The translations under genes were made by a program, and so were the position numbers. From positions 8,222 to 72,221 of the forward strand of contig JBAZNZ010000002.1 of the NCBI GenBank assembly GCA_041648975.1: 64,000 bases of DNA, read 5' to 3'. Source of the DNA: Candidatus Omnitrophota bacterium. GTDB taxonomy: Bacteria > Omnitrophota > Gorgyraeia > 2-01-FULL-45-10. The notes beneath the pieces are model-generated. The model was not told where the DNA came from. It did no database searches and was given only the letters and a program-made list of their open reading frames with translations. Of this stretch, positions 1 to 64,000 are shown one piece after another (position 1 is the stretch's first letter; the number at the start of each line of letters is the position of its first letter).

Positions 1-754
1 CGTTGGAATCGTTAAAATATACCTGGTTCGTCATCCTTAACTTGGTTATGTCCGTCGGAAAGAAGCCCAGCTCATGCTCGACAAGGTTTCGCGTATCGAC
101 TCTCAGCTTTGAACCTTTGTTCCCGTTCGCAAGCCTCGCTTTCCTGCCGGTGTAATCCCTGCCAAGAAATCTGTATGTGACCTTCTGGTATATCCTCTTC
201 GTTATCTTATGCTTGATGCTCGTATTCACCTCGTTGCCTATAAAAGTGCCGTTCGTGTCGTGGGAGAACCACAACCCCTCAAAACCGTATCCGACACTCA
301 GCGTAAACATATCGAAGAGGCCCTGTTCTATACCGGCATAAGCATTCCCGTCGAGCATGTTGACATCGTTGATCCTGAAATAATTCACATTCATCATATT
401 AAAACCGAAATAGGAGCCCATCGGCCCGTATTTAAAATCATTTAAGGGATATTTGAAATCCATCCCCGCCGTCTCCTGGACATATCCGTCGCTCTTCTTG
501 TTGGAATTAAAGAGCGGGTTGGTGTCCAATCCCATCGTCACACCGACGATGGAATTGGCGGAGAGCTTATCCTTGGACGGGACGGTCCTTTGCCTTTGCA
601 TAAGGAACCTTTCAGTCGGCCTGGTCACAACTTTATATTTCGGCTCCTGCTCCTCCACCGTATCCGTCGCGGCGAGTATCGGGCCCGCTGAAAATGAAAA
701 AGCAACGCACAGAAGCAACATTAAAGCTTTCTTCCATCCAGAAATATTTCTCAT
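1..754 (-). CDS. Outer-membrane beta-barrel-like protein with signal peptide; 3' end runs off the window edge (partial)
   Basis: Minus-strand ATG at 754-752 preceded by a GGAGG ribosome-binding site. Translation starts MRNISGWKKALMLLLCVAFSFSAGPILAATD (signal peptide) and continues with alternating hydrophobic/Gly/aromatic beta-strand pattern (YAGIEQGLFDMFTLSVGYGFEGLWF). Absent from the ORF track only because no stop codon falls inside the window. Confidence 0.5.
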   Translation of the reverse strand, partial: MRNISGWKKALMLLLCVAFSFSAGPILAATDTVEEQEPKYKVVTRPTERFLMQRQRTVPSKDKLSANSIVGVTMGLDTNPLFNSNKKSDGYVQETAGMDFKYPLNDFKYGPMGSYFGFNMMNVNYFRINDVNMLDGNAYAGIEQGLFDMFTLSVGYGFEGLWFSHDTNGTFIGNEVNTSIKHKITKRIYQKVTYRFLGRDYTGRKARLANGNKGSKLRVDTRNLVEHELGFFPTDITKLRMTNQVYFNDSN

Positions 755-786
755 ACGATTTCCTCCGGCGATCATCATGTAGGACC

Positions 787-1584
787 TTAGGTCGTGTCCG
801 GTATGCTGACCCCTCCTTGCCTGGCCTCTATCCTCTGTTCATCCCTGTTTTCATTGACGTTATCCTTTTTAGAGTCTAGCTGGTCTATGGCATTCCCCAT
901 GTTGCCTGCCTGGTTGAGATTAACCATAGACGACAACCCCAACCTTGACAGCACATCCTGCCTCCACTCATTCCACTTCTGGAAGTCGCCGGCCGTCAAC
1001 CTCTCGAGGATCATCGCCTTATCCTTTTCCAGTATCAGCTTCCACCCCTCTTTTACATTTACCATATCCCCTTTTATATTACCGAACTCATCCAATATCG
1101 CCGTATAAATAGAATCCTCGAGCGCGCTGAACATGGAAGCCGCCTCATCGGCGCTTACGGTCCAGCCTGTTGCCCTTGCGCCGCTTAAACCGAGCGGTGT
1201 CTTTACCTCAAATGCCGACCCCTTGGGAAGATCGTTAATGAGCGCCATGGCCGTCCCGCTCATGAGCTCGATCAAGTAAGGCGATTCGGACTTCCTCACG
1301 AATACGTCGGAATTCGGTTCGATCCTTACTATGTTGGCGTCTTTTTTTGAGAAAGATATCTCGACAGCTTCTTTATCGAGCGTCTTTATCCTATCGCCGT
1401 TACCGACGGCCATCTTCAGATCGCACGGGCTCCATGTATTAGTCCCGGACTTCATTATCTTGGGATCGCCTTTCAGATAGACGATCTTAACATCACCCTG
1501 CTGAGCCTTCGCCATATTGAAGAAAACCACGGACATCGCCGCAAATACTATAAAAATAAGTCCAAACCTGACCGGCTTAACCAT
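787..1584 (-). CDS. Hypothetical membrane-anchored/periplasmic protein (possible FecR-like domain), last gene of the Mla operon
   Basis: 265-aa ORF with an N-terminal hydrophobic segment (LIFIVFAAMSVVFF). Sits directly downstream of mlaD on the same strand. Confidence 0.45.
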   Translation of the reverse strand: MVKPVRFGLIFIVFAAMSVVFFNMAKAQQGDVKIVYLKGDPKIMKSGTNTWSPCDLKMAVGNGDRIKTLDKEAVEISFSKKDANIVRIEPNSDVFVRKSESPYLIELMSGTAMALINDLPKGSAFEVKTPLGLSGARATGWTVSADEAASMFSALEDSIYTAILDEFGNIKGDMVNVKEGWKLILEKDKAMILERLTAGDFQKWNEWRQDVLSRLGLSSMVNLNQAGNMGNAIDQLDSKKDNVNENRDEQRIEARQGGVSIPDTT

Positions 1585-1597
1585 GTAGCACCCCTTC

Positions 1598-2236
1598 CTA
1601 TTTGCTCCCCTTCATTAAAAGTTTCCATGGATGGCGCTTTATATCCTCGCTGAATTCCTTGAAATTTACCGTGGTCTGTTCCAGGTTATTGGCGATGTTG
1701 CCTATATGTTCCTTATTGTCTTTGACTACGCCTGTTACATTTTCGGCCAGAAGCTTGACCTCTGCCAGGGTCTTGTCCAGGTTCTCGGCTATCGCATCCG
1801 CCCTCTTCATGAGTTTTCTCATCTCTATAGGGTCTTCGCTTAATAGGACCGCCCCGTCTTTAACAAATGGCTTTTCAACCGAACCGGAAGTGATACCTAT
1901 ATAGGCGTCCCCTATCATGCCGGACGTGGATATGAAAGCGACCGAGTCCTCATGTATCCTGGCAGTGTCTTTGATAGAGAGGACGAGCTCTATCTTTGTC
2001 TCCGGCACATACTGGAACGCTATGCTGTTCACGCGGCCGACTTCTATGCCGGCAAGCTTTACAATGGAGTCTATCTTTATGCCTTCAGCGTAATTGAAGT
2101 AGGTCTTCACCTTATACGGCTTACTTTTAAAATCGGTGGTCTTTACCCAGAAAGTAAGCCCCACTACTATCGCCGTGATGACTATTACGCCTGTCTTCAT
2201 CTCATTATTTATCTTCATCTCATTTCCTTTCATCAA
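1598..2236 (-). CDS. mlaD: MlaD-like MCE-domain substrate-binding protein
   Basis: N-terminal TM helix followed by an Mce/MlaD-type domain (KVKTYFNYAEGIKIDSIVKLAGIEVGRVNSI). Located after the mlaF and mlaE homologues. Confidence 0.8.
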   Translation of the reverse strand: MMKGNEMKINNEMKTGVIVITAIVVGLTFWVKTTDFKSKPYKVKTYFNYAEGIKIDSIVKLAGIEVGRVNSIAFQYVPETKIELVLSIKDTARIHEDSVAFISTSGMIGDAYIGITSGSVEKPFVKDGAVLLSEDPIEMRKLMKRADAIAENLDKTLAEVKLLAENVTGVVKDNKEHIGNIANNLEQTTVNFKEFSEDIKRHPWKLLMKGSK

Positions 2237-2272
2237 ATTTTTTACTTATAACTTAAAACTTACGACTTATAA

Positions 2273-3070
2273 CTATTTTATGAGCTGCTCCAGGTAATCG
2301 TCTTTCTGCTGGAAAAACCTTATAGGCCCGTCGGGGCTGCCCATGACGAACTGCTGGACCATCTGGTTCGAACTCTTCTTTATCTGCTCCGGCGTCCCCA
2401 CCTCGAGGACTTTTCCTTCGTAAAGCATCGCTACCCTGTCCGCTATGGAAAATACGCTCTTCATATCGTGGGTCACCACGATGCTCGTTATGGCCAGTTT
2501 CTTGGAAAGATCTATTATGAGTTTGTCTATGACGCCGGCGACTATCGGGTCTAAGCCCGCCGTCGGTTCGTCGTAAAAGACTATCTCCGGGTCCATCACT
2601 ATCGCGCGCGCCAGCCCCACCCTCTTCCTCATGCCTCCTGAAAGCTGGCTCGGCATGAGATCCTCGAAGCCCCTCAAGCCCACAAGCTCCAGCTTCATCT
2701 TTACCACTATATCGATAACGCTCCTGTCGAGCCTGGTATGCTCCCTGAGCGGAAGGCTGACGTTCTCTCCGACAGTCATCGAATCGAAGAGCGCTGACGA
2801 CTGGAACGACATCCCGATCTTCTTCTTGACCTTGTCCATCTCGTCTTCGTTCAAAACGCTGAGGTCTTTTCCCAGCACGTGGACCTTGCCGGAATCGGGT
2901 TTCAGCGCGCCGATGAGATGCCGGAGGAATGTGCTCTTGCCGCACCCCGAGCCCCCCATTATCACGAACGTCTCGCCCCTGTATATCTCAAGGGATATGC
3001 CGTTCAGTATGGTCCGGTCGCCGAATCTCTTCACTACCTTATCGGCCTTTATTATAATCTCTTTTTCCAT
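2273..3070 (-). CDS. mlaF: ABC transporter ATP-binding protein MlaF
   Basis: Walker A motif GGSGCGKST, ABC signature LSGGMRKRVGLARAI, Walker B FYDEPTAGLD. About 265 aa, typical for MlaF. Confidence 0.85.
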   Translation of the reverse strand: MEKEIIIKADKVVKRFGDRTILNGISLEIYRGETFVIMGGSGCGKSTFLRHLIGALKPDSGKVHVLGKDLSVLNEDEMDKVKKKIGMSFQSSALFDSMTVGENVSLPLREHTRLDRSVIDIVVKMKLELVGLRGFEDLMPSQLSGGMRKRVGLARAIVMDPEIVFYDEPTAGLDPIVAGVIDKLIIDLSKKLAITSIVVTHDMKSVFSIADRVAMLYEGKVLEVGTPEQIKKSSNQMVQQFVMGSPDGPIRFFQQKDDYLEQLIK

Positions 3071-3082
3071 ATATTCATCGGC

Positions 3083-3877
3083 CTATTTCTGAGTAAAATA
3101 GAATAATCCCGTCAATATACAGTCAAACAGGATTATCAATATGAAACTGGTAACCACGCTGAGCGTCGTCGCCTTGCCCACGCCTTCGGCTCCGCCCTTC
3201 GCCCGAAGGCCCATGTAACATCCTATCAAAGAGATTATGATCGCGAATACGACGCTCTTGATGAGCCCGGTCCAAACGTCTTTCCACTGCATAAATTGGA
3301 AAGAGAACGTCAAATACCTGTAAGGATCGAGGCGGAGATTGAACACCCCGACTAAAAATCCTCCGAAGATGCCTGTCATATCGGCAACTATAGTAAGACA
3401 CGGCAGCATTACAAGAAGCGCCAGGAACCGCGGCACAACGAGGAACCTTATCGGGTTGAGCGCCATAGTCTCAAGCGCCTCTACCTGTTCCGTTACCTTC
3501 ATCGTCCCAAGTTCAGCCGCAATGGCCGCGCCGACGCGCCCGGCCACGACAAGCGCAGTAAGAACCGGCCCGAGCTCCCTGGCAATGCCTACGCTCACCA
3601 TCGGCGCCACGAATATATTCGCCCCGAACCTGGACAGCTGGTAAGCGCTCTGCATGGCTATAACTATCCCGGTGAAAAAGGATACGAAGAAAGCTATGAG
3701 GAAAGAGCCGGCACCGGCAAATACCATCTGGCTGAATATGCTTTCGCTCTTCACGAATTTGTTCTTCAAGGGCCCGGCTATGAGCCAATAGAGCGTATCA
3801 AAAAATAGGGCCAGCACATCCGAGATCTGCCGGCCCGTATTTAAAATAATGCCGCCTGTCTTTTCAAATAAGTTCAT
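3083..3877 (-). CDS. mlaE: ABC transporter permease MlaE
   Basis: 264-aa polytopic membrane protein with the MlaE/Ttg2B pattern. Gene order mlaE-mlaF-mlaD. Confidence 0.85.
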   Translation of the reverse strand: MNLFEKTGGIILNTGRQISDVLALFFDTLYWLIAGPLKNKFVKSESIFSQMVFAGAGSFLIAFFVSFFTGIVIAMQSAYQLSRFGANIFVAPMVSVGIARELGPVLTALVVAGRVGAAIAAELGTMKVTEQVEALETMALNPIRFLVVPRFLALLVMLPCLTIVADMTGIFGGFLVGVFNLRLDPYRYLTFSFQFMQWKDVWTGLIKSVVFAIIISLIGCYMGLRAKGGAEGVGKATTLSVVTSFILIILFDCILTGLFYFTQK

Positions 3878-3892
3878 AGTATGACGGCCTCG

Positions 3893-4228
3893 CTACATGA
3901 ACGTTGAGATGGCTTCTTCTTCGTCTGCCATTATTTCAAACAGCTTCTCGAGCTTGGTTATCTCGAAGAGGCTCTTTATCTTTGGAGAAAGGCCGGTTAA
4001 CCGCAGTCTTCCGCCGTAAGCTTTCATATTCTTTAGTGTCTCCACCAGAGTCGCAAGCCCGGATGAGTCCACATAAGTGACCTTGGTCAGGTTTATAACT
4101 ATCTTTGGCGTCTTTTGGGAAAGCAGCTTGTCGAAGGACTTCTTTATAGCCGGACTTGAGTTTATATCTATCTCGCCGTCTACATTACATACAGTCAATC
4201 CGTTCTTGGATTCTATCTTAACGGCCAT
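3893..4228 (-). CDS. STAS-domain protein (anti-sigma-factor antagonist, SpoIIAA/RsbV-like; possible MlaB analogue)
   Basis: 111 aa. The conserved phospho-serine context VTYVDSSGLATLV is typical of anti-anti-sigma STAS proteins. Confidence 0.75.
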   Translation of the reverse strand: MAVKIESKNGLTVCNVDGEIDINSSPAIKKSFDKLLSQKTPKIVINLTKVTYVDSSGLATLVETLKNMKAYGGRLRLTGLSPKIKSLFEITKLEKLFEIMADEEEAISTFM

Positions 4229-4255
4229 AAATCATCTCCTTTTCTGCTTCGCCTT

Positions 4256-4591
4256 TCACGCGTCTAATGTTCTGAATCTTTTTATCATCCTTATTCTATT
4301 TCCTGATTCATTGAATTCGACCTTGTCCATCAATTTCAATATAAGATATACGCCTCTGCCGGAATTCCTGAGGATGTTTCCATCCTTGGTAGGATCCGGA
4401 AGGAGCTTATGGTCAAAACCCGCTCCCCGGTCCTCGACCTCGATATTAAGGATACCGTCATCGACCCTGCAATCCACCTTGACCGGTAATTTCCTGTTCG
4501 ATCGGTTGCCGTGGACGATCGCGTTCCTGACGGCCTCTTCCACGCATAACTTTATATCGAACAGCGCTTCTTCTTCCAATTTATATGGCAA
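4256..4591 (-). CDS. RsbW/SpoIIAB-like anti-sigma factor serine kinase (GHKL ATPase); TTG start
   Basis: N box EEAVRNAIVHGN, G1 box VEDRGAGFD, G2 box GRGVYLILKLMDKVEF. The start codon is TTG at 4591-4589. The upstream in-frame stop coincides with the accA stop, and no ATG/GTG lies between them. Confidence 0.65.
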   Translation of the reverse strand: MPYKLEEEALFDIKLCVEEAVRNAIVHGNRSNRKLPVKVDCRVDDGILNIEVEDRGAGFDHKLLPDPTKDGNILRNSGRGVYLILKLMDKVEFNESGNRIRMIKRFRTLDA

Positions 4592-4675
4592 AAGGCTTTT
4601 AGTGATCTTCGAAGAGATTTCTTTTACATACTTTATCTCGCTGGGAACAGTTATAATAATCGCTTTAGCTCCGTT

Positions 4676-5653
4676 CTATTTTTCCGTGAATTTACCGATC
4701 GCCCGTATCCTGGAGTACCTCATATCCAGCAATTTGGTCCCGGACAGGCCCTTTAACTCGGCCAGGTCCTTCTTTATTACCTTCTTTATGTTATCGGCCG
4801 ACTCCTGAGGATTCCTGTGCGCCCCGCCGAGAGGTTCTTTTATTATACCATCGATAATTTGCATTTCAAATAAATCTTTCGCCGTCAATTTCAGCGCTGC
4901 GGCCGCGTCAGGCGCTCTCGAGCGCTCCTTCCACAATATGGCCGCGCACCCTTCGGGGGATATCACCGAATAATATGAATTTTCAAGTACATATGTCCTG
5001 TCGCCGATACCTATGCCGAGCGCCCCGCCGGATCCGCCTTCCCCGATAACAAATATGATCACCGGCGTAGCCAGGTCGGCCATCCTTCTTAAATTGTACG
5101 CGATCGCCTCAGCCTGGCCCCTCTCTTCAGCGCCTATCCCCGGATACGCTCCCGGCGTATCAATAAACGAAATTACCGGCAGGCTGAACTTTTCGGCCAT
5201 CTTCATCACCCGGATAGCCTTCCTGTACCCTTCCGGATGCGCGCTGCCGAAATTCCTTTCAAGGTTCTCTTTGGTATCCTTCCCCTTCTGGTGTCCTATA
5301 ACTACGATATTTTCACCGCCCACTTTCGCCAGGCCGCAGATCATCGCCTTGTCGTCGGCGTAATGCCTGTCGCCGTGGATCTCTATGAAATCCGTCATCA
5401 TCATATCTATATAGTCAAGTGTATACGGCCTTTTGGGATGACGGGCTATCTGCACCCTCTGCCACGGAGTCAGGTTATCATATATCTCTTTCTTTATGCG
5501 AGAGAGCTTCTCCTCGAGTCTTGTTACCTCCCCGGATATGTCTATGTCCTTATGGGCGGTGAACCCTCTGAGCTCGCCTATCTTCCTCTCCAGCTCTAAT
5601 ATGGGCTTCTCGAATTCCAACCCGTAAACATGTATAGCCATGTGATACTCCAA
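4676..5653 (-). CDS. accA: Acetyl-CoA carboxylase carboxyltransferase alpha subunit
   Basis: 325 aa. Conserved AccA blocks: PKRPYTLDYI, FIDTPGAYPGIGAEERGQAEAIA, GEGGSGGALG. Confidence 0.9.
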   Translation of the reverse strand: MEYHMAIHVYGLEFEKPILELERKIGELRGFTAHKDIDISGEVTRLEEKLSRIKKEIYDNLTPWQRVQIARHPKRPYTLDYIDMMMTDFIEIHGDRHYADDKAMICGLAKVGGENIVVIGHQKGKDTKENLERNFGSAHPEGYRKAIRVMKMAEKFSLPVISFIDTPGAYPGIGAEERGQAEAIAYNLRRMADLATPVIIFVIGEGGSGGALGIGIGDRTYVLENSYYSVISPEGCAAILWKERSRAPDAAAALKLTAKDLFEMQIIDGIIKEPLGGAHRNPQESADNIKKVIKKDLAELKGLSGTKLLDMRYSRIRAIGKFTEK

Positions 5654-5668
5654 TAGATTCCGCGATAA

Positions 5669-5790
5669 GTTACGTAACGTTACATAAAGTTACGTAAGGT
5701 TACATAATGTTACCGCCAGCACTCAATATTTTTAAAACTCGCAACCTTATGTAACCTCATGGAACCTGATGTAACCTTATGCAACATCCG
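5669..5790. repeat. Paired inverted arrays of a 10-bp tandem repeat (GTTACRTAAN x4.5, spacer, then NTTATGTAAC-like x4) in the accA promoter / L,D-transpeptidase terminator region
   Basis: 5669-5714 reads aGTTACGTAAcGTTACATAAaGTTACGTAAgGTTACATAAtGTTACC. 5743-5790 reads aaCCTTATGTAACCTCATGGAACCTGATGTAACCTTATGCAAC, the reverse-complement units. The 10-bp period equals one helical turn. Confidence 0.8.
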
Positions 5791-5797
5791 CGAATCT

Positions 5798-6739
5798 TTA
5801 GTCGACGATCAGCACTTCAGTCCCCTCCGGGACTATGGTATATAACTCTTCGACTTCCGCGTTCTTCATCCTCACGCAGCCTTCTGTGACGCTCCTGCCT
5901 ATCGATTCGGGCTCTATCGTCCCGTGGATCCCGTACCCCTCTTTGGATATACCGAGCCACCTGGAACCGAGCACATTCTTAGGATCCCCGGACTGAACCA
6001 CCCCTCCGGTGGGCGGATACCATGGCGGATCGACTATCTTGGTCGTGATCTTGAACGTGCCTACCGGCGTGCATGAATTTTTGCCGGTAGAGACCCTGTA
6101 TGTCTTCAATATATTTTCATTGTCCTTAAGCGTCAATATATTCTGTGACTTATCGACCGCTATGCTGAACCTGGATTTATTAATCTTGATATTTTCCCCT
6201 ACCCTGATAGCGTTGTTCTTAAGGCCGTTCGCCTTTGCTATCAACTCTACGGTGGTGCCGTATTTTTTCGCGATCCTGGTCAGCGTGTCGCCCTTCTGCA
6301 CCTCATAAGAAACAGAGTCCGGGGTCGGTATAGGCGAGAACAATATCTGCACGTTCACATTCTCCAGCGCCTCCTGCGCTTTCAATATCTCCCCCGACGC
6401 CGGGAACTTCTCTACTAACTTCTGGTAGGCGTCCCTCGCGTTCAGCAGCTCGCCGGATTTTTCGTATGTGGATCCGAGCAAAAAATAAGCCGTCAGGGCT
6501 TCGGCCGATCCGGGCGACTTCACTATAAGTATCTTCAGGTTCTTTAACGCTGTTTCGGTCTGGCCCTGCTCGAGCAATTTCTTGATGTCGCCCAGCTTCA
6601 TGACGGATTGATTAATAACCGCCGCGGACGACGCAGCCGCCCCTGATGGGGCTTTCGTTGAAATTATAATGTACCCTAGGACAGAGGCCGTTATTAAGAA
6701 TAATATAACCGCGCCGACAATCAGGAATCTCTTATCCAT
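5798..6739 (-). CDS. LysM and TPR-containing L,D-transpeptidase (YkuD domain)
   Basis: Signal/TM N-terminus and TPR-like region. LysM motif YEVQKGDTLTRIAKKYGTTVELIAKANGL. C-terminal YkuD catalytic motif GIHGTIEPESIGRSVTEGCVRM. Confidence 0.8.
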   Translation of the reverse strand: MDKRFLIVGAVILFLITASVLGYIIISTKAPSGAAASSAAVINQSVMKLGDIKKLLEQGQTETALKNLKILIVKSPGSAEALTAYFLLGSTYEKSGELLNARDAYQKLVEKFPASGEILKAQEALENVNVQILFSPIPTPDSVSYEVQKGDTLTRIAKKYGTTVELIAKANGLKNNAIRVGENIKINKSRFSIAVDKSQNILTLKDNENILKTYRVSTGKNSCTPVGTFKITTKIVDPPWYPPTGGVVQSGDPKNVLGSRWLGISKEGYGIHGTIEPESIGRSVTEGCVRMKNAEVEELYTIVPEGTEVLIVD

Positions 6740-6764
6740 TTAATATTGCCCCCGTTAAAAGTTA

Positions 6765-7214
6765 TCACTTATAGAACAGCAATGAGACGAGGATGCCCAG
6801 GACCATGCCCGCCCAGACTTCTATGGGCGTGTGGCCGATGAACTCTTTCAGCTTGTCTTCGTCTAATTTCTTTTTCCAGTATATATCTTCCAGCATCTTA
6901 TTCAATATATTGGCCTGCCGGCCCGTGGCGAGCCTTACGCCCTGCGCGTCGAAAAGGACTATGAGGGTGAACGTAACGGTTATAGCGAACAGCGCGGAAT
7001 CAAAACCATATGTAATACCCACCGACGTCGCGAGGGACGATACCGCGGCGCCGTGAGAACTGGGCATGCCGCCGGAGCCGACAAACCACCGGAAGTTGAA
7101 CTTCTTTTCCCTGAACACGCCAAGCAGGACCTTTATCGTCTGCGCTATGAACCATGCGGCCGCCGATGTCCAGAATATGTAGTTGTGGCTGAACTCAATT
7201 AGGTTTGCAATCAT
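6765..7214 (-). CDS. Divergent PAP2-family membrane protein (DUF212-like)
   Basis: 149-aa membrane protein carrying GSGGMPSSHGAAVSSLATSVG, the signature of divergent PAP2 / acid-phosphatase-like proteins. Confidence 0.6.
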   Translation of the reverse strand: MIANLIEFSHNYIFWTSAAAWFIAQTIKVLLGVFREKKFNFRWFVGSGGMPSSHGAAVSSLATSVGITYGFDSALFAITVTFTLIVLFDAQGVRLATGRQANILNKMLEDIYWKKKLDEDKLKEFIGHTPIEVWAGMVLGILVSLLFYK

Positions 7215-7288
7215 ATTAGCTTTATATTATAATATATAAAATCCGGTTATTCAAATAGAATATAGCATATAACGCGAGGAGGGCGGTC

Positions 7289-7840
7289 ATGAGAAAACTG
7301 TTGGCGCTTACCGCAATAGCGATAGTAACGGCGCTTTTGGCGCCGTCCATATGCTTAGCGGGCAGCAACGAGCTGTCGTACCTGATTAATAAAGGAAATC
7401 CTATAAAAGTTTTCATGAAAGATTTCGTTAATGAATCCGGGCAGAATCAGCTGGTAATGGGAGAATTAGAGAAAACGGTGGAAAAATCGTTGCTTGCCAG
7501 AAAAGCCGTCACGTTCCATATAGCGAAGACTATCGAACAAAGCGATATATGCATATCATGCACCGTTAAGAAATACCAGTATCTCGAAAAAGGCCCACTC
7601 AAGTTTTCCCCAAGCCCGCAAGCTATGCTCTTAGACGCCGCTGCGTCAGCAACGGAAAACTACGTCGAGATGGACGCGGAATTCGTGATAGCGGACTCCA
7701 GAACAAATAAGACGCTCTGGAAAGACACGATCGGATTTTACGAAAAGAAAGTGATGACGCCCGCTGAAAGCACGCCGATAATATATGATCACGTAGCCAG
7801 GCGTTTTCTCTGGAAATCTTTCGGCAAGCCAAATAAGTAA
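7289..7840 (+). CDS. Hypothetical secreted or lipoprotein
   Basis: Signal peptide MRKLLALTAIAIVTALLAPSICLAG. No recognisable domain. Only plus-strand gene in this block. Confidence 0.5.
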   Translation: MRKLLALTAIAIVTALLAPSICLAGSNELSYLINKGNPIKVFMKDFVNESGQNQLVMGELEKTVEKSLLARKAVTFHIAKTIEQSDICISCTVKKYQYLEKGPLKFSPSPQAMLLDAAASATENYVEMDAEFVIADSRTNKTLWKDTIGFYEKKVMTPAESTPIIYDHVARRFLWKSFGKPNK

Positions 7841-7896
7841 GTCGATCTACAACGTGCCGAGGTCTCCGACCGAGGCCAAGCCAAATAAGCCTTCTA

Positions 7897-8454
7897 TCAA
7901 CCCTTTATAAGAGCCAGGGCTTCAGCCCTGGTCTTTTCGTTCCGCCTAAAGACGCCGCGTACGGCGCTCGTTATGGTAAGGACGCCGGGTTTCTTTATAC
8001 CCCTCATGCTCATGCAGAGGTGCTCGGCCTCTATTATAACCAGGACGCCCTTAGGGTTGAGTTTCTTCATTACTATATCGGCTATATCGGTGGTAAGGCG
8101 TTCCTGGACCTGCAGCCTCCTGGATAGGATATCGACCACCCTGGCCAGTTTGCTTAAGCCCGTGACCTTGTTATTGCTGGGCAGGTAAGCGACATGCGCT
8201 TTCCCTACGAACGGCAGCAGGTGATGTTCGCATATCGAATAAAGAGGTATGCCTTTTAACAGCACTATCTCATCATGATCTTTTTCGAATACCACCTCGA
8301 GCTCTTTGCCGGGGTTGATGCCCGTCCCGCCCAATATCTCTTCATACATCTCCGCGACGCGCTTTGGGGTATCTTTGATATCGGGCCTCTTAACGTCCTC
8401 TCCGACCGCGATCAATATCTCTTTAACAGCCTTTTCGATCCGTTTTTTGTCCAT
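7897..8454 (-). CDS. folE: GTP cyclohydrolase I
   Basis: Conserved FolE core: [20 protein letters not shown] ... [18 protein letters not shown]. Confidence 0.9.
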
Positions 8455-8480
8455 ATATAGCTCCTATTAAATTACGGTTC

Positions 8481-8590
8481 TAAGTAAAAAGTCAAAAGGA
8501 AAAATGTAAAAGTCGTGTGTCGCTGTCGCGACCTTAAATATAGGTGCGAAGTACACAACACTTTTGCCTTTTCACTTTTTCCTTTTACCT
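8481..8590. repeat. Inverted arrays of AAAAGTN heptamer repeats forming a long imperfect hairpin between the mnmE stop and the folE start
   Basis: Left arm taAGTAAAAAGTCAAAAGGAAAAATGTAAAAGTCgtgtg (8481-8517). Right arm cacaACACTTTTGCCTTTTCACTTTTTCCTTTTACC (8553-8590). Confidence 0.7.
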
Positions 8591-9982
8591 TTATTTTCCG
8601 ATACAGAATTGCTCAAATATCCTATCGAGGATATCATCCGAGACAGACTTGCCGACTATGAGCCCCAGATGATACAGCGCTTCCTTCAAATCGACAGCGA
8701 CCAGCTCGCAGGGCGTTCTCTTTGCAAGCGCCTTCTTAACTGATAGCATATTATCGAGCGCCCTGTCAAGAAGCTCTTTGTGGCGCGCGTTCGCCACTAC
8801 TGCCGATTCGCCCTGGTCATACTCTCCGCTCCATACGGCCCCAAGCAACTCCTTCTCCAGCGTTCCTATATTACGTCTCTTCCCAACCGATATCTCGACT
8901 ATCTTATCATCCTTGAAAAACTTTTTGGCTTTTTTCGCGTCCGTCTTTTTCGGAAGGTCGGATTTGTTTATCACCACTATCTTCTTCTTGCCGAGTGCCA
9001 ATTTTATTATATCCAGGTCTTCTTTTCCGATCGCGGTAGAGCCGTCGAGCACGAGGATCACTATATCCGCGAGATCCAGGTACTTCTTGCTCCGCTTCAC
9101 GCCCTCCTTATCGAGCGCGTCCTTCGCATCGGCTATGCCCGCCGTATCCACAAGCCTGACTGGAACACCTTTAAGGTTTATGACTTCTTCCACAGCGTCT
9201 CTCGTTGTTCCCGGTATAGGAGAGACTATGACCCTGTCCCTGTTCAACAGCAGGTTCATCAGGCTTGATTTGCCGACGTTCGGCTTGCCGCAGATTATCG
9301 CCAGCACCCCTTCCCTTAGCACTGCGCCGCTCCGGTATGTGCGGACAAGATCCTGCAATCCGCGTATAACGCCTTCAACCTTTTTTACCAGCCCGGAATT
9401 CTCTATTATCTCTATGTCTTCTTCCGGAAAATCTATAGAGGCCTCTATCTGCGAGGCTGCATCGATCATGGAATCAAGTATCGCGTTCACCTTATTCGAA
9501 AGTCCGCCGTCAAGCTGGCTCATCGCGACCTTCAGGGATCCTTCGGTCTTGGATCTGATGACGTCCAGGACCGCTTCCGCCTGCGCCAGGTCGAGCCTGC
9601 CGTTAAGGAACGCGCGCTTCGTAAATTCTCCGGGCTCGGCCAGACGCGCCCCGCGTTCCAATATCAGTTCAAGGGCCCTCTTCGCCGCCTGGATTCCTCC
9701 GTGGCAATTTATCTCCACAACATCCTCTTTCGTATAGCTCTTCGGAGCCTTCATAACGGTCAAAAGGACTTCATCAACTACCCTGTTTTTTTCATCTACT
9801 ATGTGGCCGTAATGGACTGTGTAAGTCTTAAATTTGGAAGGCTTATCTTTATCTTTTGAAGCGAATACGGCATCCGCGATCATGAGCGCCTTTGGCCCGC
9901 TGAGCCTGGCTATGCTTATACCTCCCTCGCCTATCGGCGTGGAGAGCGCGGCAATAGTATCGTCTGGACTATTATTTTTCAT
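8591..9982 (-). CDS. mnmE: tRNA modification GTPase MnmE (TrmE)
   Basis: 463 aa. G domain GKPNVGKSSLMNLLL...DTAGI. Ends in the characteristic CIGK tetrapeptide. Confidence 0.9.
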   Translation of the reverse strand: MKNNSPDDTIAALSTPIGEGGISIARLSGPKALMIADAVFASKDKDKPSKFKTYTVHYGHIVDEKNRVVDEVLLTVMKAPKSYTKEDVVEINCHGGIQAAKRALELILERGARLAEPGEFTKRAFLNGRLDLAQAEAVLDVIRSKTEGSLKVAMSQLDGGLSNKVNAILDSMIDAASQIEASIDFPEEDIEIIENSGLVKKVEGVIRGLQDLVRTYRSGAVLREGVLAIICGKPNVGKSSLMNLLLNRDRVIVSPIPGTTRDAVEEVINLKGVPVRLVDTAGIADAKDALDKEGVKRSKKYLDLADIVILVLDGSTAIGKEDLDIIKLALGKKKIVVINKSDLPKKTDAKKAKKFFKDDKIVEISVGKRRNIGTLEKELLGAVWSGEYDQGESAVVANARHKELLDRALDNMLSVKKALAKRTPCELVAVDLKEALYHLGLIVGKSVSDDILDRIFEQFCIGK

Positions 9983-11289
9983 AGGCCGCTTCCCGTCAAT
10001 ATTTCCCGCGCTTCGCCCACCACGAATAGCGAACCCGTTATCAGTATAAGATCTTCTGCTCCGGCCTTTGACTTTGCCTGTCTCACGGCTTCTTCAACAT
10101 TCGAGGTAACAACCGAATTTTTGGATGTTATCAATGCTTTCATCCTTGCCGGGTCGAGCGAGCGTTCGGCAATACGGGACTTTGTCAATACAACAGAATC
10201 CGTTATCGGTAAAAGTTCTTTCAGTATCCCCTCTATGTCTTTGTCGCTTGAAACGCCGAGCGCAAGTATTAATTTTTTATATTTAAATATCGTCTTAACG
10301 GAATCGGCAAGCGCCCTCGCGCTTGCGGCGTTCTGCGCGCCGTCCAGCACGATATGGGGCCTCTTCGACACTACCTCAAGCCTGCCGTCCCACCTGGCGG
10401 AGGCGATCCCGACTCTTATCGCTTTCGGAGATACCGCTATGCCATGATCGCCGAGAGATTCCACGATCCCGACGGCCGTCGCCGCGTTGATGACCTGATG
10501 GGCGCCTAAAAGCTTCGTCTCCAACGCGAGGTATTCGCCCGCCATTCCGGATACATTGAAGACCTCTTTCTCTTCCGCGCTCTCCAGTTCTTTAAATTTT
10601 ATATCTCTTCCGACTACTACCAGCTTTGCGTTTTTGCGTTTGCAGACGTCTTTGATGGTTTCCATCGCCTCTTCTTCCTGCGGCGCGGTAACACATACGA
10701 GGCCATCTTTGATTATCCCGGCTTTTTCATAGGCTATCTCACGGAGCGTATGACCCAATTTATCGGTATGCTCGTAACTTATCGGCGTAATGGCGCAGAC
10801 GAGCGGTTCTATGATATTAGTCGCGTCCAGCCTGCCGCCGAGGCCGACTTCGTAGACTGCAAGATCAACGGCATTTTCCTTGAAATAAAGATAAGCGATG
10901 GCTGTGTAGACCTCAAAAAAGGACGGCGCTTCCGCGCCCATCTCCGACAGCGCGCCCTTTACATTATCCAGAAGCCTTCCCACATCCTCTTCTTTTATGA
11001 AGGCTTCATTTATCCTGATCCTCTCGCAGAAAGACGAAAGGTGAGGAGATGTATAGAGCCCTACTTTAAATCCGGATTTTCTTAATATTGAATATGTTAT
11101 GGCGCAGGTCGAACCTTTACCTTTCGTTCCCGCCACATGGATAGACTTTATGCCTTTTTGCGGATCTCCGAGGAGAGATGAAAGTTTCCTCATCCTGTCT
11201 AATCTAAACGATCTATTATAGTCGTAGCTGTTGAGCTTCTCGTAATTGGTGAATTCGTTAAGGTATTCCAGGGCTTCGGGGTAAGTCAT
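9979..11289 (-). CDS. folC: Folylpolyglutamate synthase / dihydrofolate synthase
   Basis: Mur-ligase P-loop HVAGTKGKGST. FolC family length of 436 aa. Overlaps the mnmE start by 4 bp. Confidence 0.85.
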   Translation of the reverse strand: MTYPEALEYLNEFTNYEKLNSYDYNRSFRLDRMRKLSSLLGDPQKGIKSIHVAGTKGKGSTCAITYSILRKSGFKVGLYTSPHLSSFCERIRINEAFIKEEDVGRLLDNVKGALSEMGAEAPSFFEVYTAIAYLYFKENAVDLAVYEVGLGGRLDATNIIEPLVCAITPISYEHTDKLGHTLREIAYEKAGIIKDGLVCVTAPQEEEAMETIKDVCKRKNAKLVVVGRDIKFKELESAEEKEVFNVSGMAGEYLALETKLLGAHQVINAATAVGIVESLGDHGIAVSPKAIRVGIASARWDGRLEVVSKRPHIVLDGAQNAASARALADSVKTIFKYKKLILALGVSSDKDIEGILKELLPITDSVVLTKSRIAERSLDPARMKALITSKNSVVTSNVEEAVRQAKSKAGAEDLILITGSLFVVGEAREILTGSGL

Positions 11290-11298
11290 GGGATAAGA

Positions 11299-11386
11299 TA
11301 GTTACCAGTTACCAGTTACCAGTTACCAGAATAGTCAAACTGCCACTTTTCTTTTCTGGTTACTTCCTTTCTGGTTTCTGGTTACT
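11299..11386. repeat. Inverted arrays of AGTTACC heptamer repeats (x4 and x3) between the purH stop and the folC start
   Basis: 11299-11329 reads AGTTACCAGTTACCAGTTACCAGTTACCAGa. 11355-11386 reads tCTGGTTACttcctttCTGGTTTCTGGTTACt, the complementary units. Confidence 0.8.
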
Positions 11387-11393
11387 ATTGTTT

Positions 11394-13028
11394 TTAATGC
11401 TTAAAATGCCGTACTCCCGTAAAGACCATTGCTATGCCGAGTTTGTCGGCCATCTTTATGACCTCCGCGTCCCGTATCGATCCGCCCGGCTGTATTATGG
11501 CCTTGGCGCCGGCTTGCGCTGCCTGCTCGATCCCGTCTTCTTTAGGGAAGAACGCGTCGCTGGCGAGCGTGGAATCCTTCGACTTTGCTCCCGCCTTTTC
11601 AGCGGCGATCTTGACAGAAACCACCCTGGACATCTGTCCGGCTCCTACGCCAACTGTCTTCGTGCCCTGGCACAACACTATCGCGTTGGATTTGACGTGT
11701 TTGGCGACCACCCATCCGAAAAGCAGCGACTCTATCTGAGCTTTTGTCGGCTTGGCTTTGGTGACAACCTTAAGATCGGACTCTTTGATATGCGCCAGGT
11801 CCCTGTCCTGGATAAGAATGCCTCCCACGACCTTCTTCATGTCCCTATCCGGAGCGCCTGGTCTTGAGCCGAATCCTTCGACAAGCTCAGGATTCGGCCC
11901 TGAGCCTGTCGAAGGGCCAAAATTCTTCACTTCCAGAAGGCGCAGGTTCTTTTTTGTCCGCAATGCATCGAGCGCCCCTTTTTCATACGACGGCGCTATT
12001 ATGCATTCGACAAAATCAGCTTCCTTGAGGATGGTATTCGCCACCTCTATATCCACAGGGCGGTTGAACCCGACGATGCTTCCGAAAGCGCTGAGACGAT
12101 CGCAATCAAGCGCGTCTATGTAAGCCTGCTTCAGGGTTTTGGCAACGGCCGTCCCGCAAGGGTTGGTGTGCTTTATTATGGCCGCGGCAGGCGCTTCGAA
12201 TTCTTTCACTATTTCAAGGGCCGCATTAAGATCGATTATGTTATTAAAAGAAAGCTCTTTGCCGTGAAGTTGCGCCGCGCAGGAGACGCTTGGCTCATTG
12301 GCCGCTTCATCTTTATAAAATGCCGCCTTCTGGTGCGGGTTCTCTCCGTATCTCAGGTCCTGAAGTTTTTTGAATTTTAAATCGAGCGCCTGCGGGAAAT
12401 CTTCGTCCTGGCCATCGGCCCCTTGCCCTTTCAGATATGCGTATATCGCCGCGTCGTAACACGACGTCTTCTGGAATACCTTCACTCCCAGTTCGACTAA
12501 AAGGTCCTCCGATACGCTGCCGTTTCGCTTCTCCATCTCTTCGATGACCCTCTTATAATCGGCGACATCGCACACTACACATACGCTCCTGTGGTTCTTT
12601 GCCGCGCTTCTCAGCATTGAAGGCCCGCCGATGTCTATATTCTCTATCGCCTCTTCAAGTTTAGTGCCCGGCTTCGCTACCGTCTTCTCGAAAGGATAGA
12701 GATTGACGACAACCATATCTATAAGGCCGATCCCATACTTCTTAACGGTCTCCATGTGTTCTTTGTTATCGCGCAGCGCCAACAGCCCGCCGTGGACCTT
12801 CGGATGAAGCGTCTTCACCCTGCCGTCGAGCATCTCGGGAAAACCCGTATGCTCGGAAACGTCTTTTACGTTAATACCGAGAGCCCTTATGGCCTTAGCC
12901 GTCCCGCCCGTCGATAGTATCTCAACGCCGAATTTATTCAAAACCTTTGCAAGATCCTCCAGACCGGACTTATCCGACACGCTTATGAGCGCCCTGTTAA
13001 TCTTCACGTTAACTCCTCCTTGCCTCAT
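11394..13028 (-). CDS. purH: Bifunctional AICAR transformylase / IMP cyclohydrolase
   Basis: N-terminal MGS-like domain [12 protein letters not shown]...ILSTGGTAK followed by the AICARFT domain. 544 aa. Confidence 0.9.
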
Positions 13029-13786
13029 TTTTTCGCTGCTTTGCCCTGGTTTGCGACTGCGTCCATAGCCTTTTTCACCTCTTCGGGATCACCGAGATAA
13101 TAACTCTTTAACGGTTTCAGATTATCATCAAGTTCATATACTAACGGAAGTCCTGTAGGGATATTCATCCCTACGATATCTTTGTCGGAAACATTATCCA
13201 GATATTTTACCAGCGCCCTTAACGAATTCCCGTGCGCCGCTATTATGATCCTCTTGCCGGATTTCACCGCGGGCGCGATAGCCTCATGCCAGTAAGGCAG
13301 GAACCGCGCGACTGTATCCTTAAGACATTCCGTAAGAGGCGCATCCTTTTCAGCCAGGTCTTTGTAGCGCGGGTCTTTGGCCGGGTTCCTCGGGTCTTTC
13401 TTCTCCAGGGCCGGCGGACGGACGTCGTAACTCCGCCTCCAGATAAGAACCTGTTCTTCCCCGTATTTCGAGGCCATCTCCGATTTGTTCAATCCCTGCA
13501 GCGCGCCGTAGTGCCTCTCGTTCAGCCTCCAGGAATTATAGACCGGTATCCACATAAGGTCCATCTCATCAAGGGTGACCCACAATGTCCGAATGGCCCT
13601 TTTCAATACGGATGTGTACGCGGCGTCGAATACAAACCCCTCTTTCTTGAGCGCCTGGCCGCCTTTTTTCGCTTCAGCCATGCCCTTTTCGGAGAGGTCG
13701 ACGTCCGTCCATCCGGTAAAGCGGTTCTCCTTATTCCATACGCTTTCGCCGTGTCTCAGCAGCACCAATCTCTTCATCGTAGTCAT
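13025..13786 (-). CDS. gpmA: 2,3-bisphosphoglycerate-dependent phosphoglycerate mutase
   Basis: [27 protein letters not shown] histidine-phosphatase motif. 253 aa. Confidence 0.9.
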
Positions 13787-13871
13787 CCTTTCGATTAATT
13801 TTCAAAAATTATTGTATCACAAAAGTATTCATATGAAGAGTAAAATATTTTATTGTTTGGTGGTAAATAAT

Positions 13872-14996
13872 CTACAGCAGCGCGCTGGAAACGGTGTCAC
13901 AGAAGAGGAATCCTTTTCGTTTGAGGCATATGCCGGTTGGAACATTATTATCCTTTTTGTACTTAATAAGTCCTTTTTCAATAAGCTCTGCGATGGCATT
14001 TCTTTCGATCTTATTAAAATCGTAACCAGTCTTTGCCGTGAACCATTCAAAATCGATTCCGCCTTTAGTCCTGATCTTCACGGCTGCGGTCTCTTTCGCC
14101 GTTTCAAGCGGAGGAAGCTTCTCGCTAAAATCCGTAAGGTCGTTGCCATTCTCCGCCCTGATTATATAATCTTTTATGCCCGACACATTCTTCTTCCTTA
14201 CCCCGCCGATGTATGAGAACGCCGAAGGGCCCAACCCCAGATACTGACCATTATCCCAGTAGTTAAGATTATGCTTTGACTCACATCCTTCGAGCGCGAA
14301 GTTAGAGACCTCATACTGCTTGAAGCCTCTCAGGCTGAGCATGTCTATGGCCAGCTCATACATCCCCGCGACAGACTCGTCCTCCAGCGGCGTAATGCTT
14401 TTATTGGATGCGGCAAAAAATAGAGGGGTGCCTTTTTCGTAGGTCAGTTCGTAGCAGGAGACGTGAGTTACGGGAAGCTTTGCCGCTTCTTCCAGCTCCT
14501 TTTTCCATCTCTCCGCGCTTTCGCCCCAAAGCCCGAATATGAGATCGATGCTTACATTCTTGAATCCTCTCTTAGCGGCGAGATGGACCGATTCAACAGC
14601 CTTTCTGCTATTATGTATCCTGCCTATCTTTTTTAGTTTCCGGTCATCGATTGATTGCATCCCAATGCTAATACGGTTTACGCCTGAATCCAGCATGATC
14701 ATAACCCTTTCCTCGTCAAGGCTTTCCGGATTGGCTTCAACTGTAAATTCGGAAACATTTTTGACAAGCGGTTTAAGGCTTTTCAGCATCTTTTCGAAGA
14801 GACATGTGCTTAACGCCGTGGGGGTCCCCCCTCCTATATATATACTAGAAATATTATATTCGAGTTGCTGAATTTGTGATGCCAGTGCATCCATGTACGA
14901 AGAGGCAACCTCCTCTTCATAAATATCACTATAAAAGTTGCAGTAGACGCACTTCCTTTTACAAAACGGTACATGAATATATAATGAGGTTACCAT
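13872..14996 (-). CDS. hemW: Radical SAM HemW/HemN-like haem chaperone (oxygen-independent coproporphyrinogen oxidase-like)
   Basis: CxxxCxxC motif in LYIHVPFCKRKCVYCNF. HemN family length of 374 aa. Confidence 0.8.
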   Translation of the reverse strand: MVTSLYIHVPFCKRKCVYCNFYSDIYEEEVASSYMDALASQIQQLEYNISSIYIGGGTPTALSTCLFEKMLKSLKPLVKNVSEFTVEANPESLDEERVMIMLDSGVNRISIGMQSIDDRKLKKIGRIHNSRKAVESVHLAAKRGFKNVSIDLIFGLWGESAERWKKELEEAAKLPVTHVSCYELTYEKGTPLFFAASNKSITPLEDESVAGMYELAIDMLSLRGFKQYEVSNFALEGCESKHNLNYWDNGQYLGLGPSAFSYIGGVRKKNVSGIKDYIIRAENGNDLTDFSEKLPPLETAKETAAVKIRTKGGIDFEWFTAKTGYDFNKIERNAIAELIEKGLIKYKKDNNVPTGICLKRKGFLFCDTVSSALL

Positions 14997-15043
14997 GAGA
15001 TATATTATAGAGGAAATAACCGCAGAATTCTATTCATAAAAAA

Positions 15044-15077
15044 AGCGAGGGGACGTCTTAAAACGCCCCCTCGATGA
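15044..15077 (-). terminator. Intrinsic terminator downstream of the 15098..15778 membrane-protein gene
   Basis: GC hairpin GAGGGGACGTCTTAAAACGCCCCCTC, followed on the minus strand by a T run (plus strand shows AAAAAAA upstream). Confidence 0.6.
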
Positions 15078-15097
15078 AAAAATAAATCCTGACTATC

Positions 15098-15778
15098 TTA
15101 TTTCTTCAGGTTATCGACAATATCCTTAACGAACTTGCCGGCGATATCCTTGCAGCCAAGACCGAACGCGATCGCTATGCCCAGGCCGATCGACACCAAT
15201 ATCACATTCACTGCAAGCACTATCAGAGTCGACGCTATCTTCAGCTGTTCAATGGCTATAATGATCGCAAATATCACAATGACCATGTGCGTCACTTTAG
15301 CCAACAGCTTTGCCTTGTTTATACCGGCATTGCCGGCAGCCGTACGCACTATAGTAGCTATGAAATTAGCCAGGAAAGCCCCTACGATCATGATGAATAT
15401 CGCGCCTAACAGGTTCGGCACGTATTCCACGAGCTTTGCCACAAGATCAGCGGCGATAGTTAGATTAAGCGTCCCTAAAGCCGTCGCCAACACTATCAAT
15501 ACGATGACCCAGTATATCACCGCCCCTATCAATTCGGACAGGGTTATCTTGATATCGCCGTGCGCCAGTACATTGGATATGCCTGCCTTATCGCTCGCCG
15601 AATCAAGCTGCGCGGCTTTAAGCACTCTTATAACTACCGCCTCTAACAACTTAGCGATAAGCCAGCCTATTACTAAAATAAAGATGGCGCCCGCTATAGT
15701 GGGTACGTAACTCCATACCCTCACCAGCATGGCCTTAACAGGATCGACCACAACAAACGTCAACCATTCCATACACAC
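15098..15778 (-). CDS. Polytopic membrane protein with repeated conserved-TM-helix segments (MscS-related N-terminal type)
   Basis: 226 aa with repeated hydrophobic helices. No catalytic motif seen. Confidence 0.45.
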   Translation of the reverse strand: MCMEWLTFVVVDPVKAMLVRVWSYVPTIAGAIFILVIGWLIAKLLEAVVIRVLKAAQLDSASDKAGISNVLAHGDIKITLSELIGAVIYWVIVLIVLATALGTLNLTIAADLVAKLVEYVPNLLGAIFIMIVGAFLANFIATIVRTAAGNAGINKAKLLAKVTHMVIVIFAIIIAIEQLKIASTLIVLAVNVILVSIGLGIAIAFGLGCKDIAGKFVKDIVDNLKK

Positions 15779-15925
15779 CTCCCCTTTTAAAGCTCTCGTC
15801 CGTCAAGATCGACAGCCGAAAGCCACCCCTTTTACGATCTTATGGTATATATTATTAAAAGTTTACCACAAAATCCGTTTTTGGCAAGGGTGGAAGGAAA
15901 AATTTTCCCGTTCGGGGCGCGGATC

Positions 15926-18310
15926 TTATCCGCACTTTGAATAACCGCAGGACTTGCAGATCATACACCCTTCGACATGCCATAAGGCGCTTCCGCAGTC
16001 CGGACATACGCCGACTATATTACCGGTCTTGGATTTTACGGCCTGCCCGCCTGTAATCGCCCCACCGGGCAGGCGGGCCTGCCCGCCTGACATTGCCCCC
16101 TCGGGCAGGCGGGCCTTTGCCACTCCTCCGGACCCTTCGGACGCTATCTGGGCGCTATTTTGGCCTGCTTGCGGCGCCGCAGTATCGGTCTCAGGCGCCT
16201 TTTTAGCCTTCTCATCCTGCATCCTTCTCTCTATAACGCGCGCTATGGCGTCGCTGCAGGAGAATATCCTGCCGCCTTTTTCCCAGCTGGGCGACGGGCA
16301 CCTTATCCCGCGAAGCTGCTCGATGATGGAATTCGTATCTATCCCGCTCCTGAAGGCCAGAGAAACGAGCCTTCCGATAGCCTCGAGTTGGCTCATCGCG
16401 CATCCGCCGGCCTTACCCATGGAGGTAAAGAGCTCAAACGGCAGGCTCTTTTCATCTACATTTATCGTGACATAGAGATTTCCGCATCCTGTAGCTATCT
16501 TGGTCGTAGTGCCGGTTATGACATTAGGCCTTGGCCGCGGCACTATCTTCGTTTCGGAAGGCGCTTTTATATCAGGCGCAGCTGATCCGGATATATTCAA
16601 TACCTGCTCTTCCCTGGATTTATCCCTGTAAATAGTCACGCCTTTGCAGCCGGTTTCATATGCCAGCATATATATAGAGTAGACGTCCTCCGTGGTAGCT
16701 TCGGTGGGAAGATTGACTGTCTTTGATACCGCGTTATTCGTGTACTTCTGGAAAGCCGCCTGCATCTTTATATGCCAGACGGCTTCTATGTCATGAGCCG
16801 TAACAAAAAGCTTCTGGGCGTCTTCCGGCACCTGGTCGAGTCCCCTGACAGTTCCCTTTTCCGCGATAATATTCATAAGTTCCGTTGAATAGAAGGACCT
16901 CTTTTCGGCTACTTCTTCAAAATAAGGATGGACTTCCACGAATTTCGTATTGTCCAGTATGTTCCTTATGTAGGAAATAGCGAATACAGGCTCTATACCG
17001 CTGGAACAATTGGCAATGATAGATAAAGTCCCTGTCGGCGCTATAGTCGTAAGCGTTGCGTTCCTGAGCGGCCTCGCGCCCGGCACATCGTATATGCTTC
17101 CGCGGAAATTCTGGAAAGCCCCTCTCTCTGCGGCCAGGTTCCGGGAAGCGGCCTGCGAAGTCTCCAGTATGAACTTCATTATCTTTTCAGCCATCTGTGT
17201 AGCGTTCTCCGAATCGTAGCTCACCCCTAACATCAGGAGCATGTCGGCGAAACCCATTACGCCGAGGCCGATCTTACGATTCGATTTGGTCGTATCCTCT
17301 ATCCTCTTCAGGGGATAGCAGTTCATGTCTATGACATTGTCAAGGAAGTGGACAGCCTTTATTACGGTATTTCCCAGCTTTTTCCAATCTATCTCGCCGG
17401 AGGATATCATCCTGGCTAAATTTATGGATCCCAGATTGCAGCTTTCATACGGAAGAAGAGGCTGTTCCCCGCAAGGATTGGTCGATTCTATCTCACCCGC
17501 CTTCGGCGTCGGGTTATCCCTGTTGATCCTGTCTATAAAGACTATCCCCGGCTCACCGTTCTTCCATGCCATTCTTATTATCAGGTCCAGCACCTTCCTC
17601 GCGTTCAATTTCTGCACGCATTTCTTTGTGTGAGGATCGATGAGATCGTAATCTTCACCCTTTATGGCCCTCTTTATGAAATCCTCGGTGATCGCCACCG
17701 AGATATTAAAATTGGTTATCTCCTTGTCGCTCTCTTTACACGTCACGAACTCGATTATATCCGGATGATCCACCCTCAGGATGCCCATGTTGGCGCCCCT
17801 GCGCGTCCCGCCCTGCTTGACCGCCTGGGTCGCGGAATTGAAGACCTTCATAAAAGATACCGGACCGCTTGATATGCCGCCCGTTGACCGTACCGGAGAA
17901 TTTTTTGCGCGCAGCCTGGAAAAAGAAAAACCGGTGCCTCCGCCGGATTTATGTATGAGGGCCGTATCTTTGATCGTCCCGAATATCGACTCCATCGAGT
18001 CATCTATGGACAGGACAAAACAGGCCGATAACTGCTGGAGATCCCTGCCCGCGTTCATCAGCGTGGGAGAATTCGGAAGGAATTCCAGGTTAGCCATCAT
18101 ATCGAAAAATTCGCGCTCGGCGCGCGCGACCTGCTCATCCGTTTTTCCGTAGTACTTATCGGCCGTCGCTATGTTCGACGCTACCCGGTGGAACAACTCC
18201 TCGGGCGTCTCTATGACCTTACCGTCGTCATCCCTTTTCAGGTACCTCTTCTCTAATACCTTCCTGGCGCTTTCCGACAACGCCGCCTTTCCGCCGCTCT
18301 TCTCTTCCAT
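15926..18310 (-). CDS. nrdJ: Adenosylcobalamin-dependent (class II) ribonucleotide reductase
   Basis: 794 aa. RNR catalytic core present (e.g. PCGEQPLLPYESCNLGSINL). C-terminal zinc ribbon CPDCGSALWHVEGCMICKSCGYSKCG, typical of monomeric NrdJ. Confidence 0.9.
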   Translation of the reverse strand: MEEKSGGKAALSESARKVLEKRYLKRDDDGKVIETPEELFHRVASNIATADKYYGKTDEQVARAEREFFDMMANLEFLPNSPTLMNAGRDLQQLSACFVLSIDDSMESIFGTIKDTALIHKSGGGTGFSFSRLRAKNSPVRSTGGISSGPVSFMKVFNSATQAVKQGGTRRGANMGILRVDHPDIIEFVTCKESDKEITNFNISVAITEDFIKRAIKGEDYDLIDPHTKKCVQKLNARKVLDLIIRMAWKNGEPGIVFIDRINRDNPTPKAGEIESTNPCGEQPLLPYESCNLGSINLARMISSGEIDWKKLGNTVIKAVHFLDNVIDMNCYPLKRIEDTTKSNRKIGLGVMGFADMLLMLGVSYDSENATQMAEKIMKFILETSQAASRNLAAERGAFQNFRGSIYDVPGARPLRNATLTTIAPTGTLSIIANCSSGIEPVFAISYIRNILDNTKFVEVHPYFEEVAEKRSFYSTELMNIIAEKGTVRGLDQVPEDAQKLFVTAHDIEAVWHIKMQAAFQKYTNNAVSKTVNLPTEATTEDVYSIYMLAYETGCKGVTIYRDKSREEQVLNISGSAAPDIKAPSETKIVPRPRPNVITGTTTKIATGCGNLYVTINVDEKSLPFELFTSMGKAGGCAMSQLEAIGRLVSLAFRSGIDTNSIIEQLRGIRCPSPSWEKGGRIFSCSDAIARVIERRMQDEKAKKAPETDTAAPQAGQNSAQIASEGSGGVAKARLPEGAMSGGQARLPGGAITGGQAVKSKTGNIVGVCPDCGSALWHVEGCMICKSCGYSKCG

Positions 18311-18424
18311 CTTATATTCTCCTATAAAATGATCGCTGTTTCTTGAATAAAATTATAAAAAAATACCGGAATATCGCTTTCCGGTCTTAGAATATACCAT
18401 ACATGACGTAATAAGTCAAGGGGA

Positions 18425-18471
18425 ATACTATATATTGTGTTTTTCATGAGTGATGACACTATTAGTAGGGG
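18425..18471. promoter_or_regulatory. Candidate NrdR-box pair upstream of nrdJ
   Basis: 18425-18440 ATACTATATATTGTGT matches the NrdR box consensus acaCwAtATaTwGtgt at 15 of 16 positions. A weaker second box ACACTATTAGTAGGGG (18456-18471) lies with its centre 31 bp away, the usual two-box geometry. Confidence 0.5.
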
Positions 18472-18599
18472 CCTGTCTCCGGCGAGATTTTATGATCTAT
18501 TTATGAATTCTTATTATTAAAATATAAAAGCCCGTGGTTTTAGTTCGATATCTCGCGTATCTAACAAATACCAAGGGCTCATTATTATAATTGTGAACT

Positions 18600-18806
18600 T
18601 TATTTTTTTTCTTCTTTTTTAAAAGCCTGTTCGTCTTTCATCTCGCTCACTCCGGCTATCACGGCTATGGCTCCCGCGAATATCATTATGGCTGGAACGA
18701 TGCCTTTCAAGACAAGCATCGTCAAACCCCACCATCTGACCAGCCCTAACAGACCAAGAAGTGCGACAACGGCTCCGATAATCACGCTTAGATACTTACC
18801 CATCAT
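18600..18806 (-). CDS. Small two-helix membrane protein
   Basis: 68 aa, two hydrophobic helices and a Lys/Glu-rich C-terminus. Confidence 0.4.
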   Translation of the reverse strand: MMGKYLSVIIGAVVALLGLLGLVRWWGLTMLVLKGIVPAIMIFAGAIAVIAGVSEMKDEQAFKKEEKK

Positions 18807-18904
18807 CTCACCCCTCCTTTCTGATCGATCGCGAAAAAATTATATCACGCCGCAATTTCTGTTGCAAGAAAAAAGATTAAAAAAAATTTTCTGCTACTAC
18901 TATT

Positions 18905-19155
18905 CTAACCTAAGCTTAGTTATGTGAGCACTGAAAATATTTCCCCTACGCTCTAACTACGGGGTCGGTCTTTGTTCAGTCGAAAAACGGGAGCCTGCGG
19001 CAACTCGGCCGGCGTCCCGCCTTCGGCGGGACGATAATCCGGCCTCGAACAGCCTTGGCTCTTTTAATATCAAAACATTGTTATATATAACCGTTTTTCT
19101 TCTTCACAAAGACCTAATATTTTCAATGTGCTCATCATAACGTCGGCTTAGGTTA
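18905..19155. mobile_element. MITE-like rod-shaped palindromic element, copy 1 (251 bp, 38-bp imperfect terminal inverted repeat)
   Basis: Terminal repeats TAACCTAAGCttagTTATGtGAGCACtGAAAATAT and ATATTTTCaaTGTGCTCATcATAAcgtcgGCTTAGGTTA. Nested internal complementarity ggtctttgt/acaaagacc, gaaaaacgg/ccgtttttc, ggccgg/ccggcc. Apex hairpin GTCCCGCCttcgGCGGGAC. Confidence 0.7.
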
Positions 19156-19425
19156 TCCAGCCTGCTGTAGCAAGAAAATTTTTTTACACACTCAGGTGGC
19201 AGAACTTTTGGGCGATTGCCGAAGCGAATGTCGTAAAATTTCGATACCTATTGGCGATATAGCAAGGACTCGCAAACCTGTCAACAGCATGCCCTCAGTC
19301 CGGGTTACGAGGCCATCGAAATTTTACCACAGCAAATTTACATGCCTAATGTAAATTTGCGGCGAGCGGAGGCAACGCCCGAAAGTTCACGCCGGACTGG
19401 GGTTGGGAGAAAAATTTTACGCGGA

Positions 19426-20937
19426 TTATTTCTTGCGGGTCTTCTCGGTTACGTAGAACTGCATATACTTGCCCAGCATCAGGCGCGTCTGCGCGTCCAC
19501 CGCGGGAGTCGAGCCGAGGACGGCCACGAAGAGCGGCGCGAAGAACCACTGGATTATCATGATGAGCCTCTTTTCGGGCTTCACATCCTTAGGCCGGGGA
19601 GGCAGCAACCTTATCGTTATGAATATGCAGACAAAGATCGTAAAGAGCGACACTCTGAAGAGCGCGGCAGAGACGCTGGGAAGGTTATATCCAATCGCCG
19701 TCTGCCTGAAAAGCCCGCCCCCGAAGATCAGCGGGAGCGGCGCTATGAACGTTATGATTATAGCCCATATCGCCCACGTATAGTGGCTCTCGAGGATATT
19801 GAACGCGCGCCTTATCTTCTTTATCAAGGGTATCTTCTTGTTATCCATAAAGCCCATCATCACATAAGGGAAATTCTCGACGCCCCATGCCCAGCGCCGT
19901 TTTTGTTTATACTGTTTTATTATGGTAGGCACTATGCCTTTCGCGGTAGCCACATCCATCGATACCGTCACGTATAGAGGTATAACGGAATAATCCCCGT
20001 CAAAATACAGGAAGCACTTCCAGTAAATCACCGAATCATCGGATATCATATCGACCGGCCAATACCCGACGTCAACCAATGTCTTGAAGCTCATGCTGTG
20101 GCTTGAAAAAGTGACGAACTTCTCCAGCCTCATAGTCTCTATCATCTGCATAAAACTCGATCCGAGCTCAAGGATGCGCGCTATCGACCGGGCATGCCAG
20201 ATATTATTGTTGTAAACCGGTATCGGCTGGTAGCTCGAACGCGTCCTGTCGGGGTTGACAAGGTAATGATAAGTAAGGCATCCGAAATATTCTTTCTCCA
20301 CGCACGTATCGGCGTCAAAACAGGATATTATGACATTCTCATAACCTATATTTTTGGAGTCCAGATAATCCTTAAGCGCCCTGGCGCCCCATGACGCGTT
20401 AGCGCCTTTGACCTTAACCTCGCCCGGTATATTATCGGGGTGTCTTGTTACCAGGAATCCCAAAAAGACGTCTTTATACTTATCCTTCAACAAAACGGCA
20501 TTATCCCATACCTCCTGGCCGGCCCTTTCCTCTATGCTCAATACCACGGTCATCCTCTCTTTGGGATAATTTGCTTTCTCGAGCGCCGATATGGACGCCG
20601 TCAATATATCCGGCCCTTCTTTATATGCCGGAAAGAGGATTGCCTGATAAATACTATTATATTCTATCCCGTTCACCTTCTGTATGTTATTGCACTGGCC
20701 GATCCAGTCTATCTTCTTCTCTTTTTCCATCCTGCGGTACGCGAAGACCAGTAGCGTTGTCAGATAACATACCCTTATGACCCAGTACAGGTCGAACGTG
20801 ATGACGAAGATGGCCACCCACACAGGCCTTACGAAAGCAAGCGCAAACAGGGTAATGAGCGTCGTCCATGTCAACAAACCAGGTATTATCTCGAAGAGGC
20901 GCTTATAAAACTTATCGTTTCTCATCCTGGGTCTCAT
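19426..20937 (-). CDS. Membrane-embedded processive family-2 glycosyltransferase (cellulose/chitin/hyaluronan-synthase-like)
   Basis: 503 aa. N- and C-terminal TM helices. DxD motif in ISCFDADTC. QxxRW motif QKRRWAWG, characteristic of processive beta-glycan synthases. Confidence 0.75.
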   Translation of the reverse strand: MRPRMRNDKFYKRLFEIIPGLLTWTTLITLFALAFVRPVWVAIFVITFDLYWVIRVCYLTTLLVFAYRRMEKEKKIDWIGQCNNIQKVNGIEYNSIYQAILFPAYKEGPDILTASISALEKANYPKERMTVVLSIEERAGQEVWDNAVLLKDKYKDVFLGFLVTRHPDNIPGEVKVKGANASWGARALKDYLDSKNIGYENVIISCFDADTCVEKEYFGCLTYHYLVNPDRTRSSYQPIPVYNNNIWHARSIARILELGSSFMQMIETMRLEKFVTFSSHSMSFKTLVDVGYWPVDMISDDSVIYWKCFLYFDGDYSVIPLYVTVSMDVATAKGIVPTIIKQYKQKRRWAWGVENFPYVMMGFMDNKKIPLIKKIRRAFNILESHYTWAIWAIIITFIAPLPLIFGGGLFRQTAIGYNLPSVSAALFRVSLFTIFVCIFITIRLLPPRPKDVKPEKRLIMIIQWFFAPLFVAVLGSTPAVDAQTRLMLGKYMQFYVTEKTRKK

Positions 20938-21874
20938 CTTCCTTTTTCATTAAGAACTGCTTCAAGGAATCCAGAAACGTCTGCCGCAGGTCAAGCCTGT
21001 AAAGATGGCTCTTACCTGAATCTTTGCTTATATCCGTAAAATAAAGGGAGTCGGCGCTTCTGTCATAAAAAAGTCCCTGGGGCCTTTTATTGAATTTATA
21101 AAGCGTTATTATATTACGTTTCTCTCCGCCCCTGAGTTCTACCACCTTTATATCGCTTTCGGTGATCACTATAATATATCCGGAGCCGGAATACCAGAAG
21201 ACGTCCCTGATCGGTTCTGTCGTGGTCATGACCTCTTCGACGCGCGCGGCGTCGCTTCCCTTTCCGTAGAGCGTCTTGTCCAGGTCAAGGTATACGACCG
21301 AAATAGCCCTTTCTGTATAATACAGGAATTTGTCGCTGTCAGGAGAGAATTTTTTTGCTATTATCCTGTCCGGCCAGTTTGAATACCGGGATATCCTGCT
21401 TGAAACGGTCCCGTCGATGCTCGATTTGAAGAGCCCTTTACCGTTCATATAATAGATATTGTTCTTGTCATACGCGACAAAATTGAATGTCTCGCGGTTA
21501 CCTACCTTCTTTACATCCTGCGTGACCGGGAAGAGGACTATCCTGTCCGCCTTGGTCACCATATTAGGCCTTACCGCAAGCTCTCTTTCCCACGGATAAA
21601 AATCTTCCCGCCTTACCTCTACACGGTAATTGCCGGGCTTCAGCTCTTCCACCTGGGTAGGGGTAAGGGACGGGTGAAGTTTGCCGTTAACATATACGGA
21701 AGCGCCCGCAGGATGGCTATTAATATAAAGTATACCGGTCTTATATACTTTAAGCGCGTTGTAATCTATGTGATAGCCCAGCGAATACGATAATAATATA
21801 GGAAGCGTCACAAAAAACAGGACGACCGACAGGTAAAACGCCACCATCCTCTTCAATCTGTCGCTTTTTTTCAC
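20912..21874 (-). CDS. PEGA-domain membrane-anchored protein
   Basis: N-terminal TM helix, then PEGA-type segment GASVYVNGKLHPSLTPTQVEELKPGNYRVEVRREDFYPWERELAV. 3' end overlaps the GT2 gene by 26 bp. Confidence 0.6.
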   Translation of the reverse strand: MKKSDRLKRMVAFYLSVVLFFVTLPILLSYSLGYHIDYNALKVYKTGILYINSHPAGASVYVNGKLHPSLTPTQVEELKPGNYRVEVRREDFYPWERELAVRPNMVTKADRIVLFPVTQDVKKVGNRETFNFVAYDKNNIYYMNGKGLFKSSIDGTVSSRISRYSNWPDRIIAKKFSPDSDKFLYYTERAISVVYLDLDKTLYGKGSDAARVEEVMTTTEPIRDVFWYSGSGYIIVITESDIKVVELRGGEKRNIITLYKFNKRPQGLFYDRSADSLYFTDISKDSGKSHLYRLDLRQTFLDSLKQFLMKKEDETQDEKR

Positions 21875-22948
21875 CTAAGCACCTTCTTCCCCCTGCTTAT
21901 CCTTCCTTTGAAGGTGCAGGGTGGATATCCTGAGTTGGCCGCATCCGGCGTCTATATCTTCGCCTCTCGATTTGCGGTGAGTGGCATTTATGCCGTTTTG
22001 TTTCAATATATTGACAAAATCTTTCGCTTCCCTGCCCGAAGGCTGGCCGATCCCCGCCGCCGTCCGGTTATGAGATATGGTGTTCACCTTGCACTTAACT
22101 CCCTTTAACAATTTTGCGAGGCTGAGGGCATCCTGCGCGGAGCTGTTGACGTCTTTTATCAGAACATATTCAAACGTGATGACCCGGCCCGTCTTTTCGA
22201 TGTAATCCACGCAAGCCCTCATGAGGTCTTTTAACGGATATTTTTTATTAACTGGCACGAGCTTCGACCTCACACTGTCATCGGCTGAATGCAGGGAGAC
22301 TGAGAGCTCTACTTGAAGTCCCTCGCCCTTCAGCCTTTCTATCCCCGGGATTATCCCGCAGGTCGATATGGTCATCCTCCTTGCCCCTATGTTGAAAGCG
22401 ACCTTGTCGTTAAAGACCCTGATCGAGCTCATCACATTATCAAAATTATCCATGGGTTCGCCTATGCCCATGAATACGAGATTCGTGATCGGAGGATCGG
22501 GGTTCTTCTCTCTCAAAAATATTACTTCGTCGAGTATCTCCGATTGCGCAAGGTTACGTATAAAACCCAGGCCGGCGCTGGCGCAAAAACTGCAGCCGTA
22601 TTTGCAGCCGACTTGCGATGACAGGCAGGCTGTGGCCCTATTACCGTCCGGTAAAAACACCGTCTCTATCGTGTTTCCATCGTCAAGTTTCAGCAGATAT
22701 TTTGTAGTGCCATCCAGCGAAGAACGTCTCGAGTCCGCCATCGCGGGATGCGTTATACGGAACTCCTCTTTCAGCCACTTGCGCAAGGCTTCCGGCATAT
22801 CGGTCATCCCGTCGAAAGACTTCACGCCCGTTATATATAGATGCCTGAATATCTGGTTAGCCCTGTAAGGCTCCGCAGCCATTTTTTTTAACCTGGCCGC
22901 AAGCTCAGCCTTAGACAGGTCTTTTATATTTTCACGTATTTTATCCAT
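21875..22948 (-). CDS. rlmN: 23S rRNA m2A2503 methyltransferase (radical SAM)
   Basis: Radical-SAM motif CSSQVGCKYGCSFCASAG plus the conserved RlmN C-terminal cysteines. 357 aa. Confidence 0.85.
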   Translation of the reverse strand: MDKIRENIKDLSKAELAARLKKMAAEPYRANQIFRHLYITGVKSFDGMTDMPEALRKWLKEEFRITHPAMADSRRSSLDGTTKYLLKLDDGNTIETVFLPDGNRATACLSSQVGCKYGCSFCASAGLGFIRNLAQSEILDEVIFLREKNPDPPITNLVFMGIGEPMDNFDNVMSSIRVFNDKVAFNIGARRMTISTCGIIPGIERLKGEGLQVELSVSLHSADDSVRSKLVPVNKKYPLKDLMRACVDYIEKTGRVITFEYVLIKDVNSSAQDALSLAKLLKGVKCKVNTISHNRTAAGIGQPSGREAKDFVNILKQNGINATHRKSRGEDIDAGCGQLRISTLHLQRKDKQGEEGA

Positions 22949-23082
22949 GGATTAAGCGTTGATTGCGAAGGCGGACAAGAAAACATCTTGAATAATCTTT
23001 TATTTTAGTATAAAATCTGACGGAAGGCAAGGCTTTTAGTCATATGATATGATATACCGGATCCGTAAACGAGGCCCGATCG

Positions 23083-23490
23083 ATGGGTAAGGTAACGCTC
23101 AAGGTCTTTCTTTTAATAGTAATGACGGACATCAATGAGTCCATTGCCCAGCTCTTCCTCAAAAAAGGTCTTGTTAATACCGGCGTTACGTCTGTAACGT
23201 TCCAGAACATGGCCGAATTCTTCTTAAAGGTATTCTCTTCTCCCCTTGTGTGGCTCGGCATACTGGTATTCCTTGTCAATTTATTGCTATGGTTGACCGT
23301 ATTATCCCGCGTGGACCTTAGCGTAGCCTCTCCGGTCGGGAGCACAAGCTATATATTCGTTCCTATCCTGGCGGTATGCTTCCTCCACGAGACGATAAAC
23401 CCCCTGCGTTGGGCCGGCATCGTATTGATAATAGCCGGGATCCATTTCGTATCCAGGAGCACTCACACGAAAGAAGACGGCGGTACATGA
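23083..23490 (+). CDS. SMR/EamA-like 4-TM half-transporter (ArnE/ArnF-like subunit 1)
   Basis: 135-aa, four-helix small membrane protein. Confidence 0.55.
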   Translation: MGKVTLKVFLLIVMTDINESIAQLFLKKGLVNTGVTSVTFQNMAEFFLKVFSSPLVWLGILVFLVNLLLWLTVLSRVDLSVASPVGSTSYIFVPILAVCFLHETINPLRWAGIVLIIAGIHFVSRSTHTKEDGGT

Positions 23491-23864
23491 TCAAGTTGAA
23501 GATAGTTATGCTGATATTGCTCGCGGAATTTTGGGGAGTCGCAGGGCAGATATTCTACAAGAAGAGCGTAAACTCCATAGAGACGCCTAATCTGCGCGAT
23601 ATTAAATCCTATGTAAAATTTCTCAAGAGTGTGCTGGCCGCGCCCGCTACGTGGATAGGTTTTTCTTTTATAACGGTCGGCTTCCTCGTATGGTTCCTGG
23701 TCCTGGCGCAGGCCGACCTCAGCCTTGCCTTCCCTATTGACAGCATGCAGTATGTGCTCACCCTGGTAGCCGCCCATATCTTCCTGGGGGAGAAAGTGAA
23801 CCGCCTCAAGCTTACAGGCACCATACTCGTCATGGGCGGGATATTGCTGGTCGCTATAAGCTGA
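23487..23864 (+). CDS. SMR/EamA-like 4-TM half-transporter (subunit 2)
   Basis: Start MIKLKIV overlaps the previous stop in an ATGA arrangement. 125 aa, four TM helices. The track ORF 23376..23864 contains it with a later true start. Confidence 0.5.
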   Translation: MIKLKIVMLILLAEFWGVAGQIFYKKSVNSIETPNLRDIKSYVKFLKSVLAAPATWIGFSFITVGFLVWFLVLAQADLSLAFPIDSMQYVLTLVAAHIFLGEKVNRLKLTGTILVMGGILLVAIS

Positions 23865-23879
23865 GGGCTTTCCAGACCT

Positions 23880-25196
23880 TCACCTTGCATAACGATCATC
23901 GATTATGCGAAGGAGTTTATGCTTGCCGGCCCTTAGAGTCGACGGCGGGTGGCAGGCAAACGCTATTTCGAATATGGCTATAGAATAATTTTTCCATAAG
24001 TCCGGGTAACGGTTCTTTATATTTTCCAATATCCTGGCTTCCGTCGCCTCCCTGAAAAAGCCATCCCTCAATTCGATATTAAATTCCATTATCTCTTTTA
24101 TTCCGCGCAGCTTGAATACTATCTGCCAGTCGCTCGTCAGGCCATCTATGTCTTTTAGTATCTCTTCAAACATCAGCGGGTAGAGATTGCCGCCGGAGGC
24201 CACTATCAACTCATCCGACCTGCCGCGCATCTTCTCAAGCCTCCTGTACGGCATACCGCAGGCACAGGGTTCTTCCATTATCCTGCTTATATCCCCGTTC
24301 CTGTACCTGATAAGCGGCATCGTAGCGCGCCCCAAAGTCGTAAACGTGACCTCGCCGTATCCGTCTTTATCCGGTTCGGCTATCTCAACCATGAAATCAT
24401 CCTCGTCGATGTGGTACCCGCCGCACTCAGGCGTCACCTCTCCGCCTATTATCCCGCCGGATTCGACGGACGCGTATACCATCTTCACCTTCGCTCCCTT
24501 CCATACTTTCTCCATCCAGGGCCTTGCCGCGTCAGGCATCTCTTCGGCGCCTCCTATAATGAGCTTCAGGGGGTAAGCGCCTTCCTTCTCCGCTATCTCG
24601 GTCAGTTTGATAAGCCACGTAGGCTCACCCAGGACGACATTTATATTGTAGATGGGGATCCTCTTGTAAACCTCCATGGGGTCGACCTTGCCTGCCGCAA
24701 GCGCGAAGATGCGCGACTTCTCGATCCCCTTCTGCGTCACCATGCCCGGTATCCATATGCAAAAGTCAAACGCGTTGACGAGGCGGTCTGTCGGCTTCAG
24801 CCCCCATAAAAAGAACCCGGCCGCGTTGAACCTGCCAATATGGTCGAGCTCCGCCTGCGTCAGATATATACGCTTATTCCTGCCTGTCGTGCCGGACGAT
24901 TCGAAGACGGCCTCCGGCTTGCCGCAAATGAAATCTTCGGCCCTTTCCATTATATCTATTGGAGTCGTGTAGAAATCTCCCAGGTCCGATGGCTTATTTA
25001 TTTTGCGGGGGTTAATCTTGAGGGAATCGAACTTTTCTCTGTAGAATCTCGAATTCCTGTAGGTGTACCTTACGATATGCTTGAATGACGCGTCCCGCTT
25101 CCAGTGAACGAGACGGCGTGGCGCTGCCTTTATAAAATTACTCAGGACTCTCGGAGGTGTGATCGAAACGATCTTATCCGCTATAGTCGAGAGCAT
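23880..25196 (-). CDS. PaaK-like adenylate-forming enzyme (phenylacetate-CoA ligase / F390 synthetase / CapK family)
   Basis: 438 aa. AMP-binding motif FESSGTTGRNKRIY, C-terminal small domain. Architecture is that of the PaaK family, not long-chain acyl-CoA synthetases. Confidence 0.7.
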   Translation of the reverse strand: MLSTIADKIVSITPPRVLSNFIKAAPRRLVHWKRDASFKHIVRYTYRNSRFYREKFDSLKINPRKINKPSDLGDFYTTPIDIMERAEDFICGKPEAVFESSGTTGRNKRIYLTQAELDHIGRFNAAGFFLWGLKPTDRLVNAFDFCIWIPGMVTQKGIEKSRIFALAAGKVDPMEVYKRIPIYNINVVLGEPTWLIKLTEIAEKEGAYPLKLIIGGAEEMPDAARPWMEKVWKGAKVKMVYASVESGGIIGGEVTPECGGYHIDEDDFMVEIAEPDKDGYGEVTFTTLGRATMPLIRYRNGDISRIMEEPCACGMPYRRLEKMRGRSDELIVASGGNLYPLMFEEILKDIDGLTSDWQIVFKLRGIKEIMEFNIELRDGFFREATEARILENIKNRYPDLWKNYSIAIFEIAFACHPPSTLRAGKHKLLRIIDDRYAR

Positions 25197-25204
25197 ATAT
25201 AGCC

Positions 25205-26623
25205 TTAAACCTTCTTCAGTGCTTTTTGCAGCGCTTCCTCGAACAGATCCACTCCAAGGTCGATCTCTTTTTGCGTAATATATAACGAAGGCGCCAGCGT
25301 AAAAACGTTCTTATAATAACCGCCCACGTCCAATATTAGCCCGCGCCTCTTGCCGCCGGCAGTCAGCCTCCCGCCCAGGCCTATCTGCTCTATCGCGTCC
25401 GTCAACTCCTTATTAGGCGTATACCCGTCCTTCTGGCACATCTCTATCCTGAGCGCCATACCCAGGCCGTCTACATCACCAATAACTTGCGGATACTTCT
25501 TCTGCAGGCTCTTCAGGCGCGACACGAAATATTTGCCTTTCTTCGGCACTTCTGCGGCAAAATCCGACTCCGACAGCAGTCTCATCACCTCTAAGCCTAA
25601 AGCAGTGCCCTGCGGATTTGAAGAGAACGTAGAATGGGTAGACCCCGGAGGAAAAGCCTTAGGAGATATCAGTTTCTCTTTGGCCCATATGCCGGATATC
25701 GGGTTCATGCCGTTGGTAAGAGCCTTGCCGAATACCACTATATCCGGAGTGACGTCGAAATTCTCAATTGCCCAAAACTTCCCGGTCCTGAAGAAGCCCA
25801 TCTGTATCTCATCGTCGACCATCAGAATCTTGTAATCATCGAGCACCTTCTTTAACCCCGGGAAATATTCGGCCGGAGGTATTGTATAACCGCCGGTCCC
25901 CTGGACCGCTTCAACGTAGAACGCGGCAAATTCGCATACGCGCGTCTTCTTATCGACTACCCCGTAATATTCTGATTCGAACAATTTCTCGAACTGTTTC
26001 AGGCAGTACATCTTGCACGTCTCTCTCTTCTGTCCGTAGAAACACCTGAAACAATAAGGGAAAGGTATGAATAGAGCCCTTTCCCCGAAATGGCCGTAAT
26101 ACTCCCTATATCTGAAACTGGATGTGATGGCGGACGCGCCGAGCGTCCTGCCGTGATATCCGCCCATGAACGCGAACATCAGGGATCTGCCGGAACTGCG
26201 CCTGACAAGCTTCAGGGAATCCTCAAGCGCCTGGGCGCCGCCCACATTGAAATGGACCCTGCCCTTCTCTTCAAATACGCGCTCCATCCTCTCCCCTATG
26301 CTTGCCGCAAGACGAATCTTCTCTTCATGGAGATACTGGCAGGCGAGCTGAGGAAGGCGGTCTATCTGCGCCCTGAGGGCGAGGTTGAAACGTTCGTTGC
26401 CGTATCCGAAATTCACCGCGGAGTAGATCATCTGTAGATCGAGGAACTCGACGCCCTCCCTGTCATATAGATAGCTGCCCTGAGCGCGCGCGAATATGTT
26501 GGGCTTGTCGACGTAATGGACCGTATCCCCCCATGAGCAATATTTCGCCTCCATCTTCAGAAGCTCGCCCTCGGTCATCCGCCTATCTGATATTAAGGCG
26601 TTAGTCTTTGATGTCCTGGTCAT
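25205..26623 (-). CDS. Class III (omega-type) PLP-dependent aminotransferase
   Basis: 472 aa. Catalytic lysine context VVFGKALTNG and an MVDDEIQMGFFRTGKFWA block. Confidence 0.75.
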   Translation of the reverse strand: MTRTSKTNALISDRRMTEGELLKMEAKYCSWGDTVHYVDKPNIFARAQGSYLYDREGVEFLDLQMIYSAVNFGYGNERFNLALRAQIDRLPQLACQYLHEEKIRLAASIGERMERVFEEKGRVHFNVGGAQALEDSLKLVRRSSGRSLMFAFMGGYHGRTLGASAITSSFRYREYYGHFGERALFIPFPYCFRCFYGQKRETCKMYCLKQFEKLFESEYYGVVDKKTRVCEFAAFYVEAVQGTGGYTIPPAEYFPGLKKVLDDYKILMVDDEIQMGFFRTGKFWAIENFDVTPDIVVFGKALTNGMNPISGIWAKEKLISPKAFPPGSTHSTFSSNPQGTALGLEVMRLLSESDFAAEVPKKGKYFVSRLKSLQKKYPQVIGDVDGLGMALRIEMCQKDGYTPNKELTDAIEQIGLGGRLTAGGKRRGLILDVGGYYKNVFTLAPSLYITQKEIDLGVDLFEEALQKALKKV

Positions 26624-27267
26624 GGCATTCTCCTTTTAAAATATTCATAAATGTCTTTCAGGTTCTTGAAAGGAACATGCGGCAGCTTCTCTTCGCTGAA
26701 ATGCTTCATCAGGTATCCTTTAGCGAAGACGATATCCGCCTCTTTGGACGCGCATACATCGGACAACCCGTCGCCTATATAAACCGAAACCGAGCCTTTT
26801 TTGAATTTTTTCACCAGCGTTGTCTTTTTGCAATGGGCGCAATCACCGCACCTTTTATTATTCAGCGGGAAAGACGGTATCAGCCTGTCTTTGGACATCC
26901 TTAACCTGTTTGAATAAACCGGCACATCTTTTATGCCGTTCTTGCGCAATACAGCGTTCAGGATATAATCAAAATTGTCGCTTACGATCATCGTCCTGAT
27001 CTTTTTTGAGTCGAAGAACTTGATCAGCTTGTTAAAATAAGGATCGATCTCAACGGTGCCTATATAGTCATCCAGGGCTTCTTTCGTTACCCTGACGCCC
27101 TCCATCTGCCCCTTTAGGCAATCCCTTGAGCCGATCTCCCCATTCTTCCACTTCTTCTCGAGCTCAACCCAACGGTCATCGCTGGAATACCGTTCAATGA
27201 GGCCGTCCAACACATCTTTTGTGGTGATAGTATTATCGAAATCGAAAAACACGGTAGGTTTATTCAT
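26620..27267 (-). CDS. HAD-IB family phosphatase (MtnX-like, with CxxxC cysteine pair)
   Basis: HAD motif I FFDFDNTIT. Cysteines CGDCAHC. Overlaps the aminotransferase start by 4 bp. Confidence 0.65.
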   Translation of the reverse strand: MNKPTVFFDFDNTITTKDVLDGLIERYSSDDRWVELEKKWKNGEIGSRDCLKGQMEGVRVTKEALDDYIGTVEIDPYFNKLIKFFDSKKIRTMIVSDNFDYILNAVLRKNGIKDVPVYSNRLRMSKDRLIPSFPLNNKRCGDCAHCKKTTLVKKFKKGSVSVYIGDGLSDVCASKEADIVFAKGYLMKHFSEEKLPHVPFKNLKDIYEYFKRRMP

Positions 27268-27337
27268 GGGATATAGTTTACACCAATTTATATCTTCTTA
27301 CAAGTTGAAACAGAAAAATATGCGGGAAAAATATGTA

Positions 27338-29134
27338 TCAACACCTGCCTGAAACCGAAACCATCTCTTTTATCTCTTTACAAACACCATGCTTTAAAAG
27401 CTCTTCCAAGTATAAGGGGATCGTAAGAGACCAATTGTCTTTGGATATGGTCCCGGGACGGTTTACCCTGTAAGCGTATAGATCCCCTTTATACAGGCCA
27501 GCCATGTTAAGATAATCCATAATAAGCTCAATGCAGAAGATCGAGCGGGAGCTAAGTGTTATCTTTAAGGCAGCGGCAATTGTGTCAGGGCTGGATTTTT
27601 CCTTCATTGACCCTTTAAGCTTAAAGCGCTGCCATAACTTCTCTTTCTCTTCATACGTGTTCTCATACATCTCTATAAAATCCCTTAACTCTTCCGGCCT
27701 TTTGCCCAGAATCCCTACTAACAAATCTACCGATCTTATACTGTCGAGCCATCTTAACCTGCCGTGTTTGGACCGGACAGGATCGAAAAGCCTGTCCTGC
27801 GCGGCTGAGTAATCTATATTACGGTCGAGCGATTTTCTTATGAATAGCGGTTGATCTACGGTTCCTGCCTCATTTTCCCACCACGCTGCCCAGTTCGTCG
27901 TATCGTGGGTAGACAACATCGCTACGGACATCTCACGATATTCTTCAGGATCAAGGAAATCATGCGTCTTTACCCAGTCTTTCGTCCAGCGCTGGACTTC
28001 ATTGCCGGGAATAGCGAACTCTTTAAGCGTTTCAGGGCATGCCTTGGGTATCATGCCGAGGTCTTCGGCGCATAGGAGCATCCTGGTATTCCCGCACATC
28101 ACCGACAGGATAGATACGCCGTGTTCCTTCCACAGGTGCTCATCGGAGGGATCAAATACGCCATTAAGCCCCTCATTCTCCTGCGGATCGTTATACGGGA
28201 TACTCCATATACGGAAAAGGCCGACCACATGGTCCACTCTCAATATATCGTAAAAATTCTCCGCGAATTTGAGTTTCTCTTTAAGATATGTGTAGCTGTC
28301 CGCCGATATCTTGTCCCAGTCATACGTCGGCATCCCCCACCTCTGCCCTTTGGCGCAATACATATCCGGCGGCGCGCCTGCCGCAAAATCCAACTTGAAA
28401 AATTCCGGGTGGGACCAGACATCCGCGCTGTCCCTCGATATCAGTATGGGCAGGTCGCCGCACATCAGGACGTTCTTAGAGCCGGCGCATGACCTGGCTT
28501 CGGCAAATTGTCTATATGCGACCCATTGAGACCACTTCTGGAAATCGACCTCTTTTCCATGTTTTTTTGCGAATATAGCAAGCTCGCGGCCATCATGTTC
28601 TTTATAACGCTCTTCCCATTCATACCATGGCTTACCCTTATGGAACTCTTTCAGGACCTTAAATAGGGCAAAATCGTCAAGCCAATATGCGTTATGATCC
28701 GAGAATTTTTTAAGATCTTTAGCGTCTCCGGCCCCTTGCGCCGAATATATATGCCGCAGGAGTTTTATCTTTTCATCTTTGATCTTATAATCGACATGCT
28801 TTTGCCCGGAAGGATTGGCCTTTCTTGCAGCCTCTATTTTAGCTTGGATGGTTTTGTCGCTCGCCCCCGGGAGAGCGACTAAAGATATGTACATCGGCTC
28901 AAGCGCAAAAGAGCTCACCGCGTCGTAAGGGCAAAAGGTCGATCCCGTTTCGTTCATCGGCAGCAACTGAAGTATAGAGCAGCCCGACTTATGGCAGAAT
29001 TCAATCAGGAGTTTCAGATCATCGAAGTCGCCGATGCCGATGCTGTTCTTCGAATATACCGAAAAAAGAGGCGCCAGTATACCGGCCCTCTTCTGCGTCC
29101 CAGCCTTATTCCAGGTATTTTTTGTCATGGACAC
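27338..29134 (-). CDS. malQ: 4-alpha-glucanotransferase (amylomaltase, GH77)
   Basis: 598 aa with GH77 signature blocks (VRVDHVVGLFRIWSIP, LCAEDLGMIP). Confidence 0.85.
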   Translation of the reverse strand: MSMTKNTWNKAGTQKRAGILAPLFSVYSKNSIGIGDFDDLKLLIEFCHKSGCSILQLLPMNETGSTFCPYDAVSSFALEPMYISLVALPGASDKTIQAKIEAARKANPSGQKHVDYKIKDEKIKLLRHIYSAQGAGDAKDLKKFSDHNAYWLDDFALFKVLKEFHKGKPWYEWEERYKEHDGRELAIFAKKHGKEVDFQKWSQWVAYRQFAEARSCAGSKNVLMCGDLPILISRDSADVWSHPEFFKLDFAAGAPPDMYCAKGQRWGMPTYDWDKISADSYTYLKEKLKFAENFYDILRVDHVVGLFRIWSIPYNDPQENEGLNGVFDPSDEHLWKEHGVSILSVMCGNTRMLLCAEDLGMIPKACPETLKEFAIPGNEVQRWTKDWVKTHDFLDPEEYREMSVAMLSTHDTTNWAAWWENEAGTVDQPLFIRKSLDRNIDYSAAQDRLFDPVRSKHGRLRWLDSIRSVDLLVGILGKRPEELRDFIEMYENTYEEKEKLWQRFKLKGSMKEKSSPDTIAAALKITLSSRSIFCIELIMDYLNMAGLYKGDLYAYRVNRPGTISKDNWSLTIPLYLEELLKHGVCKEIKEMVSVSGRC

Positions 29135-29235
29135 TATATTATATAATTATCTCCTTTAGGTCAAGTTAAAAGAGGACAAGAAATCCTTTCGCTTCGTTCA
29201 TCTGCACGTCAAATAAATTTTATGGGTCCTGCTTC

Positions 29236-29574
29236 TAACCTAAGCCTCGTTATTCGAGCACTGAAAATATTCCCCAGCGCTCTAATACTTGGGTCGGTCT
29301 TTGTTCAGTCGAAAAACGGGAGCCTGCGGCAACTCGGCCGGCGTCCCGCCTTCGGCGGGACGATGATCCGGCCTCGAACCCTCCTTCGTCCCGCCACCTT
29401 TGGCGGCGGTACTTCGGAGGGATTTCGCCGAAGCAATCTATGGTAATACTACGGAATGCGAAGGCGAACAGCCTTGGCTCTTTTAATATCAAAACATTGT
29501 TATATATAACCGTTTTTCTCCATCACAAAGACCTAATATTTTCAATGTGCTCATCATAACGTCGGCTTAGGTTT
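29236..29574. mobile_element. MITE-like palindromic element, copy 2 (339 bp; carries a 90-bp nested insertion at 29380-29469)
   Basis: Same terminal repeats and interior as copy 1. The extra segment, itself hairpin-rich, is flanked by a CGAAC direct repeat. Confidence 0.7.
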
Positions 29575-30052
29575 ATAGCTGCCCAGACATCAGTAACTCC
29601 GGGACGTTTCTATCTGGAAATTTTTCGGGTGACGCGGCTTGAGACTTTTTATGATAAGGGCGAAGTATGGATGGGGTGTCCCGAATACAGCAAGTGTAGT
29701 TCGGGCATATAGATACGCGCTTATATATACCACGGGATTGTAAACCCGTTCCTGCCTTTATGCTTACGGGTGGCAGGAACGGATGGGGTGCCCGAATGTT
29801 AATGACTGTGGTTCGGGATACATAGATACGCGCATAGAATATACCGATATCTAATGACTGAGAGTCAAGTTAGACCGTTATCTACCCCGCATAGTATAAA
29901 GAAATAGGGAGATTGTAAACCCATACGAGCCCTTTAAAAGAAAAAGTCTCAGCCGCGGCAGGACCCGAAAAATTTAATCCTACATGGGCTAGTGTCCGGA
30001 AGCACGCGGCAGACTGGGGATGGGCGAAAAATTTCAAATTTCAAAATTTCTG

Positions 30053-30081
30053 TTGACATAACAGGAGTGCCGTGGTATATT
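30053..30081 (+). promoter_or_regulatory. Sigma70-type promoter (TTGACA, 17-bp spacer, TATATT) with an upstream A/T-phased AAATTTC x3 UP-like tract
   Basis: 30053 TTGACA. 17-nt spacer TAACAGGAGTGCCGTGG. TATATT at 30076. About 175 nt upstream of the cspA ATG. Confidence 0.65.
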
Positions 30082-30115
30082 ATTACTGCAGTTAAGAAGG
30101 ATAGGAGATCTTGGA

Positions 30116-30151
30116 CCGTAAGGCTGGATTGACCGACCTTGCGGTTTTTTT
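30116..30151 (+). terminator. Intrinsic terminator/attenuator inside the cspA leader
   Basis: Stem CCGTAAGG ... CCTTGCGG (one G-U pair) followed by TTTTTTT at 30145-30151. Confidence 0.55.
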
Positions 30152-30255
30152 ATTCGCTGTCGCTGTCATAGGCGAATAATCCGCCAACGCTTTATGGCGG
30201 ATGATCATTATCCCGTATTTGCTGCAATTTTCAGCGAAAGGAGGCAACAAGATCA

Positions 30256-30456
30256 ATGGTTAAAGGAAAAGTAAAATGGTTCTCAAACGAGAAAGGTTAT
30301 GGGTTTATTACTCCTGAAAACGGAAATGATGTATTCGTGCATCACACTTCGATTCAGGGTGAAGGCTATAAGTCTTTGGAGGAAGGCCAGGATGTCGAGT
30401 TAGATATCGTGCAGGGCCCCAAAGGCGAACAAGCTGCAAACGTAGTGAAGTTATAA
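30256..30456 (+). CDS. cspA: Cold-shock protein (CspA family)
   Basis: 66 aa. RNP1 and RNP2 motifs KGYGFI and VFVHH. Confidence 0.9.
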
Positions 30457-30474
30457 CCGGGTGAGAATAATAAA

Positions 30475-30512
30475 CCATCTTCCTGATTTTATTCAGGAGG
30501 GTGGTTTTTTTA
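30475..30512 (+). terminator. Intrinsic terminator after cspA
   Basis: Stem CCATCTTCCTGA / TCAGGAGGGTGG followed by TTTTTTTA. Confidence 0.65.
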
Positions 30513-30554
30513 TTTCAAATACCGCTCAATTGACAAGGCCGCTTTAAGCGTGCT

Positions 30555-31298
30555 ATGATATCCCGTATGACACAGGCTATAGTCACTATAGCAAAAAATT
30601 TCATGAATCTGCTGTATCCTATGCGGTGTTACGCCTGCGGGAAGGATCTCGAAGCGTTGAACAAATACGGCGTCTGCGACGACTGCGTTAGCCGCATACG
30701 AAAGAATCCAGCGCCGTTCTGCCGCATTTGCGGCCGCCCCGTGGAAAAAAGTTCATGTCTGTGCGCCGAATGCAAAAGATCGGCCCCGTTTTTCGACAGG
30801 GCGTATTCGGCGTACCTTTATGAAGGCGTACTTAAAGAACTTATCCATAAATTCAAATATAATGGCAAGATACGGTTATCCCGCATATTGTCAAAACATA
30901 CGGCTGACTTTATTGAAGATAACGGCGATATAGTTAAAGATATAGACATTATAACCTGCGTTCCGCTGCAAAATAACCGTTTAAGGGAGAGAGGCTTCAA
31001 TCAGTCCAGGATACTGGCTTTCAATATATCCGAAAGGGCCGGGATTCCGTTTGCCGATACATTGGAAAAGCGCGTATCTACAAGACACCAGAATGAGCTG
31101 TCCAGGGACGAAAGGCTGTCCAACCTGAAAGGCGCATTCGCGGTCAGGGCTGAGGCAGACATCTATGGCCTTGCTGTATTATTGATAGACGACGTGATGA
31201 CAACGGGGGCGACCCTGAGCGAATGCTCCAGGGCGCTCCGGGATGCCGGCGCCAAAGAGGTGCGTTGTCTTACACTGGCGCGGGGCGTTGGAAATTGA
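30555..31298 (+). CDS. comFC: ComF-family phosphoribosyltransferase-domain protein
   Basis: N-terminal double zinc-finger cysteines (CYACGK...CDDC, CRICGR...CAEC). C-terminal PRTase motif LLIDDVMTTGATL. Confidence 0.75.
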   Translation: MISRMTQAIVTIAKNFMNLLYPMRCYACGKDLEALNKYGVCDDCVSRIRKNPAPFCRICGRPVEKSSCLCAECKRSAPFFDRAYSAYLYEGVLKELIHKFKYNGKIRLSRILSKHTADFIEDNGDIVKDIDIITCVPLQNNRLRERGFNQSRILAFNISERAGIPFADTLEKRVSTRHQNELSRDERLSNLKGAFAVRAEADIYGLAVLLIDDVMTTGATLSECSRALRDAGAKEVRCLTLARGVGN

Positions 31299-31359
31299 CA
31301 TCAACTTAATCACTTAATTACTTAATCGCTTAATAGCTAAGTCGGACATAACTCCATAC

Positions 31360-32451
31360 ATGAAGATAATAGATAAATATATAGTCAAGGGTTTCGTGGG
31401 GCCTTTTATATGGTGCACATTTGTATTCCTTATAATGGCCGTCATAATAGATATATTCTCGTTTATCGACGATATTGTTAAGTTCAAGATACCGGCGATG
31501 TCGATCTTCAATTTTTATCTATACTATTCGCCTACAATATTCATACAGGTAACGCCGATGGCGATACTCCTCTCAACCATATATATACTAAGCAACCTCA
31601 ATAAGCATAACGAGGTGACCGCTATGAAATCGAGCGGCATAAGCCTGTGGCGAATAATGGCCCCCATACTGATAATAGGAACGATCGTCGCGTCAGTCAT
31701 ATTCATAGTCAACGACAGGGTAATACCGCCCACATCCAGGAAGGCCGCCGATATCAGGCGTTATGAGCTCGAGAAAGAAAAGCGCAAACAGAGCGCTCAG
31801 AAGATAGTGGAGAACGTCGCGATATACGGTTCCGGGAATAAGATAATTTTTGCGCGGAACTACGATACCGAAAAAAAGACCCTGGGGGATATAATAATAC
31901 ACCAGCACGACAAGGCCGAGAATCTCGTGTCCAAGATCACTGCCCAAAGCGGCACATGGACAGAGGACGGATGGAAGTTCAAAAAGGTCATAATGTGGAA
32001 GATAGATAATTCGGGCAGGATACTGCAGGAACCCTTATTCTTCGATGAGAGGATAATCGCCCTTAAAGAGAAGCCCTCCGATTTCGCTAACCGGGAATGG
32101 CGCGCCGATTACATGAGTCACAGGGAGTTAAAGAATTACATAAAAAATTTTGAGGGCACTGGAACAAGGCTGATTAAGAGCCTGCAGGTAGACCTGCATT
32201 ACAAGGTAGCTTTTTCTCTCATAAGCCTTATAATCATACTGATAGGGGCGCCGTTCGCTTTGATAACTACCCGCGGCGGCGTTTTGATAGGCATGGGCAT
32301 GAGCATAGCGATAGGCCTCCTCTACTACGCCTTTATCGCCATAAGCCTCGCGTTCGGAAAAGCGGGGTTTCTGCCTCCTGTAGTTGCGGCATGGTCCGGC
32401 AACGTCGTATTCACTATCCTCGGAATATATCTGATAAATAAGAGAAGTTAG
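31360..32451 (+). CDS. lptG: LptF/LptG-family lipopolysaccharide export permease
   Basis: 363 aa. Start MKIIDKYIVKGFVGPF, typical of YjgP/YjgQ permeases. Six TM helices with a central periplasmic domain. F versus G assignment uncertain. Confidence 0.7.
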   Translation: MKIIDKYIVKGFVGPFIWCTFVFLIMAVIIDIFSFIDDIVKFKIPAMSIFNFYLYYSPTIFIQVTPMAILLSTIYILSNLNKHNEVTAMKSSGISLWRIMAPILIIGTIVASVIFIVNDRVIPPTSRKAADIRRYELEKEKRKQSAQKIVENVAIYGSGNKIIFARNYDTEKKTLGDIIIHQHDKAENLVSKITAQSGTWTEDGWKFKKVIMWKIDNSGRILQEPLFFDERIIALKEKPSDFANREWRADYMSHRELKNYIKNFEGTGTRLIKSLQVDLHYKVAFSLISLIIILIGAPFALITTRGGVLIGMGMSIAIGLLYYAFIAISLAFGKAGFLPPVVAAWSGNVVFTILGIYLINKRS

Positions 32452-33779
32452 TCCGCGCCTTCGTGGCTTATCTCTACTTTACCTTCGGGCATCTTACTCT
32501 TCCTGGATATGACCCTTCTTAATGTCGTATGTTTTAATACGATATCTTTTGTGTTCCCGACGTTCAATTTTTCAAAAAGGAACTCGAACTTCGCCTCTAC
32601 CTCTTTCGCGATCGCGTCCCGCGTGTCGGCTGGAAGGCCAAGAATATCCTTCTTAAAAGCGCCGAGAGCTTTCTTCCTGGAACTGTATATGAACTGCTCG
32701 TCGGTCTGGTCGGCCTTCTTTTCTCCGGCCATGTTCTTCCTTATCCAGTCGTATATCCTATCCTTCAGTTCTTTCGGGAAATGGCCGGATTCATACACCA
32801 TGTTCTGGAACTCTGTCGCGAGATGCACCTCCGCGGTCCCGACCTCGGGGAATTTTCCGAACGCCTCAGCGGGAAGGGTCGAGGCTCCGTGCTGGACGGC
32901 CCCGGCGAGGGCGTATTCTTCGCGCGCTATCTTGGACAGGTTCTTCAGGGTGTCAAAATCCAGTTTAACCTTGGCTATCGTGCCGTCAGGCAAAACGACC
33001 CCGCCATGCGACGTGCCGGTCTGTATGCTTATCTTCGATATACCACATCTGCCCTTGCGAAGCCTCTCTTTATAACCTTCCATAAATGCGCGCAGATCCT
33101 CGGGGGTCGAATTTTTGCTGCCGACCTCCCCTATCTCCCCGCCGACAGATACCTCTATACCGCGCGGCTGGTTCTGCCGGATAAAGTTAGTAAGCTTGGC
33201 GCAGACTTCGTAGTTGAGCTCCTGCTGTTTTTTAATAGAGCTTTTAGATAGATCAACAAGGGTGGACGAGTCTATATCGATATTGTAAAAACCGCCTTCC
33301 ATCGCCTGGATTATCAGGGCTTTTATGCTCTCCAGCTCCTTTTCAGGATCCTTCTCGTAATTCTTGTGGCTTACCTGAAAATGGTCTCCCTGGATGAATA
33401 TGGGGCCCTTCCATCCTTCTTTCATGGCCGCGGCCAGACATACGGCGGTATATTCAACCGCAGGCTGGTTTGTATATCCCATTTCCGATTTTGCTATTTC
33501 AAATATAAAAGGTCCGGCATTATTGCGCTTAGCCACCCTGAATATCGCCTTTGCCAGATCATAGGTAAGCGTCCTCAGGTTTATCGCGGGCACCGTGAAA
33601 GCCGCGGGAAATTCTCCCTTACCGCGCGCCATGTAGAACTCATTTATGCTCGACGGGTATACCCCGCCTTTGTAAGCCAGCCCCGCGATCTTCTTTGCGA
33701 TTTTTTTCTTATCATCAATATTTTCCGTCAGCGCAAGATCCAGCGCCAACTTGTCCATATCTAGCGGTCTTCGTCCCAT
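32448..33779 (-). CDS. fba: Class II (metal-dependent) fructose/ketose-bisphosphate aldolase, long form
   Basis: Class II aldolase motifs GDHFQ, TGTSHG, QHGAST. 443 aa. Confidence 0.7.
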   Translation of the reverse strand: MGRRPLDMDKLALDLALTENIDDKKKIAKKIAGLAYKGGVYPSSINEFYMARGKGEFPAAFTVPAINLRTLTYDLAKAIFRVAKRNNAGPFIFEIAKSEMGYTNQPAVEYTAVCLAAAMKEGWKGPIFIQGDHFQVSHKNYEKDPEKELESIKALIIQAMEGGFYNIDIDSSTLVDLSKSSIKKQQELNYEVCAKLTNFIRQNQPRGIEVSVGGEIGEVGSKNSTPEDLRAFMEGYKERLRKGRCGISKISIQTGTSHGGVVLPDGTIAKVKLDFDTLKNLSKIAREEYALAGAVQHGASTLPAEAFGKFPEVGTAEVHLATEFQNMVYESGHFPKELKDRIYDWIRKNMAGEKKADQTDEQFIYSSRKKALGAFKKDILGLPADTRDAIAKEVEAKFEFLFEKLNVGNTKDIVLKHTTLRRVISRKSKMPEGKVEISHEGAD

Positions 33780-33805
33780 TTTAAGTCAATCTCCTCTCTT
33801 AAGTT

Positions 33806-33936
33806 AAATTCGAAATACGAATATCGAAATCCGAAACAAATTCTAAATCCTGATTTCCAAAACATCACTTCTTATCATTAGAATTTTCGAACATTCGGAT
33901 TTGTTTCGAATTTCGGATTTCGAGCTTCGAATTTTA
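33806..33936. repeat. Inverted arrays of CGAAATN-type heptamer repeats between the ahcY stop and the fba start
   Basis: Left AAATTCGAAATACGAATATCGAAATCCGAAACAAATTC. Right GAATTTTCGAACATTCGGATTTGTTTCGAATTTCGGATTTCGAGCTTCGAATTTTA. Confidence 0.7.
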
Positions 33937-33940
33937 CCCT

Positions 33941-35197
33941 TTATGTCCCCATCTCCCAGCTATCCAGATATTTCTCCTGCTCCTCGGTAAGAGTATCTAT
34001 CTTTATGCCGAGAGACTCAAGTTTAAGTTTCGCGATGTTCTTGTCTATGAAATCCGGGACTTTATATACCTTTTTGCCGAGTTTTTTGTAATTCTTGGCT
34101 AAATATTCGCAGGCCAACGCCTGGTTCGCGAAGCTCATGTCCATTACGCTGGCAGGATGGCCCTCAGCGGCGGCGAGATTGATGAGCCTGCCTTCGCCCA
34201 GCAGGTTTACGCGCCTGCCGTCCTTCAAGGTGTATTCATCGACAAATTCCCTGACCTTGCGTTTTCCCTTAGCGATCTTTTCCAGGGCCGGTATGTCTAT
34301 CTCAACGTTAAAATGGCCGGAATTGGCGACTATCGCGCCGTCTTTCATAAGCTCAAAATGCTCTTTCCTTATGACGTTTATATCGCCGGTCAGCGTAACG
34401 AATACATCCATCTTTTTGCAGGCCTCTCTAAGAGGCATCACATTAAATCCTTCCATGACAGCCTCGAGAGCCTTTAACGGATCGACTTCGATTATCGTCA
34501 CATTGGCGCCCATGCCTCTTGCGCGCATCGCAACGCCTCTTCCGCACCAGCCATAGCCGCATACCGCGAAATTCGATCCAGCCATAAGGACGTTGGTCGA
34601 GCGTATTATGCCGTCGATGGTAGACTGGCCGGTCCCGTAACGGTTGTCGAACAGGTGTTTTGTATCCGCGTCGTTCACGGCGATTATAGGGTAAAGAAGG
34701 AGATTCCTCTTCTCCATGCTCCTTAAACGTATAACGCCGGTCGTCGTCTCTTCGGTCCCGCCCAGCATATTTTTGGCCAGCGAGCCCTTAGATTTGTGGA
34801 CAGTCGAAACGAGGTCCGCGCCGTCGTCCATGGTTATGTTCGGCGAGGTTTCGAGGACGCTGTTTATGTGACTGTAGTATTTTTTGTTGTCCTCCCCCTT
34901 TATGGCGAAGGTGCTTATCTTCATGTCCTTCACCATCGAGGCGGCGACGTCATCCTGCGTACTCAACGGGTTAGAAGCGCATACGGACACAAGCGCCCCC
35001 CCTTCTTTTAAGGTAAGGGCGAGATTAGCCGTCTCTGTCGTTACGTGGAGGCAGCACGATACCTTCAACCCTGCAAGCGGCCTTTCTTTCCTGAAATGTT
35101 TCCGGACGAGCTGCAGGACGCGCATATACTCGTTCGCCCACTCTATGCGCAATTTACCCTTTCCAGCGAGTTTTAGATCTTTGACATCATATTGCAT
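33941..35197 (-). CDS. ahcY: Adenosylhomocysteinase
   Basis: 418 aa with an NAD-binding [10 protein letters not shown] block, conserved throughout. Confidence 0.9.
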
Positions 35198-35213
35198 GGT
35201 ATATCTCCGCGTT

Positions 35214-35301
35214 AGTTATAAGTTGTAAGTTTTAAGTTTTAAGTCGCAAGCTATCAACAATTCGCTTACGACTTACAACTTACGACTTACGACTACTTAA
35301 C
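35214..35301. repeat. Inverted arrays of TAAGTTN / ACTTACN heptamer repeats between the metK stop and the ahcY start
   Basis: Left gttaTAAGTTGTAAGTTTTAAGTTTTAAGTCGCAAGC. Right GCTTACGACTTACAACTTACGACTTACGACTACTTAAC. The right arm overlaps the last metK codons. Confidence 0.8.
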
Positions 35302-36465
35302 ATACTTCTTTAAATCCTTCGCCACATCCGTCTTTTCCCAGGTAAACCCTTCTTCGGTCCTGCCGAAATGTCCGTAAGCGGCCGTCTTCCTGTACCTTGT
35401 GCCGTCGGATTCCCGCAACTTCAAAGTGGCTATTATTCCCTGAGGCGTAAGCTCGAAATGCTCCCTTATCACCTTCTCGATCTTCTCATCGCTTATCTTT
35501 CCGGTCACGTATGTATTGATCATCATGGATACCGGTTCGGCGCGTCCGATGACATAAGCAAGCTGTATAAAGAGCTTATCGGCGATGCCTGCGGCGACTA
35601 TGTTCTTGGCTATATACCTTCCCATGTATGCGCCGGAACGGTCGACCTTTGTGGGGTCTTTTCCTGAAAAAGCCCCGCCGCCGTGGGACACGGTACCGCC
35701 GTATGTGTCGACTATGATCTTGCGGCCGGTCATACCGGTATCCGACTGCGGCCCGCCGATCACGAATTTACCGGTCTGGTTAATAAAGAATTCCGTCTCC
35801 TTATCGATGTAATTTTTCAGGACCGGAAGCGCCACCTTTTCGATTATCTCTTCCCTTGCCTTCTTTGAGAGCATGTCGGTCTTCTTATCAACAACGTCTT
35901 CGGTATGCTGGCTCGCGAGGACGACTGAATTCACCTTAACCGGTTTGCCGTCGTGATATTCCACCGTGACCTGCGATTTTCCGTCGGGTCCGAGATATTT
36001 CAGCTCGTTGCTCTTTCTCACCTCAGCCAGTTTCCGGCAAAGTTTATGAGCGAGCATTATCGGCAGCGGCATAAGTTCCGGCGTCTCCTTGCAGGCATAT
36101 CCCATCATCATGCCCTGGTCTCCGGCCCCGCCTTTGTCTACTCCCATGGCAATGTCCGGCGACTGCGTATGTATGGCGTTCAATATGGCGCATGTGTGAT
36201 GATCGAACCCGTATTTAGGATGTGTGTAGCCTATATCCTTCAGCAGGCTTCGACACAGTTTATGTATATCCACATATGCCGTTGTCGTTATCTCCCCGCC
36301 TACTATTATAAGGCCCATGGTAACATAAGTCTCGCATGCGACCCTGCCTGCCGGATCCTGTTTCAATACCTCGTCAAGGACGCTGTCGGAAACCTGGTCA
36401 CATACCTTGTCGGGATGGCCTTCCGTTACGCTTTCCGATGTGAACAGATATTTATTCTTCGTCAT
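35293..36465 (-). CDS. metK: S-adenosylmethionine synthetase
   Basis: [13 protein letters not shown]-terminal motif. 390 aa. Confidence 0.9.
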
Positions 36466-36599
36466 CTTCCCTTCTCCTTTTTAAATGAGGCCTCAACTTA
36501 TGGAGCGATAGCGAACATAAGTTGTCCGGATTGCTCAAACGTTGGGCCGAATTTAATGCCGAAAGATACATTTAAAAAGCCCATGCTTTTCGATACAAA

Positions 36600-37358
36600 C
36601 TATCTTTCGGCGCTCTCCTTTTTCCTGTATTCCCTGTCCGCTTTCTCATAAGATTCGATATTCCCTATATCGTACCAATCTTCAAGAAATGTAAACCCGT
36701 AAACCCTGTCGACCTTGCTCATCCAGCTTATATAGTAACCGGGGGCGTCAAGCTTATTCTGCTGTTTTACATATTCTTCTATCAAGGACAATTTTTCTTT
36801 AGGAAAATAATATATTCCGCACGATATCAGGGTAGATTTCGGTTTCTCAGGTTTCTCTTCGAAGTCGACCACCTTTTCGTCAACGTCTATCTCGACAACG
36901 CCGAAGCTCCTGGCCGACTCAAACTTCTTTATGTCATGCAGAGCTACTGAAACGCCGTCTGCCCTCCCTTTGGCGAATTCGATAAATCTATCAAGGTCAA
37001 AATCGAACAGGTTGTCGCCCGCTATCACCAGGAGATCATCGTCTATCTTCTTTGACTTAATGGCAAATTCGAGGTCCTGCACGGCACCTAGTCTATTCTC
37101 GTTGGCCGTAGTCCCGTCGTTTAATAATTCGGTCTTTTTCCTGTGGAACGACGTCATAAGCCAGCCGTTGAAGCTGCCGTAGAACTTATCATTCGTAACT
37201 ATACATATCGAACTCGCGGCGTTCTTCATTGCCGCGATCTTATCCAATATCCTGTCGATCATCTTTTTCCCGCCGACGCTCAAGAGCGACTTCGAAGTAT
37301 TCAGGGTCATCGGATGAAGTCTGATAGCGTAACCGGCAGCCAGAATAACAACTTTCAT
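36600..37358 (-). CDS. Sugar-phosphate nucleotidyltransferase (NTP_transferase family)
   Basis: N-terminal VVILAAGYAIRLHPMT motif, a G-x-G-x-R-type variant of this family. 252 aa. Confidence 0.65.
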   Translation of the reverse strand: MKVVILAAGYAIRLHPMTLNTSKSLLSVGGKKMIDRILDKIAAMKNAASSICIVTNDKFYGSFNGWLMTSFHRKKTELLNDGTTANENRLGAVQDLEFAIKSKKIDDDLLVIAGDNLFDFDLDRFIEFAKGRADGVSVALHDIKKFESARSFGVVEIDVDEKVVDFEEKPEKPKSTLISCGIYYFPKEKLSLIEEYVKQQNKLDAPGYYISWMSKVDRVYGFTFLEDWYDIGNIESYEKADREYRKKESAER

Positions 37359-37384
37359 AACTTTTCCCTTTTTACTTTTGCCTT

Positions 37385-38455
37385 TTACCCTTTCTTTGAC
37401 AATTCTTTTTTAAGATACGTTATCCTGTCTACAGGTGTCGGGTCTGTCCTGTTCATTATGGCAAGATAGAAACTTGCAAAATCGCCCATATATATGAGCG
37501 AAAATATCCTCGCCAATAATCCGTCACCGGAAGAATGGACTTCCGTCGCTTCGATGCCTTCCGTCTTCAGCATCCTCTTGACGATATCCATCCTTAATCC
37601 TATGCGGGGACTATCCCCCTTATCTCTTAATAAAATGACAGCAAAACTTTTCAGTATACGTTCCGGATTTGCCCAGCCGACGATCTCATTATGGCACATC
37701 TCGGGAAAAGTATGGACGGATGAAACGGTTTTGGAATTTTCCGCAAGCTCGCCTCTCCATCTGGTAGCCGCGCAGTCTATATGTTCCTGGCCGGCATAGA
37801 TCACAGGGTATTTAAGGTATAATTTCCCGGCGATCTTCTTTGCCGGGTTAACGCTCTCAGGAACGGCATGGCCCAATCTCTCCTTCAGGCGGCTTAAGAC
37901 CTTTATCGTCTCAGAGATATCCTTTTCCTGGCTTCCCGCAAATCCTATTTTAGACAATAGGATAAGGAGAGGAAAGAACGAATAGCCTATAGCGCAGCGG
38001 GGCGGCAGCCCTCCGGGTATGATGACCGCGGGAAAACCGTCGGCTTCGGCCATCTTCTTTAGTTTCCCGCCGGAAGTTATGACTATGATATCGGCCTTTT
38101 TAGCCTTGGCGTCTTTATACGAGCTTATCGTCTCTTCGGTATTCCCTGAATAGCTTGAGGCTATAATCAAAGATCCTCTGCCCACAAAACCGGGCACGGT
38201 ATAGTTCCTGTTAACAAACAGAGGGGCCCTCGCCTTATCGAAGAGATATGATCTTGCGATATCCGCGCCGATGGCTGAACCGCCCATACCCGCGCATACT
38301 ATATTCTTATATCCGGATTTGAAACGCCGCGGCAGGTCGATCTTAGATCCTATACTACTGGCGACAAGGCACTGCTGAGGCAACAGCTCGATCGTCTCCA
38401 GCATACCTGCCCTGTCATATCTCGTAATATTTTTCGGATCGTCTAAGTTCATTCT
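37385..38455 (-). CDS. Bifunctional phosphoglucose/phosphomannose isomerase (SIS-domain, archaeal-type PGI/PMI)
   Basis: SIS motifs GMGGSAIG and IASSYSGNTEET. Start placed at the second Met (MNLDDPK) so that it does not overlap ptsI. The ORF track extends it to 38488. Confidence 0.65.
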   Translation of the reverse strand, partial: RMNLDDPKNITRYDRAGMLETIELLPQQCLVASSIGSKIDLPRRFKSGYKNIVCAGMGGSAIGADIARSYLFDKARAPLFVNRNYTVPGFVGRGSLIIASSYSGNTEETISSYKDAKAKKADIIVITSGGKLKKMAEADGFPAVIIPGGLPPRCAIGYSFFPLLILLSKIGFAGSQEKDISETIKVLSRLKERLGHAVPESVNPAKKIAGKLYLKYPVIYAGQEHIDCAATRWRGELAENSKTVSSVHTFPEMCHNEIVGWANPERILKSFAVILLRDKGDSPRIGLRMDIVKRMLKTEGIEATEVHSSGDGLLARIFSLIYMGDFASFYLAIMNRTDPTPVDRITYLKKELSKKG

Positions 38456-38456
38456 G

Positions 38457-40223
38457 CTATTCCACTTCGATCGCCAGGTCCGGAACAATCTCTTTCAATT
38501 TTTTCTTAGCGAACCTCTCCACCTCTTTCCCCGTGGAAAGGGTCATAGCCTCCTGAGCTATCTCTTTCGCCTGTCTGATAGTCACGGACCTTATAATACG
38601 TTTTATCTCCGGGATGGCTATAGGCGAGGTGCTGAATTCGTCAAGGCCCAGCCCAAGAAGCACTATGGTCATTACTATATCGCCGGCCATCTCTCCGCAC
38701 ATACCAACCCACACGCCCGCGTTATGGCCGTTCTCTATCACGTTCTTTATAAGCCTCAACACGGCAGGGTGGGCCGGCTCGTATAGATACGCTATCTTTT
38801 CGTTCACCCTGTCGACAGCAAGCGAATACTGTATAAGGTCGTTCGTACCTATCGAAAAGAAGTCTATCTCCCTGGCGAGTATATCGCTGGTAAGCGCCGC
38901 GGAAGGGACTTCGATCATAGCGCCTACCTCTATATCCTCATCGAATTCGACGGCCTCTTTTTTAAGATCCTTCTTAGCCTCTTCCAGGAGGGTGTTCGCC
39001 TGCCTCAGCTCTTCTACGCCGGATATCATAGGGTACATAACTTTAAGTTTTCCGAATGCCGAAGCCCTCAGGATTGCCCTGAGCTGCGCCTTAAATATAT
39101 CAGGCCTCGCGAGACAGAATCTTATAGCGCGCCATCCAAGAAAAGGGTTCATCTGCTGCGGGACATCGAGTTGAGAAAGGAACTTATCGCCTCCCAGGTC
39201 CAGCGTCCTGATTATGACAGAATTCGGCTTCATCTTCTTCGCGACGGATGAATACGCCTTGAACTGCTCCTCTTCGGTAGGAAGGTCCTTCCTGTTCATA
39301 TAGAAATATTCCGTCCTGTACAGGCCTATGCCGGTGGCCCCGTGCGCTATGACAGAGGCCACATCCTCCGGCACCTCTATGTTTGCCGACAGCTGTATGC
39401 TCTTGCCGTCGAGAGTAATGGAGGGCTGGTTCTTGAGCTCGAGCAGGTGTTTTTCAATGACCGCGAACCGTTCCTTATCCTGCTCATATTTTTTCAGCGT
39501 TTTAGCAGACGGATTTATTATGACAAAACCATGGGTGCCGTCTATTATCACTTCGTCGCCGTTCTCGACCTTCTTGGTCAGGGTCTCCAGGCCTACAACA
39601 GCGGGTATCTCCAAAGATTTCGCCATGATGGCCGTATGAGATGTCCTGCCGCCTATATCTGTCGCAAAAGCGGTGACATTCTTCTTATGCATTGTGGCGG
39701 TATCGGACGGCGAAAGGTCGTACGCTACGACCACGACCTTCTCTTTCAAGTTTGACAGTATGTCCTCTTTCGCTCCTATCAGATTTTTCAGGATCCTCCT
39801 ACCGACGTCGTTTATATCGCTTATACGTTCCTTTAGATATTCGTCATCCATCTCCGAGAATACCTTGATATATCTCTTCAGGACGTCCTGGAAGACGTAT
39901 TCGATCGAAAGCTTCTCCCTCTTAAGCCTCGACACCACCTCTTCTATCAACATGCTGTCGTCTATTACCAGGAGGTGCGCGCTGAATATCTGCGCGTGCT
40001 CTACGCCCATCTCCTCGGAAATGCGTTTCTTTATATCGATTATTTCGTTCTTGGTCTGGATGAGAGCGTCCTTGAAACGCTTTATCTCCGAAGGTATGTG
40101 CTCATCTTTTATATTACGCCTGGAGATAGTATACTGCTCTCTTCCGAAAAGGAACGCCTTGCCTATGGTTATACCCGGCGAAGCCGGTATTCCTTTCAGC
40201 GCTGTCTCTTTCTTCTTATTCAT
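38457..40223 (-). CDS. ptsI: Phosphoenolpyruvate-protein phosphotransferase (PTS Enzyme I)
   Basis: 588 aa. Phospho-histidine region GGRTSHTAIMA. PEP-utilising domain. Confidence 0.9.
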   Translation of the reverse strand: MNKKKETALKGIPASPGITIGKAFLFGREQYTISRRNIKDEHIPSEIKRFKDALIQTKNEIIDIKKRISEEMGVEHAQIFSAHLLVIDDSMLIEEVVSRLKREKLSIEYVFQDVLKRYIKVFSEMDDEYLKERISDINDVGRRILKNLIGAKEDILSNLKEKVVVVAYDLSPSDTATMHKKNVTAFATDIGGRTSHTAIMAKSLEIPAVVGLETLTKKVENGDEVIIDGTHGFVIINPSAKTLKKYEQDKERFAVIEKHLLELKNQPSITLDGKSIQLSANIEVPEDVASVIAHGATGIGLYRTEYFYMNRKDLPTEEEQFKAYSSVAKKMKPNSVIIRTLDLGGDKFLSQLDVPQQMNPFLGWRAIRFCLARPDIFKAQLRAILRASAFGKLKVMYPMISGVEELRQANTLLEEAKKDLKKEAVEFDEDIEVGAMIEVPSAALTSDILAREIDFFSIGTNDLIQYSLAVDRVNEKIAYLYEPAHPAVLRLIKNVIENGHNAGVWVGMCGEMAGDIVMTIVLLGLGLDEFSTSPIAIPEIKRIIRSVTIRQAKEIAQEAMTLSTGKEVERFAKKKLKEIVPDLAIEVE

Positions 40224-40244
40224 AATATTCCCTCATCCTGGACG

Positions 40245-40523
40245 CTATATGACAAAATCCTCAATATCGTCGCTTAACAATAACTTCTCGAGTTCCGCGA
40301 TCGCCCGCTCGGCGTCCTCGCCGTCCGCCGCTATCAATACTTTGACCCCGGCGCCGGCCTCGAGCATCATTATCCCCATTATGGACTTCCCGTTAACCTT
40401 CTGCTTTCCTTTGGATATGGTAATGTCGCAGTTGAATTTGTTGGCGATCTGCACAAATAGCGCGGCCGGCCTGGCGTGCAGGCCTTGTTTATTCCTTATC
40501 ATTATCGTCTTCTCAACAGTCAT
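40245..40523 (-). CDS. ptsH: Phosphocarrier protein HPr / NPr
   Basis: 92 aa. Active-site His in NKQGLHARPAA. Confidence 0.85.
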   Translation of the reverse strand: MTVEKTIMIRNKQGLHARPAALFVQIANKFNCDITISKGKQKVNGKSIMGIMMLEAGAGVKVLIAADGEDAERAIAELEKLLLSDDIEDFVI

Positions 40524-40528
40524 ACATT

Positions 40529-41773
40529 TTATCCTTTAGATTTCTTTAAACTCGTTACCAGGTCGATTATTATTTTTGCCAACCTGGCCGGGTCGTGCCT
40601 CACATAATCACTGCTGTTAACTATATGGGCTTCCACTACTTTGCATTTCATCTTCTTTAAATTATCGGAATCGGGAACGACCGGATATGACTCCTCCGCT
40701 TTATATTTTTCCGCCATCTCTTCCGGGATCTTCGCGGTATTTATAATGCAGTAATCGACGATGCCCGGAGCTCCGTGTTCCACCATGGCCTTGAGATGGT
40801 CACTCGCCTTGTAATCGTCCGTCTCGCCCTTTTGCGTCATCACATTGCAGACGTATACTTTTACCGCCCTGGACTCAAGTATCTCTTTGTAGATCCTGCC
40901 TACCAGCAGGTTCGGCATTATGCTTGTATACAGGCTCCCAGGCCCCAGCACAATGGTATCCGCTTTCCTGATGGCGTCTATAGCCTCATCGGTAGGCCTG
41001 CAATTTACAGGCCTTAAATGTATCTTTTTAATTGGGCTTCCGGCGGACGCAATACTGGTCTCGCCGATCGTCTGTCTACCGTCCAGGTGGTCCGCCACCA
41101 GAGTAACCTTATCCAGCGTAGAAGGCAGCACCCTTCCTCTTATTGCCAGGACCTTGCTGGATTCTTTGATAGCCGCGTCAAAATTTCCCGTAACTTTGGA
41201 TAGCGCCGTTATGAAAAGGTTCCCGAAACTATGCCCGCCGAGTTCGCCGCCTTCTTCGAACCGGAACTGGAAAAGCTTGCCCATCAACGGTTCCGCGTCG
41301 GCAAGCGCGACGAGGCAATTCCTTATGTCTCCCGGAGGCAGGACGTCGAATTCCTTCCTCAATCTACCCGACGATCCCCCATCATCGGATACGGTGACTA
41401 TGGCGGTAATGTTGCTGGTATATTCTTTCAATCCGTGCAGCAGCGTCGACAACCCCGTCCCGCCGCCTATTACGACTATCTTCGGCCCTTTTTCCAGGAT
41501 CCTTTTCTGGTATATCTTGTCGACAAGTTCATCGTTGCCCTGGGGCAGAAAAACCAGCACGAGAGATTTTATTATACGTTTTATTCCCGTGACTACAGCC
41601 AATATACCTATTATTATAATAATGCCCGCAAATGTCTTGTTCTTAGGGTGTTGCTCCAGCAGTACGGTAACAAATCCCATCGATATCATTATGATACCGA
41701 AGACGGTCAATGTGATCCACCGCTTGACCCACATGCCCGGATACAGCCACTTAAAAGCATTTAATATTTTCAC
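40529..41773 (-). CDS. yvcK: YvcK/CofD-like gluconeogenesis factor (UPF0052) with N-terminal TM segment
   Basis: VVIGGGTGLSTLLHGLK and VSDDGGSSGRLR motifs. Confidence 0.8.
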   Translation of the reverse strand: MKILNAFKWLYPGMWVKRWITLTVFGIIMISMGFVTVLLEQHPKNKTFAGIIIIIGILAVVTGIKRIIKSLVLVFLPQGNDELVDKIYQKRILEKGPKIVVIGGGTGLSTLLHGLKEYTSNITAIVTVSDDGGSSGRLRKEFDVLPPGDIRNCLVALADAEPLMGKLFQFRFEEGGELGGHSFGNLFITALSKVTGNFDAAIKESSKVLAIRGRVLPSTLDKVTLVADHLDGRQTIGETSIASAGSPIKKIHLRPVNCRPTDEAIDAIRKADTIVLGPGSLYTSIMPNLLVGRIYKEILESRAVKVYVCNVMTQKGETDDYKASDHLKAMVEHGAPGIVDYCIINTAKIPEEMAEKYKAEESYPVVPDSDNLKKMKCKVVEAHIVNSSDYVRHDPARLAKIIIDLVTSLKKSKG

Positions 41774-41823
41774 TATCTTCAGCGCCTTTTTAGAAAATTA
41801 AAAAAGGAGGATATTCTTCTTTT

Positions 41824-42288
41824 TTAATATTTTTTGGAGTCTTCTTCCTGAATTATGTGGAGTATCTCTTTTTCGTCCTTGGCCTTCTTGAGCATCTCCC
41901 TGAAAAATTTGTCTTTAAGCATCCTGGATATCCTGGCGAGTGCTTTCAGATGCGGGCCTGCAGACTCCTCGGGCGCTATGAGCAAAAAGAATATATAGAC
42001 AGGCTCCCCGTCTAGAGAGTCGAAGTTCACTCCCTTCTGGGACAGCCCAAATGCGGCTACCAGGTTCTTCACATTCTGGGATTTAGCGTGCGGTATACCG
42101 ATCCCCTGGCCGATACCCGTCGATCCCAGAGATTCCCTCATCATAAGGGCTTTTACAAGTTCCTCCTTGTTCTTTATCTCGTCTGCCTTAGCCAGAAGGT
42201 CTACCAGTTCCCTGATAACGCCTTCTTTATCCGTCGATTTCAGGCTTCCAGCGACGGCTTTCTTGTTCAAAAAATCCATTATCTTCAC
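41824..42288 (-). CDS. ptsN: PTS EIIA-Ntr (nitrogen-regulatory IIA, fructose/mannitol family)
   Basis: 154 aa. Active-site His in GIGQGIGIPHAK. Confidence 0.8.
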   Translation of the reverse strand: MKIMDFLNKKAVAGSLKSTDKEGVIRELVDLLAKADEIKNKEELVKALMMRESLGSTGIGQGIGIPHAKSQNVKNLVAAFGLSQKGVNFDSLDGEPVYIFFLLIAPEESAGPHLKALARISRMLKDKFFREMLKKAKDEKEILHIIQEEDSKKY

Positions 42289-42602
42289 CCCGCACCTTCC
42301 TTCCTTAAATTTAACGTTGTATTTTATAAAGAGATTTTTTTACAATACCTTTCCCGCACCAAAAGATATTAGAAGGTGCGGGGTTTATGTGGATGCTGCC
42401 TCCTATTTTATTCTAGCGTCAGATTTGCGTACAAATTTGATATTGAGGCAGCGCTAAGAAATGCGAACGAATAGTGAGCATTTTAGCTGCCGAAATATCT
42501 TACCCGTCACCCCCGCGCGTTGTTATAGGTCCTTCGTCGGACTACTATCTAACCGTATCCTCCTCAGGATCATTTTTTACCCGAGTTAGACTATTGTAAA
42601 AA

Positions 42603-42677
42603 ATGGAGCGGCGGATGGGTTTCGAACCCACGACATCGACCTTGGCAAGGTCGCATTCTACCACTGAATTACCGCCG
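42603..42677 (-). tRNA. tRNA-Gly (GCC)
   Basis: Reverse complement GCGGCGGTAATTCAGTGGTAGAATGCGACCTTGCCAAGGTCGATGTCGTGGGTTCGAAACCCATCCGCCGCTCCA. Cloverleaf with anticodon loop TTGCCAA. CCA is encoded. Confidence 0.9.
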
Positions 42678-42957
42678 CTTTTGCAAAGCAAAAGCGATGC
42701 TGAGCTAGCCATGAAGCGCGACGAACAGGAGCGCTTCAGGCGACGCGAAGCACCTATGCTTCGACTAAAATATAATTGCGCTAAAGTCTGACCGCTTGCC
42801 CGTGAACTGATCCTAGGTCCTTCGTTGGCCTACAGTTTGACTCCAGCCTCCTCAGGATCTTTCTCTTCATATTGTCTATAGGTATTTCAGCCGCTAAAAT
42901 CCTTCCTTTGGTCGGATTTCTTTACGCGGCTTCAATATCAAAATTGCTTCGCAATTT

Positions 42958-43033
42958 TGGTGCCCGCACCAAGAATCGAACTTGGAACCTTGACATTAAG
43001 AGTGTCCTGCTCTGCCAATTGAGCTATGCGGGC
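42958..43033 (-). tRNA. tRNA-Lys (CTT)
   Basis: Reverse complement GCCCGCATAGCTCAATTGGCAGAGCAGGACACTCTTAATGTCAAGGTTCCAAGTTCGATTCTTGGTGCGGGCACCA. Anticodon loop CTCTTAA. Confidence 0.85.
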
Positions 43034-43150
43034 AATCTCAGTCAGTTTTAGCGCAATAAATTGTTGAGCCTAAACCCGACCTTAAACTATTCATGGCGAA
43101 ATCCGCCGAAGCACCTTCTAGCTTGCGCCTTGATTGCGGAGGCGGAAGCT
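43034..43150. repeat. Partial tandem duplication of the tRNA-Lys upstream unit, ending in a copy of the first 12 nt of the tRNA
   Basis: The unit is homologous to the tRNA-Arg 120-bp repeat (ATTGTTGAGCCTAAACCCGACCTTAAACTATTCATGGCGAAATCCGCCGAAGC...). It ends GAAGCTATGCGGGCG, matching the tRNA-Lys 5' end AGCTATGCGGGC. Confidence 0.65.
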
Positions 43151-43523
43151 ATGCGGGCGTCGCGAAAACCGTCCTGCTATATCGCTCCTTAGAAGGAAAC
43201 CTAGGTTTCCTTCTAACGTCCCGCCAGGACTATAACTCTGGGCGGGACTGTTTTCCTTCCTCTAACTTTAACACCAAAAACAAAAAAAGCATGGAATAAA
43301 ATTCGCTATATCTAAAAATCCCTAGTTGCTTAGAGCGATAATTATATCAAAATCATAAATTAAATGCAATAAATTCTATTAGATATGGCAAAATACGTAA
43401 TTTAGCCAATTTTATTCTGACTATTTCATTCCACTCGAGCTGATATAGGTCCTTCGTCGAACCGCAGTCTAACTCAATCCTCCTCAGGATCAAATTTTAC
43501 CTGAGTGAGACTGCAGTAAAATT

Positions 43524-43608
43524 TGGTGCGGGCGAAGGGATTTGAACCCCCAAGCCTTGCGGCATACGGTCCTAAGCCGTACACGTCTGCCAATTCCGTC
43601 ACGCCCGC
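43524..43608 (-). tRNA. tRNA-Leu (TAG), long variable arm
   Basis: Reverse complement GCGGGCGTGACGGAATTGGCAGACGTGTACGGCTTAGGACCGTATGCCGCAAGGCTTGGGGGTTCAAATCCCTTCGCCCGCACCA. Anticodon loop CTTAGGA. Confidence 0.85.
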
Positions 43609-43929
43609 GTAAGTCCACTTAAGTCACATCGTCAGAGTTTAGGTATTTTGTGCATTGCGCTGTTGTATTCGCTTTGCGCAAGGCCAATTCCGCCACTTCT
43701 ATCTGACTGGATATCTCTTGCACTTCCAGCCTAAGTGACGGGCCACGTCCGCTGAAATTTATGTATAAATTTCATCCCGAGGCTGCGACAAATCGGAGCA
43801 GCCGAGGGAATACATCTTAAGTCAAATCGTCAAAGTATATTACAGTTTTTTATCTGTAGCCCCTCGCAGCTTGACTAAAATACATGCTGCTCGGGACAAA
43901 TTTCGCCTGAGTTAGGCTGCGGCAAAATT

Positions 43930-44006
43930 TGGCGCGCCCGGGGTGAATCGAACACCCAGCCTACTGGTTCGAAGCCAGCCACTCTATCCAATTGAGCTAC
44001 GGGCGC
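43930..44006 (-). tRNA. tRNA-Arg (TCG)
   Basis: Reverse complement GCGCCCGTAGCTCAATTGGATAGAGTGGCTGGCTTCGAACCAGTAGGCTGGGTGTTCGATTCACCCCGGGCGCGCCA. Anticodon loop CTTCGAA. Confidence 0.85.
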
Positions 44007-44246
44007 TTTTACTCAAATAAGCACAAAAATTGTTGAGCCTAAACCCGACCCTAAACTATTCATGGCGAAATCCGCCGAAGCTTCAACCGGTATCGCTGAT
44101 TCAGCGAAGGCGGAAGCTACGGGCGCTTTTACTCAAATAAGCGCAAAAATTGTTGAGCCTAAACCCGACCCTAAACTATTCATGGCGAAATCCGCCGAAG
44201 CTTCAACCGGTATCGCTGATTCAGCGAAGGCGGAAGCTGCGGGCGC
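44007..44246. repeat. Two tandem 120-bp copies of the tRNA-Arg upstream region, each ending with the first 12 nt of tRNA-Arg
   Basis: Period measured from AAACCCGACC at 44041 and again at 44161. Both units end GGCGGAAGCTACGGGCGC (unit 2 reads GCTGCGGGCGC). The tRNA 5' end is AGCTACGGGCGC. Confidence 0.8.
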
Positions 44247-44394
44247 TCTTTAAAAGGTCCGCCTCTTTCAACCTGCCGCCGCGCAGGCCGCTATTCGCGG
44301 CATTTACGATCGCCTCCACATCCTCATTCGTTATGTCGCCCTGTTTTATCGTAATCATCCGGCAAAAGGCGCCTTACGCCTGATATTCTACTCT

Positions 44395-46053
44395 CTATTC
44401 GATCGATATATTCTCTTCGACCTTAAAATTATCCTGGAAAGTGAAGTCGCCGGACAGCTCCGGCAGTTTAAATTGCGTATCATGGGCGCCTTCACTTATC
44501 TTCTTCGCGCGATATCGTTCGAACTCCCCGCTTTTTACGACCTTCAAAAGCGGGGACCCCAGGAGTTGCGCCTGCCGTATCCAGCTGTATTCGCAATTCT
44601 GGCGGCAAAGTTCTTCTTCTATGGACTTTAGAAATCCTTTTTTCTCTTCAAGAGTGGGCACGCCGTCAAATTCCACTAAAAATATATAACGCGGCGGGTG
44701 GTCCCATTGGACGGAAGCGGAGAAGAGCTCCACTATCATCTTGTGAGCGTCGAGGGCTTTATTCACCGCCTCGTTCACCTGCGATTCGTATACCTTCTCT
44801 CCCGTAAGCGAAACGGCGTTAAGGCCTTTCTGCACGAATTCTATGACCGGCGTCTTGTTGAAAAAACCGTCGACGACAATAACGTCGTCTATGTTATAGC
44901 GGTATAACCCTCCGGGGGTGGTGACGACCAGCAAATATTCTCTGCCCTTTTCCAGTTCGTCGCAAAGAAAGACGCGCTTGTCCTTCTTTGACATATCTTC
45001 CCTGGGTATAAATTCATAAAAATTCGCGTTTATGGCAAGGACGCCTCCTGCCCCTTCATCGCTCATCGGTATGGAACTACGGGCTTCCGTGGAAAGGCAG
45101 CCGAAATCCCTTATAGGGACGTCCCCAAAATACTGAGGCAGCTCCTTAAGGTATATCTTGACCGTCCCGCCTTTCCAGCACTCTATGAGCTCCAGGCCCG
45201 GCCAGAAATATTTCGGCAATAGGGCCCCTCTCTCCTTCAGAATATCTTTCAGGACCGCTGCGCGCGCCGGGTTCGGCCTGAACGCCGCTTCTATCTCACG
45301 TCTTATATTCTCGGAAATATCGAATTCTTTATTTAAAGAACCGCGTTCGATATCGTCTATTATCTTATCTTTCCATATCTCTATTTTTTTGCACAGTAAT
45401 ACTAATGTGCTCGGGTTCAACGTTGCTACAGTCGTTATATTCTGCTCTATGCCGATCCTGAGTATGCAGTAATATCTCGCGTCGTAATCTTTTATCTCAA
45501 AAACCTGGTGCGGCAACGCGTAGAGGCTCTTAACGGCGATTGGCAGGTTCCTGTAACCGAACCCGCTCTCTGCTCCGTAAGGCAGCCCCGATCCCGTATA
45601 TCCTTCTATCTCGGGGCTTATGACGGCCAGCACCTTGCCGTCCAGGACGCGCGGATGATCCCTTGAGATATAATATGACCACAGGGTCGAAACCTCGGCC
45701 TTCTTCTCCCGCGAATAGCCGGTCACGGGGATAAGCTTTTTGCGGCTGGTAGTGCCGCTGGTGGCGCCGAAGAATATCGGCTTATCCACGGTCAGGACAC
45801 GATCCTCCCCTTTCTCCATCTTTTCAAGGTAAGGAAGAAAGGTCTCGAAGTCGTTCACGGGAACCGTATTCTGGTAATCCGCAATGGATCTTATACTGGA
45901 AAAGTCGTAACGCCGTCCATATTCTGTGTTACGGTTGCGCTTGAGGAACTCCAGAAGAATTTTTTTCTGGGCGCGCACAGGGTCTTTTGTAGACCGTTCA
46001 AACGCCATTGCCTTGAACGCCAATAGTTTGACAGCAAGATACGCTATATTCAA
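44395..46053 (-). CDS. GH3-family protein (auxin-responsive-GH3-like acyl-acid amido synthetase; adenylate-forming superfamily)
   Basis: 552 aa. N-terminal adenylation motif FGATSGTTSRKKLIPV. Overall GH3 layout (YGAESGF, C-terminal domain). Confidence 0.7.
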   Translation of the reverse strand: MNIAYLAVKLLAFKAMAFERSTKDPVRAQKKILLEFLKRNRNTEYGRRYDFSSIRSIADYQNTVPVNDFETFLPYLEKMEKGEDRVLTVDKPIFFGATSGTTSRKKLIPVTGYSREKKAEVSTLWSYYISRDHPRVLDGKVLAVISPEIEGYTGSGLPYGAESGFGYRNLPIAVKSLYALPHQVFEIKDYDARYYCILRIGIEQNITTVATLNPSTLVLLCKKIEIWKDKIIDDIERGSLNKEFDISENIRREIEAAFRPNPARAAVLKDILKERGALLPKYFWPGLELIECWKGGTVKIYLKELPQYFGDVPIRDFGCLSTEARSSIPMSDEGAGGVLAINANFYEFIPREDMSKKDKRVFLCDELEKGREYLLVVTTPGGLYRYNIDDVIVVDGFFNKTPVIEFVQKGLNAVSLTGEKVYESQVNEAVNKALDAHKMIVELFSASVQWDHPPRYIFLVEFDGVPTLEEKKGFLKSIEEELCRQNCEYSWIRQAQLLGSPLLKVVKSGEFERYRAKKISEGAHDTQFKLPELSGDFTFQDNFKVEENISIE

Positions 46054-46123
46054 ATGCCCGCCTTTTTTTGATTCATTATAGGTATTTTATCCCAATATAT
46101 CAAGAAATATCACAGCGCGCGCC

Positions 46124-46158
46124 AAAAAAATGGCAGGCTAAAAAATATAGCCTGCCAT
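46124..46158 (-). terminator. Intrinsic terminator after the 46182..46538 gene
   Basis: Perfect 10-bp stem ATGGCAGGCT / AGCCTGCCAT. On the minus strand it is followed by TTTTTTT. Confidence 0.7.
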
Positions 46159-46181
46159 TTCCAAATTACCTCTTCAAAGTC

Positions 46182-46538
46182 CTATTCTGTAACTGTTACC
46201 GACTTTGCCTTCTCGGTATTGCCTTCCTTCAGATATTCAACCACTACCTTCTGACCTTCTTTGAGTTGGTTGAAAGTAACAGCGTTGACCGTATCATCCA
46301 CTATCTTCACGGTCTCGGTGAACGGGAATATCCTCGTCTCGCCGGTATCGCTCTTAACGGTGAGTTTCTTCTCGCCGGTGACAGCCTCTTCAGTGGCGCC
46401 TACCACGGTCCCCACAAATACGCCGCCTGCCTCGATCACTACGCCAACCGGTTCGGTGGCTTTAAGAGTATCATCCTGTGCGTAACATACCGCGCACAGG
46501 CTGATCAACGCTAATAATGCGATAAAAGTCTTCTTCAT
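46182..46538 (-). CDS. Small secreted hypothetical protein
   Basis: Start taken at MKKTFIALLALISLCAVCYA (signal peptide). The track ORF extends to 46559. Gly/Val/Thr-rich mature part. Confidence 0.45.
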   Translation of the reverse strand: MKKTFIALLALISLCAVCYAQDDTLKATEPVGVVIEAGGVFVGTVVGATEEAVTGEKKLTVKSDTGETRIFPFTETVKIVDDTVNAVTFNQLKEGQKVVVEYLKEGNTEKAKSVTVTE

Positions 46539-46632
46539 CTGCTTGCTCACCCCCTTCAAGGTTTACTTATAATTGTAAAAGTATACCTTCAAGTTGTAAA
46601 AAAATCAAGTTTTTTTGGTCATCTAGCTTTTG

Positions 46633-47694
46633 TTAGGAATTAATCGCCCGCTCAAACGCCTTATGGTCGTTAACCTTGGTACTCGCCTCTTCGACGGTCA
46701 CCAATCCGTTCTTGCACAGGTTTTCGAGCGACTGGTCGAGAAGCTGCATGCCCTCCTGGCGCGCTGTCTGGATGGTTGAATACAGTTGGGAGGTCTTTCC
46801 TTCCTTAATAAGGTTCTTTACGGCGGGGTTGGCCAGCATTATTTCAAAAGCAGCTATCCTGCCGGCCCCGTCCTTCCGGCGCAGCAATGTCTGGGCAATT
46901 ACCGCCCTCAAACATGTGGATAACTGCATGCGCACCTGCGGCTGCTGGTGGGGCGGAAAGACGTCCACTATCCTGTCTACCGTCTGGGCGGCGTCGTTCG
47001 TATGCAGGGTGGCAAATACCAGATGGCCTGTCTCGGCCGCGGTTATGGCGTTGGATATAGTCTCCAGGTCTCTCATCTCTCCCACGAGGATGACGTTGGG
47101 GTCTTCCCTGAGAGCGTCCCTGAGAGCGGACGCGAACGATTCCGTGTCTATCCCGACCTCCCTTTGGTTTATTTCGCAAAGCTTGTTCTGGTGGACAAAT
47201 TCGATAGGGTCCTCTATTGTTATGACGTGGCGCTTAAAACTCGCGTTGATATATCCTATTATAGCGGCCAGGGTAGTCGATTTGCCGCTTCCGGTCGGCC
47301 CGGTTATCAATACCATCCCGTTAGGTTTTGCCGCCAGTTCCTTTACGATGGACGGCAGGCCTAAGTCTTCTATAGTAGGCACTTCGAAAGGGATGCATCT
47401 CATCACCGCCCCAACGCATCCGCGCTGCCTGTATACATTGACCCTGAAACGGGCTATGCCGGGCACCGAATATGAAAAGTCGAACCGGTGGCTCTCTTCA
47501 AATATCTTTCTCTGGCCTTCCGTCATGATGGAATACATATACTTCTCTATATCCTTTGAAGCCAGTATGCCGAGATCGGAGAATGATAGTTCGCCGTTAA
47601 CGCGGAATATCGGCGGACTTCCCGCCTGAAAATGCAGATCGGAGGATTTTTTAATAACCAGAGTGCGTAAAAGGATATCGATATTGATCGCCAT
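46633..47694 (-). CDS. pilT: Type IV pilus retraction ATPase
   Basis: Walker A GPTGSGKSTT, Asp box and His box. PilT-specific AIRNLIRE-like block. 353 aa. Confidence 0.9.
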   Translation of the reverse strand: MAINIDILLRTLVIKKSSDLHFQAGSPPIFRVNGELSFSDLGILASKDIEKYMYSIMTEGQRKIFEESHRFDFSYSVPGIARFRVNVYRQRGCVGAVMRCIPFEVPTIEDLGLPSIVKELAAKPNGMVLITGPTGSGKSTTLAAIIGYINASFKRHVITIEDPIEFVHQNKLCEINQREVGIDTESFASALRDALREDPNVILVGEMRDLETISNAITAAETGHLVFATLHTNDAAQTVDRIVDVFPPHQQPQVRMQLSTCLRAVIAQTLLRRKDGAGRIAAFEIMLANPAVKNLIKEGKTSQLYSTIQTARQEGMQLLDQSLENLCKNGLVTVEEASTKVNDHKAFERAINS

Positions 47695-47704
47695 CGCTCT
47701 CTCC

Positions 47705-48187
47705 CTATCTATCGTCCTTCTTTTTCTGTTCGGATCTAACGTCCTTTAAATAAAGCTGGCTCGGCAGTTCCCCTGCCTTCGCTTTTGCCAGAAGGTTATC
47801 CACCTTGACGATGAGGTCTTTTTTAGAAACCGGCTTCATTATATAATCGTCCGCGCCCATTTCAAGGGCCCGGACTATATCGCTGTCTTTGTCCTTAGCG
47901 GTCACCATAACTATAGCCATTTGAGCATTACCCGGGTCTTTCCTTAACGCGCCGCATACCTGGATACCATCCATCTCCGGCATCATTATATCCAGCAACA
48001 CCATCGCCGGACGCGCCTTACCAGCTATCTCTATCGCGTCTTTTCCGCTATATGCCTTCAACGCCTCGAATCCAAATACCGTCAGCAGCGTAACTAAAAG
48101 CTCCACATTTTCCTTGCCGTCATCCACGACCAAGATCTTGACCTTATCAGCCACTTTTTTCTCCTTGTAACATGTAATATTATACAC
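47705..48187 (-). CDS. Single-domain response regulator (CheY/PilH-like)
   Basis: Receiver domain with ILVVDD, phospho-acceptor Asp in LLDIMMPEMDG, and conserved Lys in YIMKP. Confidence 0.7.
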   Translation of the reverse strand: MYNITCYKEKKVADKVKILVVDDGKENVELLVTLLTVFGFEALKAYSGKDAIEIAGKARPAMVLLDIMMPEMDGIQVCGALRKDPGNAQMAIVMVTAKDKDSDIVRALEMGADDYIMKPVSKKDLIVKVDNLLAKAKAGELPSQLYLKDVRSEQKKKDDR

Positions 48188-48241
48188 CTAAAATGATCAT
48201 TTGCCAAGAGTAGCCAAAATTGTTACCAAAATTGTTACGGC

Positions 48242-49366
48242 ATGATATACTATTCCATAATGAACATCGCAAAAAACCTTGTAAAGATCTTCGTCGTCTC
48301 AGTGATCCTCATCGCGGTCACCATCGCTTTTATTTCGCTCTACATGCAATTATTCGGCAAGCGCGCTATCGAAGAGGCCGTCAGCAATATGCTGGGCTCC
48401 CGGATAAAGTTCACGGGCGTGGCGCTCGACATAAAGAAAAGCATGGTCAGCTTCCAGGGTTTTACGGTAATGAACAAGATGGAGTTCGAAGAGAATATCT
48501 TCATGGCCGATAAATTCACAGTATCGATAGACAGGGAAAAGTTCGAGAAAGAGAGGCAGCTCGTTTTTGAGGAGATACATATCGACAGGGGCACGCTGAC
48601 CATCGAGAGGAACGCTAAAGGGCTGCTCAACCTTGCCGCATGGCCCGTGTATGATCCTCCCGGTCAGGCGGGAGTCGCGTATGCCGCGGAGGCTCCGGCT
48701 TCAGGCGGCATCTACAATTTCGCGAAGAGCATAAAAAAGATAACCATATCGAATTCCGTGCTCAGGTTCAAAGACTACTACATATCCCGGGAACCATTCT
48801 CGATATACGCCGATAATTTTAATTTCGAATTCACGCCTACCGGGATCTCCCGGGAAAAAATCGGGGCTGACTGCAGTTTCAAACTCAGGATCCCCGTGCT
48901 GAATTCTGTAAACGGCAGCGCCGAGTTCAGCGCCGGCATGGCTATCTATCCTGAAAGGGTGGATATGGAAGCGGCTTTATACACCAACTATATAAACATG
49001 GCGCTCTTCCTGCCGTATTTCGACGCGTATACGCCGTTCTCCGTAAAAGACGGCGTCTTCAGTTCGGACACCCGGTTCCGTATGCATGATAACATGGTAG
49101 ATTCGCTCACAACGATATCCTTTCACAAACTGCATATCAAAGCCAAACCCGGCGCTGAAAATTCGCAGTTCCTGCAGACGTCTGTGAACAGGCTTACTCC
49201 ATATCTCATGTCACGGCAGGGCAACCTGATATTTGATTTTGTGATAAAGGGGCCGGCGGAGAAACCGGAGGCAGGGCTGGGGCCGCGCGTGAAGTACGCA
49301 ATCGGCATGGTAGCCCTAGAAGAATTCAGCAAGGCCATGCAGCAGCTGCAGAACCTCAAACAATAG
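48242..49366 (+). CDS. Hypothetical N-terminally membrane-anchored protein (AsmA/DUF748-like?)
   Basis: 374 aa. One N-terminal TM helix, then a beta-rich region. The family assignment is a guess. Confidence 0.35.
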   Translation: MIYYSIMNIAKNLVKIFVVSVILIAVTIAFISLYMQLFGKRAIEEAVSNMLGSRIKFTGVALDIKKSMVSFQGFTVMNKMEFEENIFMADKFTVSIDREKFEKERQLVFEEIHIDRGTLTIERNAKGLLNLAAWPVYDPPGQAGVAYAAEAPASGGIYNFAKSIKKITISNSVLRFKDYYISREPFSIYADNFNFEFTPTGISREKIGADCSFKLRIPVLNSVNGSAEFSAGMAIYPERVDMEAALYTNYINMALFLPYFDAYTPFSVKDGVFSSDTRFRMHDNMVDSLTTISFHKLHIKAKPGAENSQFLQTSVNRLTPYLMSRQGNLIFDFVIKGPAEKPEAGLGPRVKYAIGMVALEEFSKAMQQLQNLKQ

Positions 49367-49369
49367 ACC

Positions 49370-51340
49370 CTATTCGTATCGAAGGGCTTCGATCGGGTTG
49401 AGCTTGGAAGCCTGCCTTGCGGGCCAAAGGCCGAAGAGCACACCGATTACAACGGAAAATGTCGTAGCTAGCACTATCGAAAACATGGAAACCTTTATTG
49501 CCCATCCCGCCAAGAGAGCCAAAAGAAGAGCGATGCCTGAGCCGGTTATCACACCCACTATACCGCCGCTAAACGTCATAACTATCGCCTCTATCAAAAA
49601 TTGAATCATTATATCCGCATCGCGGGCGCCTATCGCTTTTCTGAGGCCTATCTCCCTTGTCCTCTCAGTGACGGATACCAGCATTATATTCATGATGCCT
49701 ATACCGCCCACCAGAAGCGATATCGCGGCTATGGATCCCAAAAGCCATGTCATAGTCTGTGTAGTCTTTGTCATAGTCTCCTGTATCTCAGCCATATTTC
49801 GTATCTCGAAAGAGTCCTCGGCGTCTTTACTGTTTAAACGATGGCGTTTTATTATAGTCTCTTTTATAAGGTCCTGCGTCTCGTCCATCAATAACGGGTC
49901 GCTTACTTCAACGTCTATCGAATCGATATATTCTTTGCCCAGGACACGGTACATAGCGGTCGTTACGGGTATCACCATCAGATCGTCCTGATCGCGCATC
50001 ATATTTGCCCCCTTGGTCGGCAAAACCCCTATTACCTGGAATATCACCTTATTCGCCTTAATAAAGGAACCTACCGGATTATCCTGCCCAAACAGCTCTT
50101 TTGCCACAGTCGCGCCTAACAGGGCCACCCGCGCCCGCGCTTTCAATTCATCCTCCGTAAAAAATCTGCCTATGACCGGAACAGAAGCGCGCATTTCGGC
50201 GTAGCCGACCCCTGTGCCCTGCACCTGCGTATTCCAGTTGCTATTTCCGTAAACAACCTGCGCCCTGCCGCTTACCGTGGGAGATACTCTCTTTGCGCTC
50301 GGGATCTTCGATATGGCGTCTACGTCCTGAAAAGTAAATCGCGTCACCGTCCCCGCTTCCAACGCCACACCGTGCGTCCTGTGGGAACCCGATCTCACCA
50401 TAAGAAGATTAGAACCCAAGGAAGCCAACGCTTTCGAGACAGACTCTTTAGCTCCCTGGCCAAGCGCGAGCATAGCTATTACAGCCGCCACTCCTATAAG
50501 TATTCCCAGCATGGAAAGGAGCGAGCGCATCTTATGAGAAATTATCGACCAGAAGGCCTGCTTAAAATGATCGACAAACTCCGCGCCTTTCAGGTCGGTG
50601 TTCTTTTCCGATAATATATCGTCTATAGGGATATTAACCGGGGCCGGATGGGCGTTTTCGCCCTTACCCTTTTGCGTTTCATCGGAAACGATCTTGCCGT
50701 CCCGCATCTTGATGATCCTCTTGGCATGTTCAGCCACTTCCTCCTCGTGCGTTACCATTATAATGGTCTTCCCTTGAGCGTTCAATCCTTCCAGTATAGC
50801 TATTATCTCATTCTGGCTCTTCGTATCGAGATTACCCGTGGGTTCATCGGCCAGGATAACGAGCGGCTCGTTCACAAGAGAACGGGCTATGGCCACGCGC
50901 TGTTGTTCTCCGCCGGACATTTCATTCGGCCTGTGAGACACCCTGTGTGACAAGCCCACACTCTTTATCTTTTCCGCCGCCCTCTCTTTTAAATGGCGTT
51001 TCCCGGCATATATTAGAGGAAGCTCCACGTTTTCAAGAGATGTTATACGCGGTAGGAGATGAAATTGCTGAAATATGAAACCCATCAACCGATTCCTTAG
51101 AACGGCAAGCTGGTCATCGTTAAGGCCGGTAACATCCTTACCTCCTAAATAATATTTGCCTGAATCCGGCCTGTCAAGAAAACCCATGAGATGCATAAGC
51201 GTCGACTTGCCGGATCCGGAGGGGCCCATTATAGCCAAAAATTCGCCGGCATCCACCTTGAGGGAGACGCTTTGCAATGCCGCCACCCCCACCTTGCCTG
51301 TCCTGTAAGTCTTTGATATGTTCTTCAGTTCTATCATATA
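49370..51340 (-). CDS. macB: MacB-type fused ABC ATPase-permease (FtsX domain)
   Basis: Start placed at [11 protein letters not shown], just after the macA stop. The track extends it to 51415. Walker [13 protein letters not shown] signature [16 protein letters not shown]-terminal 4-TM FtsX permease. Confidence 0.85.
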
Positions 51341-51344
51341 TCGT

Positions 51345-52313
51345 TTATTTACCGCTCTTCTTGCGCTGAGGCATGAGAGGATTGGTGCCGATCTTAGAAT
51401 TAGCTTCAAGATCATATTTCTGGCTCTTTATCAGGACCGTATCCTGCTCCGAAAGACCGGAAACGATCTCTATATTTTTTTCATCGGCTATGCCGAGCTC
51501 CACTTTCCGCTCCACTCCTTCTTTACGCGGCCCTCCGGATACAATCACGTAAGCCGCTCCGTCCTTATCTTTCTTGACCGCCTCAAGCGGCACAAGAAGA
51601 GCGTCGTCTTTCGTCTTTTCCACTATATTGACGGTCGCGGACATTCCCGAGCGGAAGACTTGCGGGACGCTGTCAGGCATGACATCGACCTCGTAAATGG
51701 TCACGTTATTCACCGTTGTGGACTCATAATATATGTGGTCTACCTTCCCGTCCACCTTGATCTTAGGATACGCGTCAAGGCTTATCATAGCTTTTTGCCC
51801 CACGCGCACCCCGCCTATATCGGTTTCGTCTACCTGCGCCTGCACTATCAGATGGTCCGACAGGACGATAACGGCGTCCGACGAGGTGATCGTCTGGCCC
51901 GATTCGCAGGTGCTGACTATGACCTCGCCGTCTATCGGAGAGATCAGGGGGGCCGCTTTATACACTTCCTGCCAGTATTTGACCTCTTCAGGCCCTCTGG
52001 CTCTAGCGGCGTCCAGGAGCGCCGCTCTTTCGGTCGAGCTCATCCACGCCAACGTCTGTCCCGCCTTCACCATATCCCCTTCCTTGACCAGGATCTCGTC
52101 TATCCGTCCGTTTATCGGAGGCTTCACCTCCAGCCTGTTCTCCGGCTGGACCGTCGCTGTCGAAGTTATCATAGTCTGGATACTGCCGATCACGGGTCTC
52201 ACTTCCCTGGTGACTTCACCTGAAGATTTTTTATTTACCGCGAATAAAAATATCACCGCCAGGATGATTAATAATAAGCCAAGGTATAATTTCCATCTAT
52301 TAATTTTGATCAT
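51345..52313 (-). CDS. macA: MacA/HlyD-family periplasmic adaptor (membrane fusion protein)
   Basis: N-terminal TM helix, then biotinyl-lipoyl, beta-barrel and membrane-proximal domains. 322 aa. Confidence 0.8.
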   Translation of the reverse strand: MIKINRWKLYLGLLLIILAVIFLFAVNKKSSGEVTREVRPVIGSIQTMITSTATVQPENRLEVKPPINGRIDEILVKEGDMVKAGQTLAWMSSTERAALLDAARARGPEEVKYWQEVYKAAPLISPIDGEVIVSTCESGQTITSSDAVIVLSDHLIVQAQVDETDIGGVRVGQKAMISLDAYPKIKVDGKVDHIYYESTTVNNVTIYEVDVMPDSVPQVFRSGMSATVNIVEKTKDDALLVPLEAVKKDKDGAAYVIVSGGPRKEGVERKVELGIADEKNIEIVSGLSEQDTVLIKSQKYDLEANSKIGTNPLMPQRKKSGK

Positions 52314-53616
52314 AATCCAACGTTCCTCCCTTTGCCTGGATCCAATTGGCTTCGGCTATTAAAGAAGCCGCTTCCGACTCTACGTAACTCTTTTTTGCCG
52401 AGACAAGGTTGTCCTCTATGATTATCCAGTTATCGAACGACATCAAGCCGATTGAGTATTCGGCCCTGGCTATCTTTGCCCGTTCTTCAGTCGCATCCAG
52501 ATATTTCTTCCGCACCCACACGTTTTCGATCGCGTTCTGCAGGTTCGTCCAGGTATTCGCGAGCGTCAGGATCACGCCGTCGCGTCCCGATCTCTCATCG
52601 TCGAGGGCCTGGCCTAATACGGCCTTCGCCTTCGAAACTGCGGCAACCCTGTTTCCGCCGTCAAAAAGCGGCAGCGATATGCTACCGCCTACAGTCCATT
52701 CGTTCTTATCGGGCGGCCATTGCGTATTAGTATTATCCAATCCTCCGCTTAAATAAACCTTTGGAGCGAAGTCGGCGTAAGTCGATTTCAATCCAAATTT
52801 GGCGGACTCTCTCTTCTCGATGAGCTGCTGCAGGAGCGGGGTCGTCCGGGCTAATTCCTCGAAGTCGGGCCTCAACTCAACCTTATCCTGGACCTCAAGG
52901 CTTCCGTTCGCCGACATTGGAATGAATGTCGAGCGGCCCATCTCTTTCGTAAGCTGTCTTTGCGAATAATAGACGCTTCTCCCGGCCTGGTCGACATCGT
53001 AAGTAGCCTGGGCGACATCGGCCTCTGCGGTCATCAGCGACCCGCGATGCTCACGGCCGCCTTCATACCGCAGCTCGACAAGACGGAGGTTCTGCTTGCG
53101 CCGGGCGGCTATTTCTTTCGTTACCTTAACGAGTTCCTGGGCCTTGAGGAGGTTTGCGAAAGCGGCCCTCAGGCTTAGCCTTATATTAGAGGATGTAACG
53201 TCATAATTATACCTGGAGGATAATATATTCCTCTCCGCGGCGGAAAGATCAAAAGAGGTCTTGAACCCGTCGAATAACAGTTGCTCTCCTGTAATGCCGT
53301 ATTTGTAGCTTGTCTTGGGTTTAGCGCCTGTGGATGAATGGCTGACCATCGATGTACCTGTGCCGCCGCCGCTCGCCGACTGTGAGGTCGTCCTGGCAGC
53401 CGAGCCCGCTATTTGCGGCATTATAACACTCCTGGTCACCTCTTTCGACGCCTTGGACTGGTTCACCTGCTCCATGGCCGACATGAGGTTGGGGTGCTGG
53501 TTCTTCGCTTCTATTACGCAATCATACCATTCCATCGTCTCTTCGGGCTGCGCGATACCGAATGCGGCGGAAAAATGAATAATAAAAAATGATATTAAGA
53601 GTGTCCTCAATAGCAT
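52300..53616 (-). CDS. tolC: TolC-family outer-membrane efflux channel
   Basis: Signal peptide. Two-repeat OEP architecture. 438 aa. Confidence 0.8.
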   Translation of the reverse strand: MLLRTLLISFFIIHFSAAFGIAQPEETMEWYDCVIEAKNQHPNLMSAMEQVNQSKASKEVTRSVIMPQIAGSAARTTSQSASGGGTGTSMVSHSSTGAKPKTSYKYGITGEQLLFDGFKTSFDLSAAERNILSSRYNYDVTSSNIRLSLRAAFANLLKAQELVKVTKEIAARRKQNLRLVELRYEGGREHRGSLMTAEADVAQATYDVDQAGRSVYYSQRQLTKEMGRSTFIPMSANGSLEVQDKVELRPDFEELARTTPLLQQLIEKRESAKFGLKSTYADFAPKVYLSGGLDNTNTQWPPDKNEWTVGGSISLPLFDGGNRVAAVSKAKAVLGQALDDERSGRDGVILTLANTWTNLQNAIENVWVRKKYLDATEERAKIARAEYSIGLMSFDNWIIIEDNLVSAKKSYVESEAASLIAEANWIQAKGGTLDYDQN

Positions 53617-53705
53617 CCCGGCCTTCCCTCTCCTGCTTTTAATATCTGCATAGATAATATCACACTATTATTTATTAGACAATAATAGTATGCCGAAAAG
53701 TTCCG

Positions 53706-54374
53706 TTACTTCAGCTTTTCAGGGTGGTGTTTGACGACCTCGGCCTGGACCATATATATGACGTCTTCGGCTATATTTGTAGTATGGTCGCATATGCGCT
53801 CCAGGAAGCGGGCTATGAGCAGCAGTTGAACGGCCCTCGGGGCCGTAGAAGCATCTTTAACCATATAATCCTCTATCAACTCTTTTTGTATCGCGTTCCT
53901 AAGGCGATCGGCCTCGGAATCGGACAGCGCTACTTTTTTCGCCGACTCTATGTCCCCTTTGATGAACGCGTCTATCGCCATCCTCACCATGCCTTGCGCG
54001 AGGGCCGTCAATTTCGGTATATCCACCAGAGGTTTCAAGAAAGGTTTATCGACGATCTCCAAAGTGCGCTGGGCTATATCTACCGCTATATCGGCTATCC
54101 TTTCGAGTTCCGAATTTATTTTCATGGCGGTAGCGATGATGCGCAGGTCTTTTGCCATAGGCTGATAGCGGGCGATCAGGTCGATGCATCTTTCATCGAC
54201 TTCCAACTCCAGTTTATCGACAAACTTATCGGCATCGACCACGGCCTGGGCCATCCCTCTATCGCGGTTCTTCAGCGCCTCTATCGACTTATAGATGGCC
54301 TCTTCGGCATAAGCCCCCATCCTCAGGATCTCAATATTCAGCTCTTTCAGTTCCTGGTCCATGTGGCGTTCCAT
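53706..54374 (-). CDS. phoU: Phosphate signalling regulator PhoU (copy 1)
   Basis: 222 aa, two PhoU repeats. About 70 percent identical to the second copy at 61293..61970. Confidence 0.9.
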   Translation of the reverse strand: MERHMDQELKELNIEILRMGAYAEEAIYKSIEALKNRDRGMAQAVVDADKFVDKLELEVDERCIDLIARYQPMAKDLRIIATAMKINSELERIADIAVDIAQRTLEIVDKPFLKPLVDIPKLTALAQGMVRMAIDAFIKGDIESAKKVALSDSEADRLRNAIQKELIEDYMVKDASTAPRAVQLLLIARFLERICDHTTNIAEDVIYMVQAEVVKHHPEKLK

Positions 54375-54401
54375 ATCGATCTCCTTTTCCCTTTTTACTT
54401 T

Positions 54402-55157
54402 TTAACCGTATCTTCCTGTAATGTAATCCTCTGTCCGCTTATCGCGCGGAGCGGTAAATATCCGTTCGGTCTTGTCGAACTCCACAAGTTCGCCCAATAA
54501 CATGAATCCGGTATCGTCGGAGACGCGCGCCGCCTGCTGCATGTTATGGGTCACTATTATTATAGTATAATCGGACTTCAATTCACGCATTAATTCTTCG
54601 ATACGCATCGTAGCCTCCGGATCGAGAGTCGAACAGGGCTCATCCATTAACAGCACATCCGGTTTAACGGCTATAAGCCTGGCTATGCACAGCCTCTGCT
54701 TCTGTTCCAATGACAGGCCGAGAGCCGGCTTATTCAGCCTGTCCTTTAATTCATCCCAAAGGAGGACGCTCTTCAGGCTCTTCTCCGCTATATCATCAAG
54801 CTCATCGCGTTTTACGTTATCGGCGTGTATCCTCTCTCCGAAAACGATATTCTCATATATGGACAGAGGGAAAGGATTCGGACGCTGGAAGACCATGCCG
54901 ACTTTTTTACGCAGACGCACCAGGTCTGTGCAGGACTTAAGGATGTCCGCGCCGTCGATCAGGATCTCGCCTTTTGTCCTCACTCCGTCGATCATGTCAT
55001 TCATCCTGTTGAAGACCCGCAGCAAGGTAGACTTACCGCAGCCGGAAGGCCCGATCACAGCAGTGATATTCCGCTCCTTAAAAACCGCGTTCACGTCTTT
55101 TAGCGCGCGAAAGCTGCCGTACCACAAGTCCAGTTTTTTTATCGCTATCTTATCCAT
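54402..55157 (-). CDS. pstB: Phosphate ABC transporter ATP-binding protein PstB (copy 1)
   Basis: Walker [10 protein letters not shown]. PstB-type C-terminus. Confidence 0.9.
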
Positions 55158-55169
55158 GATGTTTAGGCC

Positions 55170-55928
55170 TTATCCGAATTTTCCTCTTACATATCCGTCA
55201 GTGCGTTTGTCGGACGGCGCGGTAAATATCTTTTCCGTCCTGTCGATCTCTACAAGTTCTCCGTTCAGGAAGAACGCAGTCCTGTCAGCCACCCTCGAGG
55301 CCTGTTTCACGTTATTTGTCACGAGCACTATCGTATATTTTTTCTTTAACTTGAGCATAGCGTCTTCTACCTTGGCCGTAGATATCGGATCCAGCCCCGA
55401 ACACGGCTCATCGAACAGTATCACCTCCGGCCCTACCGCCAGGGTCCTGGCTATGCAAAGGCGCTGCTGCTGCCCTCCCGATAATTTGAACGCGGATTCT
55501 CCCATCCTGTCCTTTACCTCTTCCCATAGATAAGCTTCTTTCAGCGCATTCTCTGTTCTTTCGCCCAGCTCCCGTCTGTTCGTTAAACCGTGCCTCCTCA
55601 ACCCGTAGGCCACGTTTTCGAATATTGACAGCGGCAGCGGCAGGGGCAGGGCGAATACCATACCCACTTTTGCGCGCAGCTCTTCAGCGTCGACCTTGCG
55701 GATGTCCTTGCCTTCGAACATTGCTTTCCCGCTCATCTTAAAATCGGCGGACAGGTCATTAAGGCGGTTGAGCGTCCTTAAAAAGGTCGTCTTGCCGCTG
55801 TTAGAAGGCCCTATCACGCCCAGTATCTCATTGCGGCGCACACCGAGGCTTACCCGCCTCAAGACATGCGCGCTGCCGAACCATATATCTAGGCCATTTA
55901 TTTCAAAGACTTCGCTTCTCTCTACCAT
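55170..55928 (-). CDS. pstB: Phosphate ABC transporter ATP-binding protein PstB (copy 2, tandem)
   Basis: Walker A GPSNSGKTT, signature [13 protein letters not shown]. Immediately follows copy 1, a pstBA/pstBB-like arrangement. Confidence 0.9.
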   Translation of the reverse strand: MVERSEVFEINGLDIWFGSAHVLRRVSLGVRRNEILGVIGPSNSGKTTFLRTLNRLNDLSADFKMSGKAMFEGKDIRKVDAEELRAKVGMVFALPLPLPLSIFENVAYGLRRHGLTNRRELGERTENALKEAYLWEEVKDRMGESAFKLSGGQQQRLCIARTLAVGPEVILFDEPCSGLDPISTAKVEDAMLKLKKKYTIVLVTNNVKQASRVADRTAFFLNGELVEIDRTEKIFTAPSDKRTDGYVRGKFG

Positions 55929-56770
55929 TTCTTCCTCTTCCTGAATTTATAACGTATTACGATCGCCACCAGATTCATAAACAGGACGAGCGCCAGTAGT
56001 ACGAGCGCCGTGCCGTATCTTATCTTTTCGTCTACATTAGGGACCTGGGTCGATATGACGTAAAGATGGTATGGCAGCGCCATAGCCTGGTCGAAGATGG
56101 AATCCGGAAGCCGCGGCAGATAGAACGCCGCTACCGTAAAAAGAATAGGCGCTGTTTCGCCGGCCGCCCTCCCGAGGCCCAATATCGTCCCTGTCAGGAC
56201 GCCGGGTATCGCGTTCGGAAGGACGATATGCCTTATCGTCTGCCATTTACTCGCGCCTAAAGAGAGGCTCACCTCCCTGAACGAATACGGGACGCTCTCC
56301 AGGGCCTCGCGCGATGTTGTGATTATAATAGGTAAGATCATGATGCCCAGTGTAAGCGAGCCTGAAAGTATCGAAGCGCCGAATTTGAAAAATACTACGA
56401 ACATCGCCAATCCAAAAAGCCCGTAGACGACAGACGGCACGCCGGCAAGATTCACGATCGCGAGTTTTACGATACGCGTCAAAAGGTTGTCCCGGGAATA
56501 CTCGCTTAAGTATACCGCCGCCAGCAGCCCTATCGGCAGGGCAAATATGATAGCGCCCGTTACCAGATATATTGTTCCGACGATCGCGGGGAATATGCCG
56601 CCCGCGCGCATACCCTGGCGCGGTATGTCCGTCAGGAACTGCCAGTTTATCGCCGGCAGCCCTTTCTGGATTATGATCACGACAATGAGCCCTACCGGCA
56701 CGACTATCAAAAGAGTCGCCAGAAAGAGAAAGAAGAACGCTATTCTTTGAGACCTGTGCGGGTTTTTCAT
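55922..56770 (-). CDS. pstA: Phosphate ABC transporter permease PstA
   Basis: 282-aa, 6-TM permease with an EAA-like loop. Confidence 0.9.
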   Translation of the reverse strand: MKNPHRSQRIAFFFLFLATLLIVVPVGLIVVIIIQKGLPAINWQFLTDIPRQGMRAGGIFPAIVGTIYLVTGAIIFALPIGLLAAVYLSEYSRDNLLTRIVKLAIVNLAGVPSVVYGLFGLAMFVVFFKFGASILSGSLTLGIMILPIIITTSREALESVPYSFREVSLSLGASKWQTIRHIVLPNAIPGVLTGTILGLGRAAGETAPILFTVAAFYLPRLPDSIFDQAMALPYHLYVISTQVPNVDEKIRYGTALVLLALVLFMNLVAIVIRYKFRKRKKW

Positions 56771-56835
56771 CCTTCGACGCGCTCCTCATTTCATTCGTCA
56801 CTTGCTCAGGATGACCCTGAGCGAAGCCGAATGGG

Positions 56836-57702
56836 TCATCGCTGCCTTTTATGTAAAAACAGGTCCGCCGTCACGTTCACGGCGAAACTTATCACGAACA
56901 GGACTATCCCGACGGCGAAAAGGGCAAAATAATGTTCGCTGCCTACAACGGCCTCGCCCATCTCAGCCGCGATAGTCGCTGTAAGCGTCCTCACCGGGAC
57001 AAGGATGCTCGCGGGGATAACGGCCGCGTTACCCGTGATCATCATGACCGCCATCGTCTCTCCGATGACCCTGCCTATACCGAGCATCACCGCGGCCAGA
57101 ATGCCGCTTGACGCCGCCGGCAGCATAACACGCCGGATGGTCTGCCAATGCGTAGCGCCGAGAGCGAACGCTCCCTCTTTGTAACTCTTCGGGACCGAGT
57201 AGAGCGCGTCTTCGGCTATCGAGACTATCGTGGGCATGGCCATGAACGCCAGCATTATCGAGCCCGACAGGGCCGTCAATCCTGTAGGAATATGGAACAG
57301 AGTCTTCACCAGCGGGACTAGCGTCACCATACCTACGAATCCGAGGACGACGCTCGGTATGGCGGCCAGTAATTCTATCCCCGCTTTTAAGACCTCTTTT
57401 GTTTTGACGGGCGCGACTTCGGCTATATATATAGCGCATCCTACCCCTATAGGGATGGATATCACCGCGGCGCCGAATGTGACCAGAAGAGAACCGAGGA
57501 TGAGCGGCAATATCCCGAGCTGCGGCGGCTCTGAGATAGGATACCAGCTCTTTCCAAAGAGGAATTTAAAAGGACTTACAGTATTAAATACCGCAAGCCC
57601 CTCTTTAAGCAAAAATAAAAATATCAGCACGACAAAAAATATCGAAGCTAAACCGCAAATAAGGATTAACTTTTCAATAATGAATTCTTTTATCTTACGC
57701 AT
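56836..57702 (-). CDS. pstC: Phosphate ABC transporter permease PstC
   Basis: 288-aa permease preceding pstA. Confidence 0.9.
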   Translation of the reverse strand: MRKIKEFIIEKLILICGLASIFFVVLIFLFLLKEGLAVFNTVSPFKFLFGKSWYPISEPPQLGILPLILGSLLVTFGAAVISIPIGVGCAIYIAEVAPVKTKEVLKAGIELLAAIPSVVLGFVGMVTLVPLVKTLFHIPTGLTALSGSIMLAFMAMPTIVSIAEDALYSVPKSYKEGAFALGATHWQTIRRVMLPAASSGILAAVMLGIGRVIGETMAVMMITGNAAVIPASILVPVRTLTATIAAEMGEAVVGSEHYFALFAVGIVLFVISFAVNVTADLFLHKRQR

Positions 57703-57707
57703 TGAGT

Positions 57708-58562
57708 TTATTCATTAACAGGCACGAAGTCGGTTGCCAGGACAATTTCCTGGCCTTCTTTCGAGAGCGTATAATCGATAAACTTCTTTACCAGGTTTTC
57801 GGGATTGCCGTTGGTATAAAGGAAAAGGGGCCTCGATATCGGATATCTGTTATTCAGGACATTCTCTATCGTAGGCGCGACATATTCGGACTTTTCGTCT
57901 TTGGCCACAGCTACGGGCTTTTGCTTTGGCGATATATACCCCATGCCGTAATATCCAATGGCCGAGCGGTTACCCGCAATTTCATCGGCAATGGCCTGCG
58001 ACGATGAGAGCATGAGCGCGGCCGGGGCGAATTCCTCGCTTCCGCCGGCGTTGCCTCCCCTCAATACGTGCTCCTTAAAATATACATGGGTCCCTGAATT
58101 AACCTCGCGCGACAGGACTACTATCTTCTCATCGACACCGCCGACGTCTTTCCAGTTTTTAACAGCCCCGGTAAATATACCGGCCAGCTGTTCTATAGTA
58201 AGCGCGCTAACCGGGTTCCCGGGATTCACCACGACGACAAGACCGTCGAGCGCGACTTTTATCTCCTTCGGATGTATCCCTTTTTTTTCCGCGATGGTTA
58301 TCTCTTTCCCCTTGATATTCCTCGAGCTCATAGCGATGTCGCAGGTCCCGCTTATCAGGCTCGACAGCCCCGTTCCTGACCCGCCTCCCGTGACCGCCAC
58401 AAAATCAGCAGGGTCTTTCTCCATGAATTTCTCCGCCCATGCCTGGCCGAGATTGACCATCGTATCAGAGCCTTTAACCTGGATAGAATTATTCTCTTTT
58501 GCCGCGAACGCGGATGACGCTAGCGTCAGCGCTATAAGAAATAGCATAAATTTTTTTAACAT
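57708..58562 (-). CDS. pstS: Phosphate-binding periplasmic protein PstS
   Basis: Signal peptide. PBP fold with SGTCDIAMSSR and TGGGSGTG motifs. Confidence 0.85.
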   Translation of the reverse strand: MLKKFMLFLIALTLASSAFAAKENNSIQVKGSDTMVNLGQAWAEKFMEKDPADFVAVTGGGSGTGLSSLISGTCDIAMSSRNIKGKEITIAEKKGIHPKEIKVALDGLVVVVNPGNPVSALTIEQLAGIFTGAVKNWKDVGGVDEKIVVLSREVNSGTHVYFKEHVLRGGNAGGSEEFAPAALMLSSSQAIADEIAGNRSAIGYYGMGYISPKQKPVAVAKDEKSEYVAPTIENVLNNRYPISRPLFLYTNGNPENLVKKFIDYTLSKEGQEIVLATDFVPVNE

Positions 58563-58675
58563 AAATCCTCCTTGATTTCACCCAAAGTATACTACTTCCG
58601 TATTATGCGTATATGAGGACGATGTTAAATCTGTGTAAATTACTGCCGGTTACGAGGAGATGTGATATACGCAGG

Positions 58676-60451
58676 TTATTTAGGAAGCGTGAAGTAGAAC
58701 TTCGACCCGAAACCCTCGACGCTTTCTACGCCGACTTTCCCTCCGTGTAATTCTACGATATGCTTGACGATAGAAAGCCCGAGCCCGGTACCGCCCAGTT
58801 CGCGCGAACGCGCCTTGTCGACCCTGTAGAACCGCTCGAATATCCTGGGAATATCTTTTTCGGGAATGCCGGCGCCTGAATCTTCAACGGTGATCTTCAC
58901 TTCACCGTCTTTTTCCTCGCCGACGATCCTGATGCTCCCTTTATCCTTATTGAATTTTATCGCGTTATCGATCAGGTTGGTCAATACCTGCTCTATCCTG
59001 TTCTCATCGGCCATGACCGAGATCCCCGGCGCCAATTCGTTCATCACTTCTATACTCTTCTTGCGCAGCTGCGATTTAAACCCCAGGATAATCCCCTCGG
59101 CCAGCCGTCGCAGGTGTATCTCTTTCTTCTCAAGCGCGATCTCTTTCGATTCGAGATGCGACAGGGAGAGCAGATCGTCGACCAGGCTATTGAGCCGCTC
59201 GGCGTGCTCCTGGATGATCCTTAAGAATTCGCGGCTATTTTCCCTGTCATCCACTGCGCCGTCTAAGAGCGTCTCTACGAAACCTTTGATCGATGTGAGC
59301 GGCGTCTTCAATTCATGGGATACGTTGGCGATGAAATCGCTCCGGATAGTCTCCAGCCTCCTGATCTGGGTTATGTCATGTATGACTACCAGGCATCCCG
59401 AAACGTCTTCATTGTCGAAGATCGGCGCGGCGTTCACCTCAAATATCCCGCGAATGGGATAGACAAGCTCGATATGGGCTGAGGCAACCTGTCCATCCCG
59501 CAAAACGGCGTTTATGACTTCTGAGATATCGTTATTGCGTATCGTTTCCAGGAATGCCCTTCCATGCGCGTCTTTCTTTAATACGCCGAATATCTTCTCT
59601 ATAGTGGGATTGATGGAGACGATACGCCCCTCTCTGTCTATTATTATGACCCCTTCGACCATGCTGCTGAATATCGCCGCGAGTTTCTGATTCTGGGCCT
59701 TGATCTCGGTTATCTTACTTTCTATATCCTCTGCCATATTATTAAGCGTGTCTGCCAGCTCTCCCATCTCATCTTTGGGGCCCTGTATGATCCTGCGGCT
59801 GAAATCGCCTTTTGAAAATCTGCGTGAGATCTGGATAATCCGTCTTACCGGCTTCATGGTATTCTGCGCTACCAATGAACCCAGGACAAATGCAAGCGCC
59901 AGGGCAAATAGAAATCCCGCGGCGACTATCTTTCTTATGGCTGAAAGCGTCTGCTGTACGCTTTCCAGGGTAAGAGCTAACCTCAATACGCACTCGGGCC
60001 TCTCCTTATTTTTAAGCAACAATGCCGCATAGAGCATATCGATCTTCAGGGTCGGGGAATAACGGATATCCGTGCCTGTGCCGCCGTCCCGGGCGCTCCT
60101 CACCTCCGGCCGGTTCAGGTGGTTTTCCATTCTCGAGATATCTTCAGAGGTTTTCCCGGAATCCGCGAGGACTTTGCCGCGGTCATCGATGACGGTGATC
60201 CGGCATTTAGCCTTAAGACTGAGCTCTCTTACCAGCCTGATCAGAGAGGCATGTCCTTCCTCATTAAGGATATCTGCGGTGATCCGGCTCCCGATCAAAT
60301 TTGCCTGCGTGATGAGGGTGTCCTTGATATTGCGGAGGGAATTCTCTTCCAGGTTCCTATCGAGGAAGAATGCCACCAGACCAAATGACGTCAATATTAC
60401 AACGGCATACGATAGGATCAGTTTTGATTTAAAACTTATTTTTGCCGCCAT
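58676..60451 (-). CDS. phoR: Sensor histidine kinase PhoR-like (TM, HAMP, PAS, HisKA, HATPase)
   Basis: H box SHELKTPLT. N, G1 and G2 boxes present. 591 aa. Confidence 0.85.
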   Translation of the reverse strand: MAAKISFKSKLILSYAVVILTSFGLVAFFLDRNLEENSLRNIKDTLITQANLIGSRITADILNEEGHASLIRLVRELSLKAKCRITVIDDRGKVLADSGKTSEDISRMENHLNRPEVRSARDGGTGTDIRYSPTLKIDMLYAALLLKNKERPECVLRLALTLESVQQTLSAIRKIVAAGFLFALALAFVLGSLVAQNTMKPVRRIIQISRRFSKGDFSRRIIQGPKDEMGELADTLNNMAEDIESKITEIKAQNQKLAAIFSSMVEGVIIIDREGRIVSINPTIEKIFGVLKKDAHGRAFLETIRNNDISEVINAVLRDGQVASAHIELVYPIRGIFEVNAAPIFDNEDVSGCLVVIHDITQIRRLETIRSDFIANVSHELKTPLTSIKGFVETLLDGAVDDRENSREFLRIIQEHAERLNSLVDDLLSLSHLESKEIALEKKEIHLRRLAEGIILGFKSQLRKKSIEVMNELAPGISVMADENRIEQVLTNLIDNAIKFNKDKGSIRIVGEEKDGEVKITVEDSGAGIPEKDIPRIFERFYRVDKARSRELGGTGLGLSIVKHIVELHGGKVGVESVEGFGSKFYFTLPK

Positions 60452-61151
60452 CCGACACCCGGTCTTCGTCGTCGAACCTGTACCCGTAATTCTTGACTGT
60501 CACAATGCGCCCCGATTCGCCCTTCAGCTTCTTTCGGAGCGTCGTTATGTGCACATCCACCGTGCGCGTCTGTATCTCCGAGGCCTGGTCAAAACCCCAA
60601 ATATTATCCAGCAGATAGTCGCGCGACAGGACCCTGCCCTTAGCCTTTATGAGCGTCTTTAGAAGTTCAAACTCTTTGGAGGTGAGCTCTATTGCCTTGC
60701 CTTTAACCGTCACCGCTATCCTGGACAGGTCGATCACGAGGTCGCCCGCTTTCAATATATCTTGCGGCTTGCCCTTATCGCCCGCCCTGCGCAAAACCGC
60801 TTTTATACGCGCTATCAATTCCCGAGGGCTGAAAGGCTTTGTAATATAATCATCGGCGCCCAATTCAAGTCCGACGATCTTATCCGATTCCTGGCTTTTC
60901 GCTGTAAGCATTATTACGGGGATAACTGTTGTTTTAGGATCCGCTTTAAGGACTTTGCATACCTCTAAGCCGTCAATGCCGGGAAGCATAAGATCTAGGA
61001 TGATCAGGTCGGGCCGTCCGCTCTTTACCGCCGCCCCGGCGTCTTCCCCGCTTCGGACGGATATAGTCTTAAAGCCTTCCTTCTTGAGGTTGTACTCCAG
61101 CATCTTGACTATATCTTTTTCGTCTTCGACGAGCAGTATGGTCGCTTTCAT
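60429..61151 (-). CDS. phoB: OmpR-family response regulator PhoB-like
   Basis: Receiver domain ILLVEDE plus winged-helix C-terminus. Overlaps the phoR start by 23 bp. Confidence 0.85.
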   Translation of the reverse strand: MKATILLVEDEKDIVKMLEYNLKKEGFKTISVRSGEDAGAAVKSGRPDLIILDLMLPGIDGLEVCKVLKADPKTTVIPVIMLTAKSQESDKIVGLELGADDYITKPFSPRELIARIKAVLRRAGDKGKPQDILKAGDLVIDLSRIAVTVKGKAIELTSKEFELLKTLIKAKGRVLSRDYLLDNIWGFDQASEIQTRTVDVHITTLRKKLKGESGRIVTVKNYGYRFDDEDRVSDGGKNKF

Positions 61152-61292
61152 CGCTCTCCTGAAAAATAGAGGATTCTCGTGGATATTCTATCAGACTATT
61201 ATCCGCAAGACAATGGTATTGTTTCTGCGCGGTAATTTTATCGGTAGGCAGGTTTGAGTATAGCTCGCAAAAATTTCATTACGCGGCCGGCT

Positions 61293-61970
61293 TTATTTAT
61301 CGCCTGTTAACTTCTCGGGATGATGTTTGACGACCTCGGCCTGGACCATATAGATCACATCTTCCGCGATGTTGGTAGCGTGATCGCATATTCGCTCAAG
61401 GAACCGGGCTATCAGGAGAAGCTGAACAGCCCTTGGAGCCGTAGAAGCGTCTTTAGCCATATAGTCTTCTATCAGCTCTTTTGTTATCAGATTCCGCAGC
61501 TTATCGGCCTCGCCGTCGGATAATATGACCTTCTTGGCCAGTTCCACGTCACCCTTTACAAATGAGTCCACAGCCATCTTAACCATATTTTGGGCTACTA
61601 CCGTCAGTTTAGGGATATCGACTAAAGGTTTAAGCAAAGGTTTGTTGACTATCTCAAGCACGCGCTGCGCTATGTCTACGGCGATGTCGGCTATCCTTTC
61701 AAGCTCGGCGTTTAATTTCATGCCGGTTGTGATAAAGCGCAGGTCTTTGGCCAGGGGCTGGTGTCTCGCGATAAGATCTACACATTTTTCGTCTACGACC
61801 AATTCAAGCCTATCGATATTGTTATCATTCTCTATTACCGCTTTTGCCAGTTTCGCGTCCCTCCCCTTTAACGCTTCTATGGACTTATGGATGGCATCCT
61901 CGGCAAAGATCCCCATCTTCAATATATCCTGGTTCAGATCCTTTAATTCTTCGTCAAAATGTCTTTTCAT
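61293..61970 (-). CDS. phoU: PhoU (copy 2)
   Basis: 225 aa, clear paralogue of 53706..54374. Confidence 0.9.
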   Translation of the reverse strand: MKRHFDEELKDLNQDILKMGIFAEDAIHKSIEALKGRDAKLAKAVIENDNNIDRLELVVDEKCVDLIARHQPLAKDLRFITTGMKLNAELERIADIAVDIAQRVLEIVNKPLLKPLVDIPKLTVVAQNMVKMAVDSFVKGDVELAKKVILSDGEADKLRNLITKELIEDYMAKDASTAPRAVQLLLIARFLERICDHATNIAEDVIYMVQAEVVKHHPEKLTGDK

Positions 61971-62045
61971 TGAAATTTCCCCTTTTTTCGCTATGAAATT
62001 TCATCCCGAGCCGCTGTCATCTAATTCCCGCGGCGAGGGACTACC

Positions 62046-62441
62046 TTATCTCTGTTTCTGCAGGTCAAAATGTATCTTCCGCGGAAGCTCCGTTCTGATA
62101 CGAAGCACGGCCTCTTGCGGCGGAAATTTTTCGTCTATCGGGATTGCCCGGATCTTCACGTAATCGTCCTTATCCAATATGCCGGTAAACCGGTAGACAA
62201 AAGGCGTTGTGCCTATTAATTTTCCGTCCCACTTGATCCTGGCCTCGCTCGGCCCGGCAGTGACCCGTATCTCGTATCCGTTATATTCATACGACTTGCC
62301 GTTATACCAATAATTGTTCGGCTCCACCGGATTGAGCTGAAAAGAGCCCAACGCGGAGACAGCATCGGAATTGCGTATTTCATCGACAGACGCGCACGAC
62401 GACAATAATAAACAAACGGCGATACATGCGATAATTTTCAT
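62046..62441 (-). CDS. Hypothetical lipoprotein
   Basis: Lipobox LLLSSC. 131 aa. Confidence 0.5.
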
Positions 62442-63196
62442 CCGAACCTGCCTGTTATGTAGTCTTCGGTAATCTTTTTACCCGGCTTGGTAAACATTAT
62501 ACTCGTAATATTATACTCCACAAGCTCCCCCAACATGAAGAAGGCCGTGAAGTCGGAGATCCTTGCCGCCTGCTGCATATTGTGGGTCACGATAATTATG
62601 GTGTACTTTTTCTTCAGCTGTTGTATCAATTCCTCGATCTTCAGCGTCGCGGTAGGATCCAGCGCCGAAGCAGGCTCATCCATAAGTATTACCTCGGGCT
62701 CGACCGCCAGGGCCCTTGCTATACAAAGCCTTTGCTGCTGGCCGCCGGAAAGCTCGAAGGCGTTTTTATTGAGCCTGTCCTTCACCTCATCCCATATGGC
62801 TGCGTCTTTCAAACTCTTTTCCACCCGATCCTGTATATAGTATCTATCCTTTACGCCGTTTATCCTTAAGCCGTACGCCACATTATCGAATATCGTCTTC
62901 GGGAAAGGGTTTGATTTTTGAAATACCATTCCTACTTTACGCCTTATATTTACAACGTCTACATCTTCATCGTAGATGTTCTTGCTATCCAGTATTATCC
63001 GCCCCTCAGCTCTCGCGCCGAGTATAGTGTCATTCATGCGGTTTATGCTGCGCAAAAACGTAGACTTACCGCATCCCGACGGTCCGATGATGCCGGTCAC
63101 TTTATTTGTGGCGATATCCATCGACACATTTTTTAACACCTGCATCTTGCCGTAGTAAAAATTAAATTTCCCGACCCTTATTTTAACATCTTCCAT
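62438..63196 (-). CDS. pstB: PstB (copy 3)
   Basis: Walker [10 protein letters not shown], signature [13 protein letters not shown]. Confidence 0.9.
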
Positions 63197-63200
63197 TGGC

Positions 63201-64000
63201 TCACTCCACCCTGACCTTTCTTAAATGATACCGCAAAATCACGGCGCATAGGTTCATAATGAACACAAGCGCGATCAATACCAGCGCTGATCCGTACGCT
63301 ATAGGCCTTACTTTGCTTATCGCATGGTGCTGGGTCGACATTATATAGAGATGGTATGGAAGCGCCATAAATTGGCTAAATACGGATTTTGGCAAAAACG
63401 GCAGAAAAAACGCGGCCCCCGTAAAAAGTATGGGCGCCGTCTCTCCGGCGGCGCGGGACAAGCCCAGTATGGTGCCTGTTAACATGCCCGGTACGGCATA
63501 CGGCAATACATTCGTCTTTATCGCCTGCCATTTAGTCGCTCCCAACGCTAAAGCCCCTTCTCTATATGAATTTGGGACGTTCTTTAACGCCTCTTCGCTT
63601 GCCGTGATCGTCCAGGGCAGGGTCATTAGCCCAAGCGTTAACCCTGCCGACAGGATACAAGTTCCGAGATTCATCATCTGGACAAATAATATAACACCAA
63701 AGAGCCCATATACTATTGAAGGAACTCCCGATAAATTGCGGATAGCCATCCGGATCAGCCGCGTTATCTTGCCGTCTACCGCATATTCATTTAAATAAAC
63801 AGCGCATCCCATCCCTAAAGGGATCGCCAGTAAAGCCGTTATAAGAGTGACTAAAAAAGTGCCCACTATAGCCGGCAATATACCTCCTTCGGTCATGCCG
63901 TTCCTGGGCATGGACGTCAGGAACTCCCAATTTATCACGCCGATACCCTTGCTTACAATGTCATACAGAATGACTATTAATACAGCCATGACGACGCCTA
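63201..64000 (-). CDS. pstA: PstA (copy 2); 5' end probably beyond the window
   Basis: Aligns with PstA copy 1 from about residue 20. The reading frame is open to the window edge. Confidence 0.8.

Follow-up and report, generated by a model that had tools for sequence, protein, structure and literature searches.

Tandem arrays at the gene junctions of the window

What kind of element are the paired, inverted arrays of short tandem repeats that lie at gene junctions in this DNA? The window, by which we mean the whole stretch analysed, is 64 kb of DNA of an uncultured Omnitrophota bacterium and derives from a metagenome assembly. An earlier note had described arrays at six same-strand junctions; all six were present where it had placed them, the flanking genes carried the identities it had named, and the inverted partner array that it had counted at five junctions was confirmed at J2–J6, J1 being single. 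The recurrent architecture, in which tandem arrays face each other as inverted pairs and make long imperfect hairpins between co-directional genes, is real. So is the excess at gene junctions: 12 arrays of period 6–10 occurred in the 6,437 nt of intergenic DNA, compared with an average of 0.2, and never more than 2, in 200 dinucleotide-preserving shuffles, and the 57,563 nt of coding DNA held only one of the 13 arrays. TRF reported a period of 7 with 4.1–4.6 copies at J1, J3, J4, J5 and J6, a period of 10 at J2 and a period of 8 at the array at 31304 (J7). An array of transcription-factor sites had been judged unlikely, and that judgement was upheld.

J1–J6, like all of the genes that flank them, lie on the minus strand. 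J1 (2237..2272), immediately 3′ of the stop codon of the ABC/MlaF-like gene at the MlaF–MlaD junction, consists of four heptamers (sense TTATAAG, TCGTAAG, TTTTAAG and TTATAAG). The J2 hairpin (5654..5797) begins at the very next base after a TAA stop codon and occupies the whole Ldt(YkuD)–AccA spacer; its arms (5669–5713 and 5741–5785) are built from 10-nt units, GTTACRTAAN, that are themselves palindromic, and 5654–5664 forms a 10-bp outer clamp with 5789–5797. J3 (8455..8590), in the MnmE–FolE spacer, has sense units (G/T)NAAAAG and CTTTTNN in its arms (8481–8512 and 8559–8592), an inner stem richer in GC, and a TAA stop codon lying inside the first repeat unit. At J4 (11290..11393), in the PurH–FolC-like spacer, 4.3 perfect copies of AGTTACC (11299–11329) face a degenerate array of GGTTWCT (11355–11386), giving 5-bp stems with 2 × 2 mismatches between them. 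J5 (33780..33940), in the AhcY–Fba spacer, pairs units CGAAATN (33803–33846) with NATTTCG (33894–33937). In J6 (35198..35292), in the MetK–AhcY spacer, four sense TCGTAAG units (35214–35246), the first TAAG of which overlaps the TAA stop codon, face CTTAAAA/CTTACAA (35263–35294) in 6-bp stems separated by 1–2-nt mismatches. Two further arrays had escaped the earlier note. J7 (31299..31340, plus strand), immediately 3′ of the stop codon of a ComF-like gene in the ComF–LptF/G spacer, is a single array (31304–31334) of 3.9 copies of ACTTAATC with no inverted array. J8 (37359..37393, minus strand), a short CTTTTCC-type array covering the 26-nt spacer between the PGI and NTP-transferase genes and the end of the PGI gene, is a weak member of the class.

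The five hairpins are imperfect, start 0–9 nt past the stop codon, have loops of 28–74 nt between their arms, and lie in spacers of 32–38% GC. Their sense-strand RNA has a minimum free energy of −30 to −55 kcal/mol, the sense strand being the better folder in four of the five (for example, −54.7 vs −41.2 kcal/mol for J2 and −44.3 vs −34.2 kcal/mol for J5). The unit had been said to differ at every locus. This stands insofar as self-BLAST within the 64-kb window detected no alignable copies among the hairpins, but cores are shared: TAAG/CTTA by J1, J6 and J7, GTTAC/GTAAC by J2 and J4, and CTTTT by J3 and the array at 37360 (J8). Single-linkage clustering of the heptamer consensus units (≤1 mismatch) chained all units into one group and, being therefore uninformative, was dropped. 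We also rejected the idea that a 7-nt period serves to present stop codons in three frames, since units without stop codons exist (J5 and several Terriglobia units). An Rfam scan of the window returned only four tRNAs at gathering score, and the hairpins had no covariance-model match.

The same junctions in related genomes

The comparison of orthologous junctions, which the earlier note had suggested, proved decisive. Syntenic Omnitrophota relatives, with AhcY 82–84% identical, keep the metK–ahcY–fba order. The metK–ahcY and ahcY–fba spacers are 95 and 161 nt in the window; in seven relatives they are 36/62, 23/36, 30/14, 18/28, 58/38, 27/40 and 18/68 nt, the 30/14 pair being known from gene coordinates only, with no DNA. 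The six of these relatives read as DNA had no arrays at the metK–ahcY–fba junctions. L085, with spacers of 79 and 100 nt, has hairpins at both junctions, made from another unit, ATAGCGN. Hairpins were thus missing from these junctions in six of the seven syntenic relatives checked. The ComF–LptF/G spacer that holds J7 is 61 nt in the window vs 1–22 nt in syntenic relatives. By these spacer comparisons the hairpins are shown to be insertions, specific to particular lineages, in co-directional spacers that are otherwise tight, and they are dispensable to the host operons. For annotation, they should be treated as insertions that enlarge the spacers of some lineages but leave those of sister lineages as they are.

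Position of the hairpins and the question of termination

Among 31 co-directional hairpins, the median distance from stop codon to array was 6 nt and that from array to the next start codon 19 nt; the window hairpins end shortly upstream of the next ribosome-binding site. Overall, the sense strand was the better folder in 18 cases and the antisense strand in 9 (Wilcoxon p = 0.036; sign test p = 0.12), a modest strand asymmetry of folding. In other genomes 5 of 50 hairpins lay at divergent junctions, where a role at a 3′ end is impossible, and hairpins occurred at convergent junctions too.

The earlier note had suggested that the arrays could be terminator or attenuator stems of unusual length. 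The hairpins resemble intrinsic (Rho-independent) terminators in being stem-loops 3′ of a stop codon, but they differ in having AT-rich stems of 25–45 bp with periodic mismatches, located inside co-directional gene strings, and there is no U-tract in the sense strand 3′ of any of the five. Ordinary GC-rich terminators with U-tracts are present in the same window (14997–15097 and 30458–30554). A canonical intrinsic terminator was rejected on this anatomy, and the wider proposal was set aside on the same grounds together with the hairpin-free relatives and the divergent and convergent sites. The hairpins should not be labelled terminators or novel riboswitch-like RNAs.

Related hairpins in other genomes

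J5 aligned with a hairpin from a Desulfobacterales metagenome-assembled genome (L017) at 91% identity over 46 nt (E = 2e-10), with homology in both arms, and with hairpins in several IMG/VR contigs; L227, L219/L200, L206 and L211 matched it as well. The family alignment has more than 30 invariant columns spread over both arms, and an irregular unit, GAGCTTCG, is common to J5 and L227. J3 matched L138, L130 and L259, less well than J5 matched its relatives; the matches of J3 and J6 are weak, 22–29 nt long, and some had been pre-selected by the search pattern. No relatives of J2 or J4 were detected. Judged by these alignments, J5 is clearly related to hairpins in unrelated genomes, and J3 more weakly so, at odds with the earlier statement that this is not a dispersed repeat family. 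Stems of the J5 family are conserved by sequence identity, with a double change in one pair only, so covariation is uninformative on structure either way. No target-site duplication was visible flanking J5-family copies, no transposase or RAYT was seen adjoining the window hairpins, and no defined element ends or conserved termini were identified.

The same architecture was found in loci from Deltaproteobacteria, Terriglobia, Verrucomicrobiota and Desulfobacterales, and in finished plasmids of cultured cyanobacteria. Unit types of the window (CGAATNT, AAAAGNN/CTTTTNN, CCAGAAA and TAAGT) recur in other metagenome contigs. Individual hairpin families cross phylum boundaries, and heptamer hairpins, mostly treated as a cyanobacterial curiosity, are now seen in Omnitrophota, Terriglobia, Desulfobacterota-type metagenome-assembled genomes, Verrucomicrobiota and viral contigs. 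Within single contigs, L085 and L006 each carry one unit core at at least four sites. Short low-complexity repeats can converge.

Arrays flanking S23p/Avd-like genes

S23p/Avd-like genes (PF05635) were flanked by 7–8-nt arrays at 48 of 70 metagenome loci and at all 14 plasmid loci read. In the loci read, the cassette arrays abut the start codon of the ORF and overlap its stop codon. The unit tracks S23p phylogeny, being the same at ≥68% protein identity and different at ≤65%. Unit number in orthologous cassettes lies between 3 and more than 10 and is most often 4, and these counts lend no support to the idea that a pentamer should go with arrays of five. Among 87 AhcY-anchored loci, all three that bear S23p also have hairpins (Fisher p = 0.006). 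The hairpin at 9918–9990 of L085 combines the 5′ end (38/43) and the 3′ end (23/24) of the S23p cassette of L085, and the match takes in non-repeat bases. The ORF-less L085 hairpins look like deletion derivatives of the S23p cassette, and the match suggests an autonomous/non-autonomous relation as in MITEs. The hairpins had been described as locally generated; those of L085, at the same two junctions, copy the ends of a cassette elsewhere on the contig.

Searches of the 64-kb window with tblastn, with jackhmmer, with a 17-seed HMM on six-frame ORFs and with Pfam scans of small ORFs recovered no S23p gene, and no PF05635/TIGR02436 ORF lies between the arms of the window hairpins. Extra S23p paralogues were not seen within 4 kb either side of arrays with other cores in L090–L169. 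An obligatory link in cis between arrays and S23p was ruled out, because 105 IMG/VR loci with CGAAAT or GTAAGT arrays (about 1 Mb) contained no S23p.

It is conceivable, and we put it forward as a speculation, that heptamer hairpins, those of the window and the cyanobacterial STRRs among them, are non-autonomous versions of a selfish cassette that is widespread. In the autonomous version, the same arrays would bracket a gene for an S23p/Avd-like pentameric four-helix bundle, each S23p subfamily recognising its own 4–5-nt core, in RNA or single-stranded DNA, and promoting spread, maintenance or processing of the array. If true, a large orphan protein family (S23p/Avd-like) would gain a function, and the STRRs and rRNA intervening sequences, long unexplained, a mechanism. 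If the link between S23p and the arrays holds, STRRs, rRNA intervening sequences and stand-alone Avd-like genes would be one type of element. No general statement of the association was found in the literature searched.

Interpretation

The arrays are probably dispersed, MITE-like heptamer hairpin elements that form part of mRNAs and are likely to be cleaved by RNase III. Each arm is a tandem array of 7-nt (sometimes 8- or 10-nt) units, inverted relative to the other arm, and each unit has a conserved 4–5-nt core and 2–3 variable positions. After insertion, the arms may drift by gaining and losing units through replication slippage, with complementarity between the arms roughly maintained by hairpin-templated correction or by selection. 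The hairpins would be co-transcribed in the flanking mRNAs and fold as imperfect A-form helices of 25–45 bp that may be RNase III substrates or may stop 3′ exonucleases. In either case neighbouring cistrons would become independent of each other in stability, with no termination of transcription. By analogy with the characterized systems compared below, a role as RNase III substrate or stabiliser may be assigned to the hairpins.

The earlier note favoured a local origin, with each hairpin grown in situ from a small inverted repeat by 7-nt slippage and template switching between the arms, unrelated to other elements. Units do vary from locus to locus in the window, and the arms of J6 (TCGTAAG vs TTTTAAG) and of J4 (AGTTACC vs AGWAACC) are homogenised to slightly different units, as independent slippage would give each arm a homogenised unit of its own. 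In many prokaryotes, moreover, no class of long SSR is reported to be more common than the heptanucleotides, and polymerase slippage has been proposed for them. Slippage, which the note had invoked, does have a role, since copy number differs among orthologous S23p cassettes and among Coxiella strains. A wholly local origin is nevertheless unlikely: both J5 arms and the irregular unit recur in other phyla and viral contigs, the L085 hairpins nearly copy cassette ends down to the non-repeat bases, and unit types of the window are found in other metagenome contigs. That the whole pattern is an artefact of assembly or sequencing in low-complexity intergenic DNA can be given practically no weight. 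Tandem repeats are prone to mis-assembly and the source is a metagenome, but an ENA contig (L001) and a Logan contig (L002) from independent assemblies are identical base for base, with no indels, across J5 and J6, the arrays fit within the length of a read, and the finished cyanobacterial plasmids have the same architecture.

Two further explanations assign the arrays a dedicated function. Were the units iterated sites, in RNA or single-stranded DNA, for an oligomer such as the S23p/Avd-like pentamer or cold-shock proteins, the hairpin being secondary, one would understand the arrays beside S23p genes, the way the unit follows S23p phylogeny and the association at AhcY-anchored loci; CspB, too, is reported to bind heptamer repeats, one protein per heptamer. 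S23p is, however, absent from the window and from the viral array loci, and an ORF moving with its arrays as one cassette explains co-inheritance equally well, which makes this account rather improbable. We regard as more doubtful still a cis-regulatory RNA (terminator, attenuator or translational coupler) evolved under selection for these particular operons. It would accord with the tight placement between stop codon and ribosome-binding site, with the somewhat better folding of the sense strand, and with the effects on termination, stability or coupling proposed for STRR hairpins, but it has to contend with the AT-rich stems lacking U-tracts in a window that has canonical terminators, with six hairpin-free relatives out of seven, with flanking pairs that are functionally unrelated (Ldt–AccA, MnmE–FolE), and with the occurrence of the class at divergent and convergent junctions.

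Comparison with known systems

We found no direct description of inverted heptamer arrays with locus-specific units in the literature searched. REP/BIME/REPIN elements and bacterial MITEs are likewise small, ORF-less, dispersed intergenic hairpins, often just 3′ of genes; the hairpins described here differ in that their arms are internally tandem-repetitive with a 7-nt period and their copies diverge fast through unit turnover. In E. coli, REP/BIME/REPIN elements are mRNA stabilisers. The TAACTGA repeats of Beggiatoaceae, Cyanobacteria and Bacteroidetes are intergenic tandem heptamers near start codons with a suspected post-transcriptional role, and their patchy spread across phyla suggests horizontal transfer. 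In contrast to the window arrays, they are nearly all direct repeats of a single unit with no inverted partner (169 direct sets vs 1 indirect).

In the Haemophilus influenzae hmw1A 5′-UTR, transcribed (ATCTTTC)n forms one arm of a long RNase III-processed RNA hairpin, and the hairpin and RNase III also affect change in repeat number. There, the repeats make up a single arm, which faces a G-rich tract, and the locus is a 5′-UTR phase-variation locus of at least 10 units, whereas the window arrays have 4–5 units each and show no length variation between assemblies. The 23S rRNA intervening sequences of Coxiella and Leptospira, which carry an S23p ORF, and stand-alone S23p/four-helix-bundle cassettes (PF05635, TIGR02436) have, like the window hairpins, terminal inverted repeats that form a long stem; in the Coxiella 23S rRNA these are tandem heptamers, GACAGAT, of strain-variable copy number, in a stem cut by RNase III. 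The window hairpins differ in having no ORF, in lying outside rRNA and in the lack of an S23p gene in the window. STRRs of heterocystous cyanobacteria form 7-bp-repeat hairpins between hupS and hupL, for which roles in transcript stability or translational coupling have been suggested. They share with the window an intergenic location, 7-bp units in tandem, several families of units in a genome, and hairpins between co-transcribed genes; the host here is an omnitrophote, not a cyanobacterium, and one hairpin (J2) has a 10-nt unit. The window units are presumably unlike those of STRR1–3. In kind, the element is that of the cyanobacterial STRR hairpins and the S23p-bearing intervening-sequence stems, and these, together with the RNase III-cleaved hmw heptamer hairpin, are the closest known counterparts of the hairpins in the window.

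Short tandem arrays at gene junctions of the window

Six junctions carry short tandem arrays, as the earlier note had described, and all the genes flanking them lie on the minus strand: MlaF-MlaD (J1, 2237-2272), Ldt-AccA (J2, 5654-5797), MnmE-FolE (J3, 8455-8590), PurH-FolC-like (J4, 11290-11393), AhcY-Fba (J5, 33780-33940) and MetK-AhcY (J6, 35198-35292). Gene identities at J1-J4 were confirmed by Pfam (ABC/MlaF-MlaD, YkuD-type Ldt-AccA, MnmE-GTP cyclohydrolase I and PurH-Mur-ligase/FolC-like), and the genes flanking J5 and J6 are MetK-AhcY-Fba. Five of the six junctions, again as claimed, have an inverted partner array and form long imperfect hairpins; the J1 array stands alone. The unit had been said to differ at every locus. 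Several distinct units do occur, yet they are less diverse than that, with a TAAG/CTTA core common to J1, J6 and an array at 31304-31334, a GTTAC/GTAAC core common to J2 and J4, and a CTTTT core common to J3 and an array at 37360-37393. The 31304-31334 array, at a plus-strand junction, and the 37360-37393 array were absent from the earlier note.

The arrays are not randomly distributed. Intergenic DNA (6.4 kb, ~10% of the window) contains 12 arrays of period 6-10, compared with a mean of 0.2 and a maximum of 2 in 200 dinucleotide-preserving shuffles; the 57.6 kb of coding DNA contain one. The earlier observation stands and lies far above chance expectation; its interpretation is only partly supported. 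Mis-assembly was excluded because two independent assemblies of the same organism, one from ENA and one from Logan (L001 and L002), agree with the window over the hairpins and show no indels there.

Hairpin structure and the absence of terminator features

On the sense strand, the window hairpins start 0-9 nt past the upstream stop codon, the TAA stop being part of the first unit in J3 and J6, and end 10-35 nt short of the following start codon, which leaves room for the ribosome-binding site. Stems of 25-45 bp, in host spacers of 32-38% GC, consist of 5-7-bp helices, separated where the variable position of each unit gives a 1x1 or 2x2 mismatch. Sense RNA was more stable than antisense in four of the five hairpins, with a folding gap of 13.5 kcal/mol for J2 and 10.1 kcal/mol for J5. 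The suggestion that the arrays are long terminator stems was not supported: none of the window's hairpins is followed by a U-tract, and textbook intrinsic terminators are found elsewhere in the window, at 14997-15097 (CGAGGGGGCG..CGTCCCCTCG followed by T7) and at 30458-30554, 3' of the csp gene. Three copies of AAATTTC at 30028-30050, directly 5' of the good sigma-70-like promoter (TTGACA..TATATT) of the cold-shock gene (30257-30457), may be a UP-element-like A/T tract and not a member of the hairpin class.

Orthologous junctions in related genomes

By its AhcY homologues, the organism belongs to Candidatus Omnitrophota. We compared the contigs of eight relatives (AhcY 82-84% identical), all of which share one gene order: PTS-EIIA, CofD, HPr, PtsI, PGI, NTP-transferase, MetK, AhcY, Fba, then opposite-strand LptF/G and ComF. 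In the window, the MetK-AhcY spacer measures 95 nt and the AhcY-Fba spacer 161 nt; the corresponding pairs in seven relatives are 36/62, 23/36, 30/14, 18/28, 58/38, 27/40 and 18/68 nt. The 30/14 relative was represented by gene coordinates only; the DNA of the other six was read and shows no arrays at either junction. At 61 nt, the ComF-LptF/G spacer of the window, site of the 31304-31334 array, exceeds the 1-22 nt of its counterparts in the relatives. In the eighth relative, L085, the two AhcY spacers (79 and 100 nt) each contain a hairpin, built from another unit, ATAGCGN/NCGCTAT. This comparison, which the earlier note had proposed, proved decisive. The window hairpins are therefore insertions gained in particular lineages, at junctions that function without them.

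Relatives of the window hairpins in other genomes

Comparison of the window hairpins with the collected loci by BLAST aligned J5 with a hairpin in a Desulfobacterales MAG (L017; 91% over 46 nt, E=2e-10), with the second arm also aligning. This hairpin lies in a MetK-like/AhcY spacer, and the AhcY proteins are only 69% identical. A pattern scan of IMG/VR with CGAAATNCGAAATNCGAAAT identified further J5 members (L227, L219/L200, L206 and L211), whose similarity to J5 reaches past the pattern. When both arms were aligned in six rows, from four loci of which two were entered in both orientations, over 30 columns proved invariant, with the core ..CGAAATNCGAAACAAAT.. / ..ATTTGTTTCGGATTTCG... Both J5 and L227 contain the irregular unit GAGCTTCG, which favours shared ancestry over convergent slippage. 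J3 matched hairpins in L138, L130 and L259, and the J6 arms matched several IMG/VR loci, all pre-selected by pattern; no relatives of J2 or J4 were detected in these searches. Judged from sequence, cross-genome homology is firm for J5 and weaker for J3. The earlier statement that the arrays are not a dispersed repeat family is not supported, given the J5 relatives in the Desulfobacterales MAG and the IMG/VR contigs.

Among 80 AhcY-anchored loci from GTDB species, paired inverted arrays of 7-8-nt units were found in several phyla: in a Deltaproteobacteria MAG (L006, five hairpins), Terriglobia (L013, L060, L074 and others), Verrucomicrobiota (L058) and Desulfobacterales (L017 and L042). Over all loci, 50 ORF-less hairpins were collected, with period 7 in 34, 8 in 12, 9 in 3 and 10 in 1; 31 lie at co-directional, 5 at divergent and 4 at convergent junctions. 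Median distances for the co-directional hairpins were 6 nt from stop codon to array and 19 nt from array to next start. Folding was stronger for the sense strand in 18 cases and weaker in 9 (Wilcoxon p=0.036; sign test p=0.12), a mild bias that is consistent with an RNA-level constraint.

Eight Terriglobia loci (L016, L022, L025, L026, L037, L041, L045 and L069) have a 3-4-unit heptamer array between the ahcY stop and a canonical GC-rich terminator (GGGCGGC..GCCGCCC TTTT); its position is conserved and its unit turns over, differing per species. In L023, L027 and L074, also Terriglobia, the array after the ahcY stop is instead paired into a hairpin. An 8-nt unit, CACNGAGG (TTTTTCACCACGGAGGCACAGAGGCAC ... 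GTGCCTCCGTGGTGA), forms a dispersed hairpin family at different sites in several Terriglobia genomes (L016 9852-9931; L020 9826-9904; L013 4896-4977; L068 and L041, 5' of ahcY; L122 1775-1797). Upstream of ahcY in L042 (9919-9981) are nine copies of TGACCAA, the reverse complement of TTGGTCA, the unit of STRR2, one of the cyanobacterial short tandemly repeated repetitive (STRR) heptamer sequences.

Arrays flanking S23p genes

In L085, the unit of the AhcY-flanking hairpins also occurs in inverted arrays (2612-2643 and 2997-3028) that bracket a 116-aa ORF matching PF05635 (23S rRNA intervening-sequence protein) and TIGR02436 (four-helix-bundle protein), here called S23p. The protein shows weak similarity to Avd, the accessory protein of DGRs, a relationship also stated in the literature, and its closest solved structure is 2GSC (five chains in the deposition). 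The MetK-AhcY hairpin of L085 matches this cassette at 38/43 positions at the 5' end and 23/24 at the 3' end, non-repeat bases included, as expected for an internal-deletion derivative of the cassette. L006 has a 40% identical S23p gene that inverted arrays of core TTAG flank on both sides, and ORF-less hairpins of the related units GAATTAG, GGGTTAG and GAGTTAG. Hairpins were present in 17/87 AhcY-anchored loci, including 3/3 with an S23p gene or fragment (Fisher one-sided p=0.006).

A metagenome scan with the two S23p proteins as queries returned 80 loci, 69-84% identical to L085. Inverted flanks (score >=16; shuffled flanks ~8.7) were present in 48 of the 70 loci having both flanks, and the best period of the downstream flank was 7 in 70/70. 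Flanks were read in 32 of the 70; their units consist of an AGCG core plus three variable bases, and the ORF almost always ends ..CCTATACGC|TAA ACGCTAT.., placing the stop codon inside the array. The contigs (434 kb) hold 321 arrays, 277 of period 7, with 34 AGCG arrays more than 250 nt away from the S23p ORF. Many other cores on them (CGAATNT, AAAAGNN/CTTTTNN, CCAGAAA, TAAGT and AAGTTAC) resemble window units, and some arrays are nested within one another. Unit families are concatenated or nested in L116 (93-291 and 2267-2568), L162 (94-292 and 2268-2587) and L100 (2477-2821), for example as AGCG arms around AGTAT and AAGTAAT arms; the resulting hairpins are composite, as if elements had inserted into each other.

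A tblastn search of plasmids returned 34 records, mostly from Nostoc, Calothrix, Trichormus, Anabaena and other heterocystous cyanobacteria, with further records from Riemerella, Gemmatirosa and Azospirillum. All 14 regions read have a 7-8-nt array on at least one side of the S23p gene, at the start codon or across the stop codon. The arrays are inverted in ~10 of the 14 (GGTGACA/TGTCACC, AGTCAGG/CCTGACT, GGGTGTG/CACACCC, AAAGGGA/TCCCTTT and AAGGTTY/RAACCTT), direct in one ((AAAAGCT)16 and (AAAAGCC)10), of unrelated units on the two sides in two, and confined to the 3' side in one. Several plasmid genes lie within operons, between cas6 and cas4 or cas10 and cmr3; L170 (604-963), L172 (601-969) and L178 (501-857) are cyanobacterial plasmid examples of S23p genes with heptamer/octamer arrays inside CRISPR-cas operons. 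S23p proteins that share a flanking unit are 68-85% identical, and those with different units <=65% (median 41%). We did not find a general statement that heptamer arrays flank PF05635 genes in the literature searched, though it may be noted elsewhere.

Arrays are far commoner than the S23p gene. The gene is absent from the 64-kb window and from viral loci with CGAAAT or GTAAGT arrays totalling ~1 Mb, and no additional S23p paralogues adjoin arrays with other cores. A functional partnership between S23p/Avd-like proteins and the arrays is a possibility; any action of S23p on the arrays would have to be in trans.

Other repeats in the window

A dispersed repeat of ~280-360 nt has two copies, both in long gene-free regions (18880-19154 and 29211-29573; 89-98% identity), the second with ~85 nt extra. 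Inverted ends (GGTCTTTGTTCAGTCGAAAAACGG ... CCGTTTTTCT..CACAAAGACC) bound each copy; the repeat has no Rfam match and could be a MITE or a structured RNA. A 120-bp unit (43995-44252, 2.1 copies, 97% identity) starts within tRNA-Arg (43930-44006), and related segments (43015-43159, and 42521-42629 versus 43441-43549) adjoin tRNA-Lys and tRNA-Leu/Gly. Repeated modules thus make up the spacers within this cluster of four tRNA genes. The 794-aa ORF at 15926-18310 contains a GC-rich 36-bp tandem repeat of internal palindromic character (16040-16116, 2.1 copies). Two paralogous gene blocks of 68-72% DNA identity (53715-54359 and 61311-61955; 54479-54758 and 62515-62794; 56045-56260 and 63330-63545) suggest that a cluster of several genes was duplicated inside the window.

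Origin of the hairpins and comparison with known systems

The window hairpins are most likely ORF-less members of dispersed heptamer-hairpin families. They would have inserted in this lineage between stop codon and ribosome-binding site, the sole tolerated place in tight spacers; slippage would afterwards alter unit number and homogenise each arm, with inter-arm pairing maintained by correction or selection. From stems longer than 22 bp and the rRNA intervening sequence (IVS) and hmw precedents, we infer that the hairpins are transcribed within mRNA, fold in vivo and undergo RNase III cleavage or 3'-end protection.

In many prokaryotes, long SSRs are most often heptanucleotide repeats, and TAACTGA direct repeats are patchy across phyla. 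In H. influenzae, the (ATCTTTC)n array 5' of hmw1A is transcribed, forms a long hairpin and is cut by RNase III, and changes in repeat number require both hairpin and RNase III. In the Coxiella 23S IVS, which contains an S23p ORF, the terminal stem is 28 bp long; 3-4 GACAGAT heptamers lie 5' of the ORF, their copy number differs by strain, and RNase III cuts at the first repeat. The L085 cassette lies between two tRNA genes (2540-3130), inside a processed precursor transcript, which parallels the rRNA location of classical intervening sequences. STRR arrays of 7 bp form hairpins between the co-transcribed hupS and hupL of filamentous cyanobacteria, with suggested roles in transcript stabilisation, translational coupling or termination, and the main hosts of plasmid S23p genes, heterocystous cyanobacteria, are the classical STRR organisms. 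The feature described here belongs to these known STRR/IVS-type heptamer hairpins, in a phylum new for them.

Follow-up and report, generated by a model that had tools for sequence, protein, structure and literature searches.

In the window, a 64,000-nucleotide stretch of a Candidatus Omnitrophota MAG, a gene for an RsbW-like serine kinase and a gene for a STAS protein precede the mlaE, mlaF and mlaD genes of an Mla-type lipid transporter, and a sensor phosphatase encoded further downstream completes what resembles a partner-switching module built around the transporter. We estimate the chance at about one in two that the STAS protein is a phospho-switchable, MlaB-like subunit which gates MlaFE and is reset by an envelope-sensing phosphatase. 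The regulation of Mla lipid transport is an open question on which this locus bears, and if the proposed reading is true, the locus would extend partner switching from transcription to the direct control of an ABC transporter and would suggest how these bacteria, many of which are ultra-small, adapt their outer-membrane lipids to envelope signals. In its more elaborate form, the reading would moreover make the locus the first known case of partner switching that acts on a transporter, and would answer with a direct yes whether MlaB-type subunits are phosphoregulated.

Gene order and its conservation in Omnitrophota

The genes are arranged on the minus strand in the order accA, kinase, STAS, mlaE, mlaF and mlaD. 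The accA gene for acetyl-CoA carboxylase carboxyltransferase alpha (4676..5653; Pfam ACCA, E 5e-148) ends with a TAG codon at 4678-4676, directly upstream of the gene for the RsbW/SpoIIAB-type GHKL serine kinase (4256..4660, an extent drawn from a candidate ATT start at 4660), and the kinase gene is followed by that of a 111-aa STAS protein of the SpoIIAA/RsbV type (3893..4228). The mlaE permease gene (3083..3877; Pfam MlaE, E 3.6e-81; TIGR00056, 248.6 bits, above the cut-off of 212.2) begins 15 nt past the STAS stop, and after it come the mlaF ABC ATPase gene (2273..3070), whose top NCBIfam match was MlaF PRK11831 with 252 bits, below the equivalog cut-off of 441, and the mlaD gene for an MCE domain protein of 212 aa (1598..2236; Pfam MlaD, E 2.6e-16). 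An MlaE-family permease, an MlaF-like ATPase and an MCE protein are therefore encoded in one operon; no mlaC or mlaA was found at the locus, nor any further acc or fab genes besides accA. The sequence-only reading had placed a kinase and STAS pair between accA and mlaEFD, and both its coordinates and its domain calls hold: the profile searches it proposed matched HATPase_c_2 in the mechanical kinase ORF that starts from a TTG codon (4591..4256; E 2.6e-26) and Pfam STAS in the STAS protein (E 3.4e-23). In addition, a promoter-like site lies inside accA on the same strand (4842..4869), with TTGAAA, a 16-nt spacer and TATAAT with an upstream TG (11 of 12 positions matched); a possible internal promoter, judged from its match to the consensus, it precedes the kinase gene by about 180 nt.

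Downstream of mlaD, and on the same strand, the window contains a gene for a FecR-domain protein (787..1584; Pfam FecR, E 2.5e-7), which in this lineage separates mlaD from the phosphatase gene and which is found at the same position in the loci of many relatives, not all, and then the 5' part of a gene for a hypothetical protein of 354 aa, which runs off the window (1..754; a weak BBP2_2 beta-barrel-porin match, from the frame translation). The gene after it, outside the window, encodes a CHASE2(-SpoIIE) phosphatase. In another assembly of the same genome (L088), the 354-aa ORF (BBP2_2, E 5e-5) is followed by an ORF of 413 aa with a CHASE2 domain (E 6e-55), which is partial and ends at the contig end. 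A CHASE2-SpoIIE (PP2C) phosphatase gene lay at most 9 kb downstream in 32 of 37 loci and was absent within 9 kb in 5 of the 37, and among all loci with both genes it came directly after mlaD in 24. The earlier description as a pair was thus right for the kinase and the STAS protein and too narrow as a whole, since the CHASE2-SpoIIE phosphatase beyond window position 1 completes the module.

The comparison across genomes was based on 80 species-representative Omnitrophota genomes, and the scan of the genome collection gave Omnitrophota-type MAGs only. The identity of the STAS orthologs was 54-86%. The kinase gene was located upstream of STAS in 77 of 79 loci, with accA upstream of the kinase in 63 of 67, and downstream of STAS the results showed mlaE in 72 of 73, mlaF in 71 of 71 and mlaD in 66 of 66 loci, the median gaps being 13.5 nt between kinase and STAS and 20 nt between STAS and mlaE. 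The six-gene core was intact and compact also in lineages which have no accA here and are differently flanked (L006, L007, L030 and L032), where mlaD and the phosphatase gene overlap by 4 nt. With this gene order repeated across 80 species-level genomes, the arrangement is far beyond chance; the synteny of kinase, STAS and mlaEFD, which the sequence-only reading had suggested as a check, is strongly kept across the sampled Omnitrophota, and the matching phosphatase was found beyond mlaEFD.

The STAS protein was better conserved than the kinase or the phosphatase, which is consistent with several STAS binding partners, and among the cytoplasmic proteins which the cassette encodes, the kinase was conserved least. 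A further argument, equal conservation of STAS and MlaF, was dropped as strong evidence because it is true for close relatives only, STAS (54-60%) falling below MlaE and MlaF in distant genomes.

The STAS protein and its predicted phospho-acceptor

Profile and model comparisons assign the STAS protein to the SpoIIAA/RsbV-type antagonists as its predicted family, and not to the MlaB family. It scored 92.6 bits against TIGR00377 (anti-sigma-factor antagonist), above the cut-off of 53.45, and 34.6 bits against MlaB NF033618, below that model's cut-off, which is 90 (E 2e-8; the match spans positions 15-90 of the 94 in the profile). Against the PDB, SpoIIAA was matched with E 2e-14 and MlaB chains only with E 0.02. 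The AF2 model (pLDDT 79) contains an extra strand (98-100) and a helix (103-110), and with this predicted fifth strand and last helix the protein would depart from the minimal topology of MlaB. A Foldseek comparison of the model with the PDB gave a TM of 0.86 for SpoIIAA; SpoIIAA, RsbV, RsbS and SLC26 STAS domains were among the matches listed, and no MlaB chain appeared in the best 50 of the matches listed.

The conserved serine in a VDSSGLA loop, to which the first reading of the sequence had drawn attention, is present: the protein carries the motif YVDSSGLA with the predicted phospho-acceptor Ser55 (codon 4066-4064), and DSSGL was found in 80 of 80 loci. By hhalign, STAS residues 44-87 were aligned on MlaB residues 41-84, with Ser55 corresponding to Thr52, where helix alpha-2 begins; nothing outside the helical core and this Ser/Thr position aligned with MlaB. 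A STAS protein devoid of MlaB features had been named beforehand as an outcome that would speak against an MlaB-like role, and the results are divided on this point, the score below the NF033618 cut-off and the SpoIIAA-type fold agreeing with such an outcome and the aligned helical core and Ser/Thr position disagreeing with it. The gene lies in the operon of mlaE, mlaF and mlaD, as expected for MlaB; as expected for an anti-sigma-factor antagonist, a matching GHKL kinase and PP2C phosphatase are encoded close to it, the CHASE2 ORF of this genome being cut by the contig end.

Within the STAS protein, conservation was highest in helices alpha-2 (0.87) and alpha-3 (0.83). In the SpoIIAA-SpoIIAB complex, it is the same helical face of SpoIIAA-type proteins that binds the kinase. 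The conserved face does not discriminate between the two types because it serves MlaF binding in MlaB and kinase binding in the SpoIIAA type. A second STAS gene was observed in L077 and L062, where it stands alone next to a large ORF of outer-membrane-receptor type; this paralog is uninformative because no kinase or sigma gene adjoins it.

A proposed phosphorylation switch on the transporter and its alternatives

According to the reading we prefer, the locus would encode an Mla-type lipid ABC transporter (MlaE, MlaF and MlaD) with the SpoIIAA/RsbV-type STAS protein as a reversibly phosphorylated cytoplasmic accessory subunit. In its unphosphorylated form, the STAS protein would use its helical face to bind the MlaF ATPase, like E. 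coli MlaB, and would stabilise or activate MlaFE; the RsbW-like kinase of the operon would phosphorylate Ser55, by which STAS would be released and the transporter turned down; and the membrane-bound CHASE2-PP2C protein would take the phosphate off upon an extracytoplasmic (envelope) signal, by which transport would be turned on again. Release upon phosphorylation would be expected because Ser55 corresponds to MlaB Thr52, which in E. coli occupies the middle of the contact between MlaF and MlaB and whose replacement in T52E weakens binding (Kolich et al. 2020; PMC7367683). The same study posed MlaB phosphoregulation as an open question, with no kinase known for MlaB, and reported that MlaB T52A is non-functional though it retains MlaF binding, and for this reason simple phosphoregulation is not a given. 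The mechanism takes all of its support from genomic context, and we infer that the kinase acts on this STAS protein, that STAS binds MlaF, and in which direction the effect goes. Of the phosphorylation-controlled MlaB-like subunit that had been suggested at the outset, the kinase and a STAS antagonist within the mla operon are borne out, the STAS protein itself falls outside the MlaB family, and the phosphorylation control is, as a proposal, still the best explanation.

The MlaF protein is compatible with such a contact. Its C-terminal extension, residues ~241-265 (window 2350-2276), reads DGPIRFFQQKDDYLEQLIK, and the window MlaF aligns end to end, extension included, with MlaF of A. baumannii, P. 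aeruginosa and E. coli. In 72 MlaF sequences, the conservation was 0.80 for the extension in comparison to 0.82 for the core, and the Y-x3-L pattern was kept. In E. coli, the MlaF C-terminal extension docks into the MlaF-MlaB groove, and MlaB, which contacts the helical subdomain of MlaF along with this extension, is required for MlaF to associate with MlaED. Against the extension as a sign of MlaB counts the MlaF of Veillonella, which has a C-terminal extension, a shorter one, yet no MlaB.

A more elaborate form of the preferred reading, which we hold tentatively, is that the STAS protein is a natural phospho-switchable MlaB analogue, by which the CHASE2 phosphatase, responding to an envelope signal, and the opposing kinase would turn the transporter on and off post-translationally, with MlaF in the sigma factor's place and with a tie to lipid synthesis via co-transcription with accA. 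The dedicated kinase, the phospho-acceptor STAS protein and the sensor phosphatase around mlaEFD make up a clonable six-gene system for in vitro work.

The alternative which survives best, although we regard it as unlikely, is a classical anti-sigma switch, in which the kinase would sequester a sigma factor encoded elsewhere (group-3 or housekeeping), the STAS protein would be an antagonist only, CHASE2-PP2C would provide the input, and the mla genes would be co-transcribed passengers or belong to the regulon; the locus would then be a more ordinary result, an envelope-stress operon. The family assignments agree with it, in that the STAS protein passes TIGR00377, has the full SpoIIAA-type topology and has SpoIIAA and RsbV in kinase complexes as its closest solved relatives, and in that the best family matches of the kinase, like its top named PDB relatives, are RsbW and SpoIIAB. 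Further STAS paralogs in Omnitrophota genomes (L077) also count for it, and so does the situation in Chlamydia, where sigma genes are unlinked to the rsb genes and the housekeeping sigma factor has been proposed as the partner-switch target. On the other hand, the kinase is far below both NCBIfam equivalog cut-offs (54 bits for RsbW, with a cut-off of 145, and 51.9 for SpoIIAB, with a cut-off of 135), and no sigma-factor family was present in the Pfam lists of the five annotated loci (+/- 8-10 kb) or in the scanned ORFs of the window. Moreover, the transporter genes lie between STAS and the phosphatase in 66-77 species despite changing flanks; passive hitch-hiking is disfavoured because this insertion persists through the flank changes. 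Classical rsb or spoIIA operons are not known to have transporter genes in this position.

It is improbable, in our assessment, that an Mla component, most likely MlaF, stands where a sigma factor otherwise would, so that the kinase binds and inhibits MlaF and the unphosphorylated STAS protein lifts the inhibition by capturing the kinase and never touches the transporter. The synteny evidence applies here just as it does to the preferred reading, and the resemblance of the STAS protein to an ordinary antagonist rather than to MlaB is in its favour, but the conserved MlaF extension and the match of Ser55 with Thr52 better fit an MlaB-like contact, the low conservation of the kinase among the cytoplasmic components speaks against it, and so does the fact that we know of no GHKL anti-sigma kinase which binds an ABC ATPase.

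The start codon of the kinase bears on another alternative. The sequence-only reading had assigned a TTG start, in frame with the accA stop and with no alternative start between them. The kinase frame is that of accA, and the stretch from the accA TAG to the TTG at 4591 contains neither ATG nor GTG nor a further TTG, which confirms the second part for these three codons. The TTG itself is probably not the true start, because 28 codons ahead of it, in the same frame, encode a conserved N-terminus and restore the profile coverage of HATPase_c_2 (PF13581) to 2-127 of 127 (E 1e-27), in comparison to 23-127 of 127 from the TTG. The candidate start is a non-canonical ATT at 4660, and a Shine-Dalgarno-like GGAG (4669..4672, minus strand) can be read from the sequence 8 nt upstream of this ATT (4660-4658); in the related L005, GAGGAG is found ~7 nt ahead of an ATA at the equivalent place, and the NCBI annotation in a same-species MAG starts the kinase with the ATA at 4636. 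In relatives such as L001 and L003, the end of accA and the start of the kinase gene share 41 nt; here the ancestral ATG, which lay in this last part of accA, is gone (TATG to TACT) and the frame is changed with respect to both, and L005 and L021 are likewise without a canonical start upstream of the conserved kinase N-terminus. Sequencing error was rejected as the cause of the missing start because the latter is common to three independent assemblies of the species and to L005.

This loss of the ancestral ATG, the frame change and the want of a canonical start upstream, here as in L005 and L021, are what would favour the view that the STAS protein serves constitutively as an MlaB-like structural subunit and that the kinase gene, its start codon lost, is decaying here, with phosphorylation irrelevant. 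We consider this view quite improbable, as the missing start is shared by the three assemblies and the 24 codons that precede the TTG form an open frame in which, compared with L005, 10 are synonymous, 8 non-synonymous (mostly conservative) and 6 identical; the N-terminus upstream of the TTG is under purifying selection. The GGAG or GAGGAG at the right distance from ATT or ATA in both genomes speaks against decay as well, and so do the presence of the kinase in 77 of 79 species and its catalytic motifs, which are all intact: the N-box Asn, G1 (DxGxG) and G2 (GxG) are present, and E46, N51, D82, G84, G86, G106, R107 and G108 do not vary in alignment A1.

Finally, it is very improbable that the switch controls acetyl-CoA carboxylase or fatty-acid synthesis (AccA) instead, or couples lipid synthesis to transport via STAS, for although accA is immediately upstream in 63 of 67 loci, with the 41-nt overlap with the kinase start in relatives, and the solved structure 3ny7, a STAS domain (YchM) with acyl carrier protein, is among the Foldseek matches listed, the kinase-STAS-mlaEFD-PP2C core is intact in lineages without accA here and no other acc or fab genes occur at the locus.

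Comparison with known systems

The locus shares with E. coli MlaFEDB/MlaB (PDB 6XGY, 6XBD; Thong 2016, Kolich 2020) an MlaE/MlaF/MlaD-type transporter and a single-domain STAS protein in one operon, a Ser/Thr at the equivalent position (Ser55 and Thr52), and the MlaF extension with Y-x3-L. It differs in that E. coli MlaB is a minimal STAS protein with a 4-stranded sheet and 3 helices (Kolich 2020; PMC7367683), whereas the Omnitrophota protein is of the full SpoIIAA type, in that the MlaB gene is the last of its operon, whereas the STAS gene here is ahead of mlaE, and in that the Omnitrophota locus has no mlaC or mlaA and has its own kinase and phosphatase, with which no Mla system is known to be equipped. 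With the SpoIIAA/SpoIIAB/SpoIIE (sigma F) and RsbV/RsbW/RsbU (sigma B) modules of B. subtilis, which provide the closest solved structures, it has in common the DSSGL STAS protein, the GHKL kinase and the SpoIIE/PP2C phosphatase; unlike in those modules, there is no sigma gene here, the genes of an ABC transporter separate STAS from the phosphatase, and a CHASE2 extracytoplasmic sensor domain is part of the latter. Among partner-switching systems with an output other than a sigma factor, SypA/SypE of Vibrio fischeri (PMC10120452, PMC4517449) and STAS-only proteins (PMC8256260) are described as making a comparable use of a phosphorylatable STAS protein as effector, with a kinase or phosphatase setting its state; their outputs are biofilm formation, secretion or gene regulation, and no ABC transporter was found among them.

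In the literature searched for Mla or MlaB together with a kinase, partner switching, RsbW or CHASE2, which left subscription journals mostly outside its coverage, the arrangement was not found described. The earlier claim that it was undescribed can be kept for the kinase and phosphatase around mla and has to be given up for the STAS gene in the mla cluster, which had already been tabulated in a 2023 survey: for 2 of 5 Omnitrophica genomes, a supplementary table of Grasekamp 2023 (PMC10665443) enters the STAS protein as 'MlaB in cluster', which is an independent point for the MlaB-like reading as far as that table goes, and in the accessible part of the paper no kinase or phosphatase is mentioned. 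The idea of a phosphoregulated Mla system has been raised for E. coli and never tied to a kinase, and the Omnitrophota gene arrangement suggests, and is compatible with, such a switch. According to Grasekamp 2023, MlaABC is mostly restricted to Proteobacteria, and the minimal MlaEFD systems of non-proteobacterial diderms resemble the present locus in having the Mla core without MlaA or MlaC; compared with the systems described there, the locus has, in place of a long MlaD, a short one of 212 aa followed by the FecR-domain and beta-barrel-like genes.

Gene order and the proposed switch

The region is encoded entirely on the minus strand, where accA (5653..4676, ending in TAG; Pfam ACCA, 5e-148) is followed by a kinase ORF of 111 codons if read from a TTG (4591..4256; HATPase_c_2, 2.6e-26), a STAS ORF of 111 aa carrying YVDSSGLA (4228..3893; STAS, 3.4e-23), mlaE (3877..3083; Pfam MlaE, 3.6e-81, and above the cut-off of the NCBIfam MlaE family), the ABC ATPase gene mlaF (3070..2273; ABC_tran, 8e-34), the MCE-domain gene mlaD (2236..1598; Pfam MlaD, 2.6e-16), a FecR-domain gene (1584..787; FecR, 2.5e-7) and an ORF cut off by the left window edge. 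The best NCBIfam matches of the ATPase and the MCE-domain protein were MlaF and MlaD, respectively, the former with 252 bits, under the proteobacterial equivalog cut-off of 441. The sequence-only reading, which had placed a kinase and a STAS gene between accA and mlaEFD, was thus correct in both position and domain content. A promoter-like site was also seen inside accA (4842-4869, minus strand; TTGAAA, 16-nt spacer, TG-TATAAT; an 11/12 sigma-70-like match), some 180 nt ahead of the kinase gene, and could provide the kinase-STAS-mla genes with a transcript of their own.

The same order, from accA through mlaD to a FecR-domain gene, a hypothetical gene and a CHASE2+SpoIIE phosphatase gene, was found in five distinct genomes, while a more distant lineage with entirely different flanks carries six compactly arranged core genes (kinase, STAS, mlaE, mlaF, mlaD and CHASE2-SpoIIE), with mlaD and the phosphatase gene overlapping by 4 nt. 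When one genome was scanned for each GTDB species, 318 stretches encoded a STAS relative, and the best 80 of 318, all Omnitrophota-type MAGs or SAGs (some labelled 'uncultured Planctomycetia'), were analysed by tblastn with the window proteins, counting only loci whose contig reached far enough. The results showed that the kinase-STAS-mlaEFD synteny is kept in the sampled Omnitrophota: the kinase was directly upstream of STAS in 77 of 79 loci and mlaE immediately after it in 72 of 73, mlaF and mlaD were present in 71/71 and 66/66, accA was upstream in 63 of 67, and CHASE2-SpoIIE lay no more than 9 kb downstream in 32 of 37. Where both mlaD and the phosphatase gene were found, the latter followed mlaD directly in 24 loci and with other genes in between in 29. 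The kinase and STAS genes were a median of 13.5 nt apart, and STAS and mlaE a median of 20 nt.

In the phosphatase both domains are complete, CHASE2 spanning about residues 20-330 and SpoIIE/PP2C about 447-636. Downstream of the beta-barrel-like gene, the genome from which the window comes has an ORF that opens with CHASE2 (E 6e-55) before being cut by the contig end, which puts the third component just beyond the window.

The best-supported reading, to which we give a probability of about 0.5, assigns the STAS protein an MlaB-like role that phosphorylation can switch, thereby gating MlaFE. Without phosphate on it, STAS would bind MlaFE and activate it, phosphorylation of Ser55 by the kinase would release it, and the CHASE2-PP2C protein would dephosphorylate it on an extracytoplasmic signal; how phosphorylation would lead to control of the transporter is an inference. 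Support comes mainly from the genomes, in which the transporter genes lie between STAS and the phosphatase, the cassette outlasts changes of its flanks, the gap from STAS to mlaE is short, and no sigma gene accompanies the cassette in the annotated loci.

The STAS protein and its possible partners

Judged by its sequence, the STAS protein is a classical antagonist. Against the PDB it matched SpoIIAA (E 2e-14) and RsbV (4e-13), and MlaB with just 0.02; it scored 92.6 bits against the anti-sigma-factor antagonist model TIGR00377 (cut-off 53.45) and 34.6 bits against the MlaB model NF033618 (cut-off 90). An AF2 model (pLDDT 79; the underlying alignment is shallow, with 22 close sequences) has the full SpoIIAA topology, and in Foldseek the top matches were SpoIIAA (TM 0.86) and RsbV, the best 50 matches listed containing no MlaB chain. 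MlaB is a minimal STAS protein without the fifth strand and last helix (Kolich et al. 2020, PMC7367683), whereas the Omnitrophota model includes both (98-100 and 103-110). For these reasons the protein is not a member of the MlaB family, which speaks in part against the MlaB-like subunit of the sequence-only reading. The helical core does correspond, as STAS 44-87 could be aligned with 41-84 of MlaB (a sequence identical to 6XBD chain K), so that Ser55 corresponds to Thr52. The motif Y[VIM]DSSGL was present in 80/80 of the best 80 of 318 loci.

The STAS protein matches an NCBI protein of a Candidatus Omnitrophota MAG at 100% identity, and has hundreds of relatives at 76-88% identity, the source-named ones being Omnitrophota/Omnitrophica or 'anti-sigma B factor antagonist'. 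Two loci (L077:17502-17867 and L062:18264-18593, both minus strand) carry a second, stand-alone STAS paralog about 8 kb downstream (121 aa, VDYLDSSGL, about 30% identical), with no adjoining kinase gene and next to a 606-aa ORF that looks outer-membrane-receptor-like by eye.

The antagonist-type sequence would also suit a classical anti-sigma switch whose sigma factor is encoded elsewhere, which we regard as unlikely though the strongest of the alternatives; no sigma-factor family appeared in the Pfam lists of five annotated gene neighbourhoods (+/- 8-10 kb), and none of ten further window ORFs scanned was related to sigma factors, STAS, GHKL kinases or PP2C phosphatases.

In the E. coli complex, helices alpha-1 to alpha-3 of MlaB contact the MlaF helical subdomain, Thr52 lies near the centre of the interface, T52E weakens binding, MlaF is not retained on MlaED without MlaB, and the MlaF C-terminal extension puts Tyr261, Leu265 and Leu266 into the MlaF-MlaB groove (PMC7367683). 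The alignment of Omnitrophota MlaF with MlaF proteins of known structure runs end to end and takes in this extension (DGPIxFFQQKDDYLExL[ITM]x), in which the Y and the +4 L are kept; across 72 MlaF sequences, conservation was 0.80 in the extension and 0.82 in the ABC core. The extension appears consistent with a STAS partner but is not diagnostic of one, because Veillonella MlaF has a shorter extension and no MlaB at all (PMC10665443). That the kinase rather than STAS contacts MlaF is improbable, given the Ser55-Thr52 correspondence. The mlaF of one relative (L070, about 11186-11977) has an in-frame stop (SFQS*ALFDS), either a sequencing error or a pseudogene.

Start of the kinase gene

The TTG start given in the sequence-only reading is probably wrong. 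From the TTG, the kinase covers only positions 23-127 of the 127 in HATPase_c_2, and 2-127 once upstream codons are added; the 28 in-frame codons from the accA TAG to the TTG encode a conserved N-terminus (consensus IxIxIPSEIKYIKKVSS in A1, an alignment of kinase relatives). Between the window and the related locus L005, the 24 codons 5' of the TTG comprise 10 synonymous, 8 nonsynonymous (mostly conservative) and 6 identical ones, a pattern which argues that they are translated. Most relatives have a kinase ATG inside the accA 3' end in a different frame, as in L001 and L003 (+1 frame, 41-nt overlap). Compared with these two loci, the window has lost the ATG (TATG to TACT) and has a one-base frame change, so that the N-terminal codons lie in the accA frame and, as had been claimed, offer no ATG, GTG or TTG up to the TTG. 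A canonical start is also absent in L005 and L021, and this arrangement occurs in at least three Omnitrophota species (window 4589-4678, minus strand; L005:2480-2551; L021; L089:465-506). Assembly error was ruled out as the cause, since the feature recurs in a Logan assembly of the same genome (L088) and in a same-species NCBI MAG (L089).

A GGAG (4672-4669, minus strand) stands 8 nt before an ATT at 4660, in L005 a GAGGAG precedes an ATA by about 7 nt, and the NCBI annotation of L089 starts the kinase at an ATA equal to window 4636. Initiation at a non-canonical AUU or AUA codon is most likely, and may be a deliberate low-efficiency start setting the kinase:STAS ratio. Loss of the ATG might instead reflect a kinase decaying in the window's genome beside a constitutive STAS protein, which seems very unlikely, as the catalytic residues of the N-, G1- and G2-boxes are invariant in A1. 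Kinase relatives are typically 135-149 aa long and just 55-66% identical, and SpoIIAB and RsbW are the nearest named solved ones. Control of AccA and fatty-acid synthesis, which the upstream accA might suggest, is the least credible alternative for a cassette also found without these flanks.

Earlier descriptions and neighbouring genes

Phosphoregulation of MlaB was posed as an open question by Kolich et al. 2020 (PMC7367683), and in the literature searched (full text, few subscription journals) no paper links Mla or MlaB to a kinase, partner switching, RsbW or CHASE2-PP2C. Grasekamp et al. 2023 (PMC10665443) surveyed Mla components in 1083 genomes, treating MlaABC as mostly proteobacterial; in their Supplementary Dataset 1, 2 of 5 Omnitrophica genomes have a protein entered as 'MlaB in cluster' (KJJ84113.1, KPK42235.1) immediately ahead of MlaE, MlaF and MlaD, and the main text and part of the supplement do not mention a kinase or phosphatase. 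The arrangement was therefore not wholly undescribed, since a STAS gene beside mlaE had been catalogued; what is new, as far as the literature searched shows, is the combination of a partner-switching module with an Mla transporter, the phospho-switch being previously undescribed.

MlaD is short here (212 aa), a form almost confined to Proteobacteria according to the same survey (PMC10665443). The interval from mlaD to the phosphatase gene (window 1-1584, minus strand; L088:8163-10057) contains two genes, one for the FecR-domain protein, which weakly resembles Leptospira LipL45 and Lsa33, and one for a protein of 354 aa that matches beta-barrel porins (BBP2_2) weakly; these might supply a periplasmic and outer-membrane part of the system. 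In L001 (14744-15859) and L003 (9437-10549), and not in L005 or the further homologous locus L006, a GAF + HD (HD_5, HD-GYP-like) protein gene directly follows the phosphatase gene.

Elsewhere in the window, four tRNA genes (42500-44240, minus strand; Gly-GCC, Lys-CTT, Leu-TAG, Arg-TCG) lie within repeated DNA, including elements of 49-62 nt that recur beside them and a tandem duplication of 120 nt (43995-44234, 99% identical) that begins within the tRNA-Arg 5' end. Two phosphate-transport gene sets were read by eye at 53706-55928 and 61293-63989 (minus strand), in the order of two adjacent genes (pstB and phoU-like), then phoU-like, pstB-like and pstA/C-like genes, with a sensor-kinase-like and a response-regulator-like gene, also by eye, between the sets (58676-61151).

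Follow-up and report, generated by a model that had tools for sequence, protein, structure and literature searches.

The closest described systems are the intervening sequences of bacterial 23S rRNA genes, which in Leptospira, Coxiella and Brucella carry an open reading frame for the S23p protein and are regarded as selfish entities dependent on host transcription (PMC4990558). In the Coxiella version GACAGAT heptamers precede the S23p ORF and cutting of the terminal stem by RNase III has been demonstrated, and the S23p homolog of Xanthomonas forms a homopentameric toroid (PMC4990558). The PDB entry 2gsc contains five chains. PF05635/TIGR02436 is the four-helix-bundle family to which both S23p and the retroelement protein Avd belong. 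A separate body of work concerns short intergenic repeats, namely the heptamer GGGAATC of Xanthomonas, with 70-75 convergent inverted pairs, and the STRR-type GGGGAYT of Nostoc, which were discussed as G-quadruplex formers (Rehm et al. 2015; PMC4692102), and the TAACTGA repeats of Beggiatoaceae and cyanobacteria (MacGregor 2015; PMC4679880), a study whose catalog of intergenic heptamers also extends to Bacteroidetes. These papers offer no mechanism for the repeats and suspect horizontal spread, and neither PMC4692102 nor PMC4679880 mentions S23p or four-helix-bundle genes. In the papers searched we found nothing that connects PF05635 genes with intergenic arrays of heptamers or decamers: queries with the PF05635/S23p family names yielded nothing on flanking arrays, and those by sequence string and on tandem repeats of Omnitrophota yielded no papers.

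The element dealt with here is a hairpin between the ykuD and accA genes in a 64-kb window, i.e. the whole stretch of Candidatus Omnitrophota DNA that was analyzed. Like the rRNA intervening sequences it has terminal inverted repeats predicted to give a long stem, and its arms appear to be of the same sequence family as the flanks of PF05635 genes; it differs from them in that the window copy lacks an ORF, lies in an mRNA operon junction rather than in helix 25 or 45 of 23S rRNA and has arms of about five decamers each, with cleavage being suggested by analogy. The heptamer repeats are comparable as few-copy intergenic arrays that often occur as inverted stem-loop pairs near start codons, and the window also has 7-nt siblings that are alike in this respect, but the accA element itself has a 10-nt unit, unlike those of Xanthomonas, Nostoc and Beggiatoaceae. 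REP/BIME sequences, imperfect palindromes about 35 nt long that contain a GTAG motif, occupy co-directional gaps, stabilize mRNAs and are associated with RAYT, a Y1/HUH transposase (PMC3333891). In contrast to the accA element REPs are not internally periodic, the protein family associated with the former is PF05635 and not RAYT, and the REP/BIME unit (a palindrome of ~35 nt with a conserved GTAG head) is absent from the hairpin sequence. The Correia/NEMIS elements of Neisseria are palindromic intergenic insertions of 100-150 bp that are co-transcribed, include many gene-less copies and form a hairpin that is a substrate of RNase III; they end in unique 26-bp sequences with TA target duplications and have no four-helix-bundle gene. 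They share with the accA element the character of a palindromic intergenic insertion, whereas the arms of the latter are tandem arrays. Tandem units in the arms are known from the FB Foldback transposons of Drosophila, in which the inverted repeats consist of 10-, 20- and 31-bp units and many copies comprise arms only; these transposons of eukaryotes measure kilobases, and we do not imply that they are homologous with the accA element. Finally, certain relatives of the present organism carry 7-mer arrays of 30-58 nt inside purH and mnmE, which can be compared with the palindromic elements of Rickettsia, selfish 100-150-bp unique sequences that are tolerated in frame inside housekeeping genes, the difference being that the former are tandem arrays. 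In light of these comparisons the accA hairpin is, on the evidence of its sequence, most likely an element akin to the intervening sequences but devoid of a gene, which resides in an mRNA junction and has decamer arms.

The junction comprises the following features, given in the order of transcription; both flanking genes lie on the minus strand, which corrects the preliminary description.

5798..6739, minus strand: the upstream ykuD gene, coding for a LysM/TPR/YkuD L,D-transpeptidase (Pfam YkuD E 1.9e-24, LysM E 1.7e-15), with its stop codon TAA at 5798-5800

5786..5797, minus strand: outer stem, mRNA-sense 5' side AGAUUCGCGGAU, paired with 5655-5666 in the minimum-free-energy fold

5741..5787, minus strand: arm 1, the mRNA-sense 5' arm, GAUGUUGCAU AAGGUUACAU CAGGUUCCAU GAGGUUACAU AAGGUUGC, with five (A/U)GGUU/AUGUU cores spaced by 10 nt (Tandem Repeats Finder, TRF; nhmmer E 7.1e-12)

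5714..5740, minus strand: loop or spacer of 27 nt, without an open reading frame (from the sequence)

5667..5713, minus strand: arm 2, the mRNA-sense 3' arm, GUAACAUUAU GUAACCUUAC GUAACUUUAU GUAACGUUAC GUAAC (TRF; nhmmer E 6.4e-11, on the strand opposite to arm 1)

5655..5666, minus strand: outer stem, 3' side AUCGCGGAAUCU, ending 3 nt before the Shine-Dalgarno sequence (from the fold)

5639..5651, minus strand: accA ribosome-binding site GGAG at 5648-5651 and start codon ATG at 5639-5641, unpaired in the hairpin fold (from the sequence and the fold)

4676..5641, minus strand: accA, acetyl-CoA carboxylase carboxyltransferase alpha (Pfam ACCA E 5e-148)

On the plus strand TRF detects an array at 5667-5713 with a period of 10 and 4.7 copies of GTTACRTAAN (81% matches, score 59), which is also called with a period of 20 (92% matches, score 80), and an inverted array at 5743-5785 with a period of 10 and 4.3 copies (score 58). 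An inverted-repeat search recovered arms of 43 nt each, at 5669-5711 and 5743-5785, which are 79% complementary and 31 nt apart. The plus strand reads GTTACGTAAC GTTACATAAA GTTACGTAAG GTTACATAAT GTTAC from 5669 to 5713 and AACCTTATGT AACCTCATGG AACCTGATGT AACCTTATGC AAC from 5743 to 5785. The two inverted 10-bp arrays around a spacer near accA that had been reported previously are hence real by TRF, inverted-repeat search and RNA folding (z = -7), and the unit GTTACGTAAC is indeed a palindrome in itself. The spacer, previously put at 28 bp and called AT-rich, does fall within the length range of 27-31 nt that results from different delimitations of the arms, but has a G+C content of about 41% and is A/T-rich in its center only. 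Likewise, of the boundaries earlier set for the arrays the ykuD stop at 5798 holds, whereas the accA start at 5653 does not: TTG 5653 is merely the start of the longest ORF, and the probable start is the ATG at 5641 behind the GGAG.

Given that pairing extends past the arrays (AGATTCGCGGAT with ATCGCGGAATCT in the mRNA sense, AGATTCCGCGAT with ATCCGCGAATCT on the plus strand), the 143 nt from 5655 to 5797 constitute a single hairpin; it starts 1 nt past the stop codon of ykuD, and its other end is 3 nt ahead of the accA Shine-Dalgarno sequence. The minus-strand RNA of this segment folds with -54.7 kcal/mol as against -30.3 +/- 3.5 in 200 shuffled sequences, 0 of which were as good (z = -6.99), and folding it as DNA gives z = -4.2; the antisense RNA reaches -41.2 kcal/mol, with 2 G-U pairs versus 7 in the sense RNA. 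The hairpin is also present in an independent Logan assembly contig of the same strain, L081, which is identical over 9.7 kb; this is the sole other contig with the same accA and is 100% identical. A search of the whole window with Rfam 15 recovered only tRNAs above the gathering threshold and no rRNA, and in a permissive scan of the hairpin the best sub-threshold matches were microRNA-precursor models at chance-like significance (E >= 0.11). No clear target-site duplication was detected in the flanks CTAA/A...T/ATTGG.

To place the hairpin in an evolutionary context we compared the junction with those of related genomes. The best matches to accA, with 82-86% identity, are from genomes of Candidatus Omnitrophota, and ykuD directly precedes accA in 52 of 55 related loci. 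The true gap between the two genes is less than 50 nt in about 50 of the 55 relatives, all of them without arrays at this position, gaps that seem to measure about 107 nt being explained by Lys-rich N-terminal extensions of accA. Removal of 5655-5797 in silico leaves a 13-nt stop-SD-ATG junction just as in the closest relatives (L001, L005 and L007). These short junctions, together with the one restored by excision, indicate that the hairpin is a lineage-specific insertion and not a conserved promoter element; the sequence comparison thus demonstrates an insertion confined to this lineage and situated precisely between the ykuD stop codon and the accA ribosome-binding site. The few other occupied ykuD-accA junctions contain different elements, namely a 7-nt AGCGNAA array in L016, an AAATCCG hairpin in L033, with a loop that matches an element at 33.8 kb in the window, and in L055, from Auribacterota, a PF05635 gene between inverted GAGCCGGA arrays with a period of 8 nt.

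The preliminary description had interpreted the arrays as helically phased regulator sites, or as a pair of sites for DNA looping, that control the accA promoter and fatty-acid synthesis. The exact 10-bp period, the location of two inverted arrays beside accA, the binding of OmpR/PhoB-type regulators to direct repeats of 10-11 bp, and the presence of one copy of the family between fabD and fabF (L132), albeit as one context among many, agree with such a role. Nevertheless, we consider it scarcely credible because accA abuts ykuD without arrays in about 50 of the 55 relatives, the same element lies between unrelated genes elsewhere, and sibling arrays have periods of 7 or 8 nt, so that the 10-bp helical geometry is not a property of the class. 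Nor did the setting prove to be that of a promoter: a promoter scan of the junction found nothing on the gene strand, and the orthologous junction is a tight operon junction. Recurrence of GTTACRTAA near other genes, anticipated under the same interpretation, was sought within the 64-kb window, where the exact matches lie solely inside the arrays and the matches with <=1 mismatch are at chance level (22 versus 18.3 expected). An operator or iteron array was accordingly rejected, given the absence of the motif from ~50/55 orthologous junctions and of a second occurrence in the window. The idea of a repeat-recognizing protein may survive in the form of the pentameric four-helix-bundle protein, though not as a regulator of accA. 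Two further candidates were discarded. An intrinsic terminator is at odds with an A/U-rich stem that lacks a U-tract and is directly followed by a Shine-Dalgarno sequence, and a scan of 5400-6000 found no terminator-like site; phase variation is at odds with the imperfect units and the housekeeping nature of the genes.

Other short-period arrays, with periods of 7 or 8, differing units and about 4.3-4.6 copies, lie in gaps between co-directional housekeeping genes in the window.

8482..8592, minus strand: sibling in the mnmE-folE gap, inverted 7-nt arrays AAAAGNN / NNCUUUU with a 49-nt spacer (TRF, inverted repeat I6)

11300..11386, minus strand: sibling in the purH-folC gap, AGTTACC x4.3 and a TTTCTGG-type array (TRF, sequence)

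33803..33937, minus strand: sibling in the ahcY-aldolase-like gap, inverted 7-nt arrays AAAUNCG / CGNAUUU (inverted repeat I2, 44 nt, 77%)

35210..35294, minus strand: sibling in the metK-ahcY gap, inverted 7-nt arrays AAGTTNT / CTTACRA (TRF, inverted repeat I3)

2244..2274, minus strand: single 7-nt array ACTTANN x4.4, filling the 36-nt mlaF-mlaD gap (TRF, sequence, Pfam)

37361..37393, minus strand: single 7-nt array CTTTTNC x4.6 in the pgi-NTP-transferase gap (TRF)

31304..31334, plus strand: single 8-nt array ACTTAATC x3.9 in the comF-like-lptF/G gap (TRF, sequence, Pfam)

The 7-nt arrays of the window belong to the same class as the accA hairpin, and the sibling inverted arrays in the gaps bear out the alternative raised in the preliminary description, namely that the latter is the largest example of a hairpin class; the 10-nt type is represented by one copy only in the 64 kb. 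Several of these sites have counterparts elsewhere. The purH-folC gap also holds arrays in L012, L016 and L024, and the gap of L087 orthologous to pgi-NTP-transferase contains a 10-nt paired element in place of the 7-nt array. The loop at 33803..33937 is common to L033 and L042, and CGAAAYN units of the type seen there are also found upstream of a four-helix-bundle gene in L210, just as the units at 8482..8592 resemble the arms of a group of such genes described below as clade B.

Metagenomes were scanned for stretches with three loosely matching units. Of the more than 120 recovered, many are unrelated satellites; about 25, however, share a plan of five [AAGGTTNCRT] units, then a loop (0-45 nt) and five [AYGNAACCTT] units. 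Their host contigs range from 42 to 68% in G+C content, and eight contigs of one related metagenome carry this 5+5 decamer element, including L087, which is syntenic with positions 35.9-41.4 kb of the window at 45-74% amino-acid identity. In about 20 of 21 instances the genes on either side of a gene-less copy are co-directional. These flanking genes code, among others, for DAHP synthase, ExbB, Pta, IlvD, ThrRS, GDP-mannose dehydratase, ClpP and FabD/FabF and display no lipid theme, and the gaps occupied include purH-folC, where L016 has the same 10-nt arms as the accA hairpin, pgi-NTP-transferase and clpP-aminotransferase, as well as sites at ilvD, thrS and pta. Loop sequences are common to the copies L160/L167, L087/L173 and L133/L179, some of them as reverse complements, and this sharing of loops in both orientations indicates copy-and-paste spread. 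As in MITEs, there are terminal inverted repeats and many dispersed copies (~25 loci overall); as for an autonomous partner, a PF05635 protein is all that the gene-bearing form codes for, and this is not a recognized transposase.

The contig L149 revealed this gene-bearing form: between its inverted arrays, 413 nt apart, is an ORF with matches to both PF05635 ('23S rRNA-intervening sequence protein', E 1.2e-18) and TIGR02436. The product of this ORF has 575 relatives, several of which are named 'four helix bundle protein [Candidatus Omnitrophota]' and many of which are on contigs of about 1 kb. In nine further distinct contexts of this protein clade, clade A, AGGTTNNNNN arrays are always upstream and NNNNNAACCT arrays always downstream of the gene, and the last AGGTTNNNNN unit doubles as the Shine-Dalgarno sequence of the gene. 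Clade-A genes sit between co-oriented operon genes, such as GT2-EpsH, EpsH-EpsI, leuB-mdh, leuB-asd, rpsA-tyrS and others. An nhmmer profile of the arms, built from 17 gene-less copies with the window excluded and searched against 1.33 Mb, matched the arms of the window (E 7e-12 and 6e-11); it also matched both flanks of the PF05635 genes in L149, L204, L225, L226 and L219, with plus-strand hits upstream and minus-strand hits downstream (E 2e-11 to 9e-4). Among 80 accA loci the profile matched L016 only, which is itself one of its 17 sources. We therefore regard it as very probable, from these profile matches, that the arms of the accA hairpin belong to the family of PF05635 elements.

The association is broader than clade A. 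In a second protein clade from Omnitrophota and Patescibacteria, clade B, four genes are flanked by A-rich 7-nt arrays (AAAGCGN, AAAACTT) that resemble the arrays at 8.5 kb and 37.4 kb in the window. Searches of plasmids with tblastn gave 30 records, nearly all cyanobacterial, and in 10 of the 12 plasmid-borne cases examined, all from cultured organisms, genes annotated as 'four helix bundle protein' or 'S23 ribosomal protein' are bracketed by short-period arrays, the units being AGCAGGG in Nostoc and Tolypothrix, GGGTGTA in Calothrix and AAGGGAA in Geminocystis. One of the hits, an unannotated S23p ORF, lies within a 23S rRNA gene of Azospirillum and has GACRGAK heptamers on both sides, which makes its arms similar to the GACAGAT heptamers in the Coxiella intervening sequence. 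Altogether, nearly all of the ~27 PF05635 genes examined from Omnitrophota, Patescibacteria, cyanobacteria and the Azospirillum intervening sequence are bracketed by inverted tandem arrays of 7-10 nt. HMM searches detected no PF05635-like ORF anywhere in the 64-kb window, and no PF05635 gene in about 1.1 Mb around accA of the relatives except for that of L055. As the 27-nt loop has no PF05635 ORF, the accA hairpin is classified as a gene-less relative and not as a full member of the family.

These data allow two further interpretations to be weighed. The hairpins could be operon punctuation of the host, akin to REPs in acting as stabilizers, processing sites or weak terminators, that evolves in place, with the four-helix-bundle genes being separate mobile cassettes that home into the loops. 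The preponderance of gaps between co-directional genes (~20/21) is what such punctuation would show, as are the gaps that carry arrays of different units and periods across genomes (purH-folC in four genomes, pgi-NTP-transferase and ykuD-accA), and near accA gene-less copies far outnumber gene-bearing ones. Yet a junction of 13-30 nt suffices in most relatives, which makes the hairpin dispensable, and it lacks a G+C-rich stem with a U-tract; moreover, loops shared in both orientations are as predicted by copy-and-paste spread, and the tracking of protein clade by array type, along with the use of the last unit as the Shine-Dalgarno sequence of the gene, implies co-inheritance of arrays and genes. 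We hence hold punctuation to be unlikely, although causality may run in reverse, with four-helix-bundle genes homing into pre-existing hairpins. The hairpins could, alternatively, be neutral products in which slippage expands a local 10-mer and quasi-palindrome template switching copies the other arm, with no family, mobility or function involved. Slippage does alter arrays, as L219 and L222, from two strains, differ by exactly three units, and the variable positions are without covariation; but a neutral origin is very improbable in view of the recurrence of the same core and 5+5 plan in genomes of 42-68% G+C, profile E-values of 1e-11, loops common to separate copies and the specific association of the arms with PF05635 genes.

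In our preferred reading, then, 5655-5797 is a gene-less ('solo') selfish palindromic element, which we regard as the probable explanation when taken together with an RNase III step included by analogy. Comparison of sequences establishes the anatomy of the hairpin, its insertion, the family to which its arms belong and the fact that arms of this kind go together with PF05635 genes. The family would consist of palindromes in which each arm has about five tandem 10-nt units, with the core AGGTT in one arm and AACCT in the other, and its full form would carry a PF05635/TIGR02436 four-helix-bundle gene between the arms. The junction is predicted to be transcribed through, such that the arms pair in the ykuD-accA mRNA as an imperfect stem of about 57 bp that would juxtapose the ykuD stop codon and the unpaired accA Shine-Dalgarno sequence. 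By analogy with the rRNA intervening sequences this stem may be cut by RNase III, and such a cut would part the ykuD cistron from that of accA; at a minimum, the stem would fold the insertion out of harm's way. Any effect on accA expression would be a by-product and not regulation specific to fatty acids.

The evidence for an RNA step differs between the two forms. As the consensus of the arms gives no orientation, the reverse complement of an inverted repeat reading the same, we used G-U asymmetry instead. Of 14 ORF-bearing elements, 11 have an inter-arm duplex that is more stable as sense than as antisense RNA, with a mean difference of -8.3 kcal/mol (p = 0.002), which is the signature of an RNA stem; the accA hairpin, with its 7 versus 2 G-U pairs, leans in the same direction. 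In contrast, 24 gene-less copies show no consistent bias between sense and antisense stability relative to the flanking genes (14 versus 10, p = 0.28), complementarity of the arms at variable positions is 44% and equal in shifted registers as against 93% at core positions, and no covariation between the arms was detected beyond the unit consensus. This lack of register-specific complementarity suggests that pairing may not be selected in the solo copies, and the conserved feature being the unit core itself leaves room for a protein that reads the units, the pentameric four-helix-bundle protein being the foremost candidate. An rnc gene for RNase III was not found in the window or the examined loci; its presence in this organism is presumed on general grounds. 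Processing of the stem by RNase III is accordingly a tentative proposal, quite possible by analogy with the rRNA elements and indirectly supported by the G-U bias of the sense strand.

A more far-reaching, and rather unlikely, extension would have the arrays as recognition sites of the homopentameric PF05635 proteins, with one core per subunit and units matched to the protein clade, so that protein and arrays would make up a hitherto unrecognized self-propagating or self-processing module that colonizes operon junctions and rRNA. It is of note here that the arrays typically hold five cores, at a period of 7 or 10 alike. We also considered AGGU / ACCU mimicry of the Shine-Dalgarno and anti-Shine-Dalgarno sequences as a general cause of core conservation; this fits clade A but not the 7-/8-nt cores of the other clades, and was not adopted as such.

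The analysis presented here removes a tempting but wrong regulatory annotation from the accA locus. It also ties together three separately described things: the intergenic heptamer and decamer repeats, which are over-represented in several phyla and have been unexplained since about 1990, the genes for 'four helix bundle proteins' that litter the genomes of cyanobacteria, Patescibacteria and Omnitrophota, and the intervening sequences of 23S rRNA. Annotators would gain a rule for spotting such insertions, including those in frame in housekeeping genes. If the recognition of arrays by the protein were true, it would explain the heptamer repeats of cyanobacteria (STRR), Xanthomonas, Beggiatoaceae, Patescibacteria and Omnitrophota, and would provide the first function of PF05635 proteins outside the diversity-generating retroelements. 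Should arrays and pentameric protein prove to be the two parts of a single element, one could directly test where both came from and possibly also what they do.

Among the loci compared, L045 carries at 20211-20241 a 7-nt array (4.4 copies of AGTGRTA) together with its complement, placed directly between two tRNA genes, which indicates that tRNA clusters too can hold arrays. A repeat also lies at the edge of a tRNA cluster in the window, where a 120-nt unit is present in 2.1 copies of 97% identity and starts within the 5' end of the tRNA-Arg(TCG) gene:

42604-44006, cluster of four tRNA genes (Gly, Lys, Leu, Arg)
43930-44006, minus strand, tRNA-Arg(TCG)
43995-44252, 120-nt repeat

Partial duplication of a tRNA, or a scar left by integration, could account for this repeat. 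Another repeat of the window, at 16040-16116, consists of 2.1 copies of a 36-nt unit (GGCCTGCCCGCCTGAAATCGCCCCACCGGGCAGGCG) that is rich in G+C and forms a hairpin on its own; it falls inside the span of a crude, putative ORF call (15926-18310) and differs in character from the A/T-rich arrays. A separate and highly conserved repeat family, of the form …GTTCCATAAAGTTCCGGAACTTTTCCCC…GTTCCATAAAGTTCCATAAAGTTCC…, was recovered on many short metagenome contigs (L082, L083, L092, L131, L136-L138, L150 and L158). Its 10-nt unit is similar to that of the focal inverted arrays at the ykuD-accA junction, but its context is distinct, and it may represent a transposon end of eukaryotic or viral origin.

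In-frame tandem arrays of 7-nt units, 30-58 nt in length, were also observed within housekeeping genes of Omnitrophota:

purH linker: L008 4247-4279; L009 2300-2329; L021 3798-3827
mnmE N-terminal loop: L006 3813-3842; L008 6745-6798; L012 3852-3909

The position of these arrays in the linker or loop is constant across different Omnitrophota genomes, whereas the unit differs from genome to genome (GCCAGGG, GTCACAA and GTCCCCA in purH; AGTTCAC, ACCCYGG and AAACAGA in mnmE), a situation reminiscent of the Rickettsia palindromic elements. One subgroup of Omnitrophota accA genes (L027, L037, L040, L045, L046 and L079) encodes a Lys-rich N-terminal extension of about 30 residues (MSKKTKKKKS...), located some 85 nt upstream of where the accA start aligns, while the accA of the window lacks it.

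The genes of the window are packed tightly, apart from three unusually long stretches of 0.9-1.1 kb with no convincing ORF. A 183-aa ORF runs opposite to the surrounding long series of minus-strand genes; it had no match in Pfam and is also called in L081, an independent assembly:

7289-7840, plus strand, 183-aa ORF
18311-19425, ORF-poor stretch
29493-30554, ORF-poor stretch
51416-52299, ORF-poor stretch

Direct evidence of array slippage comes from a comparison of two strains (L219 and L222), in which the four-helix-bundle protein and the neighboring genes are the same, and the 5' array (about 1451-1530) differs by a 30-nt, i.e. three-unit, indel. In cultured cyanobacteria, STRR-type arrays of G-rich heptamers, inverted relative to each other, bracket genes annotated as 'four helix bundle protein' or 'S23 ribosomal protein', as seen in a set of plasmids (L244-L253 and L255) from Nostoc, Tolypothrix, Leptolyngbya, Brasilonema, Calothrix and Geminocystis. 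In Nostoc sp. MS1, 4.4 copies of AGCAGGG fill the entire 31-nt gap upstream of the four-helix-bundle gene. On plasmid AZO_p2 of Azospirillum lipoferum 4B (L254), an unannotated S23p-like ORF (record positions 14392-14733) is situated within a 23S rRNA gene, in the helix-45 region, bracketed by the inverted heptamers GACAGAG/GACGGAG/GACGGAT. This element is a true intervening sequence, and its plan is identical to that of the intergenic elements.
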